A stretch of DNA of 64,000 nt from IMG/VR virus record IMGVR_UViG_3300030332_001481, positions 131,486 to 195,485 of that record; one strand, 5' to 3'. Shown one piece after another: positions 1 to 64,000 of the stretch. The DNA is from a virus. Lineage: Duplodnaviria > Heunggongvirae > Uroviricota > Caudoviricetes. The notes under the pieces were generated by a model. It was not told the origin of the DNA, searched no databases, and worked only from the letters and a program-made list of their open reading frames with translations. Every line of letters begins with the position of its first letter. Positions within the stretch are counted from its first letter, which is position 1. The translations under genes and the position numbers were made by a program.

Positions 1-63
1 TGGGACTTCTCTCGTAGCCGACAGCTGGTACCAAGCAAAGTAGGTTACAGTTATTTGGGGGCT

Positions 64-696
64 ATGAACCGCCGCTTCGCCCCCGACTTCGATGACGAGC
101 CCACCTTGGACATCCCAAACTTCCGGGTGCAGGCTCAGCGACTACTGCAGATCTGCGGAGGCGGAATGCTGCATGCGCAGGACTACGTCGAGGCGATGGG
201 TGAGTGCGAGAGTATGCTCAAGGAGATGTACCAGCACGGGTACGAGAACGCCAAGAAGCGCCTCGCACACGCCCAGATAGACGCCCAGAAGCTCTCGATG
301 GCAGTGGAGCAGTCCACCCTGCGGCCCAACAAGAAGATCTCTTCTGGCATCGACGAGCTGGACGCTATCGTAGAGCGGGATTCCGCTCCGTACGTACAGA
401 AGTACTCCGAAGAGACGACTGCGTGGTCACGTCCGCCCGAGGCGTCCGATCCCGACGTCGAGTGGGAGAGCCCAGTCCCGGGGCAGAAGTATTTAACCCC
501 TTCCATCGAGGACTTCTCCCCCAACCCCGTCAGCGGATTCGCCCCCACTTCCCCGCCACCCAAGGCACCCAGCGTCTTCGAGGATTTGGAGGAGGTGAAG
601 GAGGCTGTAAAGAACGTGCGTATCCCGAAGCCACCACAACCTCCACGAGGTGTGCCGTGTGGTGTGTTCTCCCGTCCTAAAGAGGACAAGGACTGA
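64..696 (+). CDS. hypothetical protein, Pro-rich C-terminus
   Basis: ORF 55..696; first ATG at 64; ends just before motif copy 1. Confidence 0.6.
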   Translation: MNRRFAPDFDDEPTLDIPNFRVQAQRLLQICGGGMLHAQDYVEAMGECESMLKEMYQHGYENAKKRLAHAQIDAQKLSMAVEQSTLRPNKKISSGIDELDAIVERDSAPYVQKYSEETTAWSRPPEASDPDVEWESPVPGQKYLTPSIEDFSPNPVSGFAPTSPPPKAPSVFEDLEEVKEAVKNVRIPKPPQPPRGVPCGVFSRPKEDKD

Positions 697-707
697 CCTA
701 TAGCAGC

Positions 708-725
708 CCAACCCTGGCCATACTA
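708..725 (+). promoter_or_regulatory. repeat motif copy 1 (putative phage promoter)
   Basis: CCAACCCTGGCCATACTA, intergenic, 36 nt before ATG 762. Confidence 0.8.
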
Positions 726-761
726 AGTAGGAAGCCGGGGGACAAACGAGTAAAGTAGACT

Positions 762-968
762 ATGAGTAACGATACCAAGTACAACATGTCCGATTACGAC
801 AAGGCTTTTGGTACCATCAACGAGCTGATGGACAAGTTCGAGACCGACATGGAGAACTCAGACTCTCCTCCCACGAAGGACTACGCGCTCTTCGTGGCGC
901 AGTGCCTGCGCATCGTTGAAGAGAAGGCGCGCAGGATCAAGGAGCTTGAGAAGGCGAGGATCAAGTGA
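762..968 (+). CDS. hypothetical protein
   Basis: 68-aa ORF directly after motif; GTGA overlap with next gene. Confidence 0.75.
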   Translation: MSNDTKYNMSDYDKAFGTINELMDKFETDMENSDSPPTKDYALFVAQCLRIVEEKARRIKELEKARIK

Positions 969-1228
969 CCACTCACAAGATCAAGACCCTCTGGTCGAAC
1001 ATCTCCAACTGGATGCGAAGCGAGGCTTTCGGCTTCGTCTGGGAGAGTGACTTCGACCACGACGAAGACATCGAACTCAGCGTCAGCAACGGCCAGCTGG
1101 TCGTGGCGCTGCTATTCACCTCTCCGATCCTCATCATTGTCCTGTGGGGACTGGCCAAGTACCTGCTCCTGGGCCTGCTCACCATCATAGCAGCGTACCA
1201 GATCGTGAAGTACCTCCCGCACGACTAG
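965..1228 (+). CDS. small membrane protein
   Basis: long hydrophobic stretch VVALLFTSPILIIVLWGLAKYLLLGLLTIIAAY. Confidence 0.7.
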   Translation: MTTHKIKTLWSNISNWMRSEAFGFVWESDFDHDEDIELSVSNGQLVVALLFTSPILIIVLWGLAKYLLLGLLTIIAAYQIVKYLPHD

Positions 1229-1280
1229 CTGAACCTACACAGTCTTATAGACCCACAGTCTCACAGAAAGGGGCAAACGT

Positions 1281-1703
1281 ATGCCCAGGAAGAAAATGCC
1301 CGCTCCCATGAGGACGGTCAAGAAGATCGACCGGCTACTTGAAACGATGGTGGAGGAGTACGACATGGATACGGACGTTCGTGATGACGTTGTACGAGCG
1401 TACGTAGACCGCGGTTGGATCGCGATCCTATTTGCTGACGGCACATGGACAGTCAGCTATGACCGCCTAGGGGCCCGGCCCTCTTACGATGGATATTTGG
1501 CTGGAAAGTACACTACCTACATCTACGACCTCGTCCGGGCCATGGAAAAGCTGGAACTCATCACAGAGGATGAGTTCACAGTGTTTCATAAGTGGTTTGA
1601 CCGGGCAAAAGAAAAATACAGCAGGAAGACTGAGTTGCGTCGGCTAGAGCAGACTGCCCACGATCTGGGGTATAAGCTGGTCAAACGGGAGAAGGTGCAG
1701 TGA
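1281..1703 (+). CDS. hypothetical protein
   Basis: 140-aa ORF, AGAAAGGGG upstream, GTGA coupling to next. Confidence 0.7.
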   Translation: MPRKKMPAPMRTVKKIDRLLETMVEEYDMDTDVRDDVVRAYVDRGWIAILFADGTWTVSYDRLGARPSYDGYLAGKYTTYIYDLVRAMEKLELITEDEFTVFHKWFDRAKEKYSRKTELRRLEQTAHDLGYKLVKREKVQ

Positions 1704-2074
1704 CTGACGTCTACGAAGAGATCAGGACGGTGCAGGCCGACGGGACTGTCACGGTGAAGCGCAAGCTCAAGACCGCGGTGGTTCACCGTTTCATGCTCGC
1801 GCTGCGAACCGTTCCAGCCACAAAGCTTCAGGAGCTGCTGCTCAAGATTGTAAAGATGAATACGACGTACTGGGTGGACCGGGCCAATCGGCTGCTGGAG
1901 GAGTCGCAAGACAACTCCCGTACGAAAGAGGAACGTCGTGCTTCCCGCAAGTCTTACGTTCATGCCTTTCAGCAGTCTTGCCAGTCGTTCCGCATGCAGG
2001 AGGGCCTGACTCGGGTGCGAACGGAGTACCTCAGTGAGGTTGACTTGAACCTCCCCTACAAGAAGATGGGCTGA
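1700..2074 (+). CDS. hypothetical protein
   Basis: 124-aa ORF in operon packing. Confidence 0.7.
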   Translation: MTDVYEEIRTVQADGTVTVKRKLKTAVVHRFMLALRTVPATKLQELLLKIVKMNTTYWVDRANRLLEESQDNSRTKEERRASRKSYVHAFQQSCQSFRMQEGLTRVRTEYLSEVDLNLPYKKMG

Positions 2075-2083
2075 GACAGGACG

Positions 2084-2335
2084 ATGTACGACATCAACAC
2101 ACGTGCCTACCTGGGAGACCAACTCAATTCTGAGGTGAGCTTGACCCAGCAACGCGGTTTCCACAAACGGAGCAACGGGTACGCTCCCTCGATTGAGCCT
2201 GCCTCCGACTTTCAGTACGACATGACTAGCACTGACGCGTGGGACGTTTTGTGCAACTCGTGTTCGGAGTTGATTCCTCGGCGGCCCAACCGTGCGAACC
2301 GTTCGCGCCGCACTGTAGACTGGGATAGCATCTGA
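2084..2335 (+). CDS. hypothetical protein
   Basis: 83-aa ORF, AGGA SD. Confidence 0.55.
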   Translation: MYDINTRAYLGDQLNSEVSLTQQRGFHKRSNGYAPSIEPASDFQYDMTSTDAWDVLCNSCSELIPRRPNRANRSRRTVDWDSI

Positions 2336-2550
2336 TGTCTGGTAAAATCGAGAAGCAAGACAATCAAAATGACTCGATCAACGTGACTGGCAGCCCGAAG
2401 TACCCCTGTAAGTACATAAGAGTAGTAAGTTCAGTGCCTGCTGTTGAGGTCTTCCTCCACATGCGCGGCAACGATTTAGGCATCAAGTCTCTCGAACTTG
2501 TTCCAACTCGCGTAAGAATTCACTCACCGCAGATTAGAAATCGCTGGTGA
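2335..2550 (+). CDS. hypothetical protein
   Basis: 71-aa ORF, TGATG overlap with previous. Confidence 0.45.
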   Translation: MSGKIEKQDNQNDSINVTGSPKYPCKYIRVVSSVPAVEVFLHMRGNDLGIKSLELVPTRVRIHSPQIRNRW

Positions 2551-2560
2551 GACCCCACTG

Positions 2561-2737
2561 ATGCCTAAGAAATCGAAGCCTCCTGCGGATGAGTATGAGG
2601 TTCAGGCGCTGTCCAACGGTGTGCTACGAACCGAGAAGACTCATATGATCTGCCGTGTCTCCTACGCCGACAAGAAGCTCCTTGAGCACATGCGGAAGAG
2701 CCTTCAGGCTTACGTGGACGAACACATTCGAGAATAG
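2561..2737 (+). CDS. small hypothetical protein (58 aa, not in ORF track)
   Basis: manual translation MPKKSKPPADEYEVQ...YVDEHIRE*; fills the gap. Confidence 0.55.
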   Translation: MPKKSKPPADEYEVQALSNGVLRTEKTHMICRVSYADKKLLEHMRKSLQAYVDEHIRE

Positions 2738-2747
2738 CTGGAAGCAC

Positions 2748-3443
2748 ATGACTAAGCGTTACTCCCAGATGCTCCACGGGCGGGTTGTCAAGCCGCCCGA
2801 CAAGTCGTACATTGCCTACAAGAAGATGGTGAAGCTGTGTCGCCGGTACGGCGTGCATGTAGCCCACGTACAGGATCAGGAGTCAGTGCTTAGGGCTTCC
2901 ATGGGGACGATGCCTTTTTGGAGGCGCAACTCCAGCGCGTCGGGGCACTTTACGATCAAGCGGTCGCTGGGTGAAGCTCCGCTGATCATCGCCTGTAAGT
3001 ACAAGAGGGCGAACAACGATGACAAGGAACTGTACGCGTGTGAGCTGCTGCACGAGCTGTCCCACGCACTACTTCCTGGGCATCCCGGGAGCCATGAAGA
3101 GATCAATAGTGGGAACCTTGGGTTCGAGGGAACCATTGCCAGACGGCTCCGGCTTAGGGGTTGGAGCAAGTGGATGCACCACTACTACACCCATGAGGGT
3201 CTATGGCGCGACCAGTCTGCCGAGGTGCAGGACCAGCTCATCCGAGAGTCCGCTGAGGTTGCCAAGTACTGGGGTCTACTCACTGCCACGGACGAGCCCA
3301 CCCACACTCCGCCGTGGGATAACGAGAACAGACTTGAGGAGTGGCACAAGCTAATGGTGGAGGAGCATCTCAACATGATGATCTCTTCTGGCTACGACGT
3401 CGAGTACAAGGGGCGCGTGCCTGATGACAGCCCTCAGCCCTGA
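2748..3443 (+). CDS. zincin-like metallopeptidase-motif protein
   Basis: LLHELSH (HExxH) motif; ATG 2748 inside ORF 2655..3443. Confidence 0.55.
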   Translation: MTKRYSQMLHGRVVKPPDKSYIAYKKMVKLCRRYGVHVAHVQDQESVLRASMGTMPFWRRNSSASGHFTIKRSLGEAPLIIACKYKRANNDDKELYACELLHELSHALLPGHPGSHEEINSGNLGFEGTIARRLRLRGWSKWMHHYYTHEGLWRDQSAEVQDQLIRESAEVAKYWGLLTATDEPTHTPPWDNENRLEEWHKLMVEEHLNMMISSGYDVEYKGRVPDDSPQP

Positions 3444-3717
3444 CCTGCGATCGCACATCCTGGTTGTGGCTCAGCTACTCGTTCGGCAACCGCAGCGTGG
3501 GATTGAGTATGTAAAGCACCAGTCAGATCTACCCATACGTCTCTGCGTAGCACTGGAGAAAGCGTTCACTGCTGGTGGGGTTACTCACGCTATCGAAAGG
3601 CTTCGATATGATAACTCTGCTGAAGTCCGTGAGGTAGGCGGAATCCTGCGTTGGGTACATGAGGCGAAGTCATCAACCACCCGGAGGACAAATGCTCGAA
3701 CCACCGATTCCGCTTGA
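3424..3717 (+). CDS. hypothetical protein
   Basis: 97-aa ORF between flanking genes. Confidence 0.5.
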   Translation: MTALSPDLRSHILVVAQLLVRQPQRGIEYVKHQSDLPIRLCVALEKAFTAGGVTHAIERLRYDNSAEVREVGGILRWVHEAKSSTTRRTNARTTDSA

Positions 3718-4207
3718 ATACCGAACCTCCCAACAGGTTTCCAGTCAGGGTCACTTCAAGGCTCGTCGTGGTAGGTACTATCACACGGGTGTGGATCTGT
3801 ACACTTCCCCCGACGCTCCCGTGCACGCCATGGCTGACGGAGTAGTCGTAGGCGTAGAGAAGTTCACCGGCCCTGACCAGCACCCGGGGTGGCGTGAGAC
3901 CATGGCTGTGCTGGTGCTGCACCCCTTTTCATGGGTTGATCTGGCTCCTGGGGTCGTGGTCTACGGCGAGGTAGACCCCATGGTGGTTGTGGGTGATCCC
4001 GTTACTGCGGGACAGCAGATCGCAACCGTAACTCCAGTCCTGGCGTCGGGACAAGAACGCCCAGACATCGAGGGCCACAGCCGGTGGATGCTTCACTTGG
4101 AGTTCCACGCCGAAGATGTCAGGCACACCTACGACTGGCTCGTGGCAGAGCCTGAACCCTCAACACTTCGCGACCCCTACCAACTACTAGCACTCACCCA
4201 ACTATGA
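3692..4207 (+). CDS. M23 family peptidase (peptidoglycan endopeptidase-like)
   Basis: HTGVDL (HxxxD), PVHAMADGVV, VVVGDPVTAGQQIA, HLEF; GGAGG before ATG 3692. Confidence 0.8.
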   Translation: MLEPPIPLEYRTSQQVSSQGHFKARRGRYYHTGVDLYTSPDAPVHAMADGVVVGVEKFTGPDQHPGWRETMAVLVLHPFSWVDLAPGVVVYGEVDPMVVVGDPVTAGQQIATVTPVLASGQERPDIEGHSRWMLHLEFHAEDVRHTYDWLVAEPEPSTLRDPYQLLALTQL

Positions 4208-4848
4208 CACAGCAATACGACGACTTCGACACCATTCTCAGTAACTCCTTCTGTGGGTGGCACAGCCCGCACCTGAACTACCTGTGCCTCAAGCGGACCC
4301 CTGAGCGGGTACACAAGGTGTACTTCATCGAGCACACTGAAGATCCGGTTGTCTCGCCGCACAACCATCGATTCAACTTCGAGACCTATGTCTTGAGGGG
4401 AGATGTTGTGCATCACACCTACGTACCATGCGCTGTCAAGCAGGGCGAGTTGTACCAGAAGTTCCACTACCACTCCCCAAACGTAGGCGGCGAGGGGTTT
4501 GCGTGGGTGGGGGAGCAGCGCCTCCAAGAGAACCGGCAGTGCTACAGTGCCGGGGAGCGCTTCTTCCTGTGGGCTGACAAGATCCACACTCTGCGGTCTG
4601 CCCGCCCTGGTAAGATCCTGATCCTCGAACAGATCCAGCGTGAAGACATCGTCCCGGCCCGAGCCTCCACGGACATGTACCAGAAGGGGATCTCCCACGA
4701 CCCGCCGAGTCTTGAAGGTCTTTACCGCAAGCCGGACCGTGTGGCCGTGAGGGAGTGGCTCGACACATACTTCTCGCTTCGTGGTGACTCTCTTCGAGGT
4801 GACTCGCTGGCAAAGCCAGAAGCAGTTTCCAAAGCCCCTCCCAGTTAA
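4204..4848 (+). CDS. cupin-fold protein
   Basis: PHNHRFNFETYVLRG and GERFFLWADKIHTL match the two cupin metal motifs. Confidence 0.55.
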   Translation: MTQQYDDFDTILSNSFCGWHSPHLNYLCLKRTPERVHKVYFIEHTEDPVVSPHNHRFNFETYVLRGDVVHHTYVPCAVKQGELYQKFHYHSPNVGGEGFAWVGEQRLQENRQCYSAGERFFLWADKIHTLRSARPGKILILEQIQREDIVPARASTDMYQKGISHDPPSLEGLYRKPDRVAVREWLDTYFSLRGDSLRGDSLAKPEAVSKAPPS

Positions 4849-4918
4849 GTACCTACGCGTTCTGCTAAGGTCAACAGGGACAATCCGTTCTACTGAGTCG
4901 TTCTAGCATCTACAGTGG

Positions 4919-4936
4919 CCAACCCTGGGGATACTA
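4919..4936 (+). promoter_or_regulatory. repeat motif copy 2 (variant GG)
   Basis: CCAACCCTGGGGATACTA followed by G.U hairpin 4941-4970. Confidence 0.75.
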
Positions 4937-5015
4937 GGTAGGGTCAGCGGGTCGAAGGACTCGTTGGCCCTTCCCAGTTTAACCACCACTAATAATCACC
5001 AGCGGAGTAACCACC

Positions 5016-5744
5016 ATGACTCAGCTCGCCATCGTCGCCGAAGATTCCCGCAACAACAAGATCGCCGGCAGCCACCGTGTCGCCGCCAGCTACGCTCCCA
5101 CCAAGCTCACCTGCCCGAAGAGCTGCCCGCTAATGGATGACGGGTGCTACGCCACCATGGGACGCACGGCCATTCACGCCAACCGCCTCAACCAGGCTGT
5201 AAAGAAGGGCATGCGGCCTGAGCAGGGGGCTCGTGCCGAGGCCAAGGCCATCAAGGCCACATTCAAGGGAGGACAGATTCCCCAGGACGGGAAGAAGGGC
5301 GGACGAGATTTCCGGCTCCACGTGGCAGGAGATGTTCGTACGAAGAAGTCCGCAGAGATCCTGGCCGACGCTGCCCGGGACTGGAAGAAGCGGGGAGGAG
5401 GTGACATGTGGACCTACACCCACAGCTGGCGCACCATTCCGCGGCACCACTTCGGAAAGATCTCGGTGCTCGCCAGCATCGAAAAACCCGCAGACGCCGA
5501 AGAGGCGCGCAAGCAGGGTTTCGCTCCGGCGCTGGTAGTTCAGACCCACCCGTCCACCAAGGCATTCAAGGTCGAGGGAACCGACACGGAGTTCATTCCC
5601 TGCCCCCAGCAGACCCGCGGCGTAGCGTGCTCCGATTGCCGCCTGTGCTTCTCGGAGAGCAAGCTCTTTCACCAGGGCAAGGGCATCGCGTTCGCCGCTC
5701 ACGGAGCCACCCAGAAGATCAAGAAGCACCTGACGGTGGTTTGA
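5016..5744 (+). CDS. Cys-cluster (putative Fe-S/radical-SAM-like, GP88/DUF7227-type) phage protein
   Basis: TCPKSCP...CYA, RLHVAGD, WTYTH, CPQQ...CSDCRLC, IAFAAHG; GGAG-AACCACC-ATG leader. Confidence 0.6.
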   Translation: MTQLAIVAEDSRNNKIAGSHRVAASYAPTKLTCPKSCPLMDDGCYATMGRTAIHANRLNQAVKKGMRPEQGARAEAKAIKATFKGGQIPQDGKKGGRDFRLHVAGDVRTKKSAEILADAARDWKKRGGGDMWTYTHSWRTIPRHHFGKISVLASIEKPADAEEARKQGFAPALVVQTHPSTKAFKVEGTDTEFIPCPQQTRGVACSDCRLCFSESKLFHQGKGIAFAAHGATQKIKKHLTVV

Positions 5745-5776
5745 CCTACAGCCCCACCAAAACCACGAGGTACCCC

Positions 5777-6559
5777 ATGACGGAACAACTAGACCTCCTG
5801 CCCACCATACTCAACGTCTATAGCGTCGCCGACGACCTGAAGCTGTTCCTGTCGGAGGGATCGTGTAACGACCTGCGGCAGCTACAGTTCGTGGAGAAGG
5901 GAAACAATCCTCTGCGGGGCCACTGTTACGTGGCCTCGGAGGTCCTCGCTCACCTTCTCCGGGAGAGAGGCGTGAAGATCACTCCCATGCAGATCAACCA
6001 CGAGGAGGAGTCGCACTGGTACCTGAGATGGCAGATCGGGAACAACCAGGGCGTGGTTGACGTGACCAAGTCCCAGTTCGCCCGCCCACCGAGGTACACA
6101 CAGGGTCGGGGCAGGGGATTTCTCACGAAGGATCTTTCCAAGCGGGCCGTGGAGATGCTCCATCGCTACTCCGCTTGGAAGCGCTTGGGCGAGACCGCCC
6201 ACGTTGGGGTGTCGGAGTCGAAGTCTTCGCCGCTCCAGGAGGAGCCTACCAACATCGGTCTCATCTACGCAAAGGTGGACTCGAAGCATGTAAAGCTGGT
6301 CTTTGACCTGAAGAACAGCGACCACCCCGAGCGCATGGCAGCCACGGACTGGGAGGACGTTACGGATCTCATGGATGCGTTGACCGACCACTTCAAGCCA
6401 GACCTCAAGTGTGAGCTGGCTGTGAACCCACGCAGCGTGGTGATCAACATCCTGGGCCACTGGAACATCTTCAACATGCCACCCCATCCTGACGAGCGTT
6501 TCCTCTCGTGGGCTGCTGGGTTCCTGTACGCTCGCCAGCTTAATAGGAGAAACCAATGA
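5777..6559 (+). CDS. transglutaminase/YunG-like Cys-His-Asp protein with C-terminal extension
   Basis: GHCYVASE...SHWYL...VDVTKSQF spacing; GAGG before ATG 5777. Confidence 0.5.
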   Translation: MTEQLDLLPTILNVYSVADDLKLFLSEGSCNDLRQLQFVEKGNNPLRGHCYVASEVLAHLLRERGVKITPMQINHEEESHWYLRWQIGNNQGVVDVTKSQFARPPRYTQGRGRGFLTKDLSKRAVEMLHRYSAWKRLGETAHVGVSESKSSPLQEEPTNIGLIYAKVDSKHVKLVFDLKNSDHPERMAATDWEDVTDLMDALTDHFKPDLKCELAVNPRSVVINILGHWNIFNMPPHPDERFLSWAAGFLYARQLNRRNQ

Positions 6560-6840
6560 TTGACCTAGACACCACCGAGGACAAGCGGGTATGGGTGGTA
6601 GCCGAGGAGGGTGCCACCGACGAAGGGGCGATGTGGGTGCTGGGCTTCCAGCCCACGGAGCCCGACATGCGCGAGATGTTTTGCGCCGTGTGGGGCTACG
6701 AGCCTGACCGAGTCTACTACCACGACGGCCACCTGCGCGCCGAGTCCGGGCCGATCAAGCGAGCACTGATCTGCTGGCGCTGGGGGATGCTGGTCACGGA
6801 GCGAGGCGAGAGCTTTGCGGAGGCACTGTATGACGACTAA
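6556..6840 (+). CDS. hypothetical protein
   Basis: AGGAG SD, ATGA overlap. Confidence 0.7.
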   Translation: MIDLDTTEDKRVWVVAEEGATDEGAMWVLGFQPTEPDMREMFCAVWGYEPDRVYYHDGHLRAESGPIKRALICWRWGMLVTERGESFAEALYDD

Positions 6841-7228
6841 CGACGACATCACCGCCGAGGACCTGCGGAGGTATCTGCGAGCGGAGGGGTGGGGCGAGGG
6901 GTGGAACTACGATCCGCGTTCCGCCGAGGATCTGCGGCTCGCGAAGAACCGACGGAAGGTGATGGCGCGGGTGGCTCGCCACGAGGGCCGCCCCCTCTCC
7001 GCCGTCGCCGCCGACGTGCGCAGGCTGCGAGACGAGGCGCAGGCCCCGCCCGATCGCGTGGAGGCGGCCCGCAACGAACTCATCCGCGTGGTGCGTGAGT
7101 GGCAAGATGCAGTGGGCGAGGACTCGCTCCGACGCATCGGGAAGGAGTCGGGGGAGGACAGGGAGCCCGCTGCTGCGCTGGCGGTACTGGAGGCGCTAGA
7201 GGCGCTGGACGTGGCGGAGGAGAACTAG
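6830..7228 (+). CDS. hypothetical protein, mosaic paralogue of 18845..19309
   Basis: shares DITAEDLRRYLRAEGW and EGRPLSAVAADVRRLRDEAQ; GGAGG SD. Confidence 0.75.
   Translation: MTTNDDITAEDLRRYLRAEGWGEGWNYDPRSAEDLRLAKNRRKVMARVARHEGRPLSAVAADVRRLRDEAQAPPDRVEAARNELIRVVREWQDAVGEDSLRRIGKESGEDREPAAALAVLEALEALDVAEEN
6845..6892 (+). repeat. 48-nt block A, copy 1 (copy 2 at 18860-18907)
   Basis: 46/48 identical; both differences synonymous. Confidence 0.95.
6983..7042 (+). repeat. 60-nt block B, copy 1 (copy 2 at 19034-19093)
   Basis: 60/60 identical. Confidence 0.95.
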
Positions 7229-7230
7229 CT

Positions 7231-7947
7231 GTGACGTTGAACTGGGAAGAAGAGAAGGCGAAGGCCATCGCGTGGATCATCGAGGGCAGCAAGAAGGCGT
7301 TCGCCGCCAAGGCCATCGATGAGAGGGCTATTCGCAACGTCCTCCATAACAACAACCTGACCGTCAAGTTCTCGGGTCGCATGGTGGACACCGTGGGACT
7401 GGCCTTCAATGGCTACCCCAAGAAGTCTCCCCGCAAACTCGCACGCTGGATCAAGCTCAGTAAGTTTGCGTGGGAGCATTTCTCCGAGAAGGACAAGAAG
7501 GAGACCGTTCTTCACGAGTTGGCCCACATCTTTGTGTCCGAGATGGTGCGTGCGGGAAAGCTGAAGGAAGAAGGCACCAGGCGTCGACGTGTAGTTCACG
7601 GAAAGAACTTCAAGAACATGTGTGCTGCGTTGGGCGACGCCTCCTTCTCATTCGCCAGGCATGACTTTGGCCTGCCCCCACACCCCACGCGGCATAAGAA
7701 CCACAAGCCTTCTTTCTGTGGTTGCCCTGAAAGAATGCAGCCTCGCTTTCACCTCTCCCCGAACCAGCAGAAGAAGCTCAAGAGTGGCAATAAACTCTAC
7801 TGCCGATCTTGCAAACACTACATTGGACTGACGAAGGAAGACGTAGCGCCCATGCCTGTCAGGCGCCGTAAGCGTACCGTCACTGCTCACACCTCCACTA
7901 GGTTTCCTCGTGACGGGGAGCCGCTTATCACTTTCATTGACGTCTAA
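7231..7947 (+). CDS. SprT-like metalloprotease with Zn ribbon
   Basis: VLHELAH, HGKNFKNMC, CGC...CRSC; GGAGGAG before GTG 7231. Confidence 0.75.
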   Translation: MTLNWEEEKAKAIAWIIEGSKKAFAAKAIDERAIRNVLHNNNLTVKFSGRMVDTVGLAFNGYPKKSPRKLARWIKLSKFAWEHFSEKDKKETVLHELAHIFVSEMVRAGKLKEEGTRRRRVVHGKNFKNMCAALGDASFSFARHDFGLPPHPTRHKNHKPSFCGCPERMQPRFHLSPNQQKKLKSGNKLYCRSCKHYIGLTKEDVAPMPVRRRKRTVTAHTSTRFPRDGEPLITFIDV

Positions 7948-7955
7948 GGAATCAC

Positions 7956-8354
7956 ATGGAAACTGAGAAAACCACGGCCAAACTCACCGACGAGCAGCGC
8001 AAGTCCCTTCGTAACTTTGCGCGTGTCCTCCCCATCGCTTTCGCCACGGGACAGCTCTGTAACTTCTTTCAGTCGTACGTAACCTTCGACCTGTGGCATC
8101 TGTGGCTCACGGAAGAACTTGGGTGGGGCCCCAGCTTCTGGTTTGTGTGGGGAGCTATCATGGTTTGGCGGGTCGCTACCCACGAACACTCTCAGACCCC
8201 GCCCAGGTACTCCCTCCAGGTGAGCGGAATGTCTCACATGCTTCTCCCAGAGAGGAAGTTCGATGACTACCACTGGAGGCCCCTCTACCGTGGAATCGGA
8301 GTGGCCATTCTATGGGGAATCAACTACCTCATTCATTGGATCTTCGTACAATGA
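7956..8354 (+). CDS. membrane protein
   Basis: AAGGA SD; several hydrophobic Trp-rich segments. Confidence 0.7.
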   Translation: METEKTTAKLTDEQRKSLRNFARVLPIAFATGQLCNFFQSYVTFDLWHLWLTEELGWGPSFWFVWGAIMVWRVATHEHSQTPPRYSLQVSGMSHMLLPERKFDDYHWRPLYRGIGVAILWGINYLIHWIFVQ

Positions 8355-8370
8355 CTGACAAGTACTTTGC

Positions 8371-8610
8371 GTGCCAGAGGTGTTCTGGGTGCCTGGGCCT
8401 GGCTGGGGATGGCCAGTGCCTGGATCCCGTGTCCCGAGCGAACCCCCTCCCCCTCCACCAGCCGACCCCAAAGCTGCCCGGGTGGTGGAGCGTATCGTCG
8501 AGGACCTGATGGGACGCGCGGGTCTTGGGAATGTGTGGAACGAGATCGACGAAGAGTTGCAGCAGGAGATCGAAAAGTCGTGGGCCAAGATCGTGGAGGA
8601 GTGCACGTGA
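8371..8610 (+). CDS. hypothetical protein (5' end ambiguous; alternative ATG 8351 in another frame)
   Basis: C-terminal half protein-like; GTGA overlap with next gene. Confidence 0.45.
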   Translation: MPEVFWVPGPGWGWPVPGSRVPSEPPPPPPADPKAARVVERIVEDLMGRAGLGNVWNEIDEELQQEIEKSWAKIVEECT

Positions 8611-8987
8611 CCAGCATCAATGACATGGATATCAAGGAGCTGGGCCGCATGGTCCATGATCTCTTGGGGGATCGCTTCACGGAGCTGAAGACTCAGTGCC
8701 GTCTCAGTGCGGAAGAGCTGCAACGTGCCAATGATGATTGGGTCGTGGAGATCAACACTTCCAATGTGAAAGCTGCCCTGCGTACCGGAAATGTGGTGTG
8801 GGTCAAGTACGAAGGTGGGTGGGTTTCGTACACCATCATACGGGACAGTCGGCAATGGGCCCAGAACACGAATTGTTCCGATCTAGAAGAAGTATTCGAG
8901 ACCACTGCTCAGGTACTACATCAACTGGAAGTCAGCGAGAACCTCGCTCGGTGGTGTAAAGACAACAAATACCAGGCAGCTCCCTGA
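8607..8987 (+). CDS. hypothetical protein
   Basis: GGAGGAG SD before GTG 8607. Confidence 0.65.
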   Translation: MTSINDMDIKELGRMVHDLLGDRFTELKTQCRLSAEELQRANDDWVVEINTSNVKAALRTGNVVWVKYEGGWVSYTIIRDSRQWAQNTNCSDLEEVFETTAQVLHQLEVSENLARWCKDNKYQAAP

Positions 8988-9028
8988 TTCCCTGGTACGC
9001 ACACTTCATCACCAACGCATAGGATTCC

Positions 9029-9298
9029 ATGTCCAATCATCGTATTCGTGATATCGATACTCAGATCCAGTCCCTGACCGCGCGAGTTGAAGAGCTTGAG
9101 CGCGAGAAGGCAGCTCTCTTGCAGCCAGCGGGTCAGCGTGTCATGGTTCGTCGCTCCACGTACGGAATCGTACCCCACAATCTCAAAGAGGAGCCAGGCG
9201 TGCTGGTAGGCTGGGAGACGGAAGGCACCGCCAAGGTGCAGTTCGACGACGGCCGGGAAGAGCTTGTGGGCCGCTTCTTGATTCGTTGCGTGGAGTGA
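9029..9298 (+). CDS. coiled-coil plus small beta-barrel-like hypothetical protein
   Basis: AGGA SD; heptad N-terminus. Confidence 0.65.
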   Translation: MSNHRIRDIDTQIQSLTARVEELEREKAALLQPAGQRVMVRRSTYGIVPHNLKEEPGVLVGWETEGTAKVQFDDGREELVGRFLIRCVE

Positions 9299-9322
9299 TC
9301 CCGGGCTCCCGACTTAGAGGAG

Positions 9323-9340
9323 CCAACCCTGGCCATACTA
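9323..9340 (+). promoter_or_regulatory. repeat motif copy 3
   Basis: exact motif upstream of rIIA. Confidence 0.8.
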
Positions 9341-9415
9341 GGTAGGGAGCCGACGGGGAGCAGGTCAAAGCCTGCTCTACCTAACCACCAATCAATAACC
9401 TTCCAGGAAACCACC

Positions 9416-11749
9416 ATGGAACTCCAGACCACCAAGAGCGACGTGATCATCTCCGAAGGCCAGGAGGTGGTGGATTGTTCGATCAAGATCGACGCAGCCA
9501 CCTTCAAGATCTTCAGTGAGACCCTGTACTCTCGTACCTACGACGCCATCGTTCGTGAGCTTGCCTGCAATGCTTACGACAGCCAGACTGTGGCCGGGAC
9601 GCTGGACCGTCCCTTTGAGATCAATCTCCCCACCGCTCTCGCCAGTACCTTCAGCATCCGCGACTTCGGTACCGGGATGAGCAAGGAGACGATGAAGAGG
9701 GTCTTCTCGCAGTGGTTCAACTCCACCAAGCGTGAAGACAACACCCAGACCGGGTGCTTCGGGATCGGCTCCAAGGCGCCTCTCGCCTACGTTCCGAAGT
9801 TCACCGTCGTCAGCTGGCACGGCGGCATCAAGCACATCATGCAGATGGCGCTACAGGACGACGGCGACGGCCGAGGTGGTGTCCCTGCTCAGGTGTTCCT
9901 GTCGGAGACTCCTTCCGACGAGCCCAGCGGTCTGGAGGTTTACTTCCACGTCCAGCCGGAGAACTACTACGACTTTCGTGTGGCCGCCGAGACGGTCCTT
10001 CGTCCTTTCCCTGAGGGGTCGTACAAGGTCGTCCGAGGAGGCAGCCACTTCGATGTAGAGGAGTACCCCGAGCGTGACTTCCTCAGTGGCGAAGTCACCT
10101 CTCCCTCCATGGGTAAGTTCCCCTACAAGGTCTACTACTCGAACTCTGGCTTTCGTTCCACGCTTGTGATGGGGAACGTGGAGTACCCCCTCGTCAACCA
10201 GAACAAGTTCTCCCTCAACGCCAAGCGCGTCGCCAACCTGTCGATCAAGATCGACTGCCCGCTCAACACCTTCTCGATGACTCCGTCCCGGGAGACGGTG
10301 CAGTGGTCGGAGGACTTCTCGATCCCCCGGGTCAACGAAGTCCTGGAGCTGATCTTCGAACAGATCGACGAGCGCCTCGACAACGAGGTTGCCGCGGCCG
10401 ACTCCTACTGGGAGGCTTGCCTTCTGGCAAAGGCGTACTTCCACAAGAGCCCGTTCTCTCAGTGGGGACACAAGCCCCAGTGGAAGGGAAAGAAGATCCA
10501 GTTCAAGATCTCCGTCGAGTCCGATCTGAAGGACGGGGACGTCACCATGACCGGCGTCCAGGCAACGACCAAGAGGGGCGACACGCTGGCGAACAACTCC
10601 GCCAGTGAGTACGGCAAGGTACGTGATGTGGATGTGGTGGGGTCCACCAGGTTCTTCATCAACGATCTTCCGGGCAAGAAGGGGCTCTCCCGGATCAAGA
10701 AGCACATTCGTTACCGGATGGCCATGGACCAGGTCTGCTACCTGATCTCTTCGGAGGACAAGAAGAAGCTCGACGCTCTGACGAAGGAGACGCTGGGTCT
10801 CCACACCACCAAGATCGAGCCCGTGTCGTCCCTGGAAGACTTCACCCCGCCGCGCCGAGCGGGTGGTGGCGGCGGAGGTGGCGGAGGTAGCAGCTCTGCT
10901 GTGTCGGGGACTCGCTGCCTCGCCTACACGCCAATCAACGAAGGCCACTACAGCCGCAGAGCTGCGGACAAATGGGAACCCTCCGATATCGATCTGGAAG
11001 AAGACTCGGGTGTCTTCGTCGAGATCAGTCGGTGGAAGGTCTGCGACAGCATGACTGGCGAGAGCATCTCTGACATCCGAGACATCCTGCGAGATGTTTG
11101 TAAGGTTGCTGGGATCGACGAGCCCATTCTTGTGGGAGTTCGGACTTCGCAGGTACAGAAGTTCCATGACTCTGACAGCTGGCACAGCTTCGACGCTTGG
11201 GCACGTGACATCCTAAAGGATGCGTGGATGAACGACACGCTTCTCCGGTGGAGCGTGGACTTTCACGCGAGAAGTTCTTTCTACCAGACGAGCAGCTGGG
11301 GTGACAGTGTCGTGTCGTCGAGGCACCGGGACGCGGTCAAGACCTTCTGTGCGAGGGTCAACAAGAGCCGCAACCTCTTCTCCGGAACTCCTTGGGTGCT
11401 GCACTACGTCGACAAGATCAATGACATCATCTCAAAGAAGGCAGACGAGCAGGCGACGCGGTTCGTGACCTCCTACCTCAACTTGAAGCTCCACGAAGAG
11501 TTTGGGCTCGTGAGTCCGAACTACGGAGGCAAGATCCAGTACTACGGGGTCCTCGCTGATCGTATCCCGCTGCTTCAGGAGTTCTGTACCTACAGTGGCT
11601 TGAGCCTCAGTGGTCAGGACCTGGCCACGCTCGTGGAGATGAGCAGCCTTTACCTGGCCAAGAAGGAAGCCGAGAAGCAGGCGCGAGACGCGGCAGCGCA
11701 GGCAGCTGATGGGGACGACGATCCCAACACCTTGAGGGCCGTGGGGTGA
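9416..11749 (+). CDS. rIIA: RIIA-like protein (N-terminal GHKL ATPase fold)
   Basis: LYSRTYDAIVRELACNAYDS, IRDFGTGMS, STKREDNTQTGCFGIGSKAPLAY; paired with downstream rIIB. Confidence 0.85.
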   Translation: MELQTTKSDVIISEGQEVVDCSIKIDAATFKIFSETLYSRTYDAIVRELACNAYDSQTVAGTLDRPFEINLPTALASTFSIRDFGTGMSKETMKRVFSQWFNSTKREDNTQTGCFGIGSKAPLAYVPKFTVVSWHGGIKHIMQMALQDDGDGRGGVPAQVFLSETPSDEPSGLEVYFHVQPENYYDFRVAAETVLRPFPEGSYKVVRGGSHFDVEEYPERDFLSGEVTSPSMGKFPYKVYYSNSGFRSTLVMGNVEYPLVNQNKFSLNAKRVANLSIKIDCPLNTFSMTPSRETVQWSEDFSIPRVNEVLELIFEQIDERLDNEVAAADSYWEACLLAKAYFHKSPFSQWGHKPQWKGKKIQFKISVESDLKDGDVTMTGVQATTKRGDTLANNSASEYGKVRDVDVVGSTRFFINDLPGKKGLSRIKKHIRYRMAMDQVCYLISSEDKKKLDALTKETLGLHTTKIEPVSSLEDFTPPRRAGGGGGGGGGSSSAVSGTRCLAYTPINEGHYSRRAADKWEPSDIDLEEDSGVFVEISRWKVCDSMTGESISDIRDILRDVCKVAGIDEPILVGVRTSQVQKFHDSDSWHSFDAWARDILKDAWMNDTLLRWSVDFHARSSFYQTSSWGDSVVSSRHRDAVKTFCARVNKSRNLFSGTPWVLHYVDKINDIISKKADEQATRFVTSYLNLKLHEEFGLVSPNYGGKIQYYGVLADRIPLLQEFCTYSGLSLSGQDLATLVEMSSLYLAKKEAEKQARDAAAQAADGDDDPNTLRAVG

Positions 11750-11753
11750 TGTC

Positions 11754-12074
11754 ATGAGTGTGGATGTCAAACAAAGACTCGAACACATCAAGAGCATCAT
11801 CAAGCAGGCTCCGGTAGAGAGCCGTAAAGTGGCTCATGGCCCTGCACCTGAGTGTACCGGTGGGTCTAAGGCTTGGCTCTCTTACTCCCCCGGAGGGCCC
11901 TCTTGCTACTGCGGAGGGCGCCGGTACACCTGCCCTGGGTGTCTCCGGTTCATTCCAGAGTGCCTGGGAGCTGACGATGTTCTGGCCGAGTACTGCGACG
12001 ATTGTGCAAACGCGATCGTAAAGTACGCCTCGCCCGATGGCGGGTGGCCAACCCTGGACACACTAGACGATTGA
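11754..12074 (+). CDS. Cys-rich putative Zn-finger protein
   Basis: CYC..CPGC..CDDC; 3' end contains a degenerate motif copy. Confidence 0.6.
   Translation: MSVDVKQRLEHIKSIIKQAPVESRKVAHGPAPECTGGSKAWLSYSPGGPSCYCGGRRYTCPGCLRFIPECLGADDVLAEYCDDCANAIVKYASPDGGWPTLDTLDD
12048..12065 (+). promoter_or_regulatory. repeat motif copy 4 (degenerate, intragenic)
   Basis: CCAACCCTGGACACACTA, 2 mismatches, 56 nt before rIIB ATG. Confidence 0.6.
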
Positions 12075-12121
12075 GCTGAGCAGCTCCAAACAATCAGCCA
12101 TAAACCACTGAAAGAAAAGAC

Positions 12122-13309
12122 ATGACTGACATCGCATACATTCTCGGGCCGACCGCGTTCACGGTTGTGATCCGGGGCGAGGTTTTCGAGATCGGGAACG
12201 ACCACCCCAAGTTCAACGACATCCTGGACGTCATTCGCAACGCTCCGGAGAACGAGACGGCCGAGCAGAACTTCGACCGCGCAGAGTTGCTCCTGAGCCT
12301 CGTCAAGCAGGACAGCGCGAACGCCTTCACCAATCAGCTCGAAGAGCTGGGCATCGAAGACATCACCGTCGAGAACGGGCAGGTGCTCGTTCGCGGTGAG
12401 CCCATGCACACTCACCTGACCGACCGCATCTTGGAGCTACAGAAGGCGCGGCTTCCCTTCGAGTTCCTCCTCAAGTTCTGGGTCAACCTCAGCGCCAACC
12501 CGGACGAGCACCCGCGGCAGAACCTCTTCAAGTTCCTGGATTCGTGCCGGTTCCCGCTCACCGACGATGGGTGCTTCCTGGGGTACAAGTTCGGCAAGTA
12601 CAACGACGAGGGTCAGATCGTCGACTGGTACTCCGGAACGACGGTCCTTGAGCCGGGTGCCAAGGTTCCCATGAAGCGTGAGGACGTGGTCGCTGACCCG
12701 AAGGAACCGTGCGCCCCGGGTCTCCACATCGGAACTCTCAACTACGCGAAGGGAATAGGGGCCAACAACCCCATGGTGGTGGTCAAGGTGAACCCCAAGG
12801 ACGTTGTTTCCATCCCCAACGAGTACAGGTTCCAGAAGCTCAGGAGCTGCTACTACGAGGTGGTCAACGTCTTCCGCGGCACCGTAAAGACGAGCAAGCA
12901 GTTCGTCCGTCCTGCCTACAAGGAGGAAGAGTACTCCTCCGAGACGTGGGAGGATGAGGAAGACGTCTACGAGGTCACGATGGGTGAGCCCGAAGACGCC
13001 CGCCGCGAGCGCTACAGCGCGATGAGCCGGGATGAGGTCTGTCGCATCGCTGCCTCAGAGGGGGTCTTCTTGTCCACCAACGAGGCGCGGGACCTGGGCA
13101 AGGACGTCGTGGTCGAGAGCATGGTGGCGGGAATCTTCCCCTACCAGAACTGCCCGAAGTCTGCCATGGTCAAGCTGGCGCTTCGCCGCAAGATGTTCAC
13201 CTCGCCGCGCAAGGCTCAGCGCACGCCGGCCGAGACTCTGTCTCAGCTCATCAAGGACTCCACTCGGGAGGTGCGAAACCAGACCCTCGAATCGGAAAGT
13301 GAGGGTTGA
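12122..13309 (+). CDS. rIIB: RIIB-like protein
   Basis: FLLKFWVNLSANP, LTDDGCFLGYK, CAPGLH, VKVNPKDVVSIP, KLRSCYYEV. Confidence 0.85.
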   Translation: MTDIAYILGPTAFTVVIRGEVFEIGNDHPKFNDILDVIRNAPENETAEQNFDRAELLLSLVKQDSANAFTNQLEELGIEDITVENGQVLVRGEPMHTHLTDRILELQKARLPFEFLLKFWVNLSANPDEHPRQNLFKFLDSCRFPLTDDGCFLGYKFGKYNDEGQIVDWYSGTTVLEPGAKVPMKREDVVADPKEPCAPGLHIGTLNYAKGIGANNPMVVVKVNPKDVVSIPNEYRFQKLRSCYYEVVNVFRGTVKTSKQFVRPAYKEEEYSSETWEDEEDVYEVTMGEPEDARRERYSAMSRDEVCRIAASEGVFLSTNEARDLGKDVVVESMVAGIFPYQNCPKSAMVKLALRRKMFTSPRKAQRTPAETLSQLIKDSTREVRNQTLESESEG

Positions 13310-13333
13310 CACCGAGCCGGCCCCTGCTAGTAT
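13306..13333 (+). promoter_or_regulatory. sigma70-type promoter
   Basis: TTGACA (13306-11), 16-nt spacer with extended TG, TAGTAT (13328-33). Confidence 0.65.
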
Positions 13334-13339
13334 AAGCGT

Positions 13340-13515
13340 GAGGTAAGGGTGTTTCCTCCTTTCTTCCCTTACCTGATCGCAAAGTCCGGACAGTAAGCTG
13401 AGCGTAGAAGTCTCCGAGGGTTGGTGGTTCTCCCATCGGACAAAAGACTCCGCGGCTGAATAGCCGGACACCCGAGGCCGGAGTAGGTTGTGGTTGCCTA
13501 CTCCGGCCTCACCTA
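13340..13515 (+). ncRNA. three-hairpin structured RNA, candidate multi-target antisense sRNA
   Basis: stems 13341-49/13366-74; 13384-13469 (gtccgg/ccggac, agtct/agact, tccga/tcgga); perfect 14 bp 13474-87/13497-510; loops complementary to phage RBS leaders. Confidence 0.65.
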
Positions 13516-13563
13516 TTTAACCACGAAACCACAATGACCTGTAAACGACCTGGGGGGTAACCA

Positions 13564-14211
13564 GTGAAGAAGGGTAACTACAAGACGATGACGCTTGCTG
13601 CTAATGGTGCTCTAGACCTACTGAATTCATTGGTAATGGGGGAGCCACCTCCCGAAAGCCCCAAGCTACACTTGGCGGAGGCTGTACAGGTTTCTGCTGG
13701 GATCAGTGGTAGAAACTGGAAAGAGAAGCTGAAGGCTGCGAACCTTCACCTCACCAACGCGGAAGTTGAGAAGCGCTGGGAGTCCCTGAGCGCTACCAAG
13801 CGCCGCCGCTTGGACAACGTTTCGCTGCTGTCAGAGATTGTGCAGTGCGCCCCCACTGACCTCGCACTCTTCCAGAAGCAGGGTGTCTTCTGGAACCAGT
13901 CTGTTCCGCCCATCGGGGACGCACGATGGGAGACTGTCTGTCTAGGTCTCGTCAAGTTCATGGACATGAACGACCGAACCTACGACGAGCTTTCTTTGTG
14001 GGGGCTCTTCCACGGGATGCACGACTGGGTGGTTCGGAACCTGATGGCGTTCCTGGAGGACCGTGGCGTCGCTGAGAGCTACCTCCCTTCCGGCGTGGAC
14101 AAGTCGCGACAGGGTGCGTGGGTGTGGCGTGTACGGACCCAGGAGGAGTCGGAGGAGGAAGCTCGTGCGAATCTGCTAGTGGAGATTTCGAAGGCCCAGC
14201 AGCAGGGTTGA
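13564..14211 (+). CDS. hypothetical protein
   Basis: 215-aa ORF, GGGGGG before GTG. Confidence 0.7.
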   Translation: MKKGNYKTMTLAANGALDLLNSLVMGEPPPESPKLHLAEAVQVSAGISGRNWKEKLKAANLHLTNAEVEKRWESLSATKRRRLDNVSLLSEIVQCAPTDLALFQKQGVFWNQSVPPIGDARWETVCLGLVKFMDMNDRTYDELSLWGLFHGMHDWVVRNLMAFLEDRGVAESYLPSGVDKSRQGAWVWRVRTQEESEEEARANLLVEISKAQQQG

Positions 14212-14254
14212 ACTGAGCTGACTAGATGGTTATCTGATCCTCAGGAGGGTTCGA

Positions 14255-14425
14255 ATGCTCCCACCTTACGTCATCGAGCAAATCAGAGAACGTGAGCGCC
14301 CTGAGCGAGTCGACAGGCATAAGTCCAAGTATGCCTACCTAGACATTCCTGCCCCTCCCAAATACCAAGATCCTGACGAAGTCAAACCAGAGCGTGGTGT
14401 CAATATCATTGACATCATGGGCTGA
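14255..14425 (+). CDS. small protein (56 aa, not in ORF track)
   Basis: AGGAGG SD; MLPPYVIEQIRERERPER...LDIPAPP...KPERGVNIIDIMG*. Confidence 0.7.
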   Translation: MLPPYVIEQIRERERPERVDRHKSKYAYLDIPAPPKYQDPDEVKPERGVNIIDIMG

Positions 14426-14470
14426 GGCCAAATGTCACAGTAGGCAAGTGCCTACAGAAAGAAAAGAACC

Positions 14471-15016
14471 ATGCTGAACGACGACTTGGACTTCGGTCCT
14501 ATCCCCGAGCCCCTAGTGCACATTGCTGACCTGACGGATCTCTCCGGCGGGAAAAGCTCGGTGGTCACTACCCTCAGCTTGAGCCGGCAATGGCGCTTTC
14601 ATCAGCTACTCAAGGCGGGTATCTGTACCATTAGCCCGCGGGATAACATGGGAGACAGCGATTCTTTCGTGATGACAATCCCCTGCTCGGACCTCCTCAC
14701 GGAGGAGGGCTCCAGCATCCAGCTGCTGCAACTTCCCATTTCTCGTCCGGTCTTTCACGCTCACTTCGGGCAGACTTTCCTTCAGTGCACTGTGCGGAAG
14801 GACAAGCACGTCCCTCTCAGGTGGCCCACCCCGACCTACCAGGAGAAGCTGCACCAGATCAAGCGTGAACGCGTGGGCAAGACCAACTTGGAGGGGCCGT
14901 TCGCGGAGTACTTCCCGCCCTACGACGACGCGAAAAACCAGGAAGTGGCCAACTTCCTTTACGGTGAGTGGCTGGAGATTCGAATCTCACCCGTTCCTTC
15001 TTGGCGACGGGAGTAG
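14471..15016 (+). CDS. hypothetical protein
   Basis: 181-aa ORF, A-rich leader. Confidence 0.65.
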   Translation: MLNDDLDFGPIPEPLVHIADLTDLSGGKSSVVTTLSLSRQWRFHQLLKAGICTISPRDNMGDSDSFVMTIPCSDLLTEEGSSIQLLQLPISRPVFHAHFGQTFLQCTVRKDKHVPLRWPTPTYQEKLHQIKRERVGKTNLEGPFAEYFPPYDDAKNQEVANFLYGEWLEIRISPVPSWRRE

Positions 15017-15094
15017 GACCTATACCCAGGTGTTATTTGTTGGGTGTAAGTTGAGGGGGAGAAGGGGAACAGTTACCTTATCTAGGGACTAGAG

Positions 15095-15325
15095 ATGGCA
15101 AACGACAACCCGACAGACTGGGCCCCTACGCTAAAGCATCTGCGGATCGCTGTGGCGCGTTTGATTCACAACTTTGCCATCCACGCCAACGTCTCCCAGG
15201 TGGGAGCAGCAACTGAAATCGCAGGTCTAGCACTGGACATGAAGAAGGCTCTTTTGGCCGAAGAGCGCGAGCAAGAGATCGCTAGTCGAGACGAATCGGA
15301 AGCGGAAGAGGGTCCTCTTCCCTGA
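15095..15325 (+). CDS. hypothetical protein
   Basis: 76-aa ORF, AGGG SD. Confidence 0.55.
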   Translation: MANDNPTDWAPTLKHLRIAVARLIHNFAIHANVSQVGAATEIAGLALDMKKALLAEEREQEIASRDESEAEEGPLP

Positions 15326-15653
15326 GCCCGAGCCACTCCACGTGGTCAACTTGTGACTGCGTGAACGATCCCACCTTGTGGATGATCATGGCTCCAATGT
15401 GCTGCCCGATGGCTTCTTCATCAATGTTTCCATCTTTGTCACGCAGGTAGTGTAGAACGTTCTCTCCGAGTTCCACACCACCGTCGACCTGCGCATAGCA
15501 CATCGTTCCAACCGCCTTGAAGTACTCAAAGGGCGCGGGATCCTTATTGATCTCACGGTGCCAGATGAACGGGTAGCGCCGTGGGCGCTTTCCTGCGATG
15601 CGAAGTTCAGCTGAAAAGTGTACAAACATCTCCTCTACTAGATAACGCAGCAC
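15282..15653 (-). CDS. hypothetical protein, divergent from motif copy 5
   Basis: 123-aa ORF filling a gap with no comparable + ORF. Confidence 0.45.
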   Translation of the reverse strand: MLRYLVEEMFVHFSAELRIAGKRPRRYPFIWHREINKDPAPFEYFKAVGTMCYAQVDGGVELGENVLHYLRDKDGNIDEEAIGQHIGAMIIHKVGSFTQSQVDHVEWLGLREEDPLPLPIRLD

Positions 15654-15668
15654 GCAGATACCAATGGG

Positions 15669-15686
15669 CCAACCCTGGCCATACTA
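15669..15686 (+). promoter_or_regulatory. repeat motif copy 5
   Basis: exact motif; hairpin gagcagc/gctgctt follows. Confidence 0.8.
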
Positions 15687-15767
15687 AACAGGGAAGCCGA
15701 GCAGCGGGAGCTGCTTTGATTCAAACCACAGTTCTACTAGAAGCCTAGAGCAAGGGAACCACCAATC

Positions 15768-16484
15768 ATGACTACCGGATTCTACCGCTGCATCGACATC
15801 TCCATCTCGCTCGAAGACTGGATGAAGCTCAACTTCAACCGGGTCTCCACGTCCCTGGTTCAGCTCCTGCTGGACAAGGCGATGAACGAGGGGACGGATT
15901 CTTACGAACTCCTGGAGCGGCTGGACCGCGAGCGCCCCGAAGAGCCGGAGGAGCCCGAGGACCCGGAGATGGACGAGCCGTGCCTCGACGACTTCGAGAA
16001 CGAGGAGGACTACTCGGCCGCCATGGACGAGTTCGACGAGGCCATGGAAGAGCACGAGAGAGCCGTGGCTGAGTACGAAGAGGCGTACGCCGAGTGGGAA
16101 GACTGGAGTGAAGACTCTGATCTCGCTGGATTCCCTGCGGCGTGGGGGACCATGTGGACCTGCGAGGACACCCCCGCTACGGTCGAGGCGCTGATCGAGG
16201 CCGGGTTCGTGGTCTACCGCACCAGCGGCTTCATGGAGGACGTGGGAGACATCCTCTTCGGCGTCGACGGTGGGGGCTACTCGTTCTACGGGTCCCACTG
16301 GCTGCCGCTCCGGGCACAGCTCGTCGTGGAGTTGGCGCGAGGTAAGTACAGCGCTCTCGACGAGAACAGCGAAGAGTTTCGCACCATCATCGAGCACTTC
16401 GTGGATCGTATGGAGCGGGAGGGGGAGCGCCGCGACGAGGCGTTCCGCCGCTTCGGACTTCAGGACTGGAAGGTGGGGGAATGA
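15768..16484 (+). CDS. highly acidic phage protein
   Basis: D/E-rich central tract; WGTMW...FGVDGGGYSFY..HWLPL C-terminal motif. Confidence 0.75.
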   Translation: MTTGFYRCIDISISLEDWMKLNFNRVSTSLVQLLLDKAMNEGTDSYELLERLDRERPEEPEEPEDPEMDEPCLDDFENEEDYSAAMDEFDEAMEEHERAVAEYEEAYAEWEDWSEDSDLAGFPAAWGTMWTCEDTPATVEALIEAGFVVYRTSGFMEDVGDILFGVDGGGYSFYGSHWLPLRAQLVVELARGKYSALDENSEEFRTIIEHFVDRMEREGERRDEAFRRFGLQDWKVGE

Positions 16485-16723
16485 TTAACGGGCACTTCTT
16501 TCGTGATGGCGACGACTATGTCGTGGTCATCGTTGGGATGCCAGGAACGCCCGTGCAGATGGGGGTGGGCGAGTCCCCCGAGGAAGCTCTGGCAGAGGCC
16601 TCGAACACTCCCATCGAGTCGGGCGGTAACTGTATCGACGTGGCACTGAACTGGGCCTCTGGGCAGGGCTGGATCACCTCTGCCGCCGACCTGGTCGAGA
16701 TCGAAATCGAGGAGGAAAAATGA
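16481..16723 (+). CDS. HicB-like fold small protein
   Basis: DGDDYVVVIVGMPG...GESPEEALAEA. Confidence 0.45.
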   Translation: MINGHFFRDGDDYVVVIVGMPGTPVQMGVGESPEEALAEASNTPIESGGNCIDVALNWASGQGWITSAADLVEIEIEEEK

Positions 16724-17190
16724 CCGCCGCTACCACACTCTCGGAGGCTATCGAAAAGAGTAAGGCCTCCCCCAAAATGATCGTGTACTTGGAGTACACG
16801 GACCGGCTGTATGACCTGGCCATGGCCCGACTGACCGACCTGAAAGACGAAGAGGTCTACGACTCCGAAGAAACTCTTCACGGGGTCTCTTTCTACGGGC
16901 CGCCGAAGCACGAGGGGTTGTATGAATGGAGCGTCTACCTCAAGCGCTCATCTCCCCTGCGCTACAGCGCTGAAGGGAGTGTTCGAGGCAACTGTGGCCA
17001 CAACCACAGGTCCATCGACACAGCGTGTGCTTGTCTTCTTCGAGACCAGCGGGACTGCGCTTCGCTGGGAGGTGGGACGTACAGCGACCGAAAGGTGGTG
17101 CGATCTGACGGTCGCCCACTAAACTACGGGGAACGAGAGCGAGTCAACAGCTGCCTCTATTACAAGGAGGAGTTGCTGGGGGAGATGTAA
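16720..17190 (+). CDS. hypothetical protein
   Basis: GAGGAGG SD, ATGA overlap. Confidence 0.7.
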   Translation: MTAATTLSEAIEKSKASPKMIVYLEYTDRLYDLAMARLTDLKDEEVYDSEETLHGVSFYGPPKHEGLYEWSVYLKRSSPLRYSAEGSVRGNCGHNHRSIDTACACLLRDQRDCASLGGGTYSDRKVVRSDGRPLNYGERERVNSCLYYKEELLGEM

Positions 17191-17199
17191 AAGCTCGGG

Positions 17200-17424
17200 G
17201 TGACTCGGATACTTCTCTCGTTCAGGGGCAAGGCATTGCTTCCGGAAGGCCGGCAAGCGATGCTTCGCCTCTTGCTCACTGTCCCTCGTGTTGAGAGCTT
17301 CGCCCTACGCAAGAACTACTTGTGGTTCGAGGTTCGTGACCCTGGCGATAGTCTAGTCCAGGAGACAGTCAGCCGACTGTGGGCTTGGATATCCACGTCA
17401 CCCGACGAGGAACGCGATGCTTGA
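17200..17424 (+). CDS. hypothetical protein
   Basis: 74-aa ORF in operon. Confidence 0.55.
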   Translation: MTRILLSFRGKALLPEGRQAMLRLLLTVPRVESFALRKNYLWFEVRDPGDSLVQETVSRLWAWISTSPDEERDA

Positions 17425-17680
17425 GCACCTGTCAGGCTGGACCGCAGCGGTTGTGCTGGCGCTGAGTCAAATTCTACTGAACGGCCTGCGCACCCTCAAT
17501 ATCAAGCACATCACCAACCGTTCAATAGGGAAGGCCGTTCTGTCTTCGAACGCACTCAGTGCTGTGTACTTAGCCAACACTGCGTTGGGGATCAAGTCTC
17601 TACTCGAAGGGGACTTGATCCCCTTCGTGGGTTTCTTCATCGGCTGCACACTAGGTGTGTGGCTGGCTCTACGGAACTGA
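17417..17680 (+). CDS. small membrane protein (DUF5698/UPF0316-like)
   Basis: three hydrophobic segments, GLRTL and FFIGCTLGVWL. Confidence 0.55.
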   Translation: MLEHLSGWTAAVVLALSQILLNGLRTLNIKHITNRSIGKAVLSSNALSAVYLANTALGIKSLLEGDLIPFVGFFIGCTLGVWLALRN

Positions 17681-17684
17681 AGCC

Positions 17685-18200
17685 ATGAGTCTTGTCTGTC
17701 GTGTCAAAGCTCCAGCAAATGTGGCTGCACTGTCTCTGACCGAGATCAGAAGTCGCGAAGAAGACGCCTTCACAATCGTCTCTGGGTGGGAGAACGAGTA
17801 CGACGATCCCAACACGCTCCTGCGGTCCAGTCACCCAATAGAGGTCTCGGGAAAGAAGATCTGGACAGCCATCACTGTAGAGGGTGATGAATCCAACTGG
17901 ATCTCCACGCTGCACATTGTCCCGCTCGGTCTCATGCAGGACGTAGCCATCTCGACTTACATCTTCATGTACCACGGCATGATGGATGAGGTCCGCGACG
18001 TCGACCACGTAGCTCGAACCAACCTAGCGTGCGAGGCCATCATCAAGCTTGGGTGCTCTCTACCGCTCGTGGTATACGAGGGCTGGAAGGCCAACGAGAT
18101 CGTCAGCCTGTGTAAGCGTGAGTCCACGCTGCTGAGGAACAACTTCTACGCTTACTGCACCCTGGCCGAGCTGGCCCAGCCCATGAAGGATTTCCAATGA
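17685..18200 (+). CDS. hypothetical protein
   Basis: ATG 17685 within ORF 17655..18200. Confidence 0.65.
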   Translation: MSLVCRVKAPANVAALSLTEIRSREEDAFTIVSGWENEYDDPNTLLRSSHPIEVSGKKIWTAITVEGDESNWISTLHIVPLGLMQDVAISTYIFMYHGMMDEVRDVDHVARTNLACEAIIKLGCSLPLVVYEGWKANEIVSLCKRESTLLRNNFYAYCTLAELAQPMKDFQ

Positions 18201-18499
18201 CAGCCCGCAACGACGTAGCGTACTCTCAGTCACAGATGGTAGCTCTGAAGCGTTACCTCAGCTCCCCTCCCCAGCAGCGCCCTGACCGTGCAAGTGCCCT
18301 GGCCATGCGGGCCCTGGCAGCTATCCATGGCCCGCCACCTGGCGGTGACTCTTCACGCAAGGCTATGCACTTCGCGAGAGCTACAGACGCTGTAAAGGCG
18401 CAGCACAAGAAAGAACGCCCACGAGCCACCCGCGTGTCGGTCGAAGATGGACCGGTGCTGTGGGCGAGTGTCAAGGGCAATAGCGACTGTGGAGGGTGA
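18197..18499 (+). CDS. basic hypothetical protein
   Basis: AAGGA SD, ATGA overlap. Confidence 0.6.
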   Translation: MTARNDVAYSQSQMVALKRYLSSPPQQRPDRASALAMRALAAIHGPPPGGDSSRKAMHFARATDAVKAQHKKERPRATRVSVEDGPVLWASVKGNSDCGG

Positions 18500-18500
18500 G

Positions 18501-18848
18501 ATGGGCATGACGTTGGACGGGTTGGCCAAGTTGGCCGAAGAGCTGGGGGAGTTGCAGCAGGTCGTGGGCAAGCGGCTGGCCTACTACACGACGGAGCAGC
18601 ACCCCGACGGCGGGCCGCCGCTTTCGGAGCGCCTTGAGGAGGAGATAGCGGACGTTATGGCGGCCTGTGATCTGGTCGTCGGATTGCACCGTCTCGACTC
18701 CTGGCGAGTGGAGGAGCGACGACGACGAAAGCTCGCGCAGTTCCACGAGTGGCACGCAGCGGCGTCGAACGATGTGCACGGCGTGATGCCGCCTCGGGGC
18801 CGGCTGCCCACCGAGGACCCCCGATCAAGGGCAGAGGAGGACGCGTGA
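18501..18848 (+). CDS. MazG-like NTP pyrophosphohydrolase
   Basis: KLAEELGELQQ...LEEEIADV (ExxE...ExxD). Confidence 0.75.
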   Translation: MGMTLDGLAKLAEELGELQQVVGKRLAYYTTEQHPDGGPPLSERLEEEIADVMAACDLVVGLHRLDSWRVEERRRRKLAQFHEWHAAASNDVHGVMPPRGRLPTEDPRSRAEEDA

Positions 18849-19309
18849 CTGACCTGTCCGACATTACCGCCGAGGACCTGCGGAGGTACCTGCGAGCGGA
18901 GGGGTGGACCGAGATGGGGCCGTCACCGTACGCCGTCGATGGCGACGTCGGGATCCGTCGGTGGGAGAGCGGCCCGGTCAAGCTCGACTTCTGCGGCGAG
19001 CCCGAGTGCGACCTCCGCGACCTAACCCGCTGGGAGGGCCGCCCCCTCTCCGCCGTCGCCGCCGACGTGCGCAGGCTGCGAGACGAGGCGCAGTGCCCCC
19101 GCACCATCGCGGACGGGCCGCACAGGCGGTGCGAGCACTGCCCGCCGGACGAGGCGCGCATCCCAGCGCTGCCGGTGGACCCGGACGTAGACGACGCCGT
19201 CGAGGCGCTGGTTCGGCAGCACGACCGCAGCGGCGAGGTGCGGCCCATCCCGGCAGACCGGCGGGAGCTGCGAGCCGCCCTCGACGCGCTGGAGGCCGAC
19301 CATGGATGA
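18845..19309 (+). CDS. hypothetical protein, mosaic paralogue of 6830..7228
   Basis: GAGGAGG SD before GTG; shared blocks A and B. Confidence 0.75.
   Translation: MTDLSDITAEDLRRYLRAEGWTEMGPSPYAVDGDVGIRRWESGPVKLDFCGEPECDLRDLTRWEGRPLSAVAADVRRLRDEAQCPRTIADGPHRRCEHCPPDEARIPALPVDPDVDDAVEALVRQHDRSGEVRPIPADRRELRAALDALEADHG
18860..18907 (+). repeat. 48-nt block A, copy 2
   Basis: matches 6845-6892. Confidence 0.95.
19034..19093 (+). repeat. 60-nt block B, copy 2
   Basis: identical to 6983-7042. Confidence 0.95.
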
Positions 19310-19383
19310 CCCGCTCGATCGAGAGCCCTCGGGACTGACCGCCAAGGGCAAGTGACAAAGGGCGTGTACCCGATCTAGGTGAC

Positions 19384-19401
19384 CCAACCCTGGCCATACT
19401 A
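19384..19401 (+). promoter_or_regulatory. repeat motif copy 6
   Basis: exact motif, AACCACC-rich leader follows. Confidence 0.8.
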
Positions 19402-19458
19402 GGTAGGGAGCCGGGGCACCAGCCCACCAAACCACCAACCGAGGAGCAACCAAACCAC

Positions 19459-19758
19459 ATGCTACTCTATAGCAACATGCGCCGCCTGTCCGATCTCACC
19501 ACCGAGGAGATGCTGCCGCCGGAGTACGAAGAGTTTCGGGAAGCGTTCATCAAGTGGGAGTCCGCCGAGCTTCGGTGGAAGGGAGTTTCACCGGAGCTTG
19601 CGAAGATGACCGCGGAGCAGCTGTTCACCGACGAAGAGAACTCCGAGACCCCCTTCGCCAAGCGGAACAACGCTGTCAAGTGCAACCGCACCATCCCCGC
19701 CAACGAACACCACGGACCCGAGAACTTGCCGGAAGTTCTTCAGTCCTTCGGTGCCTGA
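19459..19758 (+). CDS. hypothetical protein
   Basis: GAGGAG SD, first gene after motif. Confidence 0.75.
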   Translation: MLLYSNMRRLSDLTTEEMLPPEYEEFREAFIKWESAELRWKGVSPELAKMTAEQLFTDEENSETPFAKRNNAVKCNRTIPANEHHGPENLPEVLQSFGA

Positions 19759-19801
19759 TCTTTCCACCTAATCACTAATACACGAAACAAGGAGAACCAC
19801 C

Positions 19802-20191
19802 ATGAGCTACAACGTTTACATGATCTACCCCGAACTCAACATCGGCTACGCTCCCGGCGACCTGCTCGCTCAGGGCATGGTTCGAGCGGTCGAGATCAAG
19901 GTCGGTCAGGCCGACTCGGAGTACGAGGCGCGATGCCTGGCGCTCAACCTTGGGATCGCCAACCTGAAGGACCGTAAAGCTCGGCGGAACCGGAACGAGG
20001 ACGACACCTCGACGGTGATCGGGTTTGGTATCCGGTCCCGCTACACGCCGCCCAAGACCTCCCGTCGGCAGCACGAGAAGACGTACCAGTGGGAGATCTC
20101 CATGCAGGACATCGAGATCATGATCTACAACGAGGTGCAGCGCCGCAAGCGGGAGGGTATCCCGCTCGAAGGGACGAAGGGGAAGAAGTGA
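19802..20191 (+). CDS. hypothetical protein
   Basis: AAGGAGAACCACC-ATG leader. Confidence 0.75.
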   Translation: MSYNVYMIYPELNIGYAPGDLLAQGMVRAVEIKVGQADSEYEARCLALNLGIANLKDRKARRNRNEDDTSTVIGFGIRSRYTPPKTSRRQHEKTYQWEISMQDIEIMIYNEVQRRKREGIPLEGTKGKK

Positions 20192-20389
20192 ATGGTCTGT
20201 AAGCGATGCGGTGAAGACACCACCCACCTGATCGACTGTCTGTACTTTGGCGATGTCGAGGACTACCAGCGAGCCACTACCGAGGAATCTCGCTGCAAGG
20301 ACTGCGGTGCACCCCTCGGTGACGACCACTACATCGGTTGCCGCTGGCTGTTCGAGGTCACGGGCACACAGTGTCTAGATGATGATTGA
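20192..20389 (+). CDS. small Cys-rich Zn-finger protein
   Basis: two CxxC...HxxxC repeats. Confidence 0.6.
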   Translation: MVCKRCGEDTTHLIDCLYFGDVEDYQRATTEESRCKDCGAPLGDDHYIGCRWLFEVTGTQCLDDD

Positions 20390-20395
20390 GTTAGT

Positions 20396-20572
20396 ATGCA
20401 CGATTCAAGAATGGCCCACCTAACCCACGAAAGCTGCGTCCGTGAGGGTTACATCTTCGCCGAGATGCCAGCCGATTACGACCCAGCGCTAGTGACGTCC
20501 GAGGACTGCGCCCACGACGGTGCCATCCGCGTCCTTGGCGTCGAAGAAACCGAAGCTGAGATGGAGCGTTAA
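20396..20572 (+). CDS. small acidic hypothetical protein (58 aa, not in track)
   Basis: manual translation MHDSRMAHLTHESC...EMER*; fills the gap. Confidence 0.4.
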   Translation: MHDSRMAHLTHESCVREGYIFAEMPADYDPALVTSEDCAHDGAIRVLGVEETEAEMER

Positions 20573-20574
20573 AT

Positions 20575-20907
20575 GTGCCCTACAGAGACAGTGACATGAC
20601 CATCGAGAAAAAGCTTGAGCAGATCCACAACGACATTTCGGTCGACCTTACGAACTTACGGGCTGAAGTTCGTCACGCAAGAGCATTCAGCAAGGACAAG
20701 ATGCAGACTCGTGCAGTCGTTGTTAGTCTGCTCTTCCTCCTGATCTTCTCACTGGCCGGTCTCGGAACTTGCGCCCACTCACAGTGGCTGGACATCTCAA
20801 CCACCGAGGGCAGATGCTACACGGCATGTGGCGGGGATGTGGAAAGCGTCACCGAAGAAGAGTGTATCTGTCGCCAGAAAGCTCCCGAAACCAACGAAAC
20901 TCCCTAA
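20575..20907 (+). CDS. membrane-anchored Cys-containing protein
   Basis: TM segment AVVVSLLFLLIFSLAGLG, C-terminal Cys motif. Confidence 0.6.
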   Translation: MPYRDSDMTIEKKLEQIHNDISVDLTNLRAEVRHARAFSKDKMQTRAVVVSLLFLLIFSLAGLGTCAHSQWLDISTTEGRCYTACGGDVESVTEEECICRQKAPETNETP

Positions 20908-20950
20908 CAGCCTCAAGCTCTAGCCAAACAAACAGAAAGCAGGAAACACC

Positions 20951-22009
20951 TTGAGCATCCCCGCCATTCAGGAAGTCACGACCGCCTCCGTTCTCAAGTA
21001 CCTTCGGGAGATGGACGGTCCCTCCGGTACCTCGCCCAAGGGGCTGGGTCGTGTCATGAAGGCTCTCAAGACGGACAAGTACCGCTCGGTACCCTCTCTC
21101 GTCAAGCACTCCAATATCAGTGAGATCGTGGCTCGCGGTGCGGTGACGTTCCTGGTCGCGAACGGCCTGGCCGACTCGTACCGCGACACCAGCAGCCGTA
21201 GGTACGGTCGTCCCCCGACGTTGTACCGGCTGCGGAGCCGAGCGGTCATGGCCAGCGACCAGGTGCTGGCCGACGAGTTCGGCTGCCACCCGAACCTGGT
21301 TCGGTACTACCGAGCGGTTGTCGAGTTCGGCCCGGCGACCCTGCGTGAGCTGGACGAGCAGCTCCCGGGGCTCTCGTGGTACTCGGTCAAGATGCAGCTC
21401 CCCAAGCTTCGTGACATGAACGTGGTCTGCCAGAAGCAGACTCAGGGACACACGCATGTGTACTTCGTGGAGGAGCCCGAGTCTGCTCAGGAGCCCTCGA
21501 ACCTGGAGTTGGCGCAGGCGGCATCTCAGGGTCAGCTCACCCAGACGCAGCAGACTCAGCTGAACTCGATTCTTCCTCCGATCAGTACCTTCGCTGGAAA
21601 CTACGAGGGCACCGACCTGACCATGGTGGAAGAGACCGAGGAGCCCATCGAGATTCGTCCGCTCATCGAAGATGCGCAGCTTACCAAGGCCCTGATGACG
21701 CTGACGGGCATGGCGGAGGCGCACAGTAACGCGACCGTCAAGGCGGCTGAGATTCGCTCGGCGGGGCTCCTCCAGGTGGGCCAGGTGGTCGGCGGGGCTA
21801 TCTTGCAAGGTCTGACGAAGATCGCCAGCGCCATCGAGAGCACCGCAGCCGCGAAGCAGGATCGAGAGGAGGCTCACCCCGACGGGGTCAACGGGAACGA
21901 GACCCCTGCCGTAAAGGTGGCCTCGGACAGGGGTACTCTCCTCCCGCCTGGTGGGCGTACTCCCGGCCGCCACCCGGGCCGCAGCCGCAACGGCTCCTAC
22001 CGCTCCTAG
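20951..22009 (+). CDS. putative winged-helix DNA-binding protein
   Basis: GRPPTLYRL wing; FGPATLRELDEQL..SVKMQLPKL TrmB-like HTH; AGGAAACACC-TTG start. Confidence 0.55.
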   Translation: MSIPAIQEVTTASVLKYLREMDGPSGTSPKGLGRVMKALKTDKYRSVPSLVKHSNISEIVARGAVTFLVANGLADSYRDTSSRRYGRPPTLYRLRSRAVMASDQVLADEFGCHPNLVRYYRAVVEFGPATLRELDEQLPGLSWYSVKMQLPKLRDMNVVCQKQTQGHTHVYFVEEPESAQEPSNLELAQAASQGQLTQTQQTQLNSILPPISTFAGNYEGTDLTMVEETEEPIEIRPLIEDAQLTKALMTLTGMAEAHSNATVKAAEIRSAGLLQVGQVVGGAILQGLTKIASAIESTAAAKQDREEAHPDGVNGNETPAVKVASDRGTLLPPGGRTPGRHPGRSRNGSYRS

Positions 22010-22033
22010 TACAACAACCCAAGGGAACATGAA

Positions 22034-23311
22034 GTGCCCCGCAACCCGAACTCAGAAAACCCCACAGGGCTGAACCATACGACTGTAGGGGAGTTCTTTA
22101 CTGAGGACCAGTTGCGGGAGTTTCCCCCTGCCAAGTTCAGCTCCAATGTGGAGTCGGAGGCGGCAGGGGACATGTTCCCGTTTAACTCGTGGTTGGTGCA
22201 GCGGATCCAGTCACCCCTGCCTAACGGTGGGGCTCGTCGTCTTCGTCCCCACGCACCCCTAGAAGGAACCAAGTGGGAGGAGATCGCCGACTTCTGTACG
22301 CTGGACTACATGGGGGCTGCCGAGTTCGAGGGAACTACCATCCCCGCAGTTCTAGCCGATCTTGCCTCTGCCGGGGACGAAGGTGAGCTAGCAACCGCGT
22401 CGATGGTTGTGCTTCCCCACGTCTACCAGAACTCGGGTATCGCAGCACAGCATAACCCAGAAGTTCCCCCTCCTGGTTTCTTTCCTTCTAGCCCTTTCCG
22501 GTTTGATCTTACGTACCAGCGTGGAATCATGGTTCCACCCACGAGGCCCAAGCGCCTCTACGTGATTGCTCCGAAGGAAAGTATTCAACCGGCGGTGGAC
22601 CGCATCAACAGTATCGTGGCGGACCAGTTCGACATGAAGTGCGAGCCGCTCTGTTGGCTGGGTCTAGACCCGATCCACAAAGACGACGCGACTTACCGAG
22701 GCTGGTTTGAGTTGGACCACGGGTTCATGTTCTTCACTGACCACGGCATGTTCCAGAGCTTTGCGCAGCTGCTCGGCGCCACCAATGATTGTGATCACGC
22801 AGACCTCCCGGTCGAGCCGCAGTTTGAAAACCTGCGAGGCAGCAAGACAGAGATCAGCGACTTCATGGTGGCCAGGTCCATGACAGGCGAGCCCAAGGGT
22901 TTGTTGCACTGGTGGTGGACGCTGAAGGACCGCGCACAGATCGCTAACATGAACATCGAGGATACCCCAGGGTGGCCTGACAACCCGGATTGGGACTTCT
23001 ATCCTCAGGGGGTTCCAAAGAGAGACCTGGGTAGCTGGGATTCCACAGAGGGCCTGATGTCTCGATTCAATACCTATGGCACCAAGCCACGTGGCCGTAA
23101 CATTCAGAAGTTCGAGGCAACGAAGAGAAAGGTACTTGAGAGGGGCGCTACTAAGGCACACCAAGTGTGTTGTACTGTTTGCGGGTACTCCGCTATCAAG
23201 TCGGCCAACGGCTTGAGGAAGCACTACGATATGTTGCACCCCGGAATTCTGAAATCCCCCAGCCCCGTGTACGGATCTTCCGATCCCTTCCCTCTACCAA
23301 AGGTCGACTAG
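22034..23311 (+). CDS. hypothetical multidomain protein, C-terminal CxxC..H
   Basis: 425-aa ORF, AAGGGA SD. Confidence 0.7.
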   Translation: MPRNPNSENPTGLNHTTVGEFFTEDQLREFPPAKFSSNVESEAAGDMFPFNSWLVQRIQSPLPNGGARRLRPHAPLEGTKWEEIADFCTLDYMGAAEFEGTTIPAVLADLASAGDEGELATASMVVLPHVYQNSGIAAQHNPEVPPPGFFPSSPFRFDLTYQRGIMVPPTRPKRLYVIAPKESIQPAVDRINSIVADQFDMKCEPLCWLGLDPIHKDDATYRGWFELDHGFMFFTDHGMFQSFAQLLGATNDCDHADLPVEPQFENLRGSKTEISDFMVARSMTGEPKGLLHWWWTLKDRAQIANMNIEDTPGWPDNPDWDFYPQGVPKRDLGSWDSTEGLMSRFNTYGTKPRGRNIQKFEATKRKVLERGATKAHQVCCTVCGYSAIKSANGLRKHYDMLHPGILKSPSPVYGSSDPFPLPKVD

Positions 23312-23547
23312 TGTTTCATCTTCATGTGTCCTACAGTCTCGGCCACTACGAATGGGGCGAGCCTGATGTTCAGCTGGCCAGGGCGGTAGGACGAACCACC
23401 GACGCCTCTGGAACAGACTTCATGTCTCCGCAGCGGGACCTCACGTGGGACTTCGAAACCACGGAGGAACTGGAAGACGCCATCAAACGCGTCAACGCAC
23501 TGAACATGAACTTCCTCTCGATTTCATTCACAGAATCACAAGAGTAA
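23311..23547 (+). CDS. small hypothetical protein
   Basis: GTG 23311 overlapping upstream TAG. Confidence 0.55.
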   Translation: MFHLHVSYSLGHYEWGEPDVQLARAVGRTTDASGTDFMSPQRDLTWDFETTEELEDAIKRVNALNMNFLSISFTESQE

Positions 23548-23552
23548 AGTCA

Positions 23553-23987
23553 ATGACTATGCAGTACCCTCCTTTTCAGGACATGCCGTGGGCCCTGTGG
23601 CTCGACGACATTCGCAACCCAAGCGTTTACTTCGACGCTCTAGGGTACACGATGATCGAGGAGGTCAAGGACCTCCCGGTTCTGTGGGCCCGCGACGTGG
23701 AGCAGGCGGTTTACTTCGTCAAGTCTTTCGGGACTCCACAGTTCATGTGCCTCGACCATGACCTGGGTGTGCCTGCGTACTCCAACACCCCGGAGAAGAG
23801 TACCAAGTTCCTTGGTTGGCTCGCGAACTACGTCAACCTTGTAAAGCCCATTCCGTACCGCACACACTCGGACAACCCCGAAGGGTGTAAGAGCGTGGTG
23901 GCGTTTCTGGAGTCCTGGTACAAGTCTTCCCTGCTTCCAGGGAACGAGCACGCCTACCAGGCCCTAAAGAACGAGGAAGAAGAATGA
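23553..23987 (+). CDS. cyclic-phosphate-processing receiver-domain protein
   Basis: LWLDDIRNP, CLDHDLG, HSDNPEG motifs. Confidence 0.75.
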   Translation: MTMQYPPFQDMPWALWLDDIRNPSVYFDALGYTMIEEVKDLPVLWARDVEQAVYFVKSFGTPQFMCLDHDLGVPAYSNTPEKSTKFLGWLANYVNLVKPIPYRTHSDNPEGCKSVVAFLESWYKSSLLPGNEHAYQALKNEEEE

Positions 23988-24478
23988 CACAGAAGGAAGT
24001 GATCGCGCTGGCACTGATGCAAGCTGCGATTAGGAGGGTCAACACTATGGGGCTCTGTATTGATGTCGTTGATGCCGATAAAGACATCAAGCCCCAAGAC
24101 GTTAGAGTACAGAGGAGGACCAGTCGTGGGCCTGACTTGCCCGCCGGTGCGCGCAGCTGTCCTGCGTGCCTTCCTGAGGGGTGTGCTTACTGCGGCGGGC
24201 GCGGATGGCTCGAAGCCTCTTCGCCGCACTTCCCCGTTGATCCCACGACCTGGTCTATCGAGCACGAAGTCGAAGCGCTTCTACAATCCCTGGGCGGGTC
24301 GTTAGAGTTGGAGCGCAGCGAAACAACTCGTCGCAACGACACCGCTTGCGTCGTACAAGCCCTAGACAACGCCGTGGCCCACACGATCGAAAAGATCGCA
24401 CTGTATTATGAAGGGCAAACTGGCCTTACCTATCTCGGCCCCGAGATTCGACGTCGGTTTCTGTTTGGAGAGGAATGA
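23984..24478 (+). CDS. hypothetical protein with CxxC..CxxCGGRG Zn motif
   Basis: CPACLPEGCAYCGGRGW; ATGA overlap. Confidence 0.6.
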   Translation: MTQKEVIALALMQAAIRRVNTMGLCIDVVDADKDIKPQDVRVQRRTSRGPDLPAGARSCPACLPEGCAYCGGRGWLEASSPHFPVDPTTWSIEHEVEALLQSLGGSLELERSETTRRNDTACVVQALDNAVAHTIEKIALYYEGQTGLTYLGPEIRRRFLFGEE

Positions 24479-24520
24479 GTGCCAGCGCCTGGCTGGTCCA
24501 CCAACTACTCATGGATTACT

Positions 24521-24658
24521 ATGCACCTACTTCTATGCCTTTTTATCCTGTTCATGGCAGGTCTTGCCGCGGTCCTCATGCAGCAGGGTGAATTCACGGG
24601 CGATAACCACGAATCAGACGAAGATGACGAGCCAAACTGGCCTGTAGGGCCGGAGTAG
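24521..24658 (+). CDS. small membrane peptide (45 aa, not in track)
   Basis: MHLLLCLFILFMAGLAAVLM plus acidic tail. Confidence 0.4.
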   Translation: MHLLLCLFILFMAGLAAVLMQQGEFTGDNHESDEDDEPNWPVGPE

Positions 24659-24661
24659 AGG

Positions 24662-24676
24662 CAAGGTCTTTTAACA
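24662..24676 (+). repeat. second motif CAAGGTCTTTTAACA, copy a
   Basis: 15 nt identical to 59778-59792. Confidence 0.75.
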
Positions 24677-25158
24677 TGACGAACATCATTGACGAATTTA
24701 CGGTTGCCGTACGCACTGGTATTCAAGCCGTGGTGGCGGAGAAGATTGCCGCTACAGAACAGGCGCACAGGGAAGAACGAGAGAGACAAGGCTCCCTCGA
24801 ACGAGAGAGGCGTGAGCTTGCCCTGACCAGGAAGAGGAAGGCTGCACTGGAGTGGGCGAAGAATGAGCTACCAACCGTACTCAAAGCCCGCCTCCCCGTT
24901 CCTCTGGTTGTACAATCAGGGATTGTGCATTTCACACTTGAGGCGAGTACCCACCCTCTCAAACGGTCAGACTGGCCCCCGCATCTCAAACTAGAGCCTG
25001 TGGTTGAAGCTTTGAATCTCATCCCAGGGATCAAAGTTCTGGTCGCGGACGCCAGGAACGAATCTGGTAGAGATGCCAGTGAGTCCTGTAAATCGTACGT
25101 GATTAGATGTTCCCTTGATCTCAGAAGGCTAGGATTACGTGACGAAGTGGCTTTCTAG
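24676..25158 (+). CDS. hypothetical protein
   Basis: 160-aa ORF with coiled-coil N-half. Confidence 0.65.
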   Translation: MTNIIDEFTVAVRTGIQAVVAEKIAATEQAHREERERQGSLERERRELALTRKRKAALEWAKNELPTVLKARLPVPLVVQSGIVHFTLEASTHPLKRSDWPPHLKLEPVVEALNLIPGIKVLVADARNESGRDASESCKSYVIRCSLDLRRLGLRDEVAF

Positions 25159-25222
25159 CTGTGAGGAAGAAATCGAGCATATCTTAGCTCGCATCAAGCG
25201 CTAAAGTAGACTGGTATAGTGG

Positions 25223-25240
25223 TCAACCCTGGCCATACTA
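25223..25240 (+). promoter_or_regulatory. repeat motif copy 7
   Basis: TCAACCCTGGCCATACTA; G.U hairpin 25245-25274. Confidence 0.8.
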
Positions 25241-25310
25241 GATAGGGTCGGTGGGCTGCAAAGCTTGCCGGCCCTTTCTGCAATTCATCATTCAACTCAG
25301 GAGAACCACC

Positions 25311-25883
25311 ATGGGTCACTACATTTCCACTTCCGAGCTTCCGCCCTCCGTCTCCGCAGCCCTTGAGAGCGTCGGCTACGGCCGCAAGGACATCGAGGTC
25401 AAGGTCCAGGAGAAGATCTCCCTCAGCCCCACTTCGGGTGACGGTTTCAAGGGGTTCGTCGTCGCTTGCAAGCTCGACGGAAGCCGCGAGTTCTCGACCA
25501 CGTGGGGCAGCTGGGGCGGCACCAACATGTTCACGAAGACCGTGGACGATGCCTACCAGCTGATCGACGTGCCCGCCAACATGGGCTTCCTCGTCGGGCG
25601 GATCGGTGGCGGCAGGCCCACGTACGCCTCGCTGGTTGTTGGCCCCGCCAACATGAACCCGACTCTACTGCCTCCGCAGTCCGAGCTGACCGAGAAGGAG
25701 CGCTGGGCTCTAGGCGTCTTCAAGACGTACAAGAGTTCCTACCGTAAAGAGAAGCTCCGGGAGCGGGGCGTCACCGCGGAAGAGATCAAGAGTCTCGCCG
25801 ACCGGGGCTTTCTGAAGATCGCCAAGAACGGCGCCACTAGCATCACCACCGAGGGGAAGAACAACGCAGCACGCGTCTTCTGA
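25311..25883 (+). CDS. hypothetical protein, C-terminal wHTH-like segment
   Basis: CAGGAGAACCACC-ATG; EIKSLADRGFLKIAKNGATSITTEG. Confidence 0.75.
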   Translation: MGHYISTSELPPSVSAALESVGYGRKDIEVKVQEKISLSPTSGDGFKGFVVACKLDGSREFSTTWGSWGGTNMFTKTVDDAYQLIDVPANMGFLVGRIGGGRPTYASLVVGPANMNPTLLPPQSELTEKERWALGVFKTYKSSYRKEKLRERGVTAEEIKSLADRGFLKIAKNGATSITTEGKNNAARVF

Positions 25884-25888
25884 TACCT

Positions 25889-26458
25889 ATGGCAACTTGG
25901 TCCACATACGGAGTCAAGCCCAAGAGCTTGGCGTACAAGATCCTGGGCAACAAGATCGTCAAAGCGATCGCACACGACATGGGCACTGAGTACCGTGTCG
26001 TGTGGAAGCCCCCTTCTACCTACGAAGGACCCACGTGGGACGGAACCACATTACGCAATAGCTCTCATCCTGAGATATACGGTATACACGACGTGGCGCA
26101 CCTCATGGAGGCGCCCAAGTGTCGGCGTCACCTTCCCGAGTTTGGCCTGGGCACAGACCCCGGAGGGAGCTACCCCTATGAGTATGATGACTACCTCACC
26201 ATCGATCTCAAAAGAGCCGAGCGTGAAGAGTGGCGTGTCTGTGACCTGCACTGGGCGCTGGCTGCATACGTAGGTGGGTTAAGCCATGCGTCCTTGATTG
26301 AGGACCACCTCAACATGAATGAATCCCCTACCGTCACTGTTGAAGCTATCAATCGTATGCAGAAGTACGTAGATCGTGGCTGGCTCCCGGATAACTTCTT
26401 GGAGCGGGTCCTCAAAGTCCAAGCGAAAGAGCTAAAGAGGGACTCTTATGGGGGATAA
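25889..26458 (+). CDS. metal-binding protein, EpmC/YfcM-like motif
   Basis: IHDVAHLMEAPKCRRHLPEFG resembles HExAHW..A...RR.L.DFG. Confidence 0.4.
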   Translation: MATWSTYGVKPKSLAYKILGNKIVKAIAHDMGTEYRVVWKPPSTYEGPTWDGTTLRNSSHPEIYGIHDVAHLMEAPKCRRHLPEFGLGTDPGGSYPYEYDDYLTIDLKRAEREEWRVCDLHWALAAYVGGLSHASLIEDHLNMNESPTVTVEAINRMQKYVDRGWLPDNFLERVLKVQAKELKRDSYGG

Positions 26459-26701
26459 GACATAGTGGAATCACTCAGCTCTGCACTCGACTACTACCTG
26501 ATGATGTTGCGGGCGTTCCCCTTCCAGATCGGATGGCTGACCTGTACGTCCCCTCTCCTGATCTGGTTAGCGTGCGTTCTTGGGAGGCGTCTTTGGAGCT
26601 GGCTGTTCGACACTTACCGATAGATCTATCTTTCGTCCACACGTAAAGTCGCCTCAGAAATGAGTTATTTTGTAAGTAAGAATAACTGAAAGTAGGAAGT
26701 T

Positions 26702-27004
26702 TTGCTCGACTACATGAAGTGGACAGAGTTCAACTCTGTATGGCCGTGTAACCGGTGCGGTGAGCGGTCCTGCCAGGCTAAGAATCAGTGTGACGACTTC
26801 TTCCTGGACGTGGGCATCAAAGAAACCAGTGGTCACATCGACGCGATGTCGGAAGAGGAGTTCGTAGCACACAACTCCCTTCCCGCAGACATGCAAGATG
26901 CAGAGCGTATGATCATGTACAGAGCGGCGGCTCTTCTCCGGAAGTGGCGTGACGAGCCCACGTTTACCACTGCGCCCACTATCGTTCCACCCCCTACCAG
27001 GTAG
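26702..27004 (+). CDS. hypothetical Cys-containing protein
   Basis: AGGAAG before TTG. Confidence 0.55.
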   Translation: MLDYMKWTEFNSVWPCNRCGERSCQAKNQCDDFFLDVGIKETSGHIDAMSEEEFVAHNSLPADMQDAERMIMYRAAALLRKWRDEPTFTTAPTIVPPPTR

Positions 27005-27011
27005 CTGAGAC

Positions 27012-27335
27012 ATGCACTCGTGGCGGAAACCTCTCGACAAGTTCACTCTGCGGTACCTGATAGAGCGTATCACGGAAGACAGAGAGCTGCACCTGGCCAA
27101 CGCCAAGGAGGCCAAGGAGTACGGAGAGTCGGCTCACGAGAACTTCCTCATCCGTGCGGAGGAGTGCGCTCGCATCCTTCAGCAAATGAAGAAGCAGTAC
27201 GAGTCCCTGCGCTCTACCCCTCCGCCCCCTGTTCCGCCAGCTGCGGGTGACTCCTTCCGGCGCCCCGTGGCTCCTGACATCACGGAGGAGCCGCTTCGCC
27301 GCGCCACCTACAAGCGCAAGAACAGCTGGCCCTGA
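27012..27335 (+). CDS. hypothetical protein
   Basis: 107-aa ORF, helical N-half. Confidence 0.65.
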   Translation: MHSWRKPLDKFTLRYLIERITEDRELHLANAKEAKEYGESAHENFLIRAEECARILQQMKKQYESLRSTPPPPVPPAAGDSFRRPVAPDITEEPLRRATYKRKNSWP

Positions 27336-27370
27336 TCCTTCATTACCCCTCACCAAGCTGAGACAACCCA

Positions 27371-27607
27371 ATGACCACGAGTAGAGTACGTGCCGCGGAC
27401 ATGTTGCCAGGTGACCGAGTTCTGGAGGAGGGTCTGCGTGCTCTCGGGTTCGACACAAGGGCCCGTATCCAGGTCCGCTCTGTCGCTTTTGAGAGTAGCG
27501 ACCGCATCCGCATCGCCTACAGCTTCCTTAGCTCGGTGAGTGACATGTGGCTCAACAATGAGCTGAGTTTCCCTGCAAATACGATGATTTGCGTCGAGCG
27601 AGCGTGA
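27371..27607 (+). CDS. small beta-barrel-like hypothetical protein
   Basis: RAADMLPGDRV motif. Confidence 0.6.
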   Translation: MTTSRVRAADMLPGDRVLEEGLRALGFDTRARIQVRSVAFESSDRIRIAYSFLSSVSDMWLNNELSFPANTMICVERA

Positions 27608-27617
27608 CCTAGAGAGG

Positions 27618-27635
27618 CCAACCCTGGCCATACTA
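27618..27635 (+). promoter_or_regulatory. repeat motif copy 8 (no convincing ORF before next copy)
   Basis: exact motif followed by hairpin and T-rich tract. Confidence 0.8.
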
Positions 27636-27647
27636 GGTAGGGAGCCG

Positions 27648-27690
27648 AGGGGCTGAGGCGACGTTGGTTGTCTCAGCCCCTGCTTATTTT
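27648..27690 (+). terminator. hairpin with T-rich tail (candidate short RNA)
   Basis: aggggctgag/ctcagcccct stem, GTTGGTTG apex, gcttatttt tail. Confidence 0.55.
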
Positions 27691-27785
27691 CCCTTGACTT
27701 CTTCCGTGCCGCGAATCAGATAGATGAATGAGCCGAGGTCGCGGAGACCTCAACGAGAGAACGGCGGGCACGGGAGCTAGAGTGG

Positions 27786-27803
27786 CCAACCCTGGCCATA
27801 CTA
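27786..27803 (+). promoter_or_regulatory. repeat motif copy 9
   Basis: exact motif. Confidence 0.8.
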
Positions 27804-27913
27804 GGTAGAGACGCCGGGACAGCACCGGCAACCAACAACGAACCGCTAACAGTCAGTAACACACCGGGTACGGGACCAACCCTACAATGAGGTCCCAGAA
27901 AGACACCAGTACC

Positions 27914-28687
27914 ATGGCCAAGTCCACCACCAAGTCCAGCGCCTCCACCGTCACCTACATGCAGCCCATGCTGGAGAACGGGTTCGGCAGCGAGCTGGAG
28001 AACGCGGTCGCCGCGCTCAACAACATGCTGTGCCGGGAGGGCCGCACGGCCCAGGATCCCGCCTCGATGCTCCTCGGGACCATCAAGAGCGAGCTGGGGA
28101 AGATGGGCGTCTCCTTCGACATCGTCCCCCGCCCGCTGGGTCTGGCCGACGCCACCCCCAAGGTCACGGTCCGCACCGAGACGCCCCCGGCCACGCCGAA
28201 GAAGCGCCGCAAGCAGAAGAAGACCAAGCAGTCGAAGGCGAAGGCCACCACCTCGGACGGCACGGTCGACCAGCGGACCATCCACCCGATGCAGCGCAAG
28301 GCGGCAGAAGGCGTCCGGAAGATCGACCACGAGGAGCTGGAGCGTCTCCAGGTGGCCGGGACGGTCGACGAGAACGCCGACGCACCGTACGGCTGTGACT
28401 CGGACGGCAACAAGCTCGCCCCGTACGGCGTGAAGACCAACGGCATGCCGGCCAAGCGCCGGGGCAAGGTCGCCGTGGCGTCGCCCACCGAGACCGAGGC
28501 CACCGAGAAGACCGAGCCCAAGACGGCCCCCAAGGCCGAGACGAAGCCCAAGGTCGCCCCCGAGACCCAGAAGGTCGCCCCGAAGACGGAGCCGTCGACG
28601 GACACCACGGCCGTGGCGGACGCCGACATCGACCTGACCGACCTGGACGATCTCGACGGGCTGTTCGAGGACGCCGCGATCGCCTGA
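27914..28687 (+). CDS. Lys/Thr/Pro-rich protein with acidic tail (putative nucleic-acid binding)
   Basis: PKKRRKQKKTK, PAKRRGK, TEPK-type repeats, DIDLTDLDDLD tail; near-uniform C/G-ending codons. Confidence 0.75.
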   Translation: MAKSTTKSSASTVTYMQPMLENGFGSELENAVAALNNMLCREGRTAQDPASMLLGTIKSELGKMGVSFDIVPRPLGLADATPKVTVRTETPPATPKKRRKQKKTKQSKAKATTSDGTVDQRTIHPMQRKAAEGVRKIDHEELERLQVAGTVDENADAPYGCDSDGNKLAPYGVKTNGMPAKRRGKVAVASPTETEATEKTEPKTAPKAETKPKVAPETQKVAPKTEPSTDTTAVADADIDLTDLDDLDGLFEDAAIA

Positions 28688-28703
28688 TCGCAGCAGCTCT
28701 GTA

Positions 28704-28740
28704 AAAAGGGGGAGAGACCGCTAAGGCCTCTCCCCCTTTT
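28704..28740. terminator. bidirectional intrinsic terminator
   Basis: aaaagggggagag / ctctccccctttt. Confidence 0.8.
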
Positions 28741-29029
28741 GCTGTTTAAGGAGCTGCACGTGTGCACACTTGAGATTTTCAGCCCGAAGAACGAACATCT
28801 AGCAACCATCCTCGACTTTCCTGGGGTTCCTACAACGGGGACTAAGGTCGTCGCTCTTGTGGGAGTGAGGATGAGGGGGCTGAGGATTGCAGAGGAACCT
28901 GAGTGGGCCTGGGTGGACGGCAAATACTGCGCCGTCGCAGTGGCTTTCGAGTTCGATCTCACGAAAGGGCAGGCAGCTCGCTTCGCTGCTCTCCACAAGA
29001 CGTCGTCCGACCACTGGAACGGACGCTGA
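28739..29029 (+). CDS. hypothetical protein (start uncertain)
   Basis: 96-aa ORF. Confidence 0.5.
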   Translation: MLFKELHVCTLEIFSPKNEHLATILDFPGVPTTGTKVVALVGVRMRGLRIAEEPEWAWVDGKYCAVAVAFEFDLTKGQAARFAALHKTSSDHWNGR

Positions 29030-29031
29030 AA

Positions 29032-29070
29032 CTACGCCTCCAACCAGTTACTTAACTGGTATGGAGGTAG
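29032..29070 (+). promoter_or_regulatory. hairpin sequestering GGAGG SD of gene 29073
   Basis: ctac..ctcca-accagtta/taactggt-tggag-gtag. Confidence 0.45.
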
Positions 29071-29072
29071 CT

Positions 29073-29324
29073 ATGGTTCTTGAATATGTCGCACTCGCTT
29101 ACTTCGCAGATGGTACTCGAATCACTTTCTGGAGTGAGGATTTCGAGGAAGCGACAGCAAGAGCCGCAGCCTGGCACGATATCTACATCAACGACCTTTG
29201 TGGAATGAATACGAACGGCGCCCGTGTGGCGTCGATTGTGGTTAAGTTCCCTGATGGTAGGGAACAGGAGCTATACACCTGTGCTGAGTACAGACGCGGT
29301 ACACCTCTTCGCAAGTTCGAATAG
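29073..29324 (+). CDS. hypothetical protein
   Basis: GGAGGT SD before ATG 29073. Confidence 0.65.
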   Translation: MVLEYVALAYFADGTRITFWSEDFEEATARAAAWHDIYINDLCGMNTNGARVASIVVKFPDGREQELYTCAEYRRGTPLRKFE

Positions 29325-29358
29325 TTCACTCTTCAATCCGGCCAAGGATAGATCCTAC

Positions 29359-29895
29359 TTGGTTGTCGACAACTACACGGAGAAGGGAGTATGCTTCACT
29401 TCTCACATCTGCAAGCTCGGACAGTTCCGAGAGACTAGACGTGTTGACTACCTGAATCTCTACAACATGCGGAACCCAGACCGTAGCGATTCCCTGATGC
29501 TGAGTTACCTGGAGGGAGCCGACAAGGGCCAGTCCCACGAACTCAACTCCATCGTGGTGGTCTCGTACCTGGGTCACAGCCCTGTGGCTTGGTCACTGGC
29601 TTTCCATACCCGGGTGGTCAGTTGCCTCGATGATGAGGGGGTTGATCCGGAAGAGATTCCAGAAGATGATCCCGACGCCGCGTACTTCAAACCGTTCCGG
29701 GCCTACAACCTGAACGTCTTTACGAATCCTTCGTATCGTGGTATGGGACTTGGGTATGCGACCGTGGACACCATGGTCAACTACCTCAAGGGCCGCAAGC
29801 GCCGCCTCGTGTGCCAGCCCTGGGACGCCGCAGGCTGGACGACTTTCATGAAGGCGGGTGTCGAAGTACTCGATCCTGCCGCCCGCTTCAAGTAG
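29359..29895 (+). CDS. GNAT acetyltransferase
   Basis: VFTNPSYRGMGLG acetyl-CoA motif A; start (TTG 29359) uncertain. Confidence 0.65.
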   Translation: MVVDNYTEKGVCFTSHICKLGQFRETRRVDYLNLYNMRNPDRSDSLMLSYLEGADKGQSHELNSIVVVSYLGHSPVAWSLAFHTRVVSCLDDEGVDPEEIPEDDPDAAYFKPFRAYNLNVFTNPSYRGMGLGYATVDTMVNYLKGRKRRLVCQPWDAAGWTTFMKAGVEVLDPAARFK

Positions 29896-29935
29896 CTGAT
29901 TTCGCTTTACTTTTACTGTTCATGCTCTGAGAGGG

Positions 29936-29953
29936 GCAACCCTGGCCATACTA
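29936..29953 (+). promoter_or_regulatory. repeat motif copy 10
   Basis: GCAACCCTGGCCATACTA. Confidence 0.8.
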
Positions 29954-30033
29954 GTTACCGTGGCGGGGAGGCCGTGTTGGCCTTTGCTCCTCACCTCCAA
30001 CCTGAAACCCTCAATAAGTAGATAGGCAAAATC

Positions 30034-30291
30034 ATGGCACGTAACTCATCCACCGCCCCCGGTATCCAGCGCGTCGGTCACCTGCTCCGGTTCCCCCTCA
30101 CCAAGGGTGGGAGCTGGCTCGTCGACCCGGCGGAGATCGTCTCGATCGCAGCGCACAACAAGGACCACAACGTCACCGTCTGTCGGCAGCGGGACGACAA
30201 CTTCAACTACTTCATCCCGTTCCCCCTCGAAGTGGTCGACGAGGTTGTCACCCAGGCGCTGGGTGAGGGCGACGAAGATATCCTCGACTGA
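30034..30291 (+). CDS. hypothetical protein
   Basis: first gene after motif. Confidence 0.7.
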   Translation: MARNSSTAPGIQRVGHLLRFPLTKGGSWLVDPAEIVSIAAHNKDHNVTVCRQRDDNFNYFIPFPLEVVDEVVTQALGEGDEDILD

Positions 30292-30336
30292 TATCTCTGC
30301 TCGCTCTAGTAATGACTAACCTCCAAGGAGGTCCCC

Positions 30337-31050
30337 ATGGGCTTCAACAACTACGACGACGATGACATTCTCCTGGACCCGGTACTGATCGCCCAGGACG
30401 CAGAGCTGCAAGCACAGGAACGATCGCTCCTGTACGTGGCTCACACCACCGACGACATCAACGAGTACACTCGGCTGCGGAACCAGGCGGAGGAATTCAA
30501 CTACGCCCGAGGCAAGATGAGGGAGGCCGCCGTGTATGCTCGCCAGATTCGCGAAGATGACCTCGAAGAGCAGCGGATCGCTCGTCGCCGGGAACAAACG
30601 CTTCAGCAACTGGTGGCATACTTCAACCGGGAGGTGGCTCAGCCCCGCATCGAAAACTTCCGGGCGAAGAGGCGAAAGCTCTGGCACGAGTACCTGGCGT
30701 GGAGCGACAACGGAAGTTCTCGCCCCATCTGGGAGTACCCCAACATCCAGGAGAAGCGGGCGTACCTTCGCCTCACCGACTCTGTGCTGGTGTCGGTAGC
30801 CCACGGCATGGACCACTGGATCGAGGCGGAGCCGTATCCTGGGCAGGTGAAGGACATGTGCGTGTTGAAGCTGCCGGCAGACGGCAAGCTCGAAGACGTG
30901 AACCTCGACGAGCTGAAGAGCCTGATCGCAGGTGGGGTCATCGATATCACCAGGCACGAGTTCAGGGTCCGTCCCGACGTGAGGGAGAACGCAAAGAACT
31001 ACATCCGTAGGGCTTGTGCAGAGAACGGGTGGTCGGTCCCTGGTGATTGA
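30337..31050 (+). CDS. hypothetical protein
   Basis: AAGGAGGT SD, 237 aa. Confidence 0.75.
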   Translation: MGFNNYDDDDILLDPVLIAQDAELQAQERSLLYVAHTTDDINEYTRLRNQAEEFNYARGKMREAAVYARQIREDDLEEQRIARRREQTLQQLVAYFNREVAQPRIENFRAKRRKLWHEYLAWSDNGSSRPIWEYPNIQEKRAYLRLTDSVLVSVAHGMDHWIEAEPYPGQVKDMCVLKLPADGKLEDVNLDELKSLIAGGVIDITRHEFRVRPDVRENAKNYIRRACAENGWSVPGD

Positions 31051-31080
31051 AGCGCCTGAGCCTCGAAGGAGAATTAGACG

Positions 31081-31266
31081 ATGACAAAGACTAACACCAA
31101 CACGCTCGACCGCCTCCGCAACACCGACGACGTTGAGCTGTACGAGACCGACAGTCGAGGCTGCAACCTCACGGAGGCCGGCGCGCAGTTGGCCGAGGCT
31201 GCCGGCCTGACCGTCGACGTTGATGCCTACGGCAACGCGTATGTGGTGGAGACGACTGGTGAGTGA
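31081..31266 (+). CDS. small acidic protein
   Basis: AAGGAG SD. Confidence 0.6.
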   Translation: MTKTNTNTLDRLRNTDDVELYETDSRGCNLTEAGAQLAEAAGLTVDVDAYGNAYVVETTGE

Positions 31267-31357
31267 AAGCGGTGACCCCTCTGACTAGTGCGTTGGTTTT
31301 CTTTCTCACTGCTCTTAGTTATTAACTCTTAGGCTGAGCAGACAGCTGCTCAGTGAT

Positions 31358-31431
<74 letters not shown>

Positions 31432-31464
31432 CTTGAAAATGGTGCCATCGAAAGGTCAGTAGAT

Positions 31465-32265
31465 ATGTGGTTCACTTTCTCACAAGATCGCAACGTTAGC
31501 CCATGGCGTGACAGCTTCACCATCACCGAGCAGGCAGGACAGTTCGTCCTCATCGAGGTGGAAGGTATACGCGATGTGAGGGAGGCCAACGACCGGTTCG
31601 AGAAGTTCACGGGGGAGCACCTCCACCGGTACGACAGCTCGTGCGGCTCGTCGTACGACGACGAGGACATCCACCGGCCATGGAGAGCGGTTGACACCGA
31701 TACCGCTAGACACCGTCCCACGGTGCTGGGTCGTAACATCGAGGACCCCGAGGACCTGAATACTTTCCTCTACCTGTACTACAGCACGCTTAGCTGCGGA
31801 GAAGCGGGCCTGCAAATCAACATGTACTTCGCCAACGGGGAGAGCAAGAAGCTCACCTTCAGCGAAGAAGACTTCAAGAGTGCCAGGGCTGCCTGGGCCG
31901 AGACTCGCCCCAAGATGTGGGCGACACTCGTGAACAACCACGGGGCCTTCGAACCACGCGTGGTGGTCCTCCAGAGTTACGGAACCAGGGCCCGGGACTA
32001 CTGGTATGATGTCGAAGGAAACTTCGGAGGTGAACTTGTACCCGAGGGTGAAAACGCCACGCGGGACGACGGTCCCGCTTACTACGCCTCTGCAACCAAG
32101 GGCAAGGTGGAGGAGTACGTGAGCGGTGCACTACGCGTCTTCAAGGCGGCCGTTGCCGGTGCTGAGGCGGAGATGAAGAAGATCCGCGGCACCCGAGGGA
32201 CCACCAAAGAGCACGCTCTGGGAGCGAACCGCGCCCTTTGCCTAATCAAGCAAGCGCTGAACTGA
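31465..32265 (+). CDS. hypothetical protein
   Basis: ATG 31465 after GAAAGG; 266 aa. Confidence 0.7.
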   Translation: MWFTFSQDRNVSPWRDSFTITEQAGQFVLIEVEGIRDVREANDRFEKFTGEHLHRYDSSCGSSYDDEDIHRPWRAVDTDTARHRPTVLGRNIEDPEDLNTFLYLYYSTLSCGEAGLQINMYFANGESKKLTFSEEDFKSARAAWAETRPKMWATLVNNHGAFEPRVVVLQSYGTRARDYWYDVEGNFGGELVPEGENATRDDGPAYYASATKGKVEEYVSGALRVFKAAVAGAEAEMKKIRGTRGTTKEHALGANRALCLIKQALN

Positions 32266-32286
32266 GCAACCGGAAAGAAGAAAATC

Positions 32287-32865
32287 ATGAGCCACCTCGT
32301 ATACATCGTCTCCTGTTCTGGTCCGAACCCCGCCAAGGCGTCGAAGGAGAAGCTCTTCCTCGACTACGAAGAGGCCGAGGCCCACGCCGCGGAGCGTTCT
32401 CGGGATGACAAGCCCGCCAAGTTCTCCGTGTACCCCATGGTCATGGAAGAACTCCGCGATCCCAAGCCCGATTCCAAGCTCCACCACGGCCGGAGCCGGC
32501 ACAGGATCAAAGACAACCCCCTCGAAAAGCGCTTCGCCGACATGTGGGAGAAGCTGAACGGGTTCGACCCCGGACGTGGAATCCTCTCGTACCTGCTGGC
32601 GAACGACAACAACCGCCCCGATGACGTGAACGAGCGAGACGCCGAGGTGGCCGCCACGGTGATCCAGTGGCTGGGTTCCCCTGTGGGGATGGGGTTCGTG
32701 CGTGATGTCCTACAGCTGGACAAGATGAGAGACGCGCTTCGTTACCTCAAGGAGTCCATGGACGCCACGGCGGACAGCGCCCCTCCTGGGTCTCGTGGTT
32801 ACATCCGCGACAACGCACGGCAGGTCAAGCGAGTCATCAACATCCTCGACAACATGAACGGCTAG
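32287..32865 (+). CDS. hypothetical protein
   Basis: contains AATVIQWLGSPVG phage-type motif. Confidence 0.75.
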   Translation: MSHLVYIVSCSGPNPAKASKEKLFLDYEEAEAHAAERSRDDKPAKFSVYPMVMEELRDPKPDSKLHHGRSRHRIKDNPLEKRFADMWEKLNGFDPGRGILSYLLANDNNRPDDVNERDAEVAATVIQWLGSPVGMGFVRDVLQLDKMRDALRYLKESMDATADSAPPGSRGYIRDNARQVKRVINILDNMNG

Positions 32866-32880
32866 GCGTGAGGGGAACGC

Positions 32881-33216
32881 ATGGTTGATTGGGAGGCCAT
32901 GACGCAGGTGAGGAACTTCATGGTCCAGAACCAAAAGCTCCTGCCTCTGTCGGCGAAGAAACTACACAGCCTCATGGACCCGAGCTGGAGTACCAGTAAG
33001 ATGTCCCACCTCATGGATCTCCTTGAGGCCAGCGGAGACGTGGTGTCCGATACAGTGCGGTACACTAGCGAAAAGCAGAAGGAACACAACCGAAAGTACG
33101 CAGAGTTCGGCCTGCGGTTCTCTACCAAGGTCCGGGTCTACTCCCTCTCACCTTCCCTGGCGATCCCTCACGAACTATTCCCTCTCACATCAGCAGGGCA
33201 CGATGAACATCAATGA
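32881..33216 (+). CDS. possible wHTH protein
   Basis: LSAKKLHSLM...KMSHLMDLLEASG...VYSL. Confidence 0.55.
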   Translation: MVDWEAMTQVRNFMVQNQKLLPLSAKKLHSLMDPSWSTSKMSHLMDLLEASGDVVSDTVRYTSEKQKEHNRKYAEFGLRFSTKVRVYSLSPSLAIPHELFPLTSAGHDEHQ

Positions 33217-33607
33217 CTACCTAGTCCAGTACAATGACACTCACGACTTGCGCCCGTGGACTGCGAGCGAGCCGGACAAGTACCGAAAGAAGATGGCAGG
33301 ACGCTCTCTTCAGAAGGTGGCTGCGGGTGTCGTAGCCAGGGCACTCAAGATTCACGAGAGGGTCGGCGCGCAGGGGGACCCACGCTTCGACAAAATCTAC
33401 ACTGAGAAGTGGAACGCTCAGTGGGAGCTGTTCTCGTCGAGCCTGCGGCCCGCGAAGAACGAGACCGAAGAGCAGAAAAAGGCACGACTCAACCAGCGCA
33501 ATAAGTCGTGGGTCACGCTGAACGCGCTCGACGCGTTGTCGTATAGCGGGGTGCGCCTCGGTGACATGCAGATCGATGTCCGGCGCGCACTGAAAGGGGA
33601 GAAGTAA
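33203..33607 (+). CDS. hypothetical protein
   Basis: ATG 33203; TAATG overlap with next. Confidence 0.65.
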   Translation: MNINDYLVQYNDTHDLRPWTASEPDKYRKKMAGRSLQKVAAGVVARALKIHERVGAQGDPRFDKIYTEKWNAQWELFSSSLRPAKNETEEQKKARLNQRNKSWVTLNALDALSYSGVRLGDMQIDVRRALKGEK

Positions 33608-34158
33608 TGCATCTAGGACCTATCAGCTACCGTGAGCCTGCGTCGGTCCCTCAGGCAGAGGAGACCGAGCCAGAGCCGGGGCTCTCCAACCACGAGATCG
33701 AAGTGGCAGTGGTCTACGGCCAGTGGCTGGAAGACTGCAAGGCGCAGAAGTGGCAGAACATACGAAGCATCGTGTTTGAGATCTTCTTGATTCCGATCAC
33801 GGCGCTGTGGTATACAGTAGTTATGCTCGCATGCGTCCCCGTAGATCTTGCTCGCAGAGTTGTCTACGGGAGAGACTTCTACCTCAGCGAGCCAACCATG
33901 GTTGGGAGGGCCGCGCTCCTCTGGTTTTCATGGTTCCCTGTGAAGTACAAGCCTGTCGAGCCGTGGAGTTCCGTTGCCGACGCGGAGCGTGCGACAGCAG
34001 AGAACGAGTCAGTCGACGCGTTTCGCCACCCACACTACCAGAAGAAGTACCAGAAAGCCCTGAGGGCTGAGACCACGTGGAGTAGGCTGCGCAACTCGGA
34101 CGCGGCCCGAGAAGTCTACCGACGATACCTCAAGGAAAAGTACGAGAGGGTTTGCTAA
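33607..34158 (+). CDS. membrane protein
   Basis: TM IVFEIFLIPITALWYTVVMLACV. Confidence 0.7.
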   Translation: MHLGPISYREPASVPQAEETEPEPGLSNHEIEVAVVYGQWLEDCKAQKWQNIRSIVFEIFLIPITALWYTVVMLACVPVDLARRVVYGRDFYLSEPTMVGRAALLWFSWFPVKYKPVEPWSSVADAERATAENESVDAFRHPHYQKKYQKALRAETTWSRLRNSDAAREVYRRYLKEKYERVC

Positions 34159-34943
34159 TGAAAGAAATGGAAATTCCGATGCCTCCCGACTCCCCTGGTG
34201 AGTCCCCCTACCGTAAGAACGCGCGGCCCCCTGACGAGGACGTAGATAAGATCATCTCCGACGCGGAAGCCCTCGCGCTGGAGATGGGGGAGTACGTAGA
34301 GAGTCATCACCCTATCGGCGGATCCCTGCTCTCGACGGCGTTCATCGAACACTACGACCAGGTGAGAGGGGCCACTTACTTGAAGTGGCGTGAGGATGTG
34401 ACCAGCCGTAAGTGGCATAGGCTGGCCCTGATATTTCTCGCGCCACTGTGGATCCCTGCGTACATCGTGTGCGAACTGTGGGTAGTGCTCCACTACTTGG
34501 GCCAGAGAGTTCTCTATGGGACGAAGGACAAGTGGGTTCTCATGAAAGTGAAGAACCCCATTGCTGCGTTTCTGAGGAGTGAGCCGCGACCGACGTTCTC
34601 TGTCGTCCTTGGTCAGCAGGGTGATAGGGCACGTTCCGCGGCCTATACGGGAGACCTCCTTGCCGAGCGTGCGGACAGACTCGCTAACGTGTGCGACATG
34701 AATCTCTCCGACAGTCTCTTGGCTGTGCAGTTGGATGACCTCAAGCGTCTCTCCAAGACACTAAGGAAGCGAACAAATGAAACGCGCTTCACAGCTAGAA
34801 TGCTTAGGGGAGAGGAACGAAAGTGGCGGTTTGACGTGGAGGACTTTCAAGCCCTGGCTCAGAAGGTCAGTCGCACCCATGCTCCTTCGGCGATCTCAGT
34901 GCTGTCTGTGTACGACAGAGCGAAGGCTCTAAATGCACTTTGA
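34158..34943 (+). CDS. membrane protein with C-terminal coiled coil
   Basis: TM LALIFLAPLWIPAYIVCELWVVL; architecture similar to upstream gene. Confidence 0.7.
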   Translation: MKEMEIPMPPDSPGESPYRKNARPPDEDVDKIISDAEALALEMGEYVESHHPIGGSLLSTAFIEHYDQVRGATYLKWREDVTSRKWHRLALIFLAPLWIPAYIVCELWVVLHYLGQRVLYGTKDKWVLMKVKNPIAAFLRSEPRPTFSVVLGQQGDRARSAAYTGDLLAERADRLANVCDMNLSDSLLAVQLDDLKRLSKTLRKRTNETRFTARMLRGEERKWRFDVEDFQALAQKVSRTHAPSAISVLSVYDRAKALNAL

Positions 34944-35142
34944 CGACGAGATAGATGACGAGATACACCCCGATGAGCTGAGGAGGATCTGGGCGAATAG
35001 GGAGCTACGACGAAAGGTACGGGCGCAGCGTGGTGGCCCGTACACCGGTCGCTGTGCTCGGTGCGGAAGCTCCGACCTGTGGGACGACAACCTGTCCTAT
35101 GGGTGCCGCAAGTGCGGACTAGTACACGTAGGCAACATGTAG
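34933..35142 (+). CDS. small Zn-ribbon protein
   Basis: CARCGS...CRKCG. Confidence 0.65.
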   Translation: MHFDDEIDDEIHPDELRRIWANRELRRKVRAQRGGPYTGRCARCGSSDLWDDNLSYGCRKCGLVHVGNM

Positions 35143-35147
35143 AGGGG

Positions 35148-35165
35148 CCAACCCTGGCCATACTA
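35148..35165 (+). promoter_or_regulatory. repeat motif copy 11
   Basis: exact motif 5 nt after upstream TAG; hairpin 35170-35198. Confidence 0.8.
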
Positions 35166-35241
35166 AGAGGGGTCGGGGAGCCTTGGGCTTGCTGACCCTT
35201 CTTGCGTTCCACCGACAACCAACCACAAGGAATCAACCACC

Positions 35242-35670
35242 ATGCAGACTCAGAACCACGAGAAGTCCCCCGTCATCTTCAACATCGACAAGTCCTTCAC
35301 CGAAGAGGACATCGAGACCATCCTGGTGTCCGGCTTCGAGGGCGGCATCGGGTACTGGGCGGTCCTGCTCGACCTGGAGGAGCCCGAGAACGTCCCCGAG
35401 CGCCTCTCCAAGATGGGCAAGTGGTACCGGGCCATCCTGGCCGGCGGTCACGTCACCATCGCCGACACCGAGGAGCACTACCGGGCCGGTGGTGACGTGT
35501 CGAAGATTCAGACCTGGCGCCTGGACCTGGACGCCCTCAAGCGTGGCCTGGAGGCTTGCCGGAGTCACGAGTACACCTGGCGCAACGCCCAGGACGCCTG
35601 GAACATCGACGCCGACGTGGCGGACAACATCATCCAGTTCGCCCTCTTCGGGGAGCTGGTCTACGGCTGA
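35242..35670 (+). CDS. acidic phage protein
   Basis: AAGGA..AACCACC-ATG; EGGIGYW...IDADVADNIIQFALFGELVYG. Confidence 0.8.
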   Translation: MQTQNHEKSPVIFNIDKSFTEEDIETILVSGFEGGIGYWAVLLDLEEPENVPERLSKMGKWYRAILAGGHVTIADTEEHYRAGGDVSKIQTWRLDLDALKRGLEACRSHEYTWRNAQDAWNIDADVADNIIQFALFGELVYG

Positions 35671-35690
35671 TTGATTTGGGTTAGCCCCTA

Positions 35691-35713
35691 GCCGTCGAGA
35701 AGTTCTCGACGGC
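35691..35713 (+). terminator. hairpin (possible terminator/processing site)
   Basis: gccgtcgaga/tctcgacggc 10-bp perfect stem. Confidence 0.5.
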
Positions 35714-35746
35714 CTGGGAGTAACTCAAACCACAAAGGAGAACCAC

Positions 35747-36103
35747 ATGAACTTCGAAGAGAAGCTTCGAGAAGCCGAGGAACAGTACGACGAAAGGGTG
35801 TCTGCCATCGCGGAGGAGGTGCGCCGGACGTTGCTGATTCCTGTGTGTGACAAGTACAACATGCTGTTCATGGCAGGCAACGGTACCTGGTTCCTTGAAC
35901 TCACCGACGAGGAGGGGGAGAAGTTCTCCGTTGAATCCCTGGAGGCACAAGACTCGGAGTTTTGCTTCTACGAAGACAAGGCAGAGCTAATCAAGAGGCT
36001 CAGGGAAGATCGAAACGTACGGAAGCTGATCGAGGCTCTCAGTCTATCCGTGGGAGATTTTGATCTGGGCAGTGTCACTAACGACTACGACGGGAGGCAG
36101 TGA
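35747..36103 (+). CDS. acidic hypothetical protein
   Basis: AAGGAGAACCAC-ATG. Confidence 0.75.
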   Translation: MNFEEKLREAEEQYDERVSAIAEEVRRTLLIPVCDKYNMLFMAGNGTWFLELTDEEGEKFSVESLEAQDSEFCFYEDKAELIKRLREDRNVRKLIEALSLSVGDFDLGSVTNDYDGRQ

Positions 36104-36104
36104 T

Positions 36105-36578
36105 ATGTCGAACTCGATGACCGAAGATGACTTCTGGGATCTTTGGGAGACCCAGGGTTCCCAGAGGGCATACGAAGTACTAGAGGTTGTCGGTGGTAGG
36201 TTCTACGGTGGTAGGTTTTACAGCGAAGGGGAAGAAGAGATGACCAACAAGACCAAGACCAAGGAAAAGTTCAATCAGCGGCTGGCCTCCTTCGTGGAGT
36301 GGTTCGTCGACCACGGAGGTGATGTCGACGGGACCGCGTTCAACGATGCATGCTCCGAGCTGTTCGGCCTGGCACGTGACTGCGTGGGCAGAGGCAACCC
36401 TGTTCCGCTGGTTGTCCAGAAGTCGCAAGGCATGTTCCTGTTGGACGCGGCGTGTGCGCTGATGGGTCGTCACGTCCCACAGGAGCTTCTGCAAGTGGAT
36501 TGCCTCCGCGTGGAACGATACCTCAACGCTGGGCGGCACGACGACGATCGGGTAGTCGGGCTCGTGGAAAGGAAGTGA
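36105..36578 (+). CDS. hypothetical protein
   Basis: GGGAGG SD; internal GGRFY tandem duplication. Confidence 0.6.
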   Translation: MSNSMTEDDFWDLWETQGSQRAYEVLEVVGGRFYGGRFYSEGEEEMTNKTKTKEKFNQRLASFVEWFVDHGGDVDGTAFNDACSELFGLARDCVGRGNPVPLVVQKSQGMFLLDAACALMGRHVPQELLQVDCLRVERYLNAGRHDDDRVVGLVERK

Positions 36579-36585
36579 AGTAGGT

Positions 36586-37305
36586 ATGAGAATCCCCGAG
36601 AAGTGGATGCGCCACATGCTAGACGTGGTGGCGAGCAAAGCCCCCGAAGGTGAAGACATCGAAGTCAAGTTCGCCTCGGAGGGCGGGAACCTTCTAGTGG
36701 TGTCCAGGAAGTGCACCGGGGTGGGCGATGATGGGTCGCCGGTCTACGCCTGGGAGCTTCAACCCGACCCGGAGGATGAGTTTGGCCCAGCCAAGCAGCG
36801 GATTATGCGTGCGGCAAAGGAGCAGTCGCCGCGTGAGGCAATCCGTACGCTTGGCAAGTGCTGGTCTGACCTGGATGCCATCAGTACGATGGCGGAGGCG
36901 CAAACACGCATCGTCCTCAGGAAGATGGAGGACCCGGAACTGGCTCCCATTCCTCCTGGCCTGGCAGGGGCGTGGCTACATTCCTCGCTATATGCGGTGG
37001 ACAACACCGCGAAGCTGGCAGTGCGTGCAGCACTTCACGCTTTGGGAGATTTGGGAGAGCGCAAGCTGTCGGTACAAATCTGTCGAATGGCAGGAGGCAA
37101 GGCAGAGGTCGAGTGGTGGGACGTCAGAGAGTCAGAGCTAGTTTCTAGCTGGATATTCTACCCGTCGGAACTGAGGTGGCCAGGTCTACGGGCCAAGGTT
37201 TACTCACCAAGTGAGCCAGGATCGTTTCGACTGATCTCGAAGAGATTCTACAACGCCTTCGATCTCATCGACGACCTCTGTGCCGCAGCTGCACAACCGG
37301 AGTAG
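36586..37305 (+). CDS. hypothetical protein
   Basis: 239-aa ORF. Confidence 0.7.
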   Translation: MRIPEKWMRHMLDVVASKAPEGEDIEVKFASEGGNLLVVSRKCTGVGDDGSPVYAWELQPDPEDEFGPAKQRIMRAAKEQSPREAIRTLGKCWSDLDAISTMAEAQTRIVLRKMEDPELAPIPPGLAGAWLHSSLYAVDNTAKLAVRAALHALGDLGERKLSVQICRMAGGKAEVEWWDVRESELVSSWIFYPSELRWPGLRAKVYSPSEPGSFRLISKRFYNAFDLIDDLCAAAAQPE

Positions 37306-37312
37306 GATAGTC

Positions 37313-37624
37313 ATGTGTATGCAGCCAAAGTGCGAGCATCTCTGGGAGCCCCTTCCTAGATGGCAGGCCCGGTATCGGTGTACACACTGCCGAGTGATTG
37401 CTTGGCGCCCGAAGCTGGCGTGCGGCTCTGGGTCCGCCGAGATCACACCACTCAAGTGTTCCTGGAAGTCTCGACGGTCAGAGCCCGCTTGCCACAACCC
37501 GGCTACTCACGTTCGCAAGGATGTGAAACATCGGAGAACGCATACGTGCGATGCCTGCCTGCTCAAGTGGGAGGAGAAGCAGCTCCAAAAGTACGGCTAC
37601 GTCCCTGACGACTCTACTTGGTAA
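37313..37624 (+). CDS. Cys/His-rich Zn-finger protein
   Basis: CxxxxCxH, CTHC, CDAC motifs. Confidence 0.6.
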   Translation: MCMQPKCEHLWEPLPRWQARYRCTHCRVIAWRPKLACGSGSAEITPLKCSWKSRRSEPACHNPATHVRKDVKHRRTHTCDACLLKWEEKQLQKYGYVPDDSTW

Positions 37625-37681
37625 TACCAGCAAAGACGAGAACCTAGAAACTCACACTGTGTGAGTAGAAAGAAAACAATC

Positions 37682-38656
37682 ATGAGTAAAACCACCAGAT
37701 ACGAGAAGCGAACCGACATCCACCGTGTGGGTGCCATCGTCCCCGCAGACTACGAGTACCTCAGGAGCTACTCCCTAGCTGGGTCGGAGGGAGGCTGGCC
37801 CGTCCCTGCGTACGGGATCAACTGCGAGCTGGACTACCGGACGGAGAACAAGAAGACGGGTGAGATCAAGAACGGCGAGCACCGGGCCGACGGTCGGTGC
37901 TGCGTGATCGGTTTCTTGCATCACTCGGGACTGAACCGCCCGCCCAAGGGAGCCCCGGGAACCTGCACGGTGTGCGGAACCTGGCACCGGCACGGAGATA
38001 TCTGGCTGCACAAGCCCACCGACACGTTCATCTTCGTGGGGCACCAGTGTGCGGACAAGTACGAACTCATCGCAGACCGGCAGCAGTGGGAGCGTGATCT
38101 GGGCAACGTCCGTGAGCGGTCTGCACGGGAACACGCGATTGCCATGCGACAGGAAGAGCGGGAAGACTACCTCGCTGCTACTCCGAAGGTCGCCGCTGCC
38201 CTGGCCTGTGATGGGGTCGAGAAGCTCGTGCAGATCCGAGAAGCGTTCATGCACTCTCGGTACACTTCCCTGACGGAGAAGCAGGAGAAGTACGTGCTCG
38301 CCCTGCACCACCGCTTCCTGCACCCCGAGGAGGAGAAGCCCAAGGTTCCGGCGCAGATCGAGGAGGGCAAGCGCCAGGTCATCGAGGGCACGATCATCTC
38401 TGTAAAGGAGAGGGAGGACCTCTACCGTGGTGGGGTCAGCTACAAGATGACGATGTCCATCCCGCACGGGGAAGGAGAGTGGCTGTGCTGGGGCACCGCA
38501 CCCGCGGCGCTCTGGCCCATCCCGGAGGGGAAGCAGCACCGCGGCTCGAAGATCCGCATCAAGACCCGACTGAAGCAGGGACGCGATGAGTATTTCGCGC
38601 TGTCTTCCAGGCCCTCCCTGGTCGACGTCATCGAGTGGGCGAACGCAGAAGAATAG
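37682..38656 (+). CDS. Zn-finger plus C-terminal OB-fold-like protein
   Basis: CTVCG...H, GHQCA; VIEGTIISVK...WGTAP...SRP. Confidence 0.7.
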   Translation: MSKTTRYEKRTDIHRVGAIVPADYEYLRSYSLAGSEGGWPVPAYGINCELDYRTENKKTGEIKNGEHRADGRCCVIGFLHHSGLNRPPKGAPGTCTVCGTWHRHGDIWLHKPTDTFIFVGHQCADKYELIADRQQWERDLGNVRERSAREHAIAMRQEEREDYLAATPKVAAALACDGVEKLVQIREAFMHSRYTSLTEKQEKYVLALHHRFLHPEEEKPKVPAQIEEGKRQVIEGTIISVKEREDLYRGGVSYKMTMSIPHGEGEWLCWGTAPAALWPIPEGKQHRGSKIRIKTRLKQGRDEYFALSSRPSLVDVIEWANAEE

Positions 38657-38673
38657 AGTCTTGAGGAGCACAC

Positions 38674-38874
38674 ATGAAAGCCCTGTACGAAACTTACACA
38701 GCTCACTGTCATGTGTGTGAAACACAGCTTCAGTTCACTTGGGACGACGTGACGTATAACCGGTGGCAGGCCGCTCACTTGATTGAGTGTGTGGCCTGCC
38801 GCGCGGACATTGAAGTGGCAGGCCCAGGCTCCGACGCCGAGGCCATCAAGGAAGTTCGTACGAGGTTCAAATGA
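38674..38874 (+). CDS. small Zn-ribbon protein
   Basis: GAGGAG SD; CHVC...CVAC. Confidence 0.65.
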   Translation: MKALYETYTAHCHVCETQLQFTWDDVTYNRWQAAHLIECVACRADIEVAGPGSDAEAIKEVRTRFK

Positions 38875-39128
38875 CGATGCTAATCGATATCGAAAGAGAC
38901 GATGAAAAGAAGGTCGAAGTAGACTCTCTGCCATTTGGACAGGTGTTCAAAATCGGTGAAGCCTGCTACGTGAAAGTCAGTACCGTCAACCCCCATTTCA
39001 ACGAAAACTTGGCGATTATCCTGCACTCCCCGACCAACCCATCACGAGTATTCTCGCCCCAGTACCTAGACAAGAAGCAAAAGGTAATCCCCCACGAGTC
39101 TACGCTTCACGTCGGGAAGGTGAAGTAA
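38871..39128 (+). CDS. hypothetical protein
   Basis: ATGA overlap. Confidence 0.65.
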   Translation: MTMLIDIERDDEKKVEVDSLPFGQVFKIGEACYVKVSTVNPHFNENLAIILHSPTNPSRVFSPQYLDKKQKVIPHESTLHVGKVK

Positions 39129-39214
39129 TGGACTGGTCATGGTTTGACGAGATGTGGTGGCAGTGGGATGAGCAGCATGTGCCTCCACACCATGGGGACG
39201 ACGACGAGGAGTAG
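39128..39214 (+). CDS. 28-aa Trp-rich/acidic mini-ORF (not in track)
   Basis: TAATG overlap; MDWSWFDEMWWQWDEQHVPPHHGDDDEE*. Confidence 0.45.
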   Translation: MDWSWFDEMWWQWDEQHVPPHHGDDDEE

Positions 39215-39218
39215 TCCA

Positions 39219-39470
39219 GTGTACGATCCGAACAACAGTGAGGTTGATTTCTACGCAGCAGACTTTGTCTGGGGATGCGAGCAGTACCTGCGGGGGAATC
39301 TAATCTCACTGGTCTACAAGCTCACCTACTTCAAGAGATCGGCCACGCCACCTGATGCGAGCGGGTTCGAGCGCGAGCTTCAGAAGCTGATGCGTGACAA
39401 GGGCATCACCTTGGAGCGTATGACCTTCGCGGAGTTCGCAAGACGTGCGTACGACGCGGTGACTAAGTAA
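39219..39470 (+). CDS. hypothetical protein
   Basis: GAGGAG SD before GTG 39219. Confidence 0.6.
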   Translation: MYDPNNSEVDFYAADFVWGCEQYLRGNLISLVYKLTYFKRSATPPDASGFERELQKLMRDKGITLERMTFAEFARRAYDAVTK

Positions 39471-39471
39471 C

Positions 39472-39489
39472 CCAACCCTGGCCACACTA
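39472..39489 (+). promoter_or_regulatory. repeat motif copy 12 (variant CACACT)
   Basis: CCAACCCTGGCCACACTA, 1 nt after upstream TAA. Confidence 0.75.
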
Positions 39490-39528
39490 AGCATGGAAGC
39501 CGAAACCACCAAGCTCAAAGGAAAGAAC

Positions 39529-39903
39529 ATGGCAGTCAAGGTACACAAGTTCGAAGTGGTCATCGTCGACACCGACAACGTCGGGCCTGCGAAGCTCGTG
39601 GCAGACCTGGAGACGTCTGACATCGTCCGTGTGATGGACCGCGAAACGATCGAGGTCGACGGCTCGACCCCCTTCAATCACAACGACTATCGGAGACTCT
39701 TTCCGAAGACGAAGGTCACCCCAGAGCAGATGGAAGACCTGAAGGGGCTGGCCGCCGACCTGGAGGAGGCGGCCAAGCCGTTCTATACCTTCAACCTGAA
39801 CAGCCTGGCGATCGGAAGCCTCAGCTCGAAGGCGGAGAAGGTCTACAACACGAGCTTGCACGTGGCGAGGTTCATGCGCTGGCTCGCAGGCGAAGAAGAC
39901 TAA
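39529..39903 (+). CDS. hypothetical protein
   Basis: AAAGGAAAG before ATG 39529. Confidence 0.7.
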   Translation: MAVKVHKFEVVIVDTDNVGPAKLVADLETSDIVRVMDRETIEVDGSTPFNHNDYRRLFPKTKVTPEQMEDLKGLAADLEEAAKPFYTFNLNSLAIGSLSSKAEKVYNTSLHVARFMRWLAGEED

Positions 39904-39934
39904 CCAACCCGCAGAAACCACAAGGAAATAACCA

Positions 39935-40561
39935 ATGACCTGTGACATGATCAAGGTTCAGTACACCTCCCAGGAACGAGAGTTCGATTCCCTGGAGGAG
40001 GCCGCACAGTTTCTCTCCAGGCTGGGTCAGCGCCCCAGCCTCGACGGGGAGGAGATCAGCATCGAGTACCTCGACGACGAGCACGGCCCACTTCACTCGG
40101 AGACGTGGCTGTGTCTCCAGGACTACGGGGACAGCGAGTTCAAGATCAGCCCGTGGGCCGACACGGGAGACTTCGACAGGGACTGCTTCTTCCTTGATAT
40201 CACGGACGAGGAAGAGATCGAAGACGCCCTGGAGCACTTCAGCAGCCGGGGGCTAAGGTCCAACCTTAGGAGAGATCGCATGGTACCTTTCCCAATTCGC
40301 ACCACAGAAGATGAACTCATCCTAGTCGCTGTCAAAGTCCAGGACTTTCCGGTGGGGGCCCTGCTCTTTGATGGGAAAGCCCTTCACAGGGTGACTCAAG
40401 TCACTCGCACCAAAGACGGCATGGTCTTTCTCTCCTTTGAAGGGGAGTTCTCCGTTGAAGGGGAGAACAAGACCATGTCGAGAGGCAGGGGCGCCCGGGT
40501 TCCGCTAGTGGCAGGGGTTAGAAACGCTCTACTAGTGGGCCTCCTCCACTACGAAGGCTAA
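39935..40561 (+). CDS. acidic hypothetical protein
   Basis: AAGGA SD, ACCA-rich leader. Confidence 0.7.
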   Translation: MTCDMIKVQYTSQEREFDSLEEAAQFLSRLGQRPSLDGEEISIEYLDDEHGPLHSETWLCLQDYGDSEFKISPWADTGDFDRDCFFLDITDEEEIEDALEHFSSRGLRSNLRRDRMVPFPIRTTEDELILVAVKVQDFPVGALLFDGKALHRVTQVTRTKDGMVFLSFEGEFSVEGENKTMSRGRGARVPLVAGVRNALLVGLLHYEG

Positions 40562-40564
40562 GTC

Positions 40565-40582
40565 CCAACCCTGGCCATACTA
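40565..40582 (+). promoter_or_regulatory. repeat motif copy 13
   Basis: exact motif; GAAA-tetraloop hairpin 40586-40611. Confidence 0.8.
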
Positions 40583-40639
40583 GAAGGGGTCGGCGGGAAA
40601 CCGTCGGCCCCTTCGAGAGTTAATCAGAAAGGATGAGCA

Positions 40640-41014
40640 ATGGCAAGTCGACAGAAGGTTACGTCCACGCCTGAGGAAAACCACCTTTGGCAGTGGCTCC
40701 TCAAGAATCGGCCCAACAAGAAGGGTCATCTCTACATTCAAGGAGAGAGAACCCGTTCGGAAGTCTCTCCTTACGAACTGTCCTTCGCTGACAAGAACTT
40801 CGTTTTCCTCATCGAAGTTCATGAGGATGAAGAGAAGCCGAGTGATTTCACGGTTACGTTCTGGACCGTGGCGTATGTCGGCGACCCTCATGGGAAGAGC
40901 GGTAACTACTATTACCACTCCTATGCTGGTTCGATTGGCGGAGACACCAGAAATCTTCAGGAAATCCACCGCAAGGGCGGTCTCCAGATTGACACGTTCT
41001 ACAACGACGACTGA
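40640..41014 (+). CDS. hypothetical protein
   Basis: AGAAAGGA SD. Confidence 0.7.
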   Translation: MASRQKVTSTPEENHLWQWLLKNRPNKKGHLYIQGERTRSEVSPYELSFADKNFVFLIEVHEDEEKPSDFTVTFWTVAYVGDPHGKSGNYYYHSYAGSIGGDTRNLQEIHRKGGLQIDTFYNDD

Positions 41015-41022
41015 GAGGTACC

Positions 41023-41229
41023 ATGAGCACACGACGACGGCTTCGAATGAGAGATGAGAGAGGGCGTCGCTTGCGTGGGTACTTCTTTCTTTACCACGAT
41101 TTACCAATCATCTCCTTCCATCGCACGAAGCGCTTAGCGAAGAAGATGGCGGATAGACGAGCGCGAGAAGTGATGGAAGAGGATCGCAGGCGCATTGAAG
41201 AAGAGAAAGAGGACGCATACCATGAGTGA
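41023..41229 (+). CDS. small basic protein
   Basis: GAGGT SD. Confidence 0.6.
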   Translation: MSTRRRLRMRDERGRRLRGYFFLYHDLPIISFHRTKRLAKKMADRRAREVMEEDRRRIEEEKEDAYHE

Positions 41230-41623
41230 GTACCCGCTAGGCGACCAGAGAAACAAGCGCCCCACGCACGAGATGGGCAATGGGGCTGACGTATTCGTAG
41301 CTGAGAAGTCCGATGGTGCCCTCATCGAACTGCTTGGTGGGGAGTACAACAACCAGGTCATGCTCTCTAGTTCTCAGCTCGGCGAGCTGAAGAAGTTCTA
41401 CGGGTTCGACGAGAGCGAAAACCACCCCCTCATCAAGTCCGGTGATGTTCGCAACCTGTTTCGTCAGGTGGAGATCGACGGGGTGAGGATCATGGCTTTC
41501 CTAGCCAAGCACGGCCTTCTCGAACAGGGAGAGGATCCTGTTCGGTCGCTGGCGTGGGCCATCGACCAGGAACTCTACCGAACCACGCCCGACATCTGGA
41601 ACGAGGGAGAAGAGGACGAATGA
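41222..41623 (+). CDS. hypothetical protein
   Basis: AGAGGA SD before ATG 41222. Confidence 0.65.
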   Translation: MSEYPLGDQRNKRPTHEMGNGADVFVAEKSDGALIELLGGEYNNQVMLSSSQLGELKKFYGFDESENHPLIKSGDVRNLFRQVEIDGVRIMAFLAKHGLLEQGEDPVRSLAWAIDQELYRTTPDIWNEGEEDE

Positions 41624-41904
41624 CCACTACATTCTACGGAAAAGAGTTCGACACTGTGGGGGAAGAGAACGAGAAGCTCCTCGACGCTGCCCTGGTGGCC
41701 TACCAAGAGAGCTTCACTTACACCTCGGAGTGCTGTGCGGCCGAGAGCACCAGGCTCATCAGCCCCAACACGTTCCGGTGCGAGAACTGCGACTCCCTGA
41801 CCCGCAGCGTGATCACGATGGCGGAGGCGCGTGACCTCCTGGCCTTCTTCGCTGCGGACCTCCTCACCAACACCAAAAAGAAGCAGAGTAAGGAAAACAC
41901 ATGA
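41620..41904 (+). CDS. Zn-ribbon protein
   Basis: SECC...CENC; ATGA overlap. Confidence 0.65.
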   Translation: MTTTFYGKEFDTVGEENEKLLDAALVAYQESFTYTSECCAAESTRLISPNTFRCENCDSLTRSVITMAEARDLLAFFAADLLTNTKKKQSKENT

Positions 41905-42464
41905 GCTTCGCAATCATGTACAAGATCAATCCGGACGGGACCCTCGAAGGAGCAGCGGGGTACCAGAACGCCCATGGGTTCGCGGCATTCGTCTGGACCT
42001 CGCTCGTCGAGCGTTACGGGCTGACGGAGGATCAGTGGCGGGCCGACAAGACCTTCGAAAAGGAGCCGATGGACTACGGTATGTTCGGTTCCTGGAGGTA
42101 CGTCTGGCACCTGCACGCCCAGGGAAAGCTGGGACTCGCGCCGTGGGAGCACAACGTTCTCATGGCCACCTACGACCGGTACATGGTAAAGGCCGAGGAC
42201 TTCCAGGTCTTTGCGGACTCCCTGGAAACCTTTGCCGCGGAGCACAACGATGAAGGCAAGCGTGTCTGTCACCTGAAGACGATGGCGGATGACGTTCGCA
42301 AGCTCATCGATTCGGATGCGATCGGGGTGTGCTGGTGGCCGATGAATGTGTCCGATAACCTTTGGTCGACCTACGACTACGAGACGGACGAGTCGGTCTG
42401 GTACAACTTTGTCGATGAGGACAACCACACCGTGGCGAAGATCCTCACGCAGGAGAACTCATGA
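41901..42464 (+). CDS. hypothetical protein
   Basis: AAGGA SD, 187 aa. Confidence 0.75.
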   Translation: MSFAIMYKINPDGTLEGAAGYQNAHGFAAFVWTSLVERYGLTEDQWRADKTFEKEPMDYGMFGSWRYVWHLHAQGKLGLAPWEHNVLMATYDRYMVKAEDFQVFADSLETFAAEHNDEGKRVCHLKTMADDVRKLIDSDAIGVCWWPMNVSDNLWSTYDYETDESVWYNFVDEDNHTVAKILTQENS

Positions 42465-43015
42465 AGCTATACCAACTCAAGGTGAGGCGAACAGAGGATC
42501 AACCGGAAGGGGCAAACTTCGACGAGTGGTTCACGTCTCTGGAGAAGGCCAAGAGTAGGCGGAAGAAGCTGATCAAGGAGCGGGCGGACAGGACATCCAA
42601 CTATCTCGTGGGCCACGACTTCGAGATCTACCGCGTGCTTGTCAAGGAAATGAGCCCTCGTAGTCTACTGCTGGCAGCGCTGAACGGCAAAGCGTTCGCT
42701 ACTCACAGTGAGCAGGTGGTCGCCCCCTACGACCCTGAGGACCGCGAGGGGCAGGGCTGGCGAAACAGGTGGGAGTTGGGTGGGTTTTCGCCCAACTGGC
42801 TCCAGCTGAATTCGCGATTCGACCGGGAAATCGGGCTGGCTCTGAGCCGGTACGCGTACCGGTACACACTCAACTATGGGCAACACATTGCTCACCAATT
42901 CGAGGGCCCAGTGATCGGGCGGGGTGATAGAATCAGGGAAGACGAAGACCTCATCGAGAAGGCTGTAGAGTGGGCTGAGAACCTCATCGGAGAAAAGCAT
43001 GAACAACGACAGTAA
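42461..43015 (+). CDS. hypothetical protein
   Basis: AGGAG SD, ATGA overlap. Confidence 0.7.
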   Translation: MKLYQLKVRRTEDQPEGANFDEWFTSLEKAKSRRKKLIKERADRTSNYLVGHDFEIYRVLVKEMSPRSLLLAALNGKAFATHSEQVVAPYDPEDREGQGWRNRWELGGFSPNWLQLNSRFDREIGLALSRYAYRYTLNYGQHIAHQFEGPVIGRGDRIREDEDLIEKAVEWAENLIGEKHEQRQ

Positions 43016-43364
43016 CGTAAACGTAAACCGGTACTTCAAGGACAGCAACGTAAAGCGGTACTTCAACTGGCGGCGAGAGCTAAAGTTGATGGACATTCAG
43101 ATCGAGACTATCGAGCAGGAGCTGGAGGCGTTGCGCGAGTCCAAGAATATCCAAGAGAACCTGTGGCTCACGTGCGACCACATCTGCAACAGGTACACGT
43201 TCGAGAACCGCGACACCTGGACTCGAAACAGCCTTCTCGATGAGGTGACCGCTGTTCTGGGTGGTTGTATGTCGGAGAGCGAAGAGTTCATCGACTCTCA
43301 CTTCACCAAGAACGCCACGTACAAGTGGGACGCGGATGACCGTCTAGCTCGCACCCCGGTATGA
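42999..43364 (+). CDS. hypothetical protein with N-terminal DSNV..RYF duplication
   Basis: GGAG SD. Confidence 0.65.
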   Translation: MNNDSNVNVNRYFKDSNVKRYFNWRRELKLMDIQIETIEQELEALRESKNIQENLWLTCDHICNRYTFENRDTWTRNSLLDEVTAVLGGCMSESEEFIDSHFTKNATYKWDADDRLARTPV

Positions 43365-43371
43365 TATCACG

Positions 43372-43626
43372 ATGCTAAGAAAATGTCGCCTGATTATCGC
43401 TATCGCCCCCTTACTATTACTCGCCACAGGGTGTTTTACCAACGGTAGGACCGTCGCCCGAGCAGTTGCGCACAGTTTGGCTGCGACAGGGGAGGCGCTA
43501 AGTTGTCCGGGCGGCAGAACAACGAGAGGCTACTGCTGTACTCAGGGTTGCTCCTGCGGTGGTTCATGTATCAACTGTGGGTATACTTGTCACCGTGACG
43601 TCTATGGGCGTTACTGGTACCAATAA
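43372..43626 (+). CDS. small Cys-rich lipoprotein
   Basis: signal peptide with lipobox LATGC; CCTQGCSCGGSCINCGYTCH. Confidence 0.6.
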   Translation: MLRKCRLIIAIAPLLLLATGCFTNGRTVARAVAHSLAATGEALSCPGGRTTRGYCCTQGCSCGGSCINCGYTCHRDVYGRYWYQ

Positions 43627-43642
43627 AGAGAGAACTGATGGC

Positions 43643-43945
43643 ATGGCTGAGCGGAAAGAGATGGTGAACTTCAGGGCTAGCCCTCGTCTCGCCGAGGCTA
43701 TTCGAGAGGCCGCCCAGAAGTCCTCCGTGTCTACTTCCACGTGGCTTCGTGCTGTAGTAGCAGAAGCTGCGGGGAGGCCGGACCTGGCAGGAGAAGAGGG
43801 GGCGAAGATTCTTCAGACCCCCGCACGACCGTTCAACGAACAGCTCGACGAGCAGATTCGCGAGATTCAGCAACACGCCCGTGGAATCGAATGGGCTGCG
43901 AACAGCTTGAGACTACTCAATAACCCAGACAGAAACAACCACTAA
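43643..43945 (+). CDS. ribbon-helix-helix (CopG/Arc-like) regulator
   Basis: MVNFRASPRLAEAIREAAQKSSVSTSTWLRAVV. Confidence 0.7.
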   Translation: MAERKEMVNFRASPRLAEAIREAAQKSSVSTSTWLRAVVAEAAGRPDLAGEEGAKILQTPARPFNEQLDEQIREIQQHARGIEWAANSLRLLNNPDRNNH

Positions 43946-43962
43946 CCAGAAAAGAAACCACC

Positions 43963-44421
43963 ATGCAAAAGAATCCTCCCACCTGGCACACAGGCATCAA
44001 GCACACCGCCACGCTCTACACCCTCAGCCGTGCTCGGCAGGGGAGCGCGGAGCCGCCCAAGTTTCTCTACGCCAGCACCACCTCGGGGGCCGTCATCAAC
44101 ATGACCCGGGCAGGGGTCGGTCCTCGCGGGGAGTACGACGTGCTCGGCGAGATCATGAGCTGCGATGGCGACTCTTTCGAAGAGGCGATGACCAACCTTC
44201 GGCAGACGCTGCTGGTTCACCCGCTGTTCGAGTGGGCCCGCGTCTGGGTCTGTAACAGCCGCTGGGCGCACGAGACGACGCACCTGCTGCGACGGTACAA
44301 CGAGGACGGGTACCTCTCCAAGCGCCTACAAGAGTGGGACCCCGACGTCTGGGAGCGACCCGAGTGGGCCAAGGACTTCAAGTACCCCTGGACCCAGCCC
44401 GATCCCGCGTACCTCCTGTAA
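43963..44421 (+). CDS. hypothetical protein
   Basis: AAAGAAACCACC-ATG leader. Confidence 0.7.
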   Translation: MQKNPPTWHTGIKHTATLYTLSRARQGSAEPPKFLYASTTSGAVINMTRAGVGPRGEYDVLGEIMSCDGDSFEEAMTNLRQTLLVHPLFEWARVWVCNSRWAHETTHLLRRYNEDGYLSKRLQEWDPDVWERPEWAKDFKYPWTQPDPAYLL

Positions 44422-44487
44422 AGCACTCCCTACCACCCCCTACCACCCCTCGCCTGCCACCTTCCACGCGACAACAAGGAGCCTCCC

Positions 44488-45000
44488 ATGGCCAAGAAGA
44501 CGAAGACCAAGAAGTCCAAGAAGCCTTACAAGGTCACGGTGCACAAACCTGACTATGAAGACCTCGAAAGTGACATCATTGACGAGAACGTTGAGATCGC
44601 CATCCAGGCTTTCCAAACCCCCGAAAGCTTTGCTGAGGCACTGTCCGAGGCGTGGGACACCCATGTGCTAGTCCCCGGCGTAGACAGGGAGGACATCGAC
44701 GCATTCGACCATGGTATCATAATCGACGTCACAGGCGAAGGCGAGCTACGGATGTGGGGCACCATAATGGCGCAGCGCTATCGTAACCTCACGGATGAGG
44801 AGAAGAGGGTCCGCGATAAGAAGCGTCAAAAGGAAGAGGCAGAGAAAGAGAAGACGCGCGAGAAAGCACTTGAGCGACGCTTCCGCGCGGCCTTCCAGCA
44901 CCTGGGTGACCTCGTAGAGGAGGACCCCAAGAGGGCCAGCGAGGAGCTGGCCAAGCTACAGAGGCACGTAGCCAAGCTACAGCTGTCCCTGTCCGAGTAA
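44488..45000 (+). CDS. hypothetical protein, basic N-terminus and coiled-coil C-terminus
   Basis: AAGGAG SD. Confidence 0.75.
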   Translation: MAKKTKTKKSKKPYKVTVHKPDYEDLESDIIDENVEIAIQAFQTPESFAEALSEAWDTHVLVPGVDREDIDAFDHGIIIDVTGEGELRMWGTIMAQRYRNLTDEEKRVRDKKRQKEEAEKEKTREKALERRFRAAFQHLGDLVEEDPKRASEELAKLQRHVAKLQLSLSE

Positions 45001-45020
45001 GGGATAAAGGATCGATCATC

Positions 45021-45272
45021 ATGATGACACTGTTGTTGAGTTTGGGCGTTCCCCTGCTGGCCCTCATCGCTGCGTCGGGTGCGATGACCTACGTCATCAA
45101 GCGTAGGCACGCTCGCAATGAGCTGGCGTGGCAGGCACGGGAGCAAGCGGACAAAGAGATGGAGGCCGTCTCTAACCTGGGGTCCAGGATTCTCTACGAC
45201 TCAAGCCTGACGGGCGACGAGTGGGCAGAGATCGACGCCGAGGTAGAGCGCGCAACCAAGACGGGATGGTAG
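45021..45272 (+). CDS. N-terminally membrane-anchored protein
   Basis: TM LLLSLGVPLLALIAASGAMTYVI. Confidence 0.65.
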   Translation: MMTLLLSLGVPLLALIAASGAMTYVIKRRHARNELAWQAREQADKEMEAVSNLGSRILYDSSLTGDEWAEIDAEVERATKTGW

Positions 45273-45277
45273 GGAAG

Positions 45278-45511
45278 ATGAAGAGATTCATGGTGTTCGC
45301 AGGTTCCCACTACTACCCAAGCGGTGGAATGCATGACTTCGCGTCTTCCCACGACACGAGGGACGAGGCAAGAGCCGCTGCGAAGAAAGCAGTGGCGGCA
45401 GGGGAAACAGGAATCCACTTCAATGACTGGGCTCACGTGTACGACAGTGAGACGGGTGCGTGGTGGGACGAGGAATCAGAGGATTGGACAGAGGAAGCAG
45501 AGGAAGTGTGA
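45278..45511 (+). CDS. small phage protein (YYPSGG motif)
   Basis: FMVFAGSHYYPSGGMHDF. Confidence 0.7.
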   Translation: MKRFMVFAGSHYYPSGGMHDFASSHDTRDEARAAAKKAVAAGETGIHFNDWAHVYDSETGAWWDEESEDWTEEAEEV

Positions 45512-45735
45512 AGTTCAAGCTCCTAAACCCTCAGGACCGGTACTCCGACGTGATGGGAGTACCGGTCCCCGAAGACCACTTTCTTCTGGACGTGTTCGCG
45601 AGCTTCCCTCGCAAGCAGCACACCGACCTTGAGCTGAACGAGCAGCACACCGACCTTGAGCTGAACGAGTCTACCGAGGTCGACATCAGCATGGGCAACG
45701 AGACCCGTCACTACGTAGTGGAGCGAGTAGAGTAA
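45508..45735 (+). CDS. small protein with QHTDLELNE tandem duplication
   Basis: GTGA overlap. Confidence 0.65.
   Translation: MKFKLLNPQDRYSDVMGVPVPEDHFLLDVFASFPRKQHTDLELNEQHTDLELNESTEVDISMGNETRHYVVERVE
45614..45667 (+). repeat. 27-nt perfect tandem duplication (in frame)
   Basis: agcagcacaccgaccttgagctgaacg x2. Confidence 0.95.
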
Positions 45736-45746
45736 CCCTTAAGCGG

Positions 45747-45764
45747 CCAACCCTGGCCATACTA
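45747..45764 (+). promoter_or_regulatory. repeat motif copy 14
   Basis: exact motif immediately followed by a perfect palindrome. Confidence 0.8.
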
Positions 45765-45794
45765 GGCTAGGTGGGACGTCCCACCTAGCCTTTT
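45765..45794 (+). terminator. palindrome/hairpin with TTTT
   Basis: ggctaggtgggacgtcccacctagcc + tttt. Confidence 0.5.
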
Positions 45795-45838
45795 CACGTT
45801 CTGCCCCGAAACAATCACCAAGGAACAATGGAACAATC

Positions 45839-46111
45839 ATGACCTACGACATGTACGGACTGCTCAACCTCGACGAAGCCTACATCAAAGCCACCGTGGG
45901 GTGGAAGCGCCTCTACGTCTCGCTGGAGACGAAGTACTACGAGGGCCAGGCCCGAACCCTCCTCGGGAACAAGGCCACGGAGACGGTCTTCCGTGCGATG
46001 CGAAAGCCCGTCTACGGACTCTCGGACATCGAGGAGGCAATGCGAGAGGCGATCGAAGACACCTGCACCCTTCAGCTCAACCTCTTCGGCGGGGAGTTCA
46101 TCGAATGCTGA
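45839..46111 (+). CDS. hypothetical protein
   Basis: GGAAC leader, first gene after motif. Confidence 0.7.
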   Translation: MTYDMYGLLNLDEAYIKATVGWKRLYVSLETKYYEGQARTLLGNKATETVFRAMRKPVYGLSDIEEAMREAIEDTCTLQLNLFGGEFIEC

Positions 46112-46305
46112 ACTGTGACTGCTACACGAACATCGACAACATGAAGGATGTCAAGTGGCCCACCTCCTTCGTGTTTCCCCCTCGCGTGGGTGACAAAGTG
46201 GAGGGAGAAGATGCAAGGGGAGGGGCACACGTTCTCACGGTGGTAAGAATCACGCATACGATGAGGCACCGTGGCCCTGTGGTCATGGTCGAGCTTCACC
46301 GCTGA
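46105..46305 (+). CDS. small hypothetical protein
   Basis: GGGGAG SD; PPRVGDKV motif. Confidence 0.6.
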   Translation: MLNCDCYTNIDNMKDVKWPTSFVFPPRVGDKVEGEDARGGAHVLTVVRITHTMRHRGPVVMVELHR

Positions 46306-46310
46306 GAACT

Positions 46311-46802
46311 ATGCAATACATCATCAAGTTCTACGAAGACCACTTCCAGCGAAACCTGAGCTGGCTGCTCGATGCCGGGGGCCTGGAGGACGTCGGCATC
46401 GAGCAGTGGCGTATGGTATCGACTTCCTTCCGCGAAACGGACGTGGTAGAGACCAACTACCACCCCACAGCGAGAGCGCGAAAGGAAGCTCCCGCACCCC
46501 TGAGGCACTACATCAAGGCGACCCAGGAAGTTCCGAGCCGCTCCTTGTACTATGGATGCGGACGTGACCTTCCAGGGCTCGAAGCTTTGAGCCGAGGAGG
46601 ACAGACCGAGGTGGTGGGGTACGATCCCTACCACCCGGACGAGAAGTTCCGCAGCGAACCACAGGGCGCATTCGACGAGATCGTTTGCGTCTACACCCTG
46701 AACGTAGTCCCCCAGGACGTGGGGGAAGAAATCCTAGACCACATGGCATCGATGCTCAAGCCAGGAGGAAAGGCTTTGGTTTCGGTGCGAAGGAGAATAT
46801 AA
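46311..46802 (+). CDS. class I SAM-dependent methyltransferase-like protein
   Basis: YYGCGRD, GYDPY, FDEIVCVYTLNVV, LKPGGKALVSVR. Confidence 0.7.
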   Translation: MQYIIKFYEDHFQRNLSWLLDAGGLEDVGIEQWRMVSTSFRETDVVETNYHPTARARKEAPAPLRHYIKATQEVPSRSLYYGCGRDLPGLEALSRGGQTEVVGYDPYHPDEKFRSEPQGAFDEIVCVYTLNVVPQDVGEEILDHMASMLKPGGKALVSVRRRI

Positions 46803-46804
46803 TC

Positions 46805-47224
46805 ATGCACACGCACACGGCACGCGACATGGAAAAGATGATCGTAACGAATGTACGCTCGTTACTTCCCCGACACAATCCCGGCCTCGGGCTACTGTTC
46901 ACGTTCGAGATAGTCTTCACGTTCCACGACCCCACTGACATCACTGACCCCACTGAGAAGAGGTCCGTGGAGATTCTCGTGGAGCGCCCGGACAACTTCA
47001 CGAGGGTGTTCTCCCGGGTCTTTTCAGGGGTCGAGGACCGGGGTCCAGCGCTACGTAGAAGCGCACTGAAGGCAGATGTACTGGAGAAGTGGGAAGAGGA
47101 GGCATCTAAGAAGTGGATGCTCGACTGTGATCACGACTCGGAGTGGACGTCCTTCAAGGTGCTGAAAGAACTGGACTCGTACAGTCGCAGAAGAGCCGAA
47201 GACATGCCAAAGGGCGAATACTAA
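46805..47224 (+). CDS. hypothetical protein
   Basis: AAGGAG SD before ATG 46805. Confidence 0.7.
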   Translation: MHTHTARDMEKMIVTNVRSLLPRHNPGLGLLFTFEIVFTFHDPTDITDPTEKRSVEILVERPDNFTRVFSRVFSGVEDRGPALRRSALKADVLEKWEEEASKKWMLDCDHDSEWTSFKVLKELDSYSRRRAEDMPKGEY

Positions 47225-47230
47225 CCAAAA

Positions 47231-47264
47231 CAAGGGGCCAGGGTTAAAAGACCTTGGCCCCTTG
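47231..47264. terminator. hairpin containing reverse copy of second motif (47243-47259)
   Basis: caaggggcca/tggccccttg stem; gttaaaagaccttggcc is the reverse complement of 59775-59791. Confidence 0.6.
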
Positions 47265-47287
47265 TCCCGTTGCGAGAGGAAAAAGAC

Positions 47288-47839
47288 ATGACAGATGAGA
47301 ATGAGCGCGAAGGTGAGCCGGTCGTCATTGACACCTGTTACAAGTTTCAGGGATCTAAGCACATAGGAGACGGGCTTTATCGCGATCTGGTTGAGTCCCC
47401 ACAAGTACTCGGTTACGACCCCGACCAGCTTACTGCGATGGGGGATCAAGTACAGATCAAAATTCCTCGCGTGTCGGCGGAAGACTTCGTGCAAATGATG
47501 AGAAGTATCATCGCGAAGGCATCAGAAATGGGTGAGATTCAGCCAAAGGGGAGCAATATCGGGGAAGTTTTCATCTACCAAGGGGAAGAAGGCGACCTAC
47601 GATTTGGTGGGGGCTATCTTCTTCTCTACATCCTCCGAGATCCCACTGAAGATGAGGTGAATCTTCTCCGGAAGTCGTGGAAAGACCGTAGTATCGAAAG
47701 AGACCGAGGAGGGAAGGACAGCTTGACGAAGGCGCTGTGTTCCGTAGCAGACTACATGGAGGAAGACCCGCAACTAGCGTACGAAACTCTCTCATCACTC
47801 TACAACAGAGCTGCCCAGCTCACGGGGAATAAGGAATGA
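47288..47839 (+). CDS. hypothetical protein
   Basis: GAGGAAAAAGAC-ATG. Confidence 0.7.
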   Translation: MTDENEREGEPVVIDTCYKFQGSKHIGDGLYRDLVESPQVLGYDPDQLTAMGDQVQIKIPRVSAEDFVQMMRSIIAKASEMGEIQPKGSNIGEVFIYQGEEGDLRFGGGYLLLYILRDPTEDEVNLLRKSWKDRSIERDRGGKDSLTKALCSVADYMEEDPQLAYETLSSLYNRAAQLTGNKE

Positions 47840-48171
47840 GCTTCGAAGGATACACACAGAGCTTCTGTAAGAACGGTCACCTGGACACGTACGAACTACC
47901 CACGTACGGTGACACGCACAAGTGTTCGATCTGTAATGAGGATTGGGCCATCGAGAACATCGTAGACGACACCAACTGCGAGATGTTTGGGGAGATCCCG
48001 CAGGACGTACTGGACACCTGGGTCGTGCAGGGAGAGCGGGAGGAGATGTGCAACCTGGGACACCTTCATGTCGTGGGCAATACGGTCTACAAGATCCCAA
48101 CGGAGGAAGAGATCGAGGCCGCGCGTCATTACTACCACGAACGTGATGGGTGGGTAAAGATCAACCCGTAG
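47836..48171 (+). CDS. Zn-ribbon-containing protein
   Basis: CKNGH...CSIC; ATGA overlap. Confidence 0.7.
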   Translation: MSFEGYTQSFCKNGHLDTYELPTYGDTHKCSICNEDWAIENIVDDTNCEMFGEIPQDVLDTWVVQGEREEMCNLGHLHVVGNTVYKIPTEEEIEAARHYYHERDGWVKINP

Positions 48172-48204
48172 AGTGGGGCCCTGAGGGGCCCTACTGCTTA
48201 AGGG

Positions 48205-48222
48205 CCAACCCTGGCCATACTA
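48205..48222 (+). promoter_or_regulatory. repeat motif copy 15
   Basis: exact motif. Confidence 0.8.
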
Positions 48223-48271
48223 GATAGGGAGCCGGGGGACTGGCCGCCAACCAAGAAAAGAGAGACCACCA

Positions 48272-48664
48272 ATGGAAGACACCGAATACCCGAACCGCCA
48301 CGACATTCTGCTGGGCACTGGCACCCCGGAGGACAACGCCGACGCTGGCTGGTGCACCGGTCACGACACCAGCGACGAAGCCGAGGCACGAGCCCTGTTC
48401 GAGAGCGACGAGAAGCTCCGGGAGATGTTCCCGTGGTTCTTCAAGCAGCCCCATGTGGTGCTCCGCGAGAAGGACGTCATCGTCGCCCTCATTCCGCCGG
48501 AGGGTGAAGAGGAGCACCGCGTGGTGGTCAAGGCCGACCCGAAGGCCGCGCAGCAGGCCAAGCGACGCGAAGAGATGGAGGAGCGCGCAGAGCGCCGCGA
48601 GCTGGCCATGGAGGCCGGGATGCTCCACGGCGTGGACGCGTACAACGAAATCATGGGGTACTGA
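48272..48664 (+). CDS. acidic hypothetical protein
   Basis: first gene after motif; ends EAGMLHGVDAYNEIMGY. Confidence 0.75.
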   Translation: MEDTEYPNRHDILLGTGTPEDNADAGWCTGHDTSDEAEARALFESDEKLREMFPWFFKQPHVVLREKDVIVALIPPEGEEEHRVVVKADPKAAQQAKRREEMEERAERRELAMEAGMLHGVDAYNEIMGY

Positions 48665-48666
48665 TC

Positions 48667-48798
48667 ATGGAAGAGAACGAAAAGGCAATCGAGATCAAGG
48701 TCAACTGGTCTCTGTTCTGGAGAGACTACTTCCGGTGGGCCATCCCGTTCCTGTGCGGTTGGTGGGGGAGCGCCCTCTTCACCTACCTGACGAGCTGA
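48667..48798 (+). CDS. small membrane peptide (43 aa, not in track)
   Basis: MEENEKAIEIKVNWSLFWRDYFRWAIPFLCGWWGSALFTYLTS*. Confidence 0.5.
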   Translation: MEENEKAIEIKVNWSLFWRDYFRWAIPFLCGWWGSALFTYLTS

Positions 48799-48809
48799 GG
48801 AGACTGTCT

Positions 48810-49157
48810 ATGGACCAGCACACAACCTACCTGAAGCTTCAGGAAGCCGTCCTCAAGGAGGTACAGGATCTTCGGAAGGAGGAAGACCGCGAGGAATGGG
48901 CAGCCGTACTTTCCCGGCTCGGGATGCTGTACGAGTTCGAGAGTCTCAACGGGCAGGATGGAACTGTCGTTCGTGCTCTCACCGAGAGGGACGCATTCGA
49001 GGAAGCGTACAAGCACCTCGGCTCCGAGGAAGAGATCATCCTGGTGAGGGTCCACGATCCTCGTGACGGGAAGATCGTCATGGACACCTTGGCCGACGCA
49101 GACAAGTACGAAGACATGCTCGACGCAGACGAAGACTACTTCGACGGCAACGACTGA
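48810..49157 (+). CDS. acidic hypothetical protein
   Basis: GAGGAG SD before ATG 48810. Confidence 0.7.
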   Translation: MDQHTTYLKLQEAVLKEVQDLRKEEDREEWAAVLSRLGMLYEFESLNGQDGTVVRALTERDAFEEAYKHLGSEEEIILVRVHDPRDGKIVMDTLADADKYEDMLDADEDYFDGND

Positions 49158-49189
49158 GCAGAAACAGCAAACAACGAAAGGTCAATGAC

Positions 49190-49465
49190 ATGAGTAAGAG
49201 TAAGAGTAAGTACCGAATCACTCTGACGCTCGACAACCGCGACAGGCTCGTCTTGGAAGCGGACCAGGAGCGCCTCAACTTGATTATCTCCGACATGGGG
49301 GATGACCCCACTGCGTGGGGTATCGTCAACTACATCTCCAGGGAAGCAGATCTTGCGAGAGCACAGAACAAGAGGCTCGACCTCACGTTCGGTGATGGTG
49401 AGAACGTCATCCACGTCATGGACCTGCGTCAAGTGGTGGCGATCAACGTGGAGACGGTGAAGTAA
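49190..49465 (+). CDS. hypothetical protein
   Basis: GAAAGG SD, MSKSKSK start. Confidence 0.7.
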   Translation: MSKSKSKYRITLTLDNRDRLVLEADQERLNLIISDMGDDPTAWGIVNYISREADLARAQNKRLDLTFGDGENVIHVMDLRQVVAINVETVK

Positions 49466-49610
49466 CATGCACTTCTGTGCCGACGAAGCCATGGCGATTG
49501 CGTCCGCCGTGCCCCTACTGTCCTACCTGGCCATGCGAATCCGTGCGTGGTTTGGGGGTCGACGGTAGGGCCCTGCCAGGACATCAATACCACAACAGAG
49601 GATCCGAGCA

Positions 49611-50270
49611 GTGCACATCAATAATCAGATACAGGCTACGCTACATAACAGCTTGTTCCCTCGGGCAGCAGAGGAAGACATTCCACTGAAGCTTCGGTGG
49701 CTGAAGCGGCTGGCATCACAACTGGAGAAGCAAGGTTCTTGGGCTCCGATGGAACCCGAGAAGGTGGAGCGGGTCATCAGTGTCGTGGAGCAGGCAGGGG
49801 ACCTCGTTCGACACTTCCCGGCGATGAAGGTAGAGAGCGTGAAGGCGACGGTGGGTGAGGAGTTCCACCAGGAGATCGCAAAGACAGACGAACTCATCAC
49901 GGAGATGTGGGATCTGTGGCAGGACCTGAAGGAGAAGCACAACCCGCCGAAACCAAAGAAGCCAAAGCAGGGCCGCGAAGTCATCGACAACATCGCGGAT
50001 AGAATGGCTCCGGTACCGTCCTCGCTTCCCAAGGGCTGGGTCCCTGCCAAGAAGCACGAACCCAAGCTGTGCCACGTCACGGGAAAGGTTCGGTTCTCCT
50101 CGGAGCGGCAGGCCAAGGTAGCACAGGGACGAGGGCGAAAGAAGGATAGACTTCGCGTCTACCGCTGCCCTCATTGCAACGACTTCCACATGACCAGCCA
50201 GATTCGTTCCATGGACGAACCCGACGCGAACCCCAAGCACCGCCGTCGCCGTCGCCGTCGCCGCCGCTAA
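49611..50270 (+). CDS. Zn-finger protein with poly-Arg tail
   Basis: CHVTGKVRF...YRCPHCNDFHMTS; HRRRRRRRR end. Confidence 0.7.
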   Translation: MHINNQIQATLHNSLFPRAAEEDIPLKLRWLKRLASQLEKQGSWAPMEPEKVERVISVVEQAGDLVRHFPAMKVESVKATVGEEFHQEIAKTDELITEMWDLWQDLKEKHNPPKPKKPKQGREVIDNIADRMAPVPSSLPKGWVPAKKHEPKLCHVTGKVRFSSERQAKVAQGRGRKKDRLRVYRCPHCNDFHMTSQIRSMDEPDANPKHRRRRRRRRR

Positions 50271-50301
50271 CCACCAACCACCAACCAAAGAAAGAGAACA
50301 G

Positions 50302-50703
50302 ATGCCGAAGATCAAAGACGCCAAGGGCGCAGAGATGAAGCACACCCAGCTCCTAGTGGACTCCGAGAATGGGGGCATTCACCTGGTCTACCACGAGACC
50401 GCGGTCATGAGCCTGCTCCCCACGGGGGTAACTCTCCGAGACGGAGGGTGGCAAACTACGACCACGCTGCGGCGAATCAACCAGGGAGCTGAGATCTTCA
50501 GGATTCCACTGAGTGTCTACCTGAAGGATGGCAAGTGGATCATCCGATTCGGTCGCACCGGGATGGAGTGTGCCTTCGAAGACGGGATGGAGTTCCCGCC
50601 TGGCGCCCTGGGCATGAGTGTCGCCGAGATGGAAGACGCGTCACTGCACGTGAACAAGACGCGCCGCCCCAAGGATGCAGCCACCAGCTCCGTGGAGCTG
50701 TAA
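50302..50703 (+). CDS. phage protein (GGWQTTTT..RIN motif)
   Basis: A-rich leader; motif seen in phage early proteins. Confidence 0.7.
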   Translation: MPKIKDAKGAEMKHTQLLVDSENGGIHLVYHETAVMSLLPTGVTLRDGGWQTTTTLRRINQGAEIFRIPLSVYLKDGKWIIRFGRTGMECAFEDGMEFPPGALGMSVAEMEDASLHVNKTRRPKDAATSSVEL

Positions 50704-50768
50704 CCCACACGCTAACAATCAACCTACCCAACTACCCTACCCAACAACACTACATGAAAGAAAGCACC

Positions 50769-51035
50769 ATGAGCAAGATCAATCACGAAGGACCCTATGG
50801 GGTGATCAACGAGGACACGACCTACCTGCGGTTTCCGCGGCCCGTCGACGAGGAATACAACACGTTCGGTACGGCGCTGGAGAAGGCGGCACAGATGGTG
50901 GCCGATGGCCACGCAGAGACCGTGTCCGTGGTCCGGGCCCGGTGGAGCACTCAGCAGAACTGTTACGTCGAGCTGGGCGAGGGCGGATCCGTACACATCG
51001 ACGCCACGATGTGGGATAGTCAGGAAGAGGAATGA
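50769..51035 (+). CDS. small hypothetical protein
   Basis: AAAGAAAGCACC-ATG. Confidence 0.65.
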   Translation: MSKINHEGPYGVINEDTTYLRFPRPVDEEYNTFGTALEKAAQMVADGHAETVSVVRARWSTQQNCYVELGEGGSVHIDATMWDSQEEE

Positions 51036-51328
51036 CCCCCTTTGGAGGAGGAACGATGCATGTCTTTGTCGAAGGAGTGATGTACCACATCAATGACCAC
51101 AACCTCAAGCTGCGGCCCGAAGAGTGGCTCATGGTCGCCCAGAGGCACGGGGAGGACGTGAACAAGGTCATCGAGATGGTCGACACCCTCATGTTCCGGG
51201 GCGACAGGGACGCGGCCTACATGGTGGGCTGCTACCTCCTGGACTGCCTGAGAGCGCAGCCCAAGGACGTCAACCTCATCAAGCTGGGAACCACGCTGGC
51301 CAACGCGCTGGAGAGGAACCTGAAGTAG
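51032..51328 (+). CDS. hypothetical protein
   Basis: ATGA overlap. Confidence 0.65.
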   Translation: MTPFGGGTMHVFVEGVMYHINDHNLKLRPEEWLMVAQRHGEDVNKVIEMVDTLMFRGDRDAAYMVGCYLLDCLRAQPKDVNLIKLGTTLANALERNLK

Positions 51329-51582
51329 AACTGGTGTGAGCTTTCTCAGACAGTGAGTAAACGCACTGTAAATAATGAATGAATAGGAGGTTCTGCTGAT
51401 GAATGATCACGAGCGTAGAGACAGAAACCCTGGACGTGAGCGTGGTCTACGTCACGAACCGGTGTTCCGCCCCCTCCTCTCCGACACGAGAGAGGCCAAG
51501 CTCAAGAAGGAAGAAGCCTACATCGAGAGGATGATTCGGCGAGACAAGGAGCGTGGGCTGGTCTAGACGCCACGCCGTACAG

Positions 51583-51622
51583 ATGAGACAAGGGCTGCCT
51601 TTCGGGGTGGCCCTTGTCTCAT
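51583..51622 (+). terminator. long hairpin
   Basis: atgagacaagggc/gcccttgtctcat 13-bp stem plus G.U extension, TTCG apex. Confidence 0.65.
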
Positions 51623-51625
51623 TAA
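51608..51625 (+). repeat. 18-nt direct repeat, left copy (right copy 52562-52579)
   Basis: tggcccttgtctc(a/g)ttaa, 17/18 identical, flanks one gene. Confidence 0.8.
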
Positions 51626-51667
51626 CCAAGAACGTTACTTAACTACGACAACACAACAGGAGTGCCC

Positions 51668-52540
51668 ATGAAGACAGTTTGTATTCTACTTTTCTCTCTC
51701 GTTATCGGCTGCCAGGTGGATCCGGTGGCCTCGACGTCGCTCGCCCTTTGCGCAGACGGTGCGCCAGGCTGCGACGATGCAGGGGCCACCGACAGCGGCA
51801 CCGACGCCGGTCCGAGCTGCGCGCTACCCGCGGGGCCGCTGTGCTCTGGCTCGCGCTGGCTCGGCGACTCCAGCGGTTCGACGATCGGCGGGCTGCCAGT
51901 GATGCTCGCGTCGTGGGAGCAGTACCAGGCCGGCGTGTTCCGCGTCGGGCAGGGTCAAGCGGGCATGACGTGGGCGAGCCTCGACGTGCTCCAGCTCGAC
52001 GCGGACGACAAGATCTCGTTTCTCCTGGACGGCGGTCAGGTGATCAAGCTCCAGGATCATCCGCAGGTCGGCAACCTGTGGTGGTTTGGGGACGTCGCGC
52101 ACGTCTGGTTCGGCAACACGCTGCGCCGTGACGCGGACCTGACGTTCCAGGGCACCAACAGCGGGAGCGCGGCCGAGGGCATCGCGAACAGCCTCACGAT
52201 CCGCGGGCAGAACATGCATGCTCTCGCGGGAGCCGCCCTTGCTCAAGGGGGCGACGTGGAGATCCGAGCCGGGAACGCGGCCAGCGCAGACGGTCTTGCG
52301 GTCCGTGACCCTGGCGAGGTCGTCATAGGCGGCGGCCGGGTGGGCTACGAGACGCGAGGGAATATTGCCCTTCACGAGGAGCCTGAAGATTGGGGAGGTA
52401 TGGAGGGCGGCATCTTTGTGCGCGACGTCCGCACTGCGCCCACGGCCGACCCAAGCGCGGGCGGCTACCTCTTCGCGTCCGGCGGGGCGCTCTACTGGCA
52501 CGGGTCGGCCGGGACGATCACGCAGATCGCAGCTCCCTAG
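51668..52540 (+). CDS. secreted lipoprotein-like protein with DAG linker and tail-fibre-like C-terminal motif
   Basis: MKTVCILLFSLVIGC; DDAGATDSGTDAG; APTADPSAGGYLFASGGALYWHGSAGTITQIA. Confidence 0.7.
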   Translation: MKTVCILLFSLVIGCQVDPVASTSLALCADGAPGCDDAGATDSGTDAGPSCALPAGPLCSGSRWLGDSSGSTIGGLPVMLASWEQYQAGVFRVGQGQAGMTWASLDVLQLDADDKISFLLDGGQVIKLQDHPQVGNLWWFGDVAHVWFGNTLRRDADLTFQGTNSGSAAEGIANSLTIRGQNMHALAGAALAQGGDVEIRAGNAASADGLAVRDPGEVVIGGGRVGYETRGNIALHEEPEDWGGMEGGIFVRDVRTAPTADPSAGGYLFASGGALYWHGSAGTITQIAAP

Positions 52541-52561
52541 GGTCGTGAATGGTGTGAGGGT

Positions 52562-52579
52562 TGGCCCTTGTCTCGTTAA
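52562..52579 (+). repeat. 18-nt direct repeat, right copy
   Basis: matches 51608-51625. Confidence 0.8.
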
Positions 52580-52583
52580 GGGG

Positions 52584-52601
52584 CCAACCCTGGCCATACT
52601 A
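52584..52601 (+). promoter_or_regulatory. repeat motif copy 16 (with upstream inverted half-copy)
   Basis: exact motif; agggttggccc 52557-67 pairs with gggccaaccct 52581-91. Confidence 0.8.
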
Positions 52602-52669
52602 GATAGGGAAGCCGGGGAGCCCGGCTCGGCACTGAATCGAACCACCGACAACCACAGAGGTAATCAATC

Positions 52670-52951
52670 ATGAACGTCACCAGCCAGCTCCGCACCTTCG
52701 CCGACAACGACAACCGCGACGAGGTCCAGGCCAGCTACGAGTACCGGCGGGACTTCGTGCGAGGCTTCATCGACGCCTGCGACGACACCTGCGACACCGA
52801 CACGTACACCTCCGACGCCTACATGGATGGTCAGGATGCGTGCGAGAACTTCGAGGGCATCTACGGTGAGCCGCCGCTGCCCGAGCACGCCGCCGAGGCG
52901 TACGCCGACTGCCAGGTGAACGGCAGCGGGCACAACTTCACCTGGCTCTGA
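52670..52951 (+). CDS. small very acidic protein
   Basis: D/E-rich; first gene after motif, upstream of ArdA. Confidence 0.75.
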   Translation: MNVTSQLRTFADNDNRDEVQASYEYRRDFVRGFIDACDDTCDTDTYTSDAYMDGQDACENFEGIYGEPPLPEHAAEAYADCQVNGSGHNFTWL

Positions 52952-52999
52952 TCTTCAACCACCAGCAGCAAACCAGACCACCTGAGAAAAGAAGGAAGA

Positions 53000-53521
53000 A
53001 TGAGCGAAACTCTGCGAATCTACGTGGCCTGCCTGGCTTCGTACAACCACGGTGACCTGCACGGGGAGTGGATCGAGGTCGACCCGGATTGGGACATCTC
53101 CGATCTGGCCGAGGCCATCAGCGAGCGGGTCCTCAAGACCAGCAAGCACAACGGGGAGGAGTGGGCCATCCACGACGTCGACAGTTTCTGTGACTTCGGG
53201 ATCAAGGAGCACACGAGCCTGGAAGAAGTGATTCGCTTCGCCCAGCTCGTCGAGCGTCACGAGGAGGATGTTCTCTGTGCGGCGACCCGGGTCTGGTCGT
53301 GCAGCGAGGGGCCCGACGAACTGGAGTCGATGATCGAAGAGCGGTTCCACGGAGCGTACGACAACAAGGGCGAATATGCCGCGGAGATCAACGAAGGCGT
53401 CGAACTGCCCGCGCACCTGGCCCAGTACATGAACTGGGAAGCGTACGAGCGAGACCTGGAGCTAGGAGGAGACATCACCGTCTCCTTCTACGACGGCAGC
53501 TACTACATCTTCTCCAACTGA
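53000..53521 (+). CDS. ardA: ArdA antirestriction protein (DNA mimic)
   Basis: RIYVACLASYNHGDLHGEW, EEWAIHD, YMNWEAYERDL. Confidence 0.9.
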   Translation: MSETLRIYVACLASYNHGDLHGEWIEVDPDWDISDLAEAISERVLKTSKHNGEEWAIHDVDSFCDFGIKEHTSLEEVIRFAQLVERHEEDVLCAATRVWSCSEGPDELESMIEERFHGAYDNKGEYAAEINEGVELPAHLAQYMNWEAYERDLELGGDITVSFYDGSYYIFSN

Positions 53522-53529
53522 GGGGAGAG

Positions 53530-53560
53530 AGTGAGGGGAGCAACACACTCCCCTCACTTT
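53530..53560 (+). terminator. hairpin after ardA
   Basis: agtgaggggag/ctcccctcact 11-bp stem. Confidence 0.55.
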
Positions 53561-53590
53561 CCAACCACCCAACCACCAAAGGATTCCCCA

Positions 53591-53872
53591 ATGAGCGAAG
53601 ACACGACCGAAGAGTACCCCAAGATGTTCAGTGGCAAGGAGCCGACCGCGTACCAGAAGCGCATCATCGACACGGGAAGGACCGTGAAGAAGCTGATCAG
53701 GAGCTGGGACGGTCCTTCCACCACGGACTTGCATCATGCGATCATGACCCTGGAGGCTCTTCGGGAGCTGGCCAAGGAGTTGGACATGCGGCTTCTCCGG
53801 AGCTGGACCACTGAATATCTCATCGCGATGATGAACATCCGTGAGAGGCGGGGCGGAAGGTACGGCGGATGA
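53591..53872 (+). CDS. hypothetical protein
   Basis: AAAGGA SD, AACCACC-rich leader. Confidence 0.7.
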   Translation: MSEDTTEEYPKMFSGKEPTAYQKRIIDTGRTVKKLIRSWDGPSTTDLHHAIMTLEALRELAKELDMRLLRSWTTEYLIAMMNIRERRGGRYGG

Positions 53873-54024
53873 ACGACACCGAAGAGACCCTCAAGAGAGT
53901 TCAGGAGCGCATCGAGAAGAAGTTCCTGAAGTACGCACTTCGTGACCACAAGCTCCGTGAGTCCATCAGACAGATCTTGCTGGACGAGATCCGAAAAGCT
54001 GCGCCGAAGAAAGAGAAGGAATAA
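53869..54024 (+). CDS. small helical protein (51 aa, not in track)
   Basis: ATGA overlap; MNDTEETLKRVQERIEKK...KEKE*. Confidence 0.55.
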   Translation: MNDTEETLKRVQERIEKKFLKYALRDHKLRESIRQILLDEIRKAAPKKEKE

Positions 54025-54026
54025 TC

Positions 54027-54260
54027 ATGACCGTCATCAACCACTTCAACATCGCGATCCTCATGGCCAAGGCAGACATGCTCAAGGAGGGCGCGACCAA
54101 GAAGCAGGACGTCACCACCGGGCTCGACTACCTGGACGCCTGCCGGAACATGGGCTGCAAGCTCACGACCGAGGAGTTCGTGTCCCTACAGCGGCAGAGC
54201 CAGGCGACGGCCATCGAGGGCCCCGCGGTCGTCAGGCTCTACACCCGAAAGGTTCGGTGA
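54027..54260 (+). CDS. hypothetical protein
   Basis: AAGGA SD. Confidence 0.7.
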   Translation: MTVINHFNIAILMAKADMLKEGATKKQDVTTGLDYLDACRNMGCKLTTEEFVSLQRQSQATAIEGPAVVRLYTRKVR

Positions 54261-54264
54261 AAGA

Positions 54265-54441
54265 ATGAGCCTGCTACTCAAGGCGTGGCTCCTGTTCGCA
54301 AGCGGATGGGCTGCCGGGGCGATTGTTCCGGCAGCCGTCCGCGGCTGGGTCGGGGGCCACATGATGGGCTTCCACTTCAACGCCGGGCACATCCTCGGCA
54401 TCGTCCTAGGCTGCCTCATCATCTCCAAGATGAGCAAGTAA
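54265..54441 (+). CDS. small membrane protein (58 aa, not in track)
   Basis: MSLLLKAWLLFASGWAAGAIVP...ILGIVLGCLIISKMSK*. Confidence 0.55.
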   Translation: MSLLLKAWLLFASGWAAGAIVPAAVRGWVGGHMMGFHFNAGHILGIVLGCLIISKMSK

Positions 54442-54455
54442 AGAAAGAGAAAGAC

Positions 54456-54605
54456 ATGAGCCACTACGAGACCGAAACCAAGCCCGCACTCCGAAACCTG
54501 CGCCAGGTGGCCCTGGGTGGCCAACGCGCTCCCTGGACGCTGGCTCAGATCAAGGAAGCCATCGACGCCGCGGCCGAAGCCGGGGCGACCAAGAAAGTGA
54601 GATAG
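54456..54605 (+). CDS. small hypothetical protein
   Basis: AAAGAGAAAGAC-ATG. Confidence 0.6.
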   Translation: MSHYETETKPALRNLRQVALGGQRAPWTLAQIKEAIDAAAEAGATKKVR

Positions 54606-54607
54606 AC

Positions 54608-55072
54608 ATGCTACGATTCAACGCCCTCAATGCGCGACTGAGCCTCATCGAAGACATCAACAGGCTGGCCTGGGTCATCAGCGACGACGGACCGGAGGTC
54701 ACCGAGCACGAGGAAGAGACCGCCTACAGCTTCACGATCAAGCGAGAGATCCTCCCGGAGACGATCAAGTCGTTCCACGAGCGAAACGTCCGCATCAGCA
54801 TGGTGGGGCGCAAGTGCATCATGGTGGTCGCCAAGTACAAGAACCCCGAGAGAATGGTCCCCGCCCAGACCGACTCGGACGACGCGGTCGAGTTCGTCAA
54901 GGTCACGACCGAGGACGGGGAAGAGCTGGGAGTCCGAGTCAACGGGGTGACGTACATCTACTACAAGGGAGACGCTGTGCGTTGCGCCGGGACGGAGTAC
55001 GAGGCCGAGCCGGCCCTCAAGTCCGAGTTCGGCCACACCATCCACCCGCTGTGGTGGGAGAAGGACGAGTAA
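54608..55072 (+). CDS. hypothetical protein
   Basis: 154-aa ORF ending at terminator. Confidence 0.7.
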   Translation: MLRFNALNARLSLIEDINRLAWVISDDGPEVTEHEEETAYSFTIKREILPETIKSFHERNVRISMVGRKCIMVVAKYKNPERMVPAQTDSDDAVEFVKVTTEDGEELGVRVNGVTYIYYKGDAVRCAGTEYEAEPALKSEFGHTIHPLWWEKDE

Positions 55073-55079
55073 GGTCCCG

Positions 55080-55118
55080 AAGAAAGCGGGCTGGTCTATT
55101 AGACCAGCCCGCTTTCTT
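55080..55118. terminator. bidirectional terminator between convergent genes
   Basis: 19-bp perfect inverted repeat aagaaagcgggctggtcta-t-tagaccagcccgctttctt. Confidence 0.85.
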
Positions 55119-55490
55119 CTAGTCGCGCTCGCGGCGAAGGGCAGTGTTGATGATCGGAACAACGTTTCCCTCGGGCTGGTACACGGGTACTGCCCAGGCG
55201 TCGTCGTCGACCTTGTGGATGACCTGCATCTCTTCTAGCTTCTTGATAGCGCGCCAGCAAGAGGGCCGAGAGCAAGCGGTGGCTTTTGTAAGGAACTGCA
55301 TGGTTGCGCCCACTACTACCCAGTCCACCGCGTCCTCATCCTCGATGGGGCACTCGGTGTACTGCGCAGCCTCGGGGCTAGCCTCGTACTTCTCCAGCGC
55401 TTTGCGGTAGAGCACTGTAAACACCCACTTTTGAGTGTGGGTGAGCTTACTGTTGCGTACGATTTTGTCGGGAGTCTGCCAGTGAATCAT
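55119..55490 (-). CDS. winged helix-turn-helix protein (HTH_36-like)
   Basis: GAAGGGAGGT SD; LTHTQKWVFTVL...TMQFLTKATACSRPSCWRAIKKLEEMQVI. Confidence 0.7.
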   Translation of the reverse strand: MIHWQTPDKIVRNSKLTHTQKWVFTVLYRKALEKYEASPEAAQYTECPIEDEDAVDWVVVGATMQFLTKATACSRPSCWRAIKKLEEMQVIHKVDDDAWAVPVYQPEGNVVPIINTALRRERD

Positions 55491-55560
55491 GGTAATACCT
55501 CCCTTCATAGATAACCACCAACCAAAACCATAACAAACACGTACAGTTAGGAACACCACC

Positions 55561-56280
55561 ATGAGCTATCGAGACCTCCCGGAAGGGAGAGACCTGACCG
55601 AGAAGCTTGAGGACCAGGAACCTCTGGGCGTCCCTCCCATTCAGCACACGCCTTCCCCCAAGAAGCAGCCCAAGTTCGATCCCTTCGAGGATGACCTCGG
55701 GTCCAAAAAGGCAGCTACAGACATCCCCAGCAAGAAAGACAAGAAGCCAATCATGAGCAAGAAAGTAGCGAACCCACAGCCCGACAGGATGCCTCCCCAA
55801 GAGGGCGAAGACGTGCGTATCTGGCGGCACAACACATTCGAAGACCCTCATCCCGAAAGATACCCGGAGAAGTACGCCAAGGCTCTAGAGATTGCCAAGC
55901 GCTTGGCATACGTGAAAGCAGGGATCTACTTCGAGTGTGGTGAGTACCTGCACCTAATCCGGCCGACGGATAGGGAGCGCGTCAGTTCCAAGTGGGGAGC
56001 TATCCGGTATGATCGGATCATATGTTTCGAGTACAACCTTCGACATGGTTTGCCCTCCAGGGATTATGTCATTATTCACCTCAGCCCCAAGGATAAGGTA
56101 AATACTGATGTGCCCGTTGATGTCATTGGGGCCGCTCTCAAGGCGATGAGTGAAATCAGGCGTGGCTCTGATGATGTGGAGTATGGAGTTGACTTTCCCT
56201 ACGTGGCTCAGTTCTTCCGCCTGCCCACGTTGAACTGGGATGGTTGCTACTACGTAGAAGACAAGAGGTTGGACGTATGA
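55561..56280 (+). CDS. hypothetical protein
   Basis: AGGAACACCACC-ATG; divergent from wHTH gene. Confidence 0.7.
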   Translation: MSYRDLPEGRDLTEKLEDQEPLGVPPIQHTPSPKKQPKFDPFEDDLGSKKAATDIPSKKDKKPIMSKKVANPQPDRMPPQEGEDVRIWRHNTFEDPHPERYPEKYAKALEIAKRLAYVKAGIYFECGEYLHLIRPTDRERVSSKWGAIRYDRIICFEYNLRHGLPSRDYVIIHLSPKDKVNTDVPVDVIGAALKAMSEIRRGSDDVEYGVDFPYVAQFFRLPTLNWDGCYYVEDKRLDV

Positions 56281-56477
56281 TGATCAAGTGTATGAATGTT
56301 CTCAGTGTGGTTACGCTGGCTCTTCTGTGGGCTTCCGCAGTAGGGGCGCTACTGAACCACTGGTTTGCTTTCCCTTGCCTGGCGCTAAGCTGCACCGGGG
56401 CTGTGGTCTTGACGGTCATGGCCCGAGCGGAGGTTGCTCCGGTGGCCACGGCCACGGAGGAGAGCACACAGGCGTGA
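56277..56477 (+). CDS. small membrane protein
   Basis: two hydrophobic segments; ATGA overlap. Confidence 0.6.
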   Translation: MMIKCMNVLSVVTLALLWASAVGALLNHWFAFPCLALSCTGAVVLTVMARAEVAPVATATEESTQA

Positions 56478-56487
56478 ACACGAAAGG

Positions 56488-56505
56488 CCAACCCTGGCCA
56501 TACTA
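56488..56505 (+). promoter_or_regulatory. repeat motif copy 17
   Basis: exact motif; hairpin gccggca/tgtcggc follows. Confidence 0.8.
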
Positions 56506-56545
56506 GATAGTGAAGCCGGCAAGGTGTCGGCAGAAAGGAATAATC

Positions 56546-56974
56546 ATGAACGAGCTACTCTGTGACAGCAGCACGGTGGATGCCGTGTCCGTTCTCCTCA
56601 ACATCGTGTCGTTCCTCTGCATCTTTGGGATGGGCGTCGTCGCCATCGCTCTCGTCGAGGACTTCGACTTTCTCCTCTCCGACTGCGCCGCCGTCCGCGA
56701 CGAGTACGCTCAGCTCCAGTGGGAGTGCGACCGCACGACGTCGCTGCTCCCGACGATGCCCGACGATCTTCTGGCTCATCTTCCGGCACCCCGCACCACG
56801 CTGCCCGTCGAGACGTTCGACTCCTCCCCCGAGGATCTCGCAGTGGCGTACTTCAGCAGCCTGCTCGGGCTCACGGCACCCACCACGGCCAAGATGAGTA
56901 CACAAGCGAGCGAGGACCCGGTCCCCAACCGCGCACCCATGCTCCCACCACCCCCAAGACTATCGCTGGTCTGA
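56546..56974 (+). CDS. membrane-anchored protein, Pro-rich tail
   Basis: AGAAAGGA SD; TM AVSVLLNIVSFLCIFGMGVVAIALV. Confidence 0.65.
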   Translation: MNELLCDSSTVDAVSVLLNIVSFLCIFGMGVVAIALVEDFDFLLSDCAAVRDEYAQLQWECDRTTSLLPTMPDDLLAHLPAPRTTLPVETFDSSPEDLAVAYFSSLLGLTAPTTAKMSTQASEDPVPNRAPMLPPPPRLSLV

Positions 56975-56982
56975 GGCAACAG

Positions 56983-57183
56983 ATGAGAGACGAAATCACA
57001 GAGACGCAAGACCAGTCCCGGAACGGAGTCAAGGTGGTAGTCACCAAGTACTTCGACAAGAAGGGACCGTCCGGGTCGCGAGTGGAAGCGAGCTGTAGCT
57101 GCTTCGGGTCCCCTCACCGAGTTCACGACGACCCGTACTGTCCGCTGTTCCGCGAACAGGAAAAGGAAAACCATCATGTGTAA
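56983..57183 (+). CDS. small protein with CSC..H..CP motif
   Basis: GAGG SD before ATG 56983. Confidence 0.55.
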   Translation: MRDEITETQDQSRNGVKVVVTKYFDKKGPSGSRVEASCSCFGSPHRVHDDPYCPLFREQEKENHHV

Positions 57184-57715
57184 GCGAAAAGTATTCATCA
57201 GTCCTGCCTGCGGGCCCTACGGAGCCCGGTTCTACATCGAGTGGGACATGAACGGCCCCCTCTCCAAGTTGGAGCTGGACATCCTTCGCTACATGAAGTC
57301 CATGGACATGTGGTCAGGCAGCGACGGGACGGGAAAGAACTACTACCAGTGGGAAGTGAAGACTGGACATGTCGACGACATCGCCACGACACTGGTGGAC
57401 ACCTACGGCTGCAAGATCACGACGGACCACGAGTGGATGCGGGACGAGGACAGTCGCGAGGAGTCGCGGGTGCAGACCGAAGATGGAAGACTCTCGGTCT
57501 CGGTCAGCTCCAGCCCCTCGGCGCTCGTGGTCCTGGATGGCTTCGATGTCCTGGTGACGCGAAGCCAGGTGGACGGGGAGTTCCTCGTCGAGATCGGTAG
57601 CACCAACGTCGAGGACAAGGACCAGCACGAAGACGGAGTCCCGAAGGTCCGCGTCCTCTGCAACGACGCGATGATCATGGACCATGGCCGGCACGTGCCG
57701 GAAAAGGAGTGGTAG
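57176..57715 (+). CDS. hypothetical protein
   Basis: AAGGA SD, 179 aa. Confidence 0.7.
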   Translation: MCKRKVFISPACGPYGARFYIEWDMNGPLSKLELDILRYMKSMDMWSGSDGTGKNYYQWEVKTGHVDDIATTLVDTYGCKITTDHEWMRDEDSREESRVQTEDGRLSVSVSSSPSALVVLDGFDVLVTRSQVDGEFLVEIGSTNVEDKDQHEDGVPKVRVLCNDAMIMDHGRHVPEKEW

Positions 57716-57716
57716 A

Positions 57717-58004
57717 ATGCTGAACGACACCGACCGGGCGAACATTCGCCAGCTCGAAAACAAGATGGAAGAGTTGCGGGAGGTTCGCAACCACATCAGT
57801 GACGCGAAGGCCCTGCTCCGATCATCGGGCATCACGGAGAGCACCGACCCCGATGCGTGGGGTTCCATGGGTGCCTTCGATGCGGCGGAGGGAGCGCTGG
57901 ATGCCTTGAAGGCGGCGAGCCGTCTCAACAACATCGCGTACCGTCGTCTGGAAGAGCGGGTCCAGGAGATCCGTCGACAGGCGATGGAAGACACGAACCG
58001 CTAA
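57717..58004 (+). CDS. coiled-coil hypothetical protein
   Basis: AAGGAG SD before ATG 57717. Confidence 0.7.
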   Translation: MLNDTDRANIRQLENKMEELREVRNHISDAKALLRSSGITESTDPDAWGSMGAFDAAEGALDALKAASRLNNIAYRRLEERVQEIRRQAMEDTNR

Positions 58005-58007
58005 CAC

Positions 58008-58044
58008 AGGAAACGGGGAGGCCACATGGCCTCCCCGTTTCCTT
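58008..58044 (+). terminator. intrinsic terminator-like hairpin
   Basis: aggaaacggggaggcca/tggcctccccgtttcct 17-bp perfect stem. Confidence 0.75.
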
Positions 58045-58102
58045 GCTTAACGTGACATCTACACGAAGTTACCCAAAGTTCCTGAAAGAAAGGCAACCAA
58101 TC

Positions 58103-58825
58103 ATGGATTTTCGACGTAAGTACGAGCGCACCGAAGACGGCAACAATGGGTTCGAGGAGAACCACGAGGCTTTCGGTATGGTACAGTTCTCTCGCTGCTC
58201 TGGCAGTACCAAGCTGTTCGGATCACACCTGAGCAGCCACCCCGGCTACATCTCGCTGCGCATCTATCCCGGAGTTAGGCGTCATTCTCACAGCCGGGAC
58301 TGGTACGCTGCCAAGAGCCTGAAGCCCTACATCGAGGTGATGCTCTCGGCTGCACAGTTTGCCGAGCTGGTCACTTCCATGAACGTGGGGAGCGGTGTTC
58401 CTTGCACGATCAACTCGATCCTGGGTGAGCGGCTGGACGCAGTGCCCGACCATATCAAGGCCGAGAACGCCGAGATCCTCGCGGGCTTCAAGGACAAGCT
58501 TCAGGACCTGGCCAGTGTGGTGACGCGCAGCGCTCTGGAGATGGAAAAGATCGTCAACGACAAGGGAAACATCACCAAGAGCAAAGCCCGTGGTATGCTG
58601 GGGATCATGCGGGGGGTTGCGATGGAAGTTTCTTCCAACATCCCGTACGTTCTCACTGCGTTCCAGGAGGCAGCAGGGGAGGTGGTTACTCACTCCAAGG
58701 CGGAGGTCGAGTCTTTCACCAACATGATTCTGACCCGTGCAGGAATGGAGCACATGCGACTCCAGAAGAACGGCATGCTGGAGCTGGCCGGGGACTTCGA
58801 CGGCGACAACGAGGGAGAGCAGTGA
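58103..58825 (+). CDS. conserved-type phage protein
   Basis: AAGAAAGG..ACCAATC-ATG; HEAFG..FSR..G, LSAAQFAELVTSMNVGSGVPCTI. Confidence 0.75.
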   Translation: MDFRRKYERTEDGNNGFEENHEAFGMVQFSRCSGSTKLFGSHLSSHPGYISLRIYPGVRRHSHSRDWYAAKSLKPYIEVMLSAAQFAELVTSMNVGSGVPCTINSILGERLDAVPDHIKAENAEILAGFKDKLQDLASVVTRSALEMEKIVNDKGNITKSKARGMLGIMRGVAMEVSSNIPYVLTAFQEAAGEVVTHSKAEVESFTNMILTRAGMEHMRLQKNGMLELAGDFDGDNEGEQ

Positions 58826-59331
58826 TGGAAAAGAACGAGAGCGAGAGCGAACAGAGCGAACAGAGCGAGCACGAGGGAAGGCCCGTCGTGAACGGGCACG
58901 AATGGAAGCCTGCTCTCGAAGGCGGAGGAATCTACTTCATGAGCCAGATGCCCATGGAAGATGGGAGAACTCTCCGCGAACACAACATGGAGAAAGAGCA
59001 CAAGTTCCCGCTTGGGTCTTTGGTGGAGGTGGAAGTCCACCACCTCGGCGGAGGCTACGGCGAAGGCCCGATAAAGTCCGACGTGGACATGAAGGGAACG
59101 TGCCGACTGTTCGTCGTGGACCAGTTTCGCGACTGTGACGGCACCCCCCTGTACACGCTAAGTGACATCCCGGTGCTCCACGCAGAGTATGCCTCCCAGG
59201 AGAGCTTTCGGGAGAAGTATTTCACCACATACTGTGGTGGGGGATACTCTGAAGATTCCATGAAGGACCTTGGTGTTCGCCAGGAACTCTTCCCCACTGT
59301 GGCCGCCTGGATGGATTGGTCCAGTAGATAG
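58825..59331 (+). CDS. hypothetical protein, N-terminal SEQ repeats
   Basis: HKFPLGSLVEV...DCDGTPLY. Confidence 0.7.
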   Translation: MEKNESESEQSEQSEHEGRPVVNGHEWKPALEGGGIYFMSQMPMEDGRTLREHNMEKEHKFPLGSLVEVEVHHLGGGYGEGPIKSDVDMKGTCRLFVVDQFRDCDGTPLYTLSDIPVLHAEYASQESFREKYFTTYCGGGYSEDSMKDLGVRQELFPTVAAWMDWSSR

Positions 59332-59340
59332 GAGAAACCA

Positions 59341-59766
59341 ATGGGATTCAATAGCGTAGTTCTGATCAACAACGACTGTATCTCGGACGTCGAGCGGGAC
59401 CCCAAGAGCTGGTGGTCGAGAGCGTGGGGTGCTCTCTCCAACCTTCAAGGGCCAGCCATGACCTACGAGGAAGCCAAGAAGGCCATCGCAGAGATGGGAG
59501 AGAAGCCCTGGGCTTCGGTCAACGATCTCACGGGAAGATTCGGTAACTTCCAGGCTGTGTGGAATCGACACGCGGATGAAGTGGGGCTGATTCTAGTAGG
59601 GTGGAACCGGGCCCAAGTTGTGCTACACAGCTTTCATGCACCTGTACGTGGACAGTCGGGGCCCCATTCCGAAGAGGCACAGGTGAAGTTCCTGAAACAG
59701 TGGGCGGATAAGTTGGGGTACAGGGTCTCGAAGAAGCCAAAGCCCAGGAATTCCAAGGCCGAGTAA
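59341..59766 (+). CDS. hypothetical protein
   Basis: AGGAG SD. Confidence 0.75.
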   Translation: MGFNSVVLINNDCISDVERDPKSWWSRAWGALSNLQGPAMTYEEAKKAIAEMGEKPWASVNDLTGRFGNFQAVWNRHADEVGLILVGWNRAQVVLHSFHAPVRGQSGPHSEEAQVKFLKQWADKLGYRVSKKPKPRNSKAE

Positions 59767-59774
59767 GGCTCAGA

Positions 59775-59792
59775 GGCCAAGGTCTTTTAACA
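59775..59792 (+). repeat. second motif GGCCAAGGTCTTTTAACA, copy b
   Basis: matches 24662-24676 (+) and 47243-47259 (-). Confidence 0.75.
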
Positions 59793-59806
59793 CGACAGGG
59801 GAAACA

Positions 59807-60100
59807 ATGACCACAAAGTACAAGATGACGCTGATCTTCGGGATGCGTAAGATGAACTACGAAGGCGAGTATGCCCCGGAGCTACTCGACGCGTGGGACG
59901 AATACACCATGACCGAGAACTACGAGGGCTTCAACGAGAAGTTCAACAAGTTCAAGCGGGACCCCGAGTTTTCGGAGGTTCGACTCATGGAGATCGCAAT
60001 CCCCGAGGCAGCTGTGTATGGGCTTTTCGAGGTTCCCACGCTGGAAGCAAGCGTAAAGCCCGTGAAAGACCCGGCCACCAGCGAAAAGGTATCGGGCTGA
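59807..60100 (+). CDS. hypothetical protein
   Basis: AGGGGA SD. Confidence 0.7.
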   Translation: MTTKYKMTLIFGMRKMNYEGEYAPELLDAWDEYTMTENYEGFNEKFNKFKRDPEFSEVRLMEIAIPEAAVYGLFEVPTLEASVKPVKDPATSEKVSG

Positions 60101-60117
60101 ATTCCTTGGAGGACTAG

Positions 60118-60495
60118 ATGACACTAGAAGCTGACGTGAGCGAGCAGAGATTGCGAACCACACTCGAATCGGTTCTATCGAAGATCGAAACCAAGTTCCA
60201 GGGGGAGACACACCTACAGGCGGCGGCCCATATACAGGATGGTAGATATGGGGACATGGCGCTACGCCTAACTGTCAACCCGGGGCTAAAGTTGTCCCTG
60301 GCCAAATGGAATGGCCATGAGTTCGACCGAGAGATCGTGTGGGGAGAGTTCTCGCATGACCAACTACTGCTGGTGAGTGAGTACCTGCAACCTTTGGTGG
60401 AGAAACTCTCCCACCAGCAGAAGGAAAAGAAGGACAAGAGTCAATCCGCCATCGATGAGCTGAAGAAGGTCTCGTCATGGTTGGACGAGCTATAG
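60118..60495 (+). CDS. hypothetical protein
   Basis: GGAGGA SD. Confidence 0.7.
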   Translation: MTLEADVSEQRLRTTLESVLSKIETKFQGETHLQAAAHIQDGRYGDMALRLTVNPGLKLSLAKWNGHEFDREIVWGEFSHDQLLLVSEYLQPLVEKLSHQQKEKKDKSQSAIDELKKVSSWLDEL

Positions 60496-60507
60496 GAGCA
60501 AAGAACA

Positions 60508-60894
60508 GTGGAAGACATCAGCATCAGTAAGATCCGCGCAGAGGCCAAGAAGGAGCGCGCCAATCAGGAGCGTGCGAAGAAAGCGGCTGCGGAGGAGAAG
60601 GCGAAGTATGTTCGGGAGCAGGAGGAAATCCAGAAAGCTGACGCTGAGCTGTGGGTTCGCGAGGATTTCCCCGCTATCCTCAAAAAGCATCTGACCCGTG
60701 ATCCCGACGCCACAATGATCACCTTTGTGCGTGACCGGATCTCCCCCGGCAGCCTCCCCGTTCGCGCTGTCCGCTTTGTCGTGGAGGCCCTCAAGCAGGT
60801 GAAGGGTGTGCGGAAGGTAGAGTATGAATGTTCCACTAGTATCGATCCGGACTACGGGGAGATCGATTCCCATCTGGTCAGGGTCCACATCTGA
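60508..60894 (+). CDS. hypothetical protein, coiled-coil N-half
   Basis: AGGAG before GTG. Confidence 0.7.
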   Translation: MEDISISKIRAEAKKERANQERAKKAAAEEKAKYVREQEEIQKADAELWVREDFPAILKKHLTRDPDATMITFVRDRISPGSLPVRAVRFVVEALKQVKGVRKVEYECSTSIDPDYGEIDSHLVRVHI

Positions 60895-60904
60895 GCTGTT
60901 AAGC

Positions 60905-60922
60905 CCAACCCTGGCCACACTA
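60905..60922 (+). promoter_or_regulatory. repeat motif copy 18 (variant CACACT), upstream of tRNA
   Basis: CCAACCCTGGCCACACTA. Confidence 0.75.
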
Positions 60923-60928
60923 AAGCTT

Positions 60929-60985
60929 AGGCTGGTGGGGTGACGTTACCGCCCTCCCCTCAAGGTAGCGTCACTCTGCCGGCCT
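60929..60985 (+). ncRNA. 22-bp G.U-containing hairpin in tRNA leader
   Basis: 60929-50 pairs with 60964-85 (5 G.U pairs); loop GCCCTCCCCTCAA. Confidence 0.55.
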
Positions 60986-60995
60986 ATTTTACTGA

Positions 60996-61069
60996 GGGTC
61001 CGTAGCTCAATTGGTTAGAGCCTCCGTCTCATAAACGGATCGTTGTCGGTTCGAGTCCGGCCGGACCTA
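60996..61069 (+). tRNA. tRNA anticodon CAU (elongator Met or Ile2; not initiator-type)
   Basis: GGGTCCG/CGGACCT acceptor, tccgt-CT CAT AA-acgga, GTTCGAGTC; no encoded CCA. Confidence 0.9.
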
Positions 61070-61106
61070 CTCAATCATTCATCATTCATAGAGAAAGGAA
61101 ACCACC

Positions 61107-62003
61107 ATGCGTGACGACATCATGAAGAAGATCTGCGAGCGTGGTAAGCGTGGGAAGGTGAGCGCTGCGACGCAGAAGCAACAGCGCGCTGCCCGACGCA
61201 AGCTTGCCCGTGGCGACATGGAGAACCTTCCCAAGCGGGAGGGTATCCGTTCGAAGAAGCTCCTGAGCCAGACTTCCAGCTACACCAAGGAGTTCGACGA
61301 CTTCCTGGCTCCGCTCCAACGCTACCTGGAGAGGCAGGTTGGTCGACGCTGGAACGATGTTCACGCCGAGATCAGTCAGGGTATCGACCGTCGCAAGGTC
61401 ACCGGTCAGCACGTCTTCGACCACATCAAGTACATGGTTCAGACCAAGGTCGTCGAGAAGGACGGACAGCTCTGGGCCATGAGAGACACTGGTGGTCCCC
61501 ATCTCCTCTCCAACTCCTCCGTTAGTCTCTACGTGGACCCGGACGGGTTCCTGCGGAAGAAGCCGGAGAGCGGCCGTCGCCGCTTTAGCCGCCACCAGCG
61601 AACCCCCAAACTGCCCTTGGTTCGGAGTCCCCGCCGAGAGCTGCCCAACATCGGTCGCTACTACGAGGGCAAGTTTAGTGGTAACTGGTACTTCGTCAAG
61701 TACGAGAACGTGTGGTACGAGTGTTTCTTGGCTCGTCCCCTGAAGTACACCACCACGGAGGAACGCAGCTCCAAGTACATGGCGGGTGCCACCACCTTCA
61801 AGGTCACGGACACGGCCTACTACATCCTGCCCGAGAAGCTTCTGCCTTCGGAGAAGTGGGACATGGTCAAGCCGTTCTGGCGTCACCAGGAAGGCAAGTC
61901 TCTGAGCCGGTACCAGGCGTACGGCCGGGATGTCTTCGCCGTCTGCAAGAGGCAGCTCAACAGTCGCGAGATCAAGAAGCACCAGCTGAACAAGGGGGAG
62001 TAG
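61107..62003 (+). CDS. basic hypothetical protein
   Basis: AGAAAGGAAACCACC-ATG; 298 aa. Confidence 0.8.
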   Translation: MRDDIMKKICERGKRGKVSAATQKQQRAARRKLARGDMENLPKREGIRSKKLLSQTSSYTKEFDDFLAPLQRYLERQVGRRWNDVHAEISQGIDRRKVTGQHVFDHIKYMVQTKVVEKDGQLWAMRDTGGPHLLSNSSVSLYVDPDGFLRKKPESGRRRFSRHQRTPKLPLVRSPRRELPNIGRYYEGKFSGNWYFVKYENVWYECFLARPLKYTTTEERSSKYMAGATTFKVTDTAYYILPEKLLPSEKWDMVKPFWRHQEGKSLSRYQAYGRDVFAVCKRQLNSREIKKHQLNKGE

Positions 62004-62007
62004 AACC

Positions 62008-62253
62008 ATGTGGCCTTTCACCAAGAAGATCCGGGACGATGACATCATGCGGATTCGTGTCATCGTTCACACGAAGTCAGGTCGGGTTCACAAATCCTCG
62101 TGGAAAGACGTCAGCTCCACGAAATTCCGGGAACTCACCGATAAGTACTCCTTCCTTGGGTTCGGCCTGACCGATCTCTCGCTCTTTCTTGGCCAACACC
62201 TCAAGCTCCAACTTCCGCAGCTTCTTCAGGGTCTTGCGGTGAGCGGTCTCTAG
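62008..62253 (+). CDS. hypothetical protein, 3' end overlaps convergent gene
   Basis: GGGGAG SD; overlaps 62077..62535(-) by 177 nt. Confidence 0.5.
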   Translation: MWPFTKKIRDDDIMRIRVIVHTKSGRVHKSSWKDVSSTKFRELTDKYSFLGFGLTDLSLFLGQHLKLQLPQLLQGLAVSGL

Positions 62254-62535
62254 GGCTGCGTGCTGACCGTGCAGGTTCTGCCACTTCTCCCTGTGGACAG
62301 ACTCCTCGCGCTCTCTGCGCTCGGCATCTTCCTTCTGTTCCCGGTTGATCTCGTGGAGCATGGCAGTGACAGTTTTCTCTGCCCTTTCTGCACACGCCTT
62401 TCGATCCCCGACGAGCTTGGCTTTGACACAAGCTTCCAGGTGGCGCTTCATCTCCAACATGAGCACCCCAGGTGTCATGTACTCGTCGCTCGCCTCGGTG
62501 ATGTCTTCGTAGGTCTTTCGCTTAAGTTGGCGCAT
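62077..62535 (-). CDS. coiled-coil hypothetical protein
   Basis: GAGGA SD on - strand; strongly helical N-part. Confidence 0.65.
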   Translation of the reverse strand: MRQLKRKTYEDITEASDEYMTPGVLMLEMKRHLEACVKAKLVGDRKACAERAEKTVTAMLHEINREQKEDAERREREESVHREKWQNLHGQHAALETAHRKTLKKLRKLELEVLAKKEREIGQAEPKEGVLIGEFPEFRGADVFPRGFVNPT

Positions 62536-62551
62536 TTCGTAGTCCTCTTTC

Positions 62552-62728
62552 TTAGCCGTCGCTCTGTAGCCAAGCGATCAGTTGCTCGTTCCATTCATCG
62601 CTGTCCATGGACTCTGGCCAGTATTTCTCCCGGGAAGTTCCGGCGGTTCTCTCCTGCCCCCTTCGGTACGAGTCTTGAAACTCCCTCAGCTGGTTGATCT
62701 TGTCCTCTACGAACTCATCCAGTGTCAT
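62552..62728 (-). CDS. small protein (58 aa, not in track)
   Basis: MTLDEFVEDKINQLREF...WPESMDSDEWNEQLIAWLQSDG*; ATGA overlap. Confidence 0.6.
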   Translation of the reverse strand: MTLDEFVEDKINQLREFQDSYRRGQERTAGTSREKYWPESMDSDEWNEQLIAWLQSDG

Positions 62729-62913
62729 TCAATGATCTCCTCTGCGGGGATACCCCGCTCCATGAGCCTCACGTACCACTTGTACCGCTGGGTTGCTTCC
62801 TTGATGCGATCGTGGTGTGGCCGGTACTTCGTGATTGATCCCGACTTAGTCGGGTCGTTGTAGGTAAACAGCGGAGTGTAGTGCGTCCATGTAGTGAACC
62901 CAGAAGACACCAT
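62725..62913 (-). CDS. small hypothetical protein (start uncertain)
   Basis: coupled to downstream gene; overlaps upstream ORF end. Confidence 0.4.
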   Translation of the reverse strand: MVSSGFTTWTHYTPLFTYNDPTKSGSITKYRPHHDRIKEATQRYKWYVRLMERGIPAEEIIE

Positions 62914-63115
62914 CCTCTCGGGTGACGTACCACTTGTTGCTGTGGTGCGGGTTCTTCTGGCTTCCCGCTTCGACGCAGATGGCGTCCTTGGGATCGTTGT
63001 CGCAGTACGGGTCGAAACCCTTCCTGAGGCTGACGGCGATATCGACGTCGGGAAACGTCAGGTCCAGTGCGGTCTGGAATCCCTGGAGTTCGTTGCGGGT
63101 AATGATGCTGTTCAT
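62846..63115 (-). CDS. hypothetical protein
   Basis: GAGGA SD on - strand. Confidence 0.6.
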   Translation of the reverse strand: MNSIITRNELQGFQTALDLTFPDVDIAVSLRKGFDPYCDNDPKDAICVEAGSQKNPHHSNKWYVTREDGVFWVHYMDALHSAVYLQRPD

Positions 63116-63119
63116 GTTC

Positions 63120-63422
63120 TCATCCTCTCGCGATGTAGGTTCCGACCTTGAACTGTTCGCCGTCGTCGCTCAGCTTGACGACGACGCCACAGAAGAATCC
63201 ATCGGCGTGGGCCCCGTCCCACTTGTCGAGCATGTCGCTCCCCTTCGGGATTCGCGTGAACTGGTCCAGGTGGTACCAGTGACCGCGGTAGCAGAAGTAT
63301 CCGTCGTGGACCTCCTCGGGGTCGTGGTAGTCGAACTGATCGGCGAGAACTTCCGCGGGCACATCGTAGTGGTAGACGAAGTCTCGCCACTGGTGGTTGG
63401 TGGTGATCTCGGTGGTGGTCAT
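63120..63422 (-). CDS. phage protein (WDG..DGFF.GVVV motif)
   Basis: GAAAGGAAAAGAC-ATG leader. Confidence 0.75.
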   Translation of the reverse strand: MTTTEITTNHQWRDFVYHYDVPAEVLADQFDYHDPEEVHDGYFCYRGHWYHLDQFTRIPKGSDMLDKWDGAHADGFFCGVVVKLSDDGEQFKVGTYIARG

Positions 63423-63440
63423 GTCTTTTCCTTTCGGGGT
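63420..63440 (-). repeat. 21-nt duplicated leader/start, copy 1 (copy 2 at 63673-63693)
   Basis: catgtcttttcctttcggggt identical. Confidence 0.9.
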
Positions 63441-63459
63441 GGTTCCGTGGGGTTCGGGG

Positions 63460-63675
63460 CTAGTCCAGGCTCAGCAGCCACTCGGTGCAGGCTTCGCGTC
63501 CCTCGTTGCACTTATGACTTGCGTCTATCTCCGCGTCTTCCCAGACGTCGTCGGGGTCACGGTCGCCTTCGTTGGCCTCTCCCTCGGACTTGTCGTAGTG
63601 CATGTCGAGGACCAGATCGTAGATCTCGTCGTCGGTCATCTTTTCCAGCTCTTCAGCGGTGAATCCTGCGGGCAT
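63460..63675 (-). CDS. small very acidic protein
   Basis: same duplicated leader; D/E-rich. Confidence 0.75.
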   Translation of the reverse strand: MPAGFTAEELEKMTDDEIYDLVLDMHYDKSEGEANEGDRDPDDVWEDAEIDASHKCNEGREACTEWLLSLD

Positions 63676-63693
63676 GTCTTTTCCTTTCGGGGT
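63673..63693 (-). repeat. 21-nt duplicated leader/start, copy 2
   Basis: identical to 63420-63440. Confidence 0.9.
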
Positions 63694-63715
63694 TGTGGGG
63701 TTTCACGGGCCTTAG

Positions 63716-63737
63716 GCCCCGGGCTATAGCCCGGGGC
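63716..63737. other. 22-bp perfect palindrome
   Basis: gccccgggctatagcccggggc, intergenic. Confidence 0.7.
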
Positions 63738-63750
63738 GGTTGAGTAGTTC

Positions 63751-64000
63751 TCACATGTCGGGGCGGTCGCCGCGGTTGTAGACGTCGACCGTGTAGAAGC
63801 CCTCCTCGTCGATCCAGACCGACACCGGTCCGGGGCCCAGCGTGGTGCACGTGTTCGTCTCGCGGATCTTCGTGAGAACCGACTCGACGTTCAGGTGCTC
63901 GGCCATGTCGTCACCCATGCCGAAGATGTCCATCGCGATGTCTCGCCAGGTCTCGTCGTCGAGGGCTCGCAGCGCTCCGAGCACGCTGTACGGCTCGTCG
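63751..64000 (-). CDS. acidic hypothetical protein, 5'-truncated by window edge
   Basis: frame open to position 64000. Confidence 0.65.
   Translation of the reverse strand, partial: DEPYSVLGALRALDDETWRDIAMDIFGMGDDMAEHLNVESVLTKIRETNTCTTLGPGPVSVWIDEEGFYTVDVYNRGDRPDM

Follow-up and report, generated by a model that had tools for sequence, protein, structure and literature searches.

A recurrent bipartite motif, most likely a phage-specific promoter, heads operons in the hypervariable arm of a jumbo phage

An 18-bp motif that recurs in the hypervariable arm of a 388-kb phage genome most likely serves the phage itself as a promoter of variable early and accessory genes. This reading, drawn from sequence comparison, is well supported by the position and orientation of the copies, the tRNA genes downstream of them, a core that resembles a -10 element and the retention of the motif at orthologous genes in related phages. 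We consider it probable that the motif represents a phage-specific promoter class ('class A') which drives the operons of the hypervariable arm and is used by the host core RNA polymerase together with a phage-encoded factor, the best candidate being an RpoD-like sigma factor.

Motif copies and the genes behind them

Allowing at most three mismatches, we found 18 copies of the motif in the window (the whole stretch of 64,000 nucleotides that was analysed), all on the + strand (Table 1); the chance expectation is 0.02, and none of 100 shuffles reached 18. The copies lie at exactly the positions given in the initial annotation, and its count of 14 exact 17-mer cores was reproduced as 12 exact 18-mers plus two copies that deviate solely at base 1. 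Gene calls placed 17 of the 18 copies between genes, as had been described; the exception is the copy at 12048, which runs into the 3′ end of a doubtful ORF of 106 aa. The short gaps between some copies and the upstream stop codon were also found as described (Table 1). At the same threshold, the whole genome holds 59 copies, 10 of them on the - strand and facing - strand genes, which bears out the expectation of copies on that strand.

Table 1. Motif copies in the window and features next to them (window coordinates)
Feature	Position	Strand	Remarks
Motif copy 1	708..725	+	exact 18-mer; heads 11-gene block
Motif copy 2	4919..4936	+	2 mismatches, GGGGAT variant; 14-bp predicted hairpin at about 4940-4971
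Motif copy 3	9323..9340	+	76 nt upstream of rIIA (9416-11749)
Motif copy 4	12048..12065	+	2 mismatches; 57 nt upstream of rIIB (12122-13309)
Motif copy 5	15669..15686	+	
Motif copy 6	19384..19401	+	
Motif copy 7	25223..25240	+	base 1 is T; predicted hairpin 25239-25280
Motif copy 8	27618..27635	+	orphan, no ORF before copy 9
Hairpin behind copy 8	27643-27684		15-bp stem, followed by T-run
Motif copy 9	27786..27803	+	84 nt upstream of 266-aa gene
Motif copy 10	29936..29953	+	base 1 is G; operon includes tRNA gene 31358-31431
Motif copy 11	35148..35165	+	5 nt behind upstream stop codon (35142)
Motif copy 12	39472..39489	+	CACACTA variant; 1 nt past upstream stop codon (39470), 4 nt before next called start
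Motif copy 13	40565..40582	+	3 nt behind upstream stop codon (40561)
Motif copy 14	45747..45764	+	12-bp hairpin and TTTT at 45764-45795
Motif copy 15	48205..48222	+	
Motif copy 16	52584..52601	+	operon with ArdA-type anti-restriction gene (53000-53521)
Motif copy 17	56488..56505	+	
Motif copy 18	60905..60922	+	CACACTA variant; 74 nt upstream of tRNA gene 60996-61069

Genome-wide, 58 of the 59 copies face a downstream gene and about 50 are intergenic, with a median distance of 58 nt to the start codon and a range from 1 to ~350 nt. The copies are located in a hypervariable arm at 80-260 kb, most of them at 113-260 kb, a stretch in which less than 25% of the genes have homologues in related phages; among core genes the share is about 40-100% per 20-kb bin and mostly above 60%. 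An array at 204-219 kb carries one motif copy per small, non-paralogous gene. Early-type cargo, namely rIIA, rIIB and ArdA, is found behind the copies, and a conserved 298-aa gene follows the tRNA gene of copy 18. Conserved genes make up 11 of the 17 that adjoin a promoter, compared with 14 of the 118 farther behind; as a rule, conservation is much higher for the promoter-adjacent gene than for those that follow.

A copy at genome position 96698 lies 17 nt before an array of eight tRNA genes, and similar cases were found in the relatives G001 and G002. Since copies precede tRNA genes, a transcriptional rather than a translational role is favoured. Furthermore, the copies at genome positions 147155 and 308369 precede the first genes of blocks that lie behind oppositely oriented genes.

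Architecture of the motif and its versions in related phages

The motif is bipartite, consisting of the hexamer CAACCC, a 4-nt GC-rich spacer and the -10-like heptamer CAYACTA. In a logo of the 59 sites it forms one contiguous block of ~31 bits, a figure inflated by the choice of sites for their likeness to the consensus, compared with the 13.7 bits that would specify 59 sites. The conserved span covers positions 0-19, with G or A at position 18 in 55 of the 59 copies, so that the motif has the contiguous 17-23 bp block ending at a purine start that marks T7-type promoters. It also has the conserved A at -11 and T at -7 of sigma-70-family -10 elements, whereas no -35 element was found 16-18 bp upstream of the -10, the logo holding no information upstream of position -3. 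This agrees with the earlier observation that a TTGACA-like -35 is missing while CATACT resembles a -10 box; the heptamer holds a fair -10 (xATAxT). An upstream extension, TTAAGGG, occurs in only ~15 copies and at the wrong spacing for a -35. The sigma-54 signature GG-N10-GC is absent from the motif, though the two-block geometry is similar. As for TAGGGAGCCG, said to follow the motif after one purine, the description holds only in part: two purines precede it, and of the 18 window copies 4 have it exactly, 1 more has it with one mismatch, and 3 or 4 others have a one-base-longer variant.

We compared the phage with three related jumbo phages (G001, G002 and G003), whose sigma factors are 46-49% identical and whose GC contents are 46-57%, and found their motifs by de novo and anchored searches. 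The clade is uncultured and marine, known from Tara Oceans and other marine metagenomes. One relative carries GAACCC-N4-GATAnTA (67-69 sites, 68 of them on one strand), another AAA(G/C)(T/C)C-CGnC-GATRnTA (45-68 sites, all on one strand) and the third tAACCC-TTCT-SATAGTA (18 sites). Across the four phages the heptamer is retained while the hexamer and spacer differ phage by phage, and the 4-nt spacer is variable in G002. The first A and the T of the heptamer, S-A-T/Y-A/R-n-T-A in general form, are invariant in the 59, 69, 68 and 18 sites of the four phages. The rIIA orthologues in G001, G002 and G003 have their own phage's version upstream, as do rIIB and several other orthologues, and the 266-aa gene behind copy 9 is kept together with the motif in G001 and G002. 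The spacing to start codons is promoter-like in all four phages. Local versions kept at orthologous genes fit a promoter that would be read by a co-evolving, phage-encoded specificity factor.

These features also bear on the idea, raised at the outset, of a stoperator-type operator or roadblock, at which a phage regulator would bind and stop or modulate elongation with no initiation. In the temperate phages of the mycobacteriophage L5 type, stoperators serve as repressor sites and have no -10-like core. Our motif shares with them many asymmetric, intergenic copies in one orientation relative to transcription, set in short intergenic gaps and in several cases 1-5 nt behind a stop codon. However, the sites here head operons and tRNA arrays, stand directly before the first genes after oppositely oriented genes, and carry the conserved -10-like A/T pattern; their distances to start codons are those of promoters in four phages, and no other abundant promoter motif was found for the hypervariable arm. 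Neither a repressor nor an integrase was noticed in an unsystematic look through the ORFs scanned. We regard a stoperator as highly improbable.

Folding of the 45 nt directly behind each copy gave a mean MFE of -12.1 kcal/mol, compared with -8.8 for shuffles. A clear hairpin is seen at about 12 of the 18 window copies, beginning 3-14 nt past the motif and usually 3-5 nt past it. Such a hairpin would occupy the 5′ terminus of the nascent RNA and, when backed by a T-run, could block read-through from upstream. The hairpin, the strict placement of the motif on the sense strand, and the CCCT of the motif, which can pair with AGGG downstream in many copies, would also suit an RNA-level signal for processing, stability or translation in polycistronic transcripts. 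Against such a signal are the wide range of distances to the start codon, the copies before tRNA genes, the lack of an Rfam family match and the loss of motif-internal pairing in G001, and we know of no reader of a 17-nt single-stranded RNA recognition site; we give this explanation very little credence.

Candidate readers of the motif

Searching the genome for a sigma factor or an RNA polymerase, as the initial annotation had proposed, turned up a sigma-70-family gene and no detectable polymerase gene. PF00940 (single-subunit RNA polymerase) gave no match in this phage (G000), G001 or G002, while the T7 positive control scored 1e-109 in the same search. The multisubunit (beta and beta′) domains PF00562 and PF00623 were absent, nearly all ORFs of at least 450 aa were scanned without a polymerase match, and a regular expression for polymerase catalytic motifs returned no candidates. 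Several large ORFs have no family assignment, and the best conserved of them is tail-sheath-like. With no recognisable phage polymerase, the host core polymerase must be used, and specificity would come from a phage-encoded factor added to it. Thus, among the readers initially suggested, a phage sigma factor and an activator-dependent host polymerase stand, and a phage polymerase is unsupported.

The single sigma-70-family gene (PF04542) lies outside the window at genome positions 359,921-361,201 and encodes an RpoD-like protein of 426 aa, which is conserved in all relatives, on jumbo contigs. Its alignment with SigA/RpoD starts at region 2 (at 1.2 in the case of RpoD) and runs to the end of 4.2. 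The protein retains the DNA-melting Trp-Trp dyad, and it carries family-invariant L, F/Y, N and Q where primary sigmas have T, R, H and E. In E. coli numbering, we take the substituted positions to be those that read -12 and the extended -10 in primary sigmas. A conserved gene for a SWIM-like protein overlaps the start of the sigma gene. As the single RpoD-like sigma conserved across the clade, this protein is the prime candidate reader. We infer that transcription initiates at the motif and that the sigma factor reads it, alone or with a helper; the invariant A and T of the heptamer would occupy the places of the flipped-out -11A and -7T of sigma-70-family promoters, and the start would lie ~6 nt past the final A, in a purine-rich run. 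Our more specific proposal is tentative and of low probability: the sigma factor, possibly with the SWIM-like protein, may recognise a -35-less promoter that has the hexamer at about -22 to -17 instead, with a hexamer specificity that drifts by phage. We know of no other case in which sigma-70-family recognition relies on a sequence-specific element at about -22 to -17.

Phage sigma-70-family factors that steer host RNA polymerase include SPO1 gp28 and gp33/34, phiEco32 gp36 and T4 gp55. As in those systems, a polymerase-less phage encodes a sigma factor, and a repeated motif that has a -10-like element but departs from the host consensus lies upstream of phage operons. The present case differs in lacking a -35 and having a specific hexamer 4 nt upstream of the heptamer, in a conserved block of T7-like length, and in a candidate reader that is RpoD-like with regions 2-4 rather than minimal or ECF-like. 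According to a 2026 review, most jumbo phages have no RNA polymerase of their own, and these often encode sigma homologues with unknown promoters that likely read phage-specific ones (PMC13282480).

The sigma gene itself is part of the motif-free core, and no host-type promoter is obvious ahead of it, which makes its supply before the genes that it supposedly switches on puzzling. A second conserved promoter-like motif, CTGTAAA (T4-late-like), shows enrichment before genes in each of the four phages and is found upstream of the sigma gene in several relatives. A search for a gp55-type sigma found none, so the single sigma could serve the CTGTAAA class instead. The genome shows no enrichment of canonical sigma70 promoters (12 vs 23 in a shuffle). 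Alternatively, the motif could be read by the host sigma holoenzyme with a phage activator on the upstream hexamer, which would resemble a T4 MotA-type middle promoter except that the activator box adjoins the -10; the phage sigma would then serve the CTGTAAA class. The fair -10 in the heptamer, an upstream half that is phage-specific, as expected of an activator site, and the location of the sigma gene, with CTGTAAA before it in several relatives, speak for such an arrangement. However, -12 is C or G and not the T preferred by primary sigmas, neither a TG at the extended -10 nor a -35 is present, genes show no upstream enrichment of the heptamer on its own, no candidate for the activator was found, and the polymerase footprint would extend over an activator site centred near -20. 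First transcription of the early arm would be explained only if the activator were injected or made very early. We rate the activator model as unlikely.

T7-group promoters are contiguous and polymerase-specific and span 17-23 bp. Our motif resembles them in length, contiguity, near-identity of copies, per-phage specificity like that of the T7, T3 and SP6 polymerase-promoter pairs, and a purine-rich start region directly behind the block; its 17-20 conserved bases and ~31 bits are far above the usual for sigma-type promoters, and the large ORFs without family assignment could be counted on the same side. An unrecognised phage-encoded polymerase, single-subunit or otherwise, is nevertheless improbable given the negative domain and catalytic-motif searches in the face of the T7 control, the sheath-like nature of the best-conserved unknown large protein, and the degenerate middle 4 nt in G002, unlike the specificity region of T7-type promoters.

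Cassette turnover and implications

The near-identity of the copies had also suggested homology for shuffling gene cassettes. We examined 27 population contigs at 98.5-100% identity, which cover about 57 kb of the window. Just two larger variants were found among them, a replacement from 31093 and a 124-bp deletion at 55842-55967, and neither lies at a motif copy, leaving motif-mediated shuffling unsupported by these two events. The analogy drawn to PeSL, the promoter-early stem-loop cassettes of T4-type phages, for which recombination and mini-circles have been demonstrated (Arbiol et al. 2010, PMC2839356; Comeau et al. 2014, PMC4122927), holds in part. PeSLs are repeated promoter and stem-loop units concentrated in hyperplastic regions rich in orphan genes, where a small gene often has a unit of its own, set directly between its start and the preceding stop codon, and we likewise found stable stem-loops and a concentration in hyperplastic regions upstream of orphan genes, with one promoter per operon or orphan gene. 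In contrast, PeSL promoters have a strong sigma70-type -35/-10 with an AT-rich upstream region and use the unmodified host enzyme; none of these applies here, as judged from the logo and the genome-wide sigma70 promoter count, so that the layout is shared but membership is not.

If the sigma factor does read the hexamer, this would be a new promoter-recognition mode for a sigma-70-family protein, with a geometry like the -24/-12 of sigma-54. The uncultured ocean clade offers a clean promoter class with four natural specificity variants and one candidate sigma, and, should the sigma link hold, it would provide compact, orthogonal sigma/promoter pairs with an unusual -35-less architecture of two closely spaced blocks. 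The motif allows operon maps of the hypervariable arm to be drawn, and the conservation rule for promoter-adjacent genes places a constraint on the gain and loss of accessory genes in such phages.

Copies of the motif and their surroundings

At up to three mismatches, the window holds the same 18 copies, all on the + strand, that the initial annotation had claimed, against 0.02 expected from dinucleotide-preserving shuffles at the same threshold. Twelve are exact 18-mers and two more deviate at base 1 only, which accounts for the 14 exact 17-mer cores counted originally. The core, a hexamer, a 4-nt spacer and a -10-like heptamer (hereafter class A), occurs 59 times at up to three mismatches in the whole genome of this marine jumbo phage (G000), 49 times on + and 10 times on -, so the minus-strand copies expected outside the window do exist. 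According to our own gene calls, from a crude caller based on codon usage (564 genes, 89% coding), about 50 of the 59 copies are intergenic and 58 share the orientation of the next gene, whose start codon lies a median of 58 nt past the motif end (interquartile range 42–79 nt). The closeness to upstream stop codons was borne out, with gaps of 5, 1 and 3 nt at window 35142, 39470 and 40561. Neighboring copies in the window are 0.2–5.8 kb apart and enclose 0–13 genes (mean 7.5). At genome 204–219 kb, nearly each small gene has a copy of its own, and these genes are not paralogues; an origin of the copies by tandem gene duplication was ruled out because paralogues are almost absent. The exact motif was found on no other IMG/VR contig. 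Two copies in G000, one of them a variant, lie 74 nt and 17 nt ahead of tRNA genes, the latter being the first of eight, and copies in the related jumbo phages G001 and G002 also lead directly into tRNA genes. Since these genes are non-coding, their position behind the motif argues for a signal for transcription, not translation.

The logo of the 59 copies shows a single contiguous block of about 20 positions and about 31 bits, a figure inflated because the sites were picked by likeness to the consensus, where 13.7 bits would suffice for 59 sites. There is no conservation at the -35 location, in agreement with the absence of a -35 element noted before, and a weaker purine-rich stretch lies 3' of the block. 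The follow-on sequence TAGGGAGCCG is indeed present, but just 4 of the 18 window copies match it exactly, and it follows two purines rather than one. About 15 copies at genome 179–219 kb form a subfamily with an additional TTAAGGG(G)C immediately upstream. The 45 nt 3' of the motif fold at a mean of -12.1 kcal/mol, versus -8.8 for shuffles, and a clear hairpin begins 3–14 nt past the motif in about 12 of the 18 window copies, with T-runs after some; the copy at window 27618 has the hairpin alone before the next copy, 168 nt further. The heptamer by itself was rejected as a promoter, as it shows no enrichment without the hexamer. We take CATACTA to resemble Bacillus sporulation-sigma -10 boxes and GCCGATA to resemble sigma-28 boxes, likenesses that we do not count as evidence.

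Motif variants in related jumbo phages

No close DNA relatives were found among cultured phages; compared with PaBG-like, Lauda-like and Erwinia jumbo phages, identities are at most 30% for the DNA polymerase and about 28–30% for the terminase. The G000 sigma factor has about 38 homologues, 34–50% identical, and the contigs that carry them reach 424 kb. Eight of them are in IMG/VR records, which were recovered with an alignment query where a single-protein query gave none, and six of these records were examined (G001–G006). A bipartite form of the putative promoter motif recurs across the clade in G000–G003, while none was found in the more distant G004–G006, fragments that perhaps do not include the variable arm.

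Versions of the motif in four jumbo phages
Phage	Record	GC	Hexamer	Spacer	Heptamer	Sites
G000	388 kb	57%	CAACCC	TGGC	CAYACTA	59
G001	424 kb	57%	AAA(G/C)(T/C)C	CGnC	GATRnTA	45–68, all one strand
G002	392 kb	53%	GAACCC	N4	GATAnTA	67–69, 68 on one strand
G003	240-kb fragment	46%	tAACCC	TTCT	SATAGTA	18

In all four phages, A2 and T6 of the heptamer are invariant and the hexamer and spacer vary by phage. These two positions match what we take to be the -11A/-7T pattern of sigma-70-family -10 elements, which upholds the likeness to a -10 box. Orthologues with 25–57% protein identity carry their own phage's version upstream: rIIA does so in four of four phages, and the same is seen for rIIB and the genes at genome 66,052, 114,353, 136,501 and 159,372. 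Because each orthologue bears the version of its own phage, the element has been functionally conserved while its sequence changed in concert per genome, and such concerted change at orthologous sites would be the behavior of a promoter and a co-evolving reader. Overall, we consider it very likely that the motif acts as a promoter.

A candidate reader of class A

A phage RNA polymerase had been one option for the reader, yet no known polymerase family is detectable in G000. A six-frame profile search for T7-type polymerases (PF00940) gave no match in G000, G001 or G002, with phage T7 scoring 1e-109 as positive control, and the beta and beta' domains (PF00562, PF00623) were not found with profiles that match in 14 of 14 control genomes. 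Among ORFs of at least 450 aa, nearly all scanned against PHROGs and/or Pfam, there was no polymerase; they encode helicases, PolA, topoisomerase II, SbcC-like protein, DnaB, RNR, portal, terminase, baseplate and tail proteins or are unassigned, and an Atlas look-up places the best-conserved unassigned protein (1,158 aa) with tail sheaths. A regex for catalytic motifs of a hidden polymerase gave no candidate either. Class A is not a T7-type promoter.

The sigma factor sought elsewhere in the genome was found as exactly one sigma-70-family gene, encoding an RpoD-like protein of 426 aa. In alignments with primary sigmas from solved holoenzymes, its family profile spans region 2 to the region 4.2 recognition helix (E down to 7e-20), starting at region 1.2 in those with RpoD, and the Trp-Trp dyad and neighboring residues are retained. 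In E. coli sigma70, T440 and R441 read position -12, and H455 and E458 read the extended -10. The phage family has invariant L, F/Y, N and Q at these four places in the alignment, and it is at the corresponding sites that class A differs from the host consensus, having a GC-rich extension and, at -12, C or G. Host-type TTGACA-N16-18-TATAAT promoters are not enriched in G000 (12 versus 23 in shuffled sequence); specific avoidance of TATAAT was ruled out because every A/T-only hexamer is equally rare. Only four intergenic near-consensus sigma70-type promoters were seen in G000, one of them directly after rIIB.

Jumbo phages that have no RNA polymerase are generally expected to read phage-specific promoters through sigma homologues (2026 review, PMC13282480), and this expectation, together with the single sigma and the lack of a detectable polymerase, makes the sigma factor the prime candidate reader of class A. 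We infer this link in the face of several points against it. The sigma gene is located in the motif-free conserved core with no evident host-type promoter upstream, and sequence-specific recognition of a hexamer at -22 to -17 is not known to us for any sigma-70-family factor. In all four phages, a second promoter-like motif, CTGTAAA, shows 8–15-fold enrichment in the 150 nt ahead of co-oriented genes (19 versus 1.7 expected in G000, p = 2e-15; 23 versus 1.5 in G001; 14 versus 1.4 in G002; 7 versus 0.9 in G003), whereas its reverse complement shows none; 63 of 98 sites carry a C at -1 and no other position is conserved. CTGTAAA resembles T4 late promoters, but unlike in T4, a gp55-type late sigma was matched neither by two PHROG profiles nor among 20 small conserved ORFs, so the single sigma might serve the CTGTAAA class rather than class A. 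A 152-aa ORF overlaps the sigma start by 4 nt, is kept in all relatives including the distant G005, and shows a Pfam match to the SWIM zinc finger that is weak and below cut-off (E = 0.009). It appears to be translationally coupled to the sigma gene, and its product could be a sigma partner. On balance, class A most likely depends on the host core polymerase together with a specificity factor from the phage, a role for which we lean somewhat towards the RpoD-like sigma as the leading candidate.

Coordinates of features in G000 and on matching contigs
Feature	Position	Remark
Promoter-proximal genes (examples)	window 9416, 19459, 27887, 35242, 61107	
ArdA anti-restriction	window 53000-53521	Pfam hit on population contigs
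Methyltransferase	window 46311-46802	Pfam hit on population contigs
SprT-like	window 7231-7947	Pfam hit on population contigs
cREC_REC	window 23553-23987	Pfam hit on population contigs
Kyano_Gp96	window 50302-50703	Pfam hit on population contigs
Motif copy 18	window 60905	tRNA gene downstream
Variant motif copy	genome 96,698	eight tRNA genes downstream
CTGTAAA (examples)	window 13540, 28700, 51367; genome 361,223	last one precedes gp32-like SSB gene
TTGACA-N16-TAGTAT	window 13306-13335 (genome 144,791-144,818)	after rIIB
Other sigma70-type promoters	genome 85,635(-), 98,465(-), 213,473(+)	
152-aa ORF	genome 359,466-359,924 (L001:437-895)	
Sigma gene	genome 359,921-361,201	
HNH endonuclease genes	genome 313,639-317,572; 325,772-327,340	
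Gene replacement	window 31093 (L111:6431-6860)	in ORF at 31081
124-bp deletion	window 55842-55967 (L125, L127)	in 239-aa gene 55561-56280
Contig ends at motif copies	window 27619, 15670	
End repeat	genome 1-100; 388,386-388,485	

Proposed gene turnover behind the motif

The G000 record (388,485 bp, 56.6% GC), of which the window spans positions 131,486–195,485, begins and ends with about 100 bases that are identical save one. This repeat points to a circular assembly or one with terminal redundancy, and the record, nominally "linear", probably represents a complete genome in circularly permuted or terminally redundant form. In the conserved core (0–80 and 260–388 kb), the majority of genes have homologues in relatives, and in the hypervariable arm (80–260 kb) the genes are small and less than a quarter do. 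The class A copies cluster at genome 113–258 kb. Three paralogous HNH homing-endonuclease genes (520–660 aa) lie in the structural-gene region. Typical early or accessory functions are found among the genes headed by the motif: rIIA, rIIB, an ArdA anti-restriction protein, a methyltransferase and a SprT-like protein. The Kyano_Gp96 family is named after T4-like cyanophages, a faint hint on the host.

The proposed analogy to the promoter-early stem-loop (PeSL) cassettes of T4-type phages (PMC2839356, PMC4122927) holds for the layout, which is similar, but the sigma70 -35/-10 promoter that defines PeSLs is missing from the motif; class A works alike and is not a member. Recombination was checked on contigs that other marine samples had yielded for the same phage population, 27 in all, 98.5–100% identical and covering window 5,768–62,951. 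Small indels, one gene replacement and one 124-bp deletion distinguish them, and none of these is at a motif copy. The replacement begins four codons into an ORF, after 99.4% identical sequence, and exchanges a 61-aa ORF for another gene, at least 147 aa long, with start codon and RBS common to both; it is a gene swap retaining the translation start. The deletion is found in two independent marine contigs. These two larger events give no support to recombination at the motif and are too few to refute it. Three contigs of other assemblies terminate exactly at motif copies, which we read as assembly-graph breaks at a repeated word instead of recombination. A 93%-identical small protein common to G000 and G002 was dropped as a recently exchanged cassette, as there is no matching DNA segment.

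In the window, 11 of 17 promoter-proximal genes are conserved in relatives, compared with 14 of 118 downstream genes (Fisher p = 6e-6), and the contrast persists across the arm (17 of 46 versus 42 of 251, p = 0.004). This result suggests that the promoter and its first gene are stable anchors, with turnover further down or at operon ends. Conservation of the first gene beside the promoter, far above that of the genes behind it, is a new pattern. The probable promoter itself is a -35-less, closely spaced two-block element that comes in four natural specificity variants within one uncultured ocean clade.

Follow-up and report, generated by a model that had tools for sequence, protein, structure and literature searches.

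A structured, ORF-free region behind rIIB

The DNA that we analyzed is a stretch of 64,000 nucleotides (hereafter, the window) from the 388,485-bp genome of a marine jumbo phage recorded in IMG/VR. The same phage genome is also present in the assembly of a marine-metagenome run (ERR599368, project PRJEB4419). The window contains rIIA (9416-11749) and rIIB (12122-13309), both confirmed with PHROGs. All genes around positions 13306-13522 lie on the + strand, and this context consists of rIIB and genes without known function. No close relatives of the phage were found, the best rIIB homologues being approximately 40% identical. At the two loci with rIIB homologues that we inspected, there was only a plain terminator hairpin 3' of rIIB and no counterpart of the whole RNA considered here. 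Because such relatives have a bare terminator after rIIB, they provide no homologous loci for a covariance analysis of the whole RNA.

A preliminary description of the locus, made from the sequence by itself, placed a sigma70-type promoter at the rIIB stop codon and behind it an ORF-free stretch that folds into three hairpins. Both features held up (Table 1). The predicted promoter agrees with 10 of the 12 consensus positions, where 0.2 such sites are expected in shuffles of the region. Sites of equal quality number six in the whole 388-kb genome, four of which are intergenic, and the - strand of the region has no promoter-like site. From 13346 to 13564, the + strand contains no ORF of at least 25 amino acids. 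The + strand of 13335-13525 has a predicted folding energy of -84.5 kcal/mol (z = -5.3), which none of 200 shuffles matched. For the - strand of this interval, the fold is weaker but still better than expected by chance (z = -3.3). The entry for the closed domain counts 52 base pairs in all, three of them G-U. An Rfam search, which the preliminary description had proposed, yielded no family match on either strand. Across the whole window, Rfam 15 (4227 models) recovered only two tRNAs, both away from this region, and between 13200 and 13700 a threshold of E up to 10 returned two noise matches (E > 3).

Table 1. Predicted features of the rIIB-proximal region and predicted target leaders in the window. 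Net energies are accessibility corrected.
Feature	Position	Strand	Details
rIIA leader	9380..9418	+	contains UAACCACCAAUCA and AAACCACC-ATG; net -10.8 kcal/mol
Predicted sigma70-type promoter	13306..13333	+	TTGACA-N16-TAGTAT, extended TG; overlaps rIIB stop (13307-13309)
Hairpin 1	13341..13374	+	9-bp stem; 16-nt loop (13350-13365) with CCUCCUUUCU
Closed multi-stem domain	13384..13469	+	in MFE and centroid; outer helix GUCCGG (13384-13389) : CCGGAC (13464-13469); encloses hairpin 2
Hairpin 2	13413..13440	+	apex GGGUUGGUGGUUCUCCC (13418-13434); loop UUGGUGGUUCU (13421-13431); A13435 bulged
Hairpin 3	13474..13510	+	G+C-rich stem of 14-15 bp; loop UUGUGGUUG (13488-13496); tail ACCUAUUUAACC
CCTGTAAA motif	13538..13545	+	18 nt 5' of GTG at 13564
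Predicted target, gene 15768-16484	15752..15770	+	GGGAACCACCAAUC-ATG; first cistron behind promoter motif 15671; net -15.5 kcal/mol
Predicted target, gene 19802-20191	19791..19804	+	GGAGAACCACC-ATG; duplex -23.8, net -13.8 kcal/mol
Predicted loop-1 target, gene 20951-22009	20941..20953	+	AGGAAACACC-TTG; net -13.9 kcal/mol
Predicted target, gene 25311-25883	25300..25313	+	GGAGAACCACC-ATG; first cistron behind promoter motif 25225; net -13.3 kcal/mol

The loop of hairpin 1 is a generic anti-Shine-Dalgarno sequence, complementary to a strong Shine-Dalgarno region. We considered hairpin 1 as a recurrent module and rejected it, because in 57 of 80 viral contigs its loop 16-mer is antisense to a common RBS, and in just 1 of the 80 does it lie inside a hairpin. 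The stem of hairpin 3 fits an intrinsic terminator, but its 9-nt loop and its tail fail the criteria of the terminator scanner, and without a proper U-run a discrete end of an sRNA is not assured. A G-run Shine-Dalgarno sequence, accompanied by the CCTGTAAA element, also follows on the 3' side of hairpin 3. This element is repeated 10 to 25 nt 5' of many starts in the phage genome, and its placement ahead of the GTG at 13564 makes a separate expression signal for the next gene probable.

Complementarity between the loops and gene leaders

Every complementarity between loops and leaders that had been quoted for this locus proved exact. The 12 nt at 13422-13433 are the exact complement of GGAGAACCACCA, which is found at 19791-19802 and 25300-25311 with its last base forming the A of the ATG. 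Loop 1 is matched exactly by AGGAAACACC (20941-20950), just 5' of the TTG at 20951, and loop 3 by CAACCACAA at 35220. Further exact matches are GGAGAACCAC at 35737 and AGAAAGGA in the leaders of genes 40640, 56546, and 61107, while AACCACCATG has nine occurrences on the + strand of the genome.

The preliminary description had also proposed a comparison with shuffled controls, and in this check loop matches exceeded those of composition-matched shuffles. We counted exact k-mer matches between each loop and 544 predicted translation-initiation regions (TIRs) and compared them with 1000 mononucleotide shuffles per loop. Loop 2 matched 47 TIRs with 7-mers, compared with 10.0 +/- 6.0 expected (P < 0.001), and 20 TIRs with 8-mers, compared with 2.4 expected. 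Loop 1 matched 72 TIRs, where 29.7 were expected (P = 0.003). For loop 3, there was an excess of 8-mers (10 TIRs versus 1.6 expected, P = 0.01) and no significant result with 6- and 7-mers; we regard hairpin 3 as terminator-like and the evidence of leader targeting by its loop as weak. A cruder test of RNAduplex energies, in which the stem arms were included, found no enrichment over shuffles.

The loop-2 matches were concentrated at the heads of gene units. Matches of at least 8 nt occurred at 8 of 47 first cistrons behind a phage promoter motif, compared with 12 among the remaining 497 genes (odds ratio = 8.3, P = 1e-4). We also calculated net energies, meaning the energy of the duplex after both partners have been opened, and for genes 19802, 25311, 15768, and 20951 these lay between -13.3 and -15.5 kcal/mol. 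If rIIA and rIIB are co-transcribed, as we infer, a transcript with hairpin 2 in its 3' UTR could pair intramolecularly with the rIIA leader.

A second hairpin in the window, at 27648-27681, was evaluated as another "anti-leader" hairpin. It was rejected, since most of the apex is base-paired and the 10-mer match does not exceed chance.

Hairpin 2 in unrelated genomes

Hairpin 2 is a widespread hairpin module that is absent from Rfam 15. For this analysis, we defined the module as the loop UUGGUGGUUCU with a G-C closure and a variable flanking stem of 5 to 12 bp. In the window copy, two or more G-C pairs (GG...CC, 13419-13433) close the 11-nt loop, and the flanking stem consists of UCCGA/UCGGA plus one bulged A. 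This copy is intergenic, 3' of rIIB, lies within the larger domain, and has no U-run of its own. IMG/VR and INPHARED were covered by exact-word scans. About 12 unrelated lineages of viruses and about 17 from metagenomes carry the exact apex GGGUUGGUGGUUCUCCC on differing stems, as do Bacteroidales genomes and the cultured Rhodococcus phage MacGully. Identical loop and closure are carried by loci L008-L029, viral contig G004 (three copies), MacGully, the L030 family of Bacteroidales, and loci L113-L185. The carriers thus span very different G+C contents and hosts, including a marine jumbo phage, a Rhodococcus phage, a contig of 44% G+C, and Bacteroidales chromosomes. The preliminary description had taken the key loop to be tuned to a phage-specific signature, a view that we abandon because the loop is common to unrelated phages and Bacteroidales.

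The setting of the module varies among carriers. It is often the loop of an intrinsic terminator in other lineages and elsewhere lies between a promoter and a terminator, and in uncultured Bacteroidales it heads RNAs of about 150 nt located 5' of SusC-like genes. No gene neighbor is common to the hairpin-2 loci. Searches of the phage's own genome with a covariance model and a regular expression found no further strong copies, and for the 18 other motif loci searched with Rfam, there was no match. No named relatives of viral contigs L009 and G004 were found in the phage collection, and in the full-text literature the letters of the motif occurred only in primers and guide sequences. Two candidate identities were dropped: a match in Pseudomonas phage Epa5 is not the motif (its core is absent), and the HK022 put RNA was set aside, as the published text contains no sequence to compare.

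The conservation of the module is concentrated in its apex. Among 14 instances, the 17-mer was invariant, and all seven of the variable flanking pairs had changed on both sides. The stem covariation score was 0.60 versus 0.16 for shuffled data (0 of 500 shuffles reached it), and slid registers scored 0.07 to 0.24. An apex that stays letter-perfect across unrelated genomes while its stems drift points to selection on the loop sequence itself.

In the other genomes, U-runs 3' of the module and promoters 5' of it occur only in the GGGUUGG orientation. The fact that U-runs trail the hairpin on one strand in many lineages indicates that this strand is the RNA strand. These observations bear on the idea that the - strand is the RNA, in which case leader-like GGAGAACCACC and AAGGAGGAAACA in its loops would serve as a decoy that draws off a leader-binding protein or 30S subunits, in the manner of CsrB/RsmZ. 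Such a decoy would be in keeping with the better-than-chance fold of the - strand and with the GGA motifs that its loops would carry. Nevertheless, we consider it highly improbable given the orientation of the signals elsewhere, the lack of a promoter-like site on the - strand, the + strand direction of all neighboring genes, and the stronger fold of the + strand. We likewise rejected a sequestering RNA of the CsrB/RsmZ type for the + strand, whose loops lack GGA; that motif is found only on the - strand.

It is also conceivable that the region serves only as punctuation in cis, combining a terminator or 3' stabilizer for rIIA-rIIB with a promoter for restarting transcription and, for the gene at 13564, a structured 5' leader or attenuator. 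The loop matches would then reflect biased A/C-rich and purine-rich leaders. This explanation accommodates the relatives that have just a terminator hairpin after rIIB, the expression signals 3' of hairpin 3, the possible leakiness of hairpin 3 without a U-run, the negative duplex-energy test, and the paired apex and chance-level match of the hairpin at 27648-27681. However, the excess of loop-2 matches holds against shuffles that keep composition, and the hairpin-2 apex is kept to the letter while its stems drift. Furthermore, it would be odd for the next gene to be driven by a strong promoter that has a strong hairpin behind it. On balance, we judge an exclusively cis-acting role to be quite unlikely.

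Matching start sites in other genomes

In MacGully, the hairpin lies in the 3' UTR of the late/lysis operon, 3' of the holin gene in the region 39640-39775, on an insertion of about 70 nt that is specific to this phage. Both gp20 and gp61 have the exact 12-mer GGAGAACCACCA at their starts; by chance, about 0.008 such 12-mers would be expected per genome. The two relatives of MacGully that were examined, GuyFagieri and Braxoaddie (approximately 75% DNA identity), have neither the hairpin nor the two 12-mers. Part of the MacGully match is generic, since GGAGAAC is a common Shine-Dalgarno-plus-spacer sequence in this phage and one relative has GGAGAACACCCC-ATG at its gp61 homologue. Metagenome contig L136 combines the hairpin with a gene 1.4 kb away whose start is GGAGAACCACC-ATG. 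Viral contig G004, in which at least one of the three hairpin copies (8885-8927) is clearly an intrinsic terminator, has AACCACC-ATG leaders, with AACCACC ranking 1 of 35 among permutations of its letters. Four other hairpin contigs (L008, L009, L013, and L022) had no matching TIR within the few kilobases examined. When pooled, matches of at least 9 nt were 2.4 times as frequent as expected at 22 hairpin loci versus 1.4 times at 43 control loci, a modest difference. The proteins encoded by the putative targets are unrelated to one another, and no homology was found between targets of different phages.

The main rival to an antisense function is that hairpin 2 is bound by a host factor. It would be the binding site or mimic of a universally conserved bacterial partner (the ribosome, RNA polymerase/NusA at terminators, or an RNA-binding protein) or a special terminator cassette, and the leader match would be secondary or coincidental. 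The identity of the 11-nt loop across such different hosts and G+C contents points to a universal partner. Consistent with this, the module is itself a terminator hairpin in many lineages, its loci have no common neighbor gene, and in many hairpin contigs the DNA examined contains no TIR that matches. Moreover, the apex would resemble the 16S 3' end, GGUUGGAUCACCUCC, at 10 of 15 positions, and GGUGGUUC could presumably pair with GGAUCACC with two G-U pairs. Yet no partner emerged among the candidates tried. Mimicry of 23S rRNA was rejected because the candidate segment, in which a comparable 9-mer occurs, is not constant across the Bacteroidaceae genomes searched, and mimicry of a tRNA acceptor stem was rejected because no phage tRNA begins with GGUUCUC. 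A universal partner would also leave unexplained both the exact start-codon 12-mers in three independent lineages and the absence of the 12-mers from the two hairpin-less relatives of MacGully. We view a host-factor-binding hairpin as an unlikely explanation, although it is the strongest competitor.

A candidate antisense regulator of translation

The reading that we favor, with a probability of roughly 0.45, is that the region specifies an antisense RNA that would mask TIRs, acting in trans or as part of a 3' UTR. Positions 13340-13515 would constitute a + strand noncoding RNA, either a separate molecule of about 170 nt transcribed from the sigma70-type promoter that overlaps the rIIB stop codon or a 3' UTR on the rIIA-rIIB transcript. 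Its build would be modular: hairpin 1 may provide a generic anti-Shine-Dalgarno loop, hairpin 2 would be the local copy of the widespread module with its G-C closure and freely varying stem, and hairpin 3 would close the unit. The exposed loops are predicted to pair with TIRs of the GGAGAACCACC-AUG type and to cover everything from the Shine-Dalgarno sequence through the spacer to the first base of the start codon. Since these TIRs head many gene units driven by phage promoters, the pairing might block 30S binding and thereby lower or time the translation of those genes. The sequences establish the anatomy of the region, the exact complementarity and its excess over chance, the conserved and covarying hairpin-2 module, and the presence of matching TIRs alongside it in other phages; we infer + strand transcription, pairing in vivo, and a repressive effect.

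The multi-target antisense regulator of the preliminary description survives in part. The above-chance matching of loops and leaders, the bias toward first cistrons, the predicted net energies, the joint occurrence of apex and 12-mer in MacGully and a metagenome contig, and the lack of an Rfam match agree with it; the phage-specific key and specificity in the generic loop 1 do not hold, and the evidence for loop 3 is weak.

Pairing with phage leaders does not, on its own, readily account for an 11-nt loop that is invariant across host phyla.

A broader and more doubtful proposal is that hairpins with this loop and GGAGAACCACC-AUG leaders make up a portable, two-part system of RNA-RNA control. 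The hairpin, in a terminator, a 3' UTR, or a separate sRNA, would mask chosen starts, and the system would have spread horizontally among unrelated phages whose hosts belong to different phyla, and on into Bacteroidales chromosomes. Under this proposal, one "plug and socket" for the timing of translation would be in use by many phages.

Should the pairing be real, very different phages would be reusing a single short hairpin module to control translation, and terminator loops would acquire a function. The RNA would also be a phage-borne, multi-target, loop-seeded regulator, in a field where phage sRNAs are few and mostly single-target. RNA family databases would gain a new entry as well. The module is easily recognized by sequence, and its presence in MacGully, which is cultured and genetically tractable, makes the idea directly testable. 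Even if the antisense reading fails, some universal partner must account for an 11-nt loop whose letters are unchanged across phyla, and it would be worth finding.

Comparison with known systems

In Bacteroides, the FopS/GibS RNAs are multicopy sRNAs that target susC-like mRNAs by pairing at their TIRs; FopS reportedly has 14 to 15 copies in B. thetaiotaomicron and B. xylanisolvens, and a copy of the family in a Bacteroides phage has suggested its spread by phages (PMC11697453). Similarly, the hairpin-2 motif adjoins SusC-like genes in uncultured Bacteroidales. Membership in this family, which we compared by its published description, is not supported. With one genome per species, 0 of 50 matches to the exact 17-mer had a Bacteroides species name, and the covariance model found only one strong match (the center genome itself) and two weak ones among 101 Bacteroidaceae genomes.

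Regulation of many mRNAs by a single RNA at the RBS has host-encoded counterparts. The C/U-rich anti-Shine-Dalgarno loops of S. aureus RNAIII and RsaE-type sRNAs repress many mRNAs in this way, and the CCUCCUUUCU of loop 1 is of the same pyrimidine-rich kind. In contrast to these lineage-specific RNAs, with which there is no similarity in sequence or model, loop 2 is G/U-rich and spans the Shine-Dalgarno sequence, spacer, and start codon. The enterobacterial GcvB RNA reportedly uses a G/U-rich seed to target C/A-rich enhancers in and upstream of the RBSs of many mRNAs (Sharma et al. 2007), and the AACCACC/CAACC leaders of the phage are C/A-rich elements as well. However, the GcvB seed is an Hfq-dependent single-stranded linker, whereas the seed proposed here sits in a hairpin apex of a phage-borne RNA.

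Phages themselves supply the nearest parallel. The c4 antisense RNA of P1 and P7 (Rfam family C4; Citron and Schuster) and the related immunity RNAs P4 CI and N15 CA are phage RNAs whose loops mask the phage's own RBSs; the statement in the preliminary description that no such phage system was known must be corrected in this respect. Like the RNA considered here, c4 is small and structured, and its loops pair in trans with sites that include an RBS, shutting off downstream expression. We found no basis for C4 membership, as there was no Rfam C4 match even at E up to 10 and the genomic context is rIIB with genes of unknown function, not an immunity operon. Moreover, c4 acts on a single operon (icd-ant), within which it is located, whereas dozens of unrelated genes have the matching leader here, and the loop module is common to unrelated phages. 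Precedents for loop-to-RBS control thus exist in P1 c4 RNA, RNAIII, and GcvB. What is new here is that the hairpin-2 apex is widespread and not phage specific.

A predicted promoter and a putative structured RNA downstream of rIIB

The window comes from a 388,485-bp IMG/VR virus record (bases 131486-195485) that is rated complete, and marine-metagenome run ERR599368 (project PRJEB4419) also yields an assembly of the same jumbo phage. Its genome has a G+C content of about 58% and 30 tRNA genes by Aragorn, one or two of which are doubtful. A tRNA with anticodon CUA (amber suppressor; labeled tRNA-Pyl by Aragorn) lies at genome 130879-130954, 606 to 531 bases ahead of the window start. The region had no similar record in the cultured-phage collection, and the nearest rIIB proteins in a search among 5.8 billion proteins were about 40% identical.

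The preliminary description placed a sigma70-type promoter at the rIIB stop, followed by three hairpins and no convincing open reading frame (ORF); each of these points was borne out. The promoter scored 10/12 in our scanner, with 0.2 such sites expected in shuffles, and a whole-genome scan at similar stringency returned only six sites, four of them intergenic. No plus-strand ORF of at least 25 codons was found within 13346-13564. The plus-strand RNA from 13335 to 13525 folds at -84.5 kcal/mol (z = -5.3; 0 of 200 shuffles equally stable) and reproduces the three hairpins. Hairpin 3 is followed by ACCUAUUUAACC, without a U-run, and was not called as a terminator by the scanner. Rfam 15 gave no match at this locus, either at gathering thresholds or at E values up to 10.

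Features of the rIIB region and of the MacGully insertion (window coordinates unless marked)
Feature	Position	Strand	Basis or remarks
rIIA	9416-11749		PHROGs
rIIB	12122-13309		PHROGs
Sigma70-type promoter	13306-13333	+	TTGACA-N16-TAGTAT, TG one base upstream; -35 hexamer contains the rIIB stop
Hairpin 1	13341-13374	+	Predicted fold; 16-nt loop
Closed domain	13384-13469	+	Predicted fold; inner arm is hairpin 2 (13413-13440)
Hairpin 3	13474-13510	+	Predicted fold; very stable
MacGully insertion, ~70 nt	MacGully 39640-39780 (L105:1460-1600)		Three small hairpins, conserved loop on the middle one

Phage promoter motif and leaders

Enrichment of k-mers in upstream regions revealed a phage-specific motif, strong and promoter-like, with the sequence AACCCTGG-CCATACTAG; TTAAGGG often stands ahead of it. 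With a loose pattern it has 53 copies genome-wide, 18 of them in the window between 708 and 60922, and these copies divide the region into expression units. Downstream there is usually a short 5' hairpin (AGCCGG...CCGGC) and then an A/C-rich leader. AACCACC occurs in 24 upstream regions (3.2 expected) and AACCACCATG has nine plus-strand occurrences, so the leader signature noticed earlier is real. The GGGUUGG arm of hairpin 2 has its complement in the CCAACCC part of the promoter motif.

Many starts have a second motif, CCTGTAAA, 10 to 25 nt upstream; its enrichment in upstream regions is about 8-fold. One copy (13538-13545) stands just ahead of GTG 13564, and there are about 50 further sites in the genome. 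This motif may represent another class of promoter or a signal for processing, and the gene after the hairpins (GTG 13564) seems to have its own expression signal. A mini-ORF of 8 codons (ATG ACC TGT AAA CGA CCT GGG GGG TAA; 13534-13561) with an AACCAC-type leader overlaps both CCTGTAAA and a G-run Shine-Dalgarno sequence and ends 2 nt ahead of that GTG; it may encode a leader peptide or have arisen by coincidence.

Two loci outside the window have related features. At genome 213446-213733 (window coordinate ~81961), a near-consensus sigma70-type promoter (TTGACA-N16-TATACT) precedes an ORF-free stretch of about 290 nt with a perfect hairpin, GGUGGUUGGUUAGC paired with GCUAACCAACCA; this may be another noncoding RNA on the same theme of G/U against A/C. 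At genome 214500-217200, promoter-motif units have G/U-rich rather than A/C-rich leaders (GGUUGGUUGG ahead of ATG), a type of sequence complementary to the AACCAACC leaders found at other places.

Loop complementarity to leaders exceeds chance

All of the complementary sites named in the preliminary description were present at the coordinates given there. Gene prediction with a codon-usage model, followed by refinement of the starts, gave 544 genes, with a Shine-Dalgarno region of the ordinary purine-rich kind at -13 to -7. We then counted translation-initiation regions (TIRs; -25 to +3) with an exact k-mer complementary to a loop plus its closing pairs, using 1000 loop shuffles as a control. 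Loop 2 matched 47 TIRs at k = 7 (10.0 ± 6.0 in shuffles) and 20 at k = 8 (2.4 in shuffles), with P about 0.001, and loop 1 matched 72 (29.7 in shuffles; P = 0.003). The statistics for loop 3 were borderline, reaching significance at k = 8 only (10 versus 1.6 TIRs; P = 0.01). A cruder first test, RNAduplex on 22- to 28-nt pieces that included stem arms, gave no enrichment and was judged uninformative. Of the 47 first cistrons behind a phage promoter motif, 8 had a loop-2 match of at least 8 nt, compared with 12 of the remaining 497 genes (odds ratio = 8.3, P = 1e-4); these first cistrons include rIIA and the genes at 5016, 15768, 25311, 35242, 39529, 48272, and 61107. Net of the cost of opening both partners, predicted interaction energies were -13.8, -13.3, and -15.5 kcal/mol for genes 19802, 25311, and 15768, respectively, and -13.9 kcal/mol for loop 1 with gene 20951. 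Loop 3 is short, and its best predicted interaction lacks net favorable energy. A further small hairpin RNA proposed at 27618-27803 was unconvincing: most of its apex is paired, and its 10-mer match did not exceed chance. The original observation is confirmed and is not chance.

Loop 1 is generic. Its 16-mer occurs in more than 119 viral contigs, and among the 80 matches listed, 57 are antisense to a ribosome-binding site (RBS) that precedes a start codon by a few bases, and only 1 lies within a hairpin. Loop 1 is therefore complementary to a strong Shine-Dalgarno region that is very common. In many bacteria, CCUCCUUUCU also forms the 3' terminus of 16S rRNA, so that pairing with most Shine-Dalgarno sequences would be expected of loop 1, and its many "targets" are uninformative. 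As an anti-Shine-Dalgarno loop it is plausible.

The hairpin-2 module is shared among phages

We scanned IMG/VR for the 17-mer apex of hairpin 2, GGGTTGGTGGTTCTCCC, and found it in 22 contigs from about 12 lineages. It caps a hairpin in about ten lineages, clearly intergenic in about eight of these, and the flanking arms differ wholly from lineage to lineage. When 14 instances were aligned, 86% of cells were paired, both sides had changed in 7 of 7 variable pairs, and the covariation score was 0.60, compared to 0.16 in shuffles (0 of 500 as high) and 0.07 to 0.24 in slid registers. The orientation of this module (the apex with its 11-nt loop on variable stems) is consistent across genomes. A decoy RNA made from the minus strand, which folds with z = -3.3 over 13335-13525, is unlikely because of this orientation and because our scan found no minus-strand promoter.

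Several copies are associated with terminators. In two viral contigs (L008 and L009), TATAAT lies ~10 nt upstream of the hairpin and a rho-independent terminator ~40 nt downstream. A 17-kb viral contig (G004; 44% G+C) has three hairpin copies. That at 8885-8927 runs into a clean U-run and so is an intrinsic terminator in its own right, and five Ts stand directly after the exact copy at 6298-6340. Metagenomes contained 109 stretches with the 17-mer, with a clear hairpin context in 23 of the 80 matches listed (17 nonredundant), and many of these hairpins have U-runs next. In Rhodococcus phage MacGully, the hairpin lies between the holin stop and a bidirectional terminator, in the 3' untranslated region (UTR) of the late/lysis transcript. 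The two relatives examined, GuyFagieri and Braxoaddie (~75% DNA identity), have only the terminator at that position, indicating a MacGully-specific insertion. That the region behind rIIB is purely cis-acting punctuation we consider less probable than the antisense reading set out below.

Other sequence contexts were also recorded. Directly after one hairpin copy in G004 (also L100), at 6200-6300, TATACATAAG occurs as three direct repeats together with a G+C-rich block; this segment may serve as an operator, iteron, or cos-like element. One conserved family of metagenome contigs (L112, L119, L124, L154, L157, L170, L173, L181, L186, and L187) carries the 17-mer without a flanking stem, in the layout AACCCAGTC-17mer-CTATGTGATGTGG, a different context from the hairpin module.

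Bacterial contigs, at one genome per species, gave 50 matches, which is about chance level. About 17 of these came from uncultured Bacteroidales; there, upstream of SusC-like genes, a structured RNA of ~150 nt opens with the hairpin and closes with a U-run. In L030, L034, L036, L040, L048, L069, and relatives, this RNA starts with a UUGGUGGUUCU hairpin, and a conserved AACAATTGGGGGG element comes after it. The RNA matched no Rfam family, nor did the other module loci; no neighboring gene was constant across module loci, and a literature search by motif letters found no mention. Two ideas about hairpin 2 failed: no phage tRNA agrees with acceptor-stem mimicry, and the 23S segment that it might mimic varies among the Bacteroidaceae genomes searched.

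The 11-nt loop is letter-perfect across phyla, the strongest argument that the module binds a universal host factor; its apex may resemble the 3' end of 16S rRNA. However, none of the candidate partners that we tried fitted, and we regard this explanation as somewhat doubtful. The jumbo phage has only one strong copy of the module. With the apex common to about 12 IMG/VR lineages, metagenomes, Bacteroidales, and MacGully, hairpin 2 is a shared module and not, as had been proposed, this phage's private key. This module is the most valuable outcome of the analysis and can be tested in a cultured phage.

Association of the module with matching start sites

MacGully contains the exact 12-mer GGAGAACCACCA three times, against an expectation of ~0.008 for any given 12-mer in its genome. 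One is the complement of the hairpin, one stands directly ahead of the gp20 GTG (7795-7806), and one is a base ahead of the gp61 ATG. In the hairpin-free GuyFagieri and Braxoaddie, GAGAACCACC occurs only once, in the tail-gene region on the other strand. Their gp61 homologues start with GGAGAACACCCC-ATG and GGAGACACC-TTG, leaders similar to that of MacGully with imperfect complementarity; no gp20 homologue was found in the phage collection.

Among metagenome contigs, the hairpin of L136 (1.9 kb) is a terminator, with GGAGAACCACC-ATG on an opposite-strand gene 1.4 kb off, and in L155 and L158 an ATG on the same strand is preceded, two or three bases ahead, by GGGAGAACCA or GGAGAACCA. G004 has AAAACCACC-ATG twice, and AACCACC upstream of ATGs ranks first among 35 letter permutations there, as in the jumbo phage. 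When loci were pooled, 22 nonredundant hairpin loci (117 kb) had 19 matches of at least 9 nt to the loop complement (8.0 expected), versus 23 (16.1 expected) at 43 control loci with the same 17-mer and no hairpin (234 kb), a modest difference. Several hairpin-bearing contigs had no matching leader within the few kilobases covered, and the target proteins are unrelated to one another. Taken together, the case for a functional link between the loop and this type of leader, at least in some lineages, is good but not conclusive.

Proposed mechanism and comparison with known RNAs

We suggest that the region behind rIIB produces a plus-strand RNA whose loops would mask TIRs. It could be a separate RNA of ~170 nt, which host RNA polymerase would initiate at 13340 and hairpin 3 would terminate, perhaps inefficiently, or the 3' UTR of a rIIA-rIIB message from phage promoters at 9325 and 12050; the two forms are both possible and not exclusive. 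As a 3' UTR, it would have the same placement as the module in MacGully and G004 and could pair intramolecularly with the rIIA leader, which holds UAACCACCAAUCA and AAACCACC-AUG (predicted net energy, -10.8 kcal/mol). We assume that the outcome would be repression, because the predicted duplex covers the Shine-Dalgarno sequence through the start codon.

An antisense relation between the putative RNA and the leaders is likely. The proposed multitarget regulator is thus partly supported; its supposed private key is a shared module, and loop 1 is generic. The preliminary description knew of no such system in a phage; similar phage RNAs are known: in the c4 RNA of P1/P7, loops pair with the RBS region of icd-ant. 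Masking of an RBS by a loop also has a precedent in the C-rich loops of RNAIII-type RNAs, and GcvB has a G/U-rich seed whose targets are C/A-rich enhancers.
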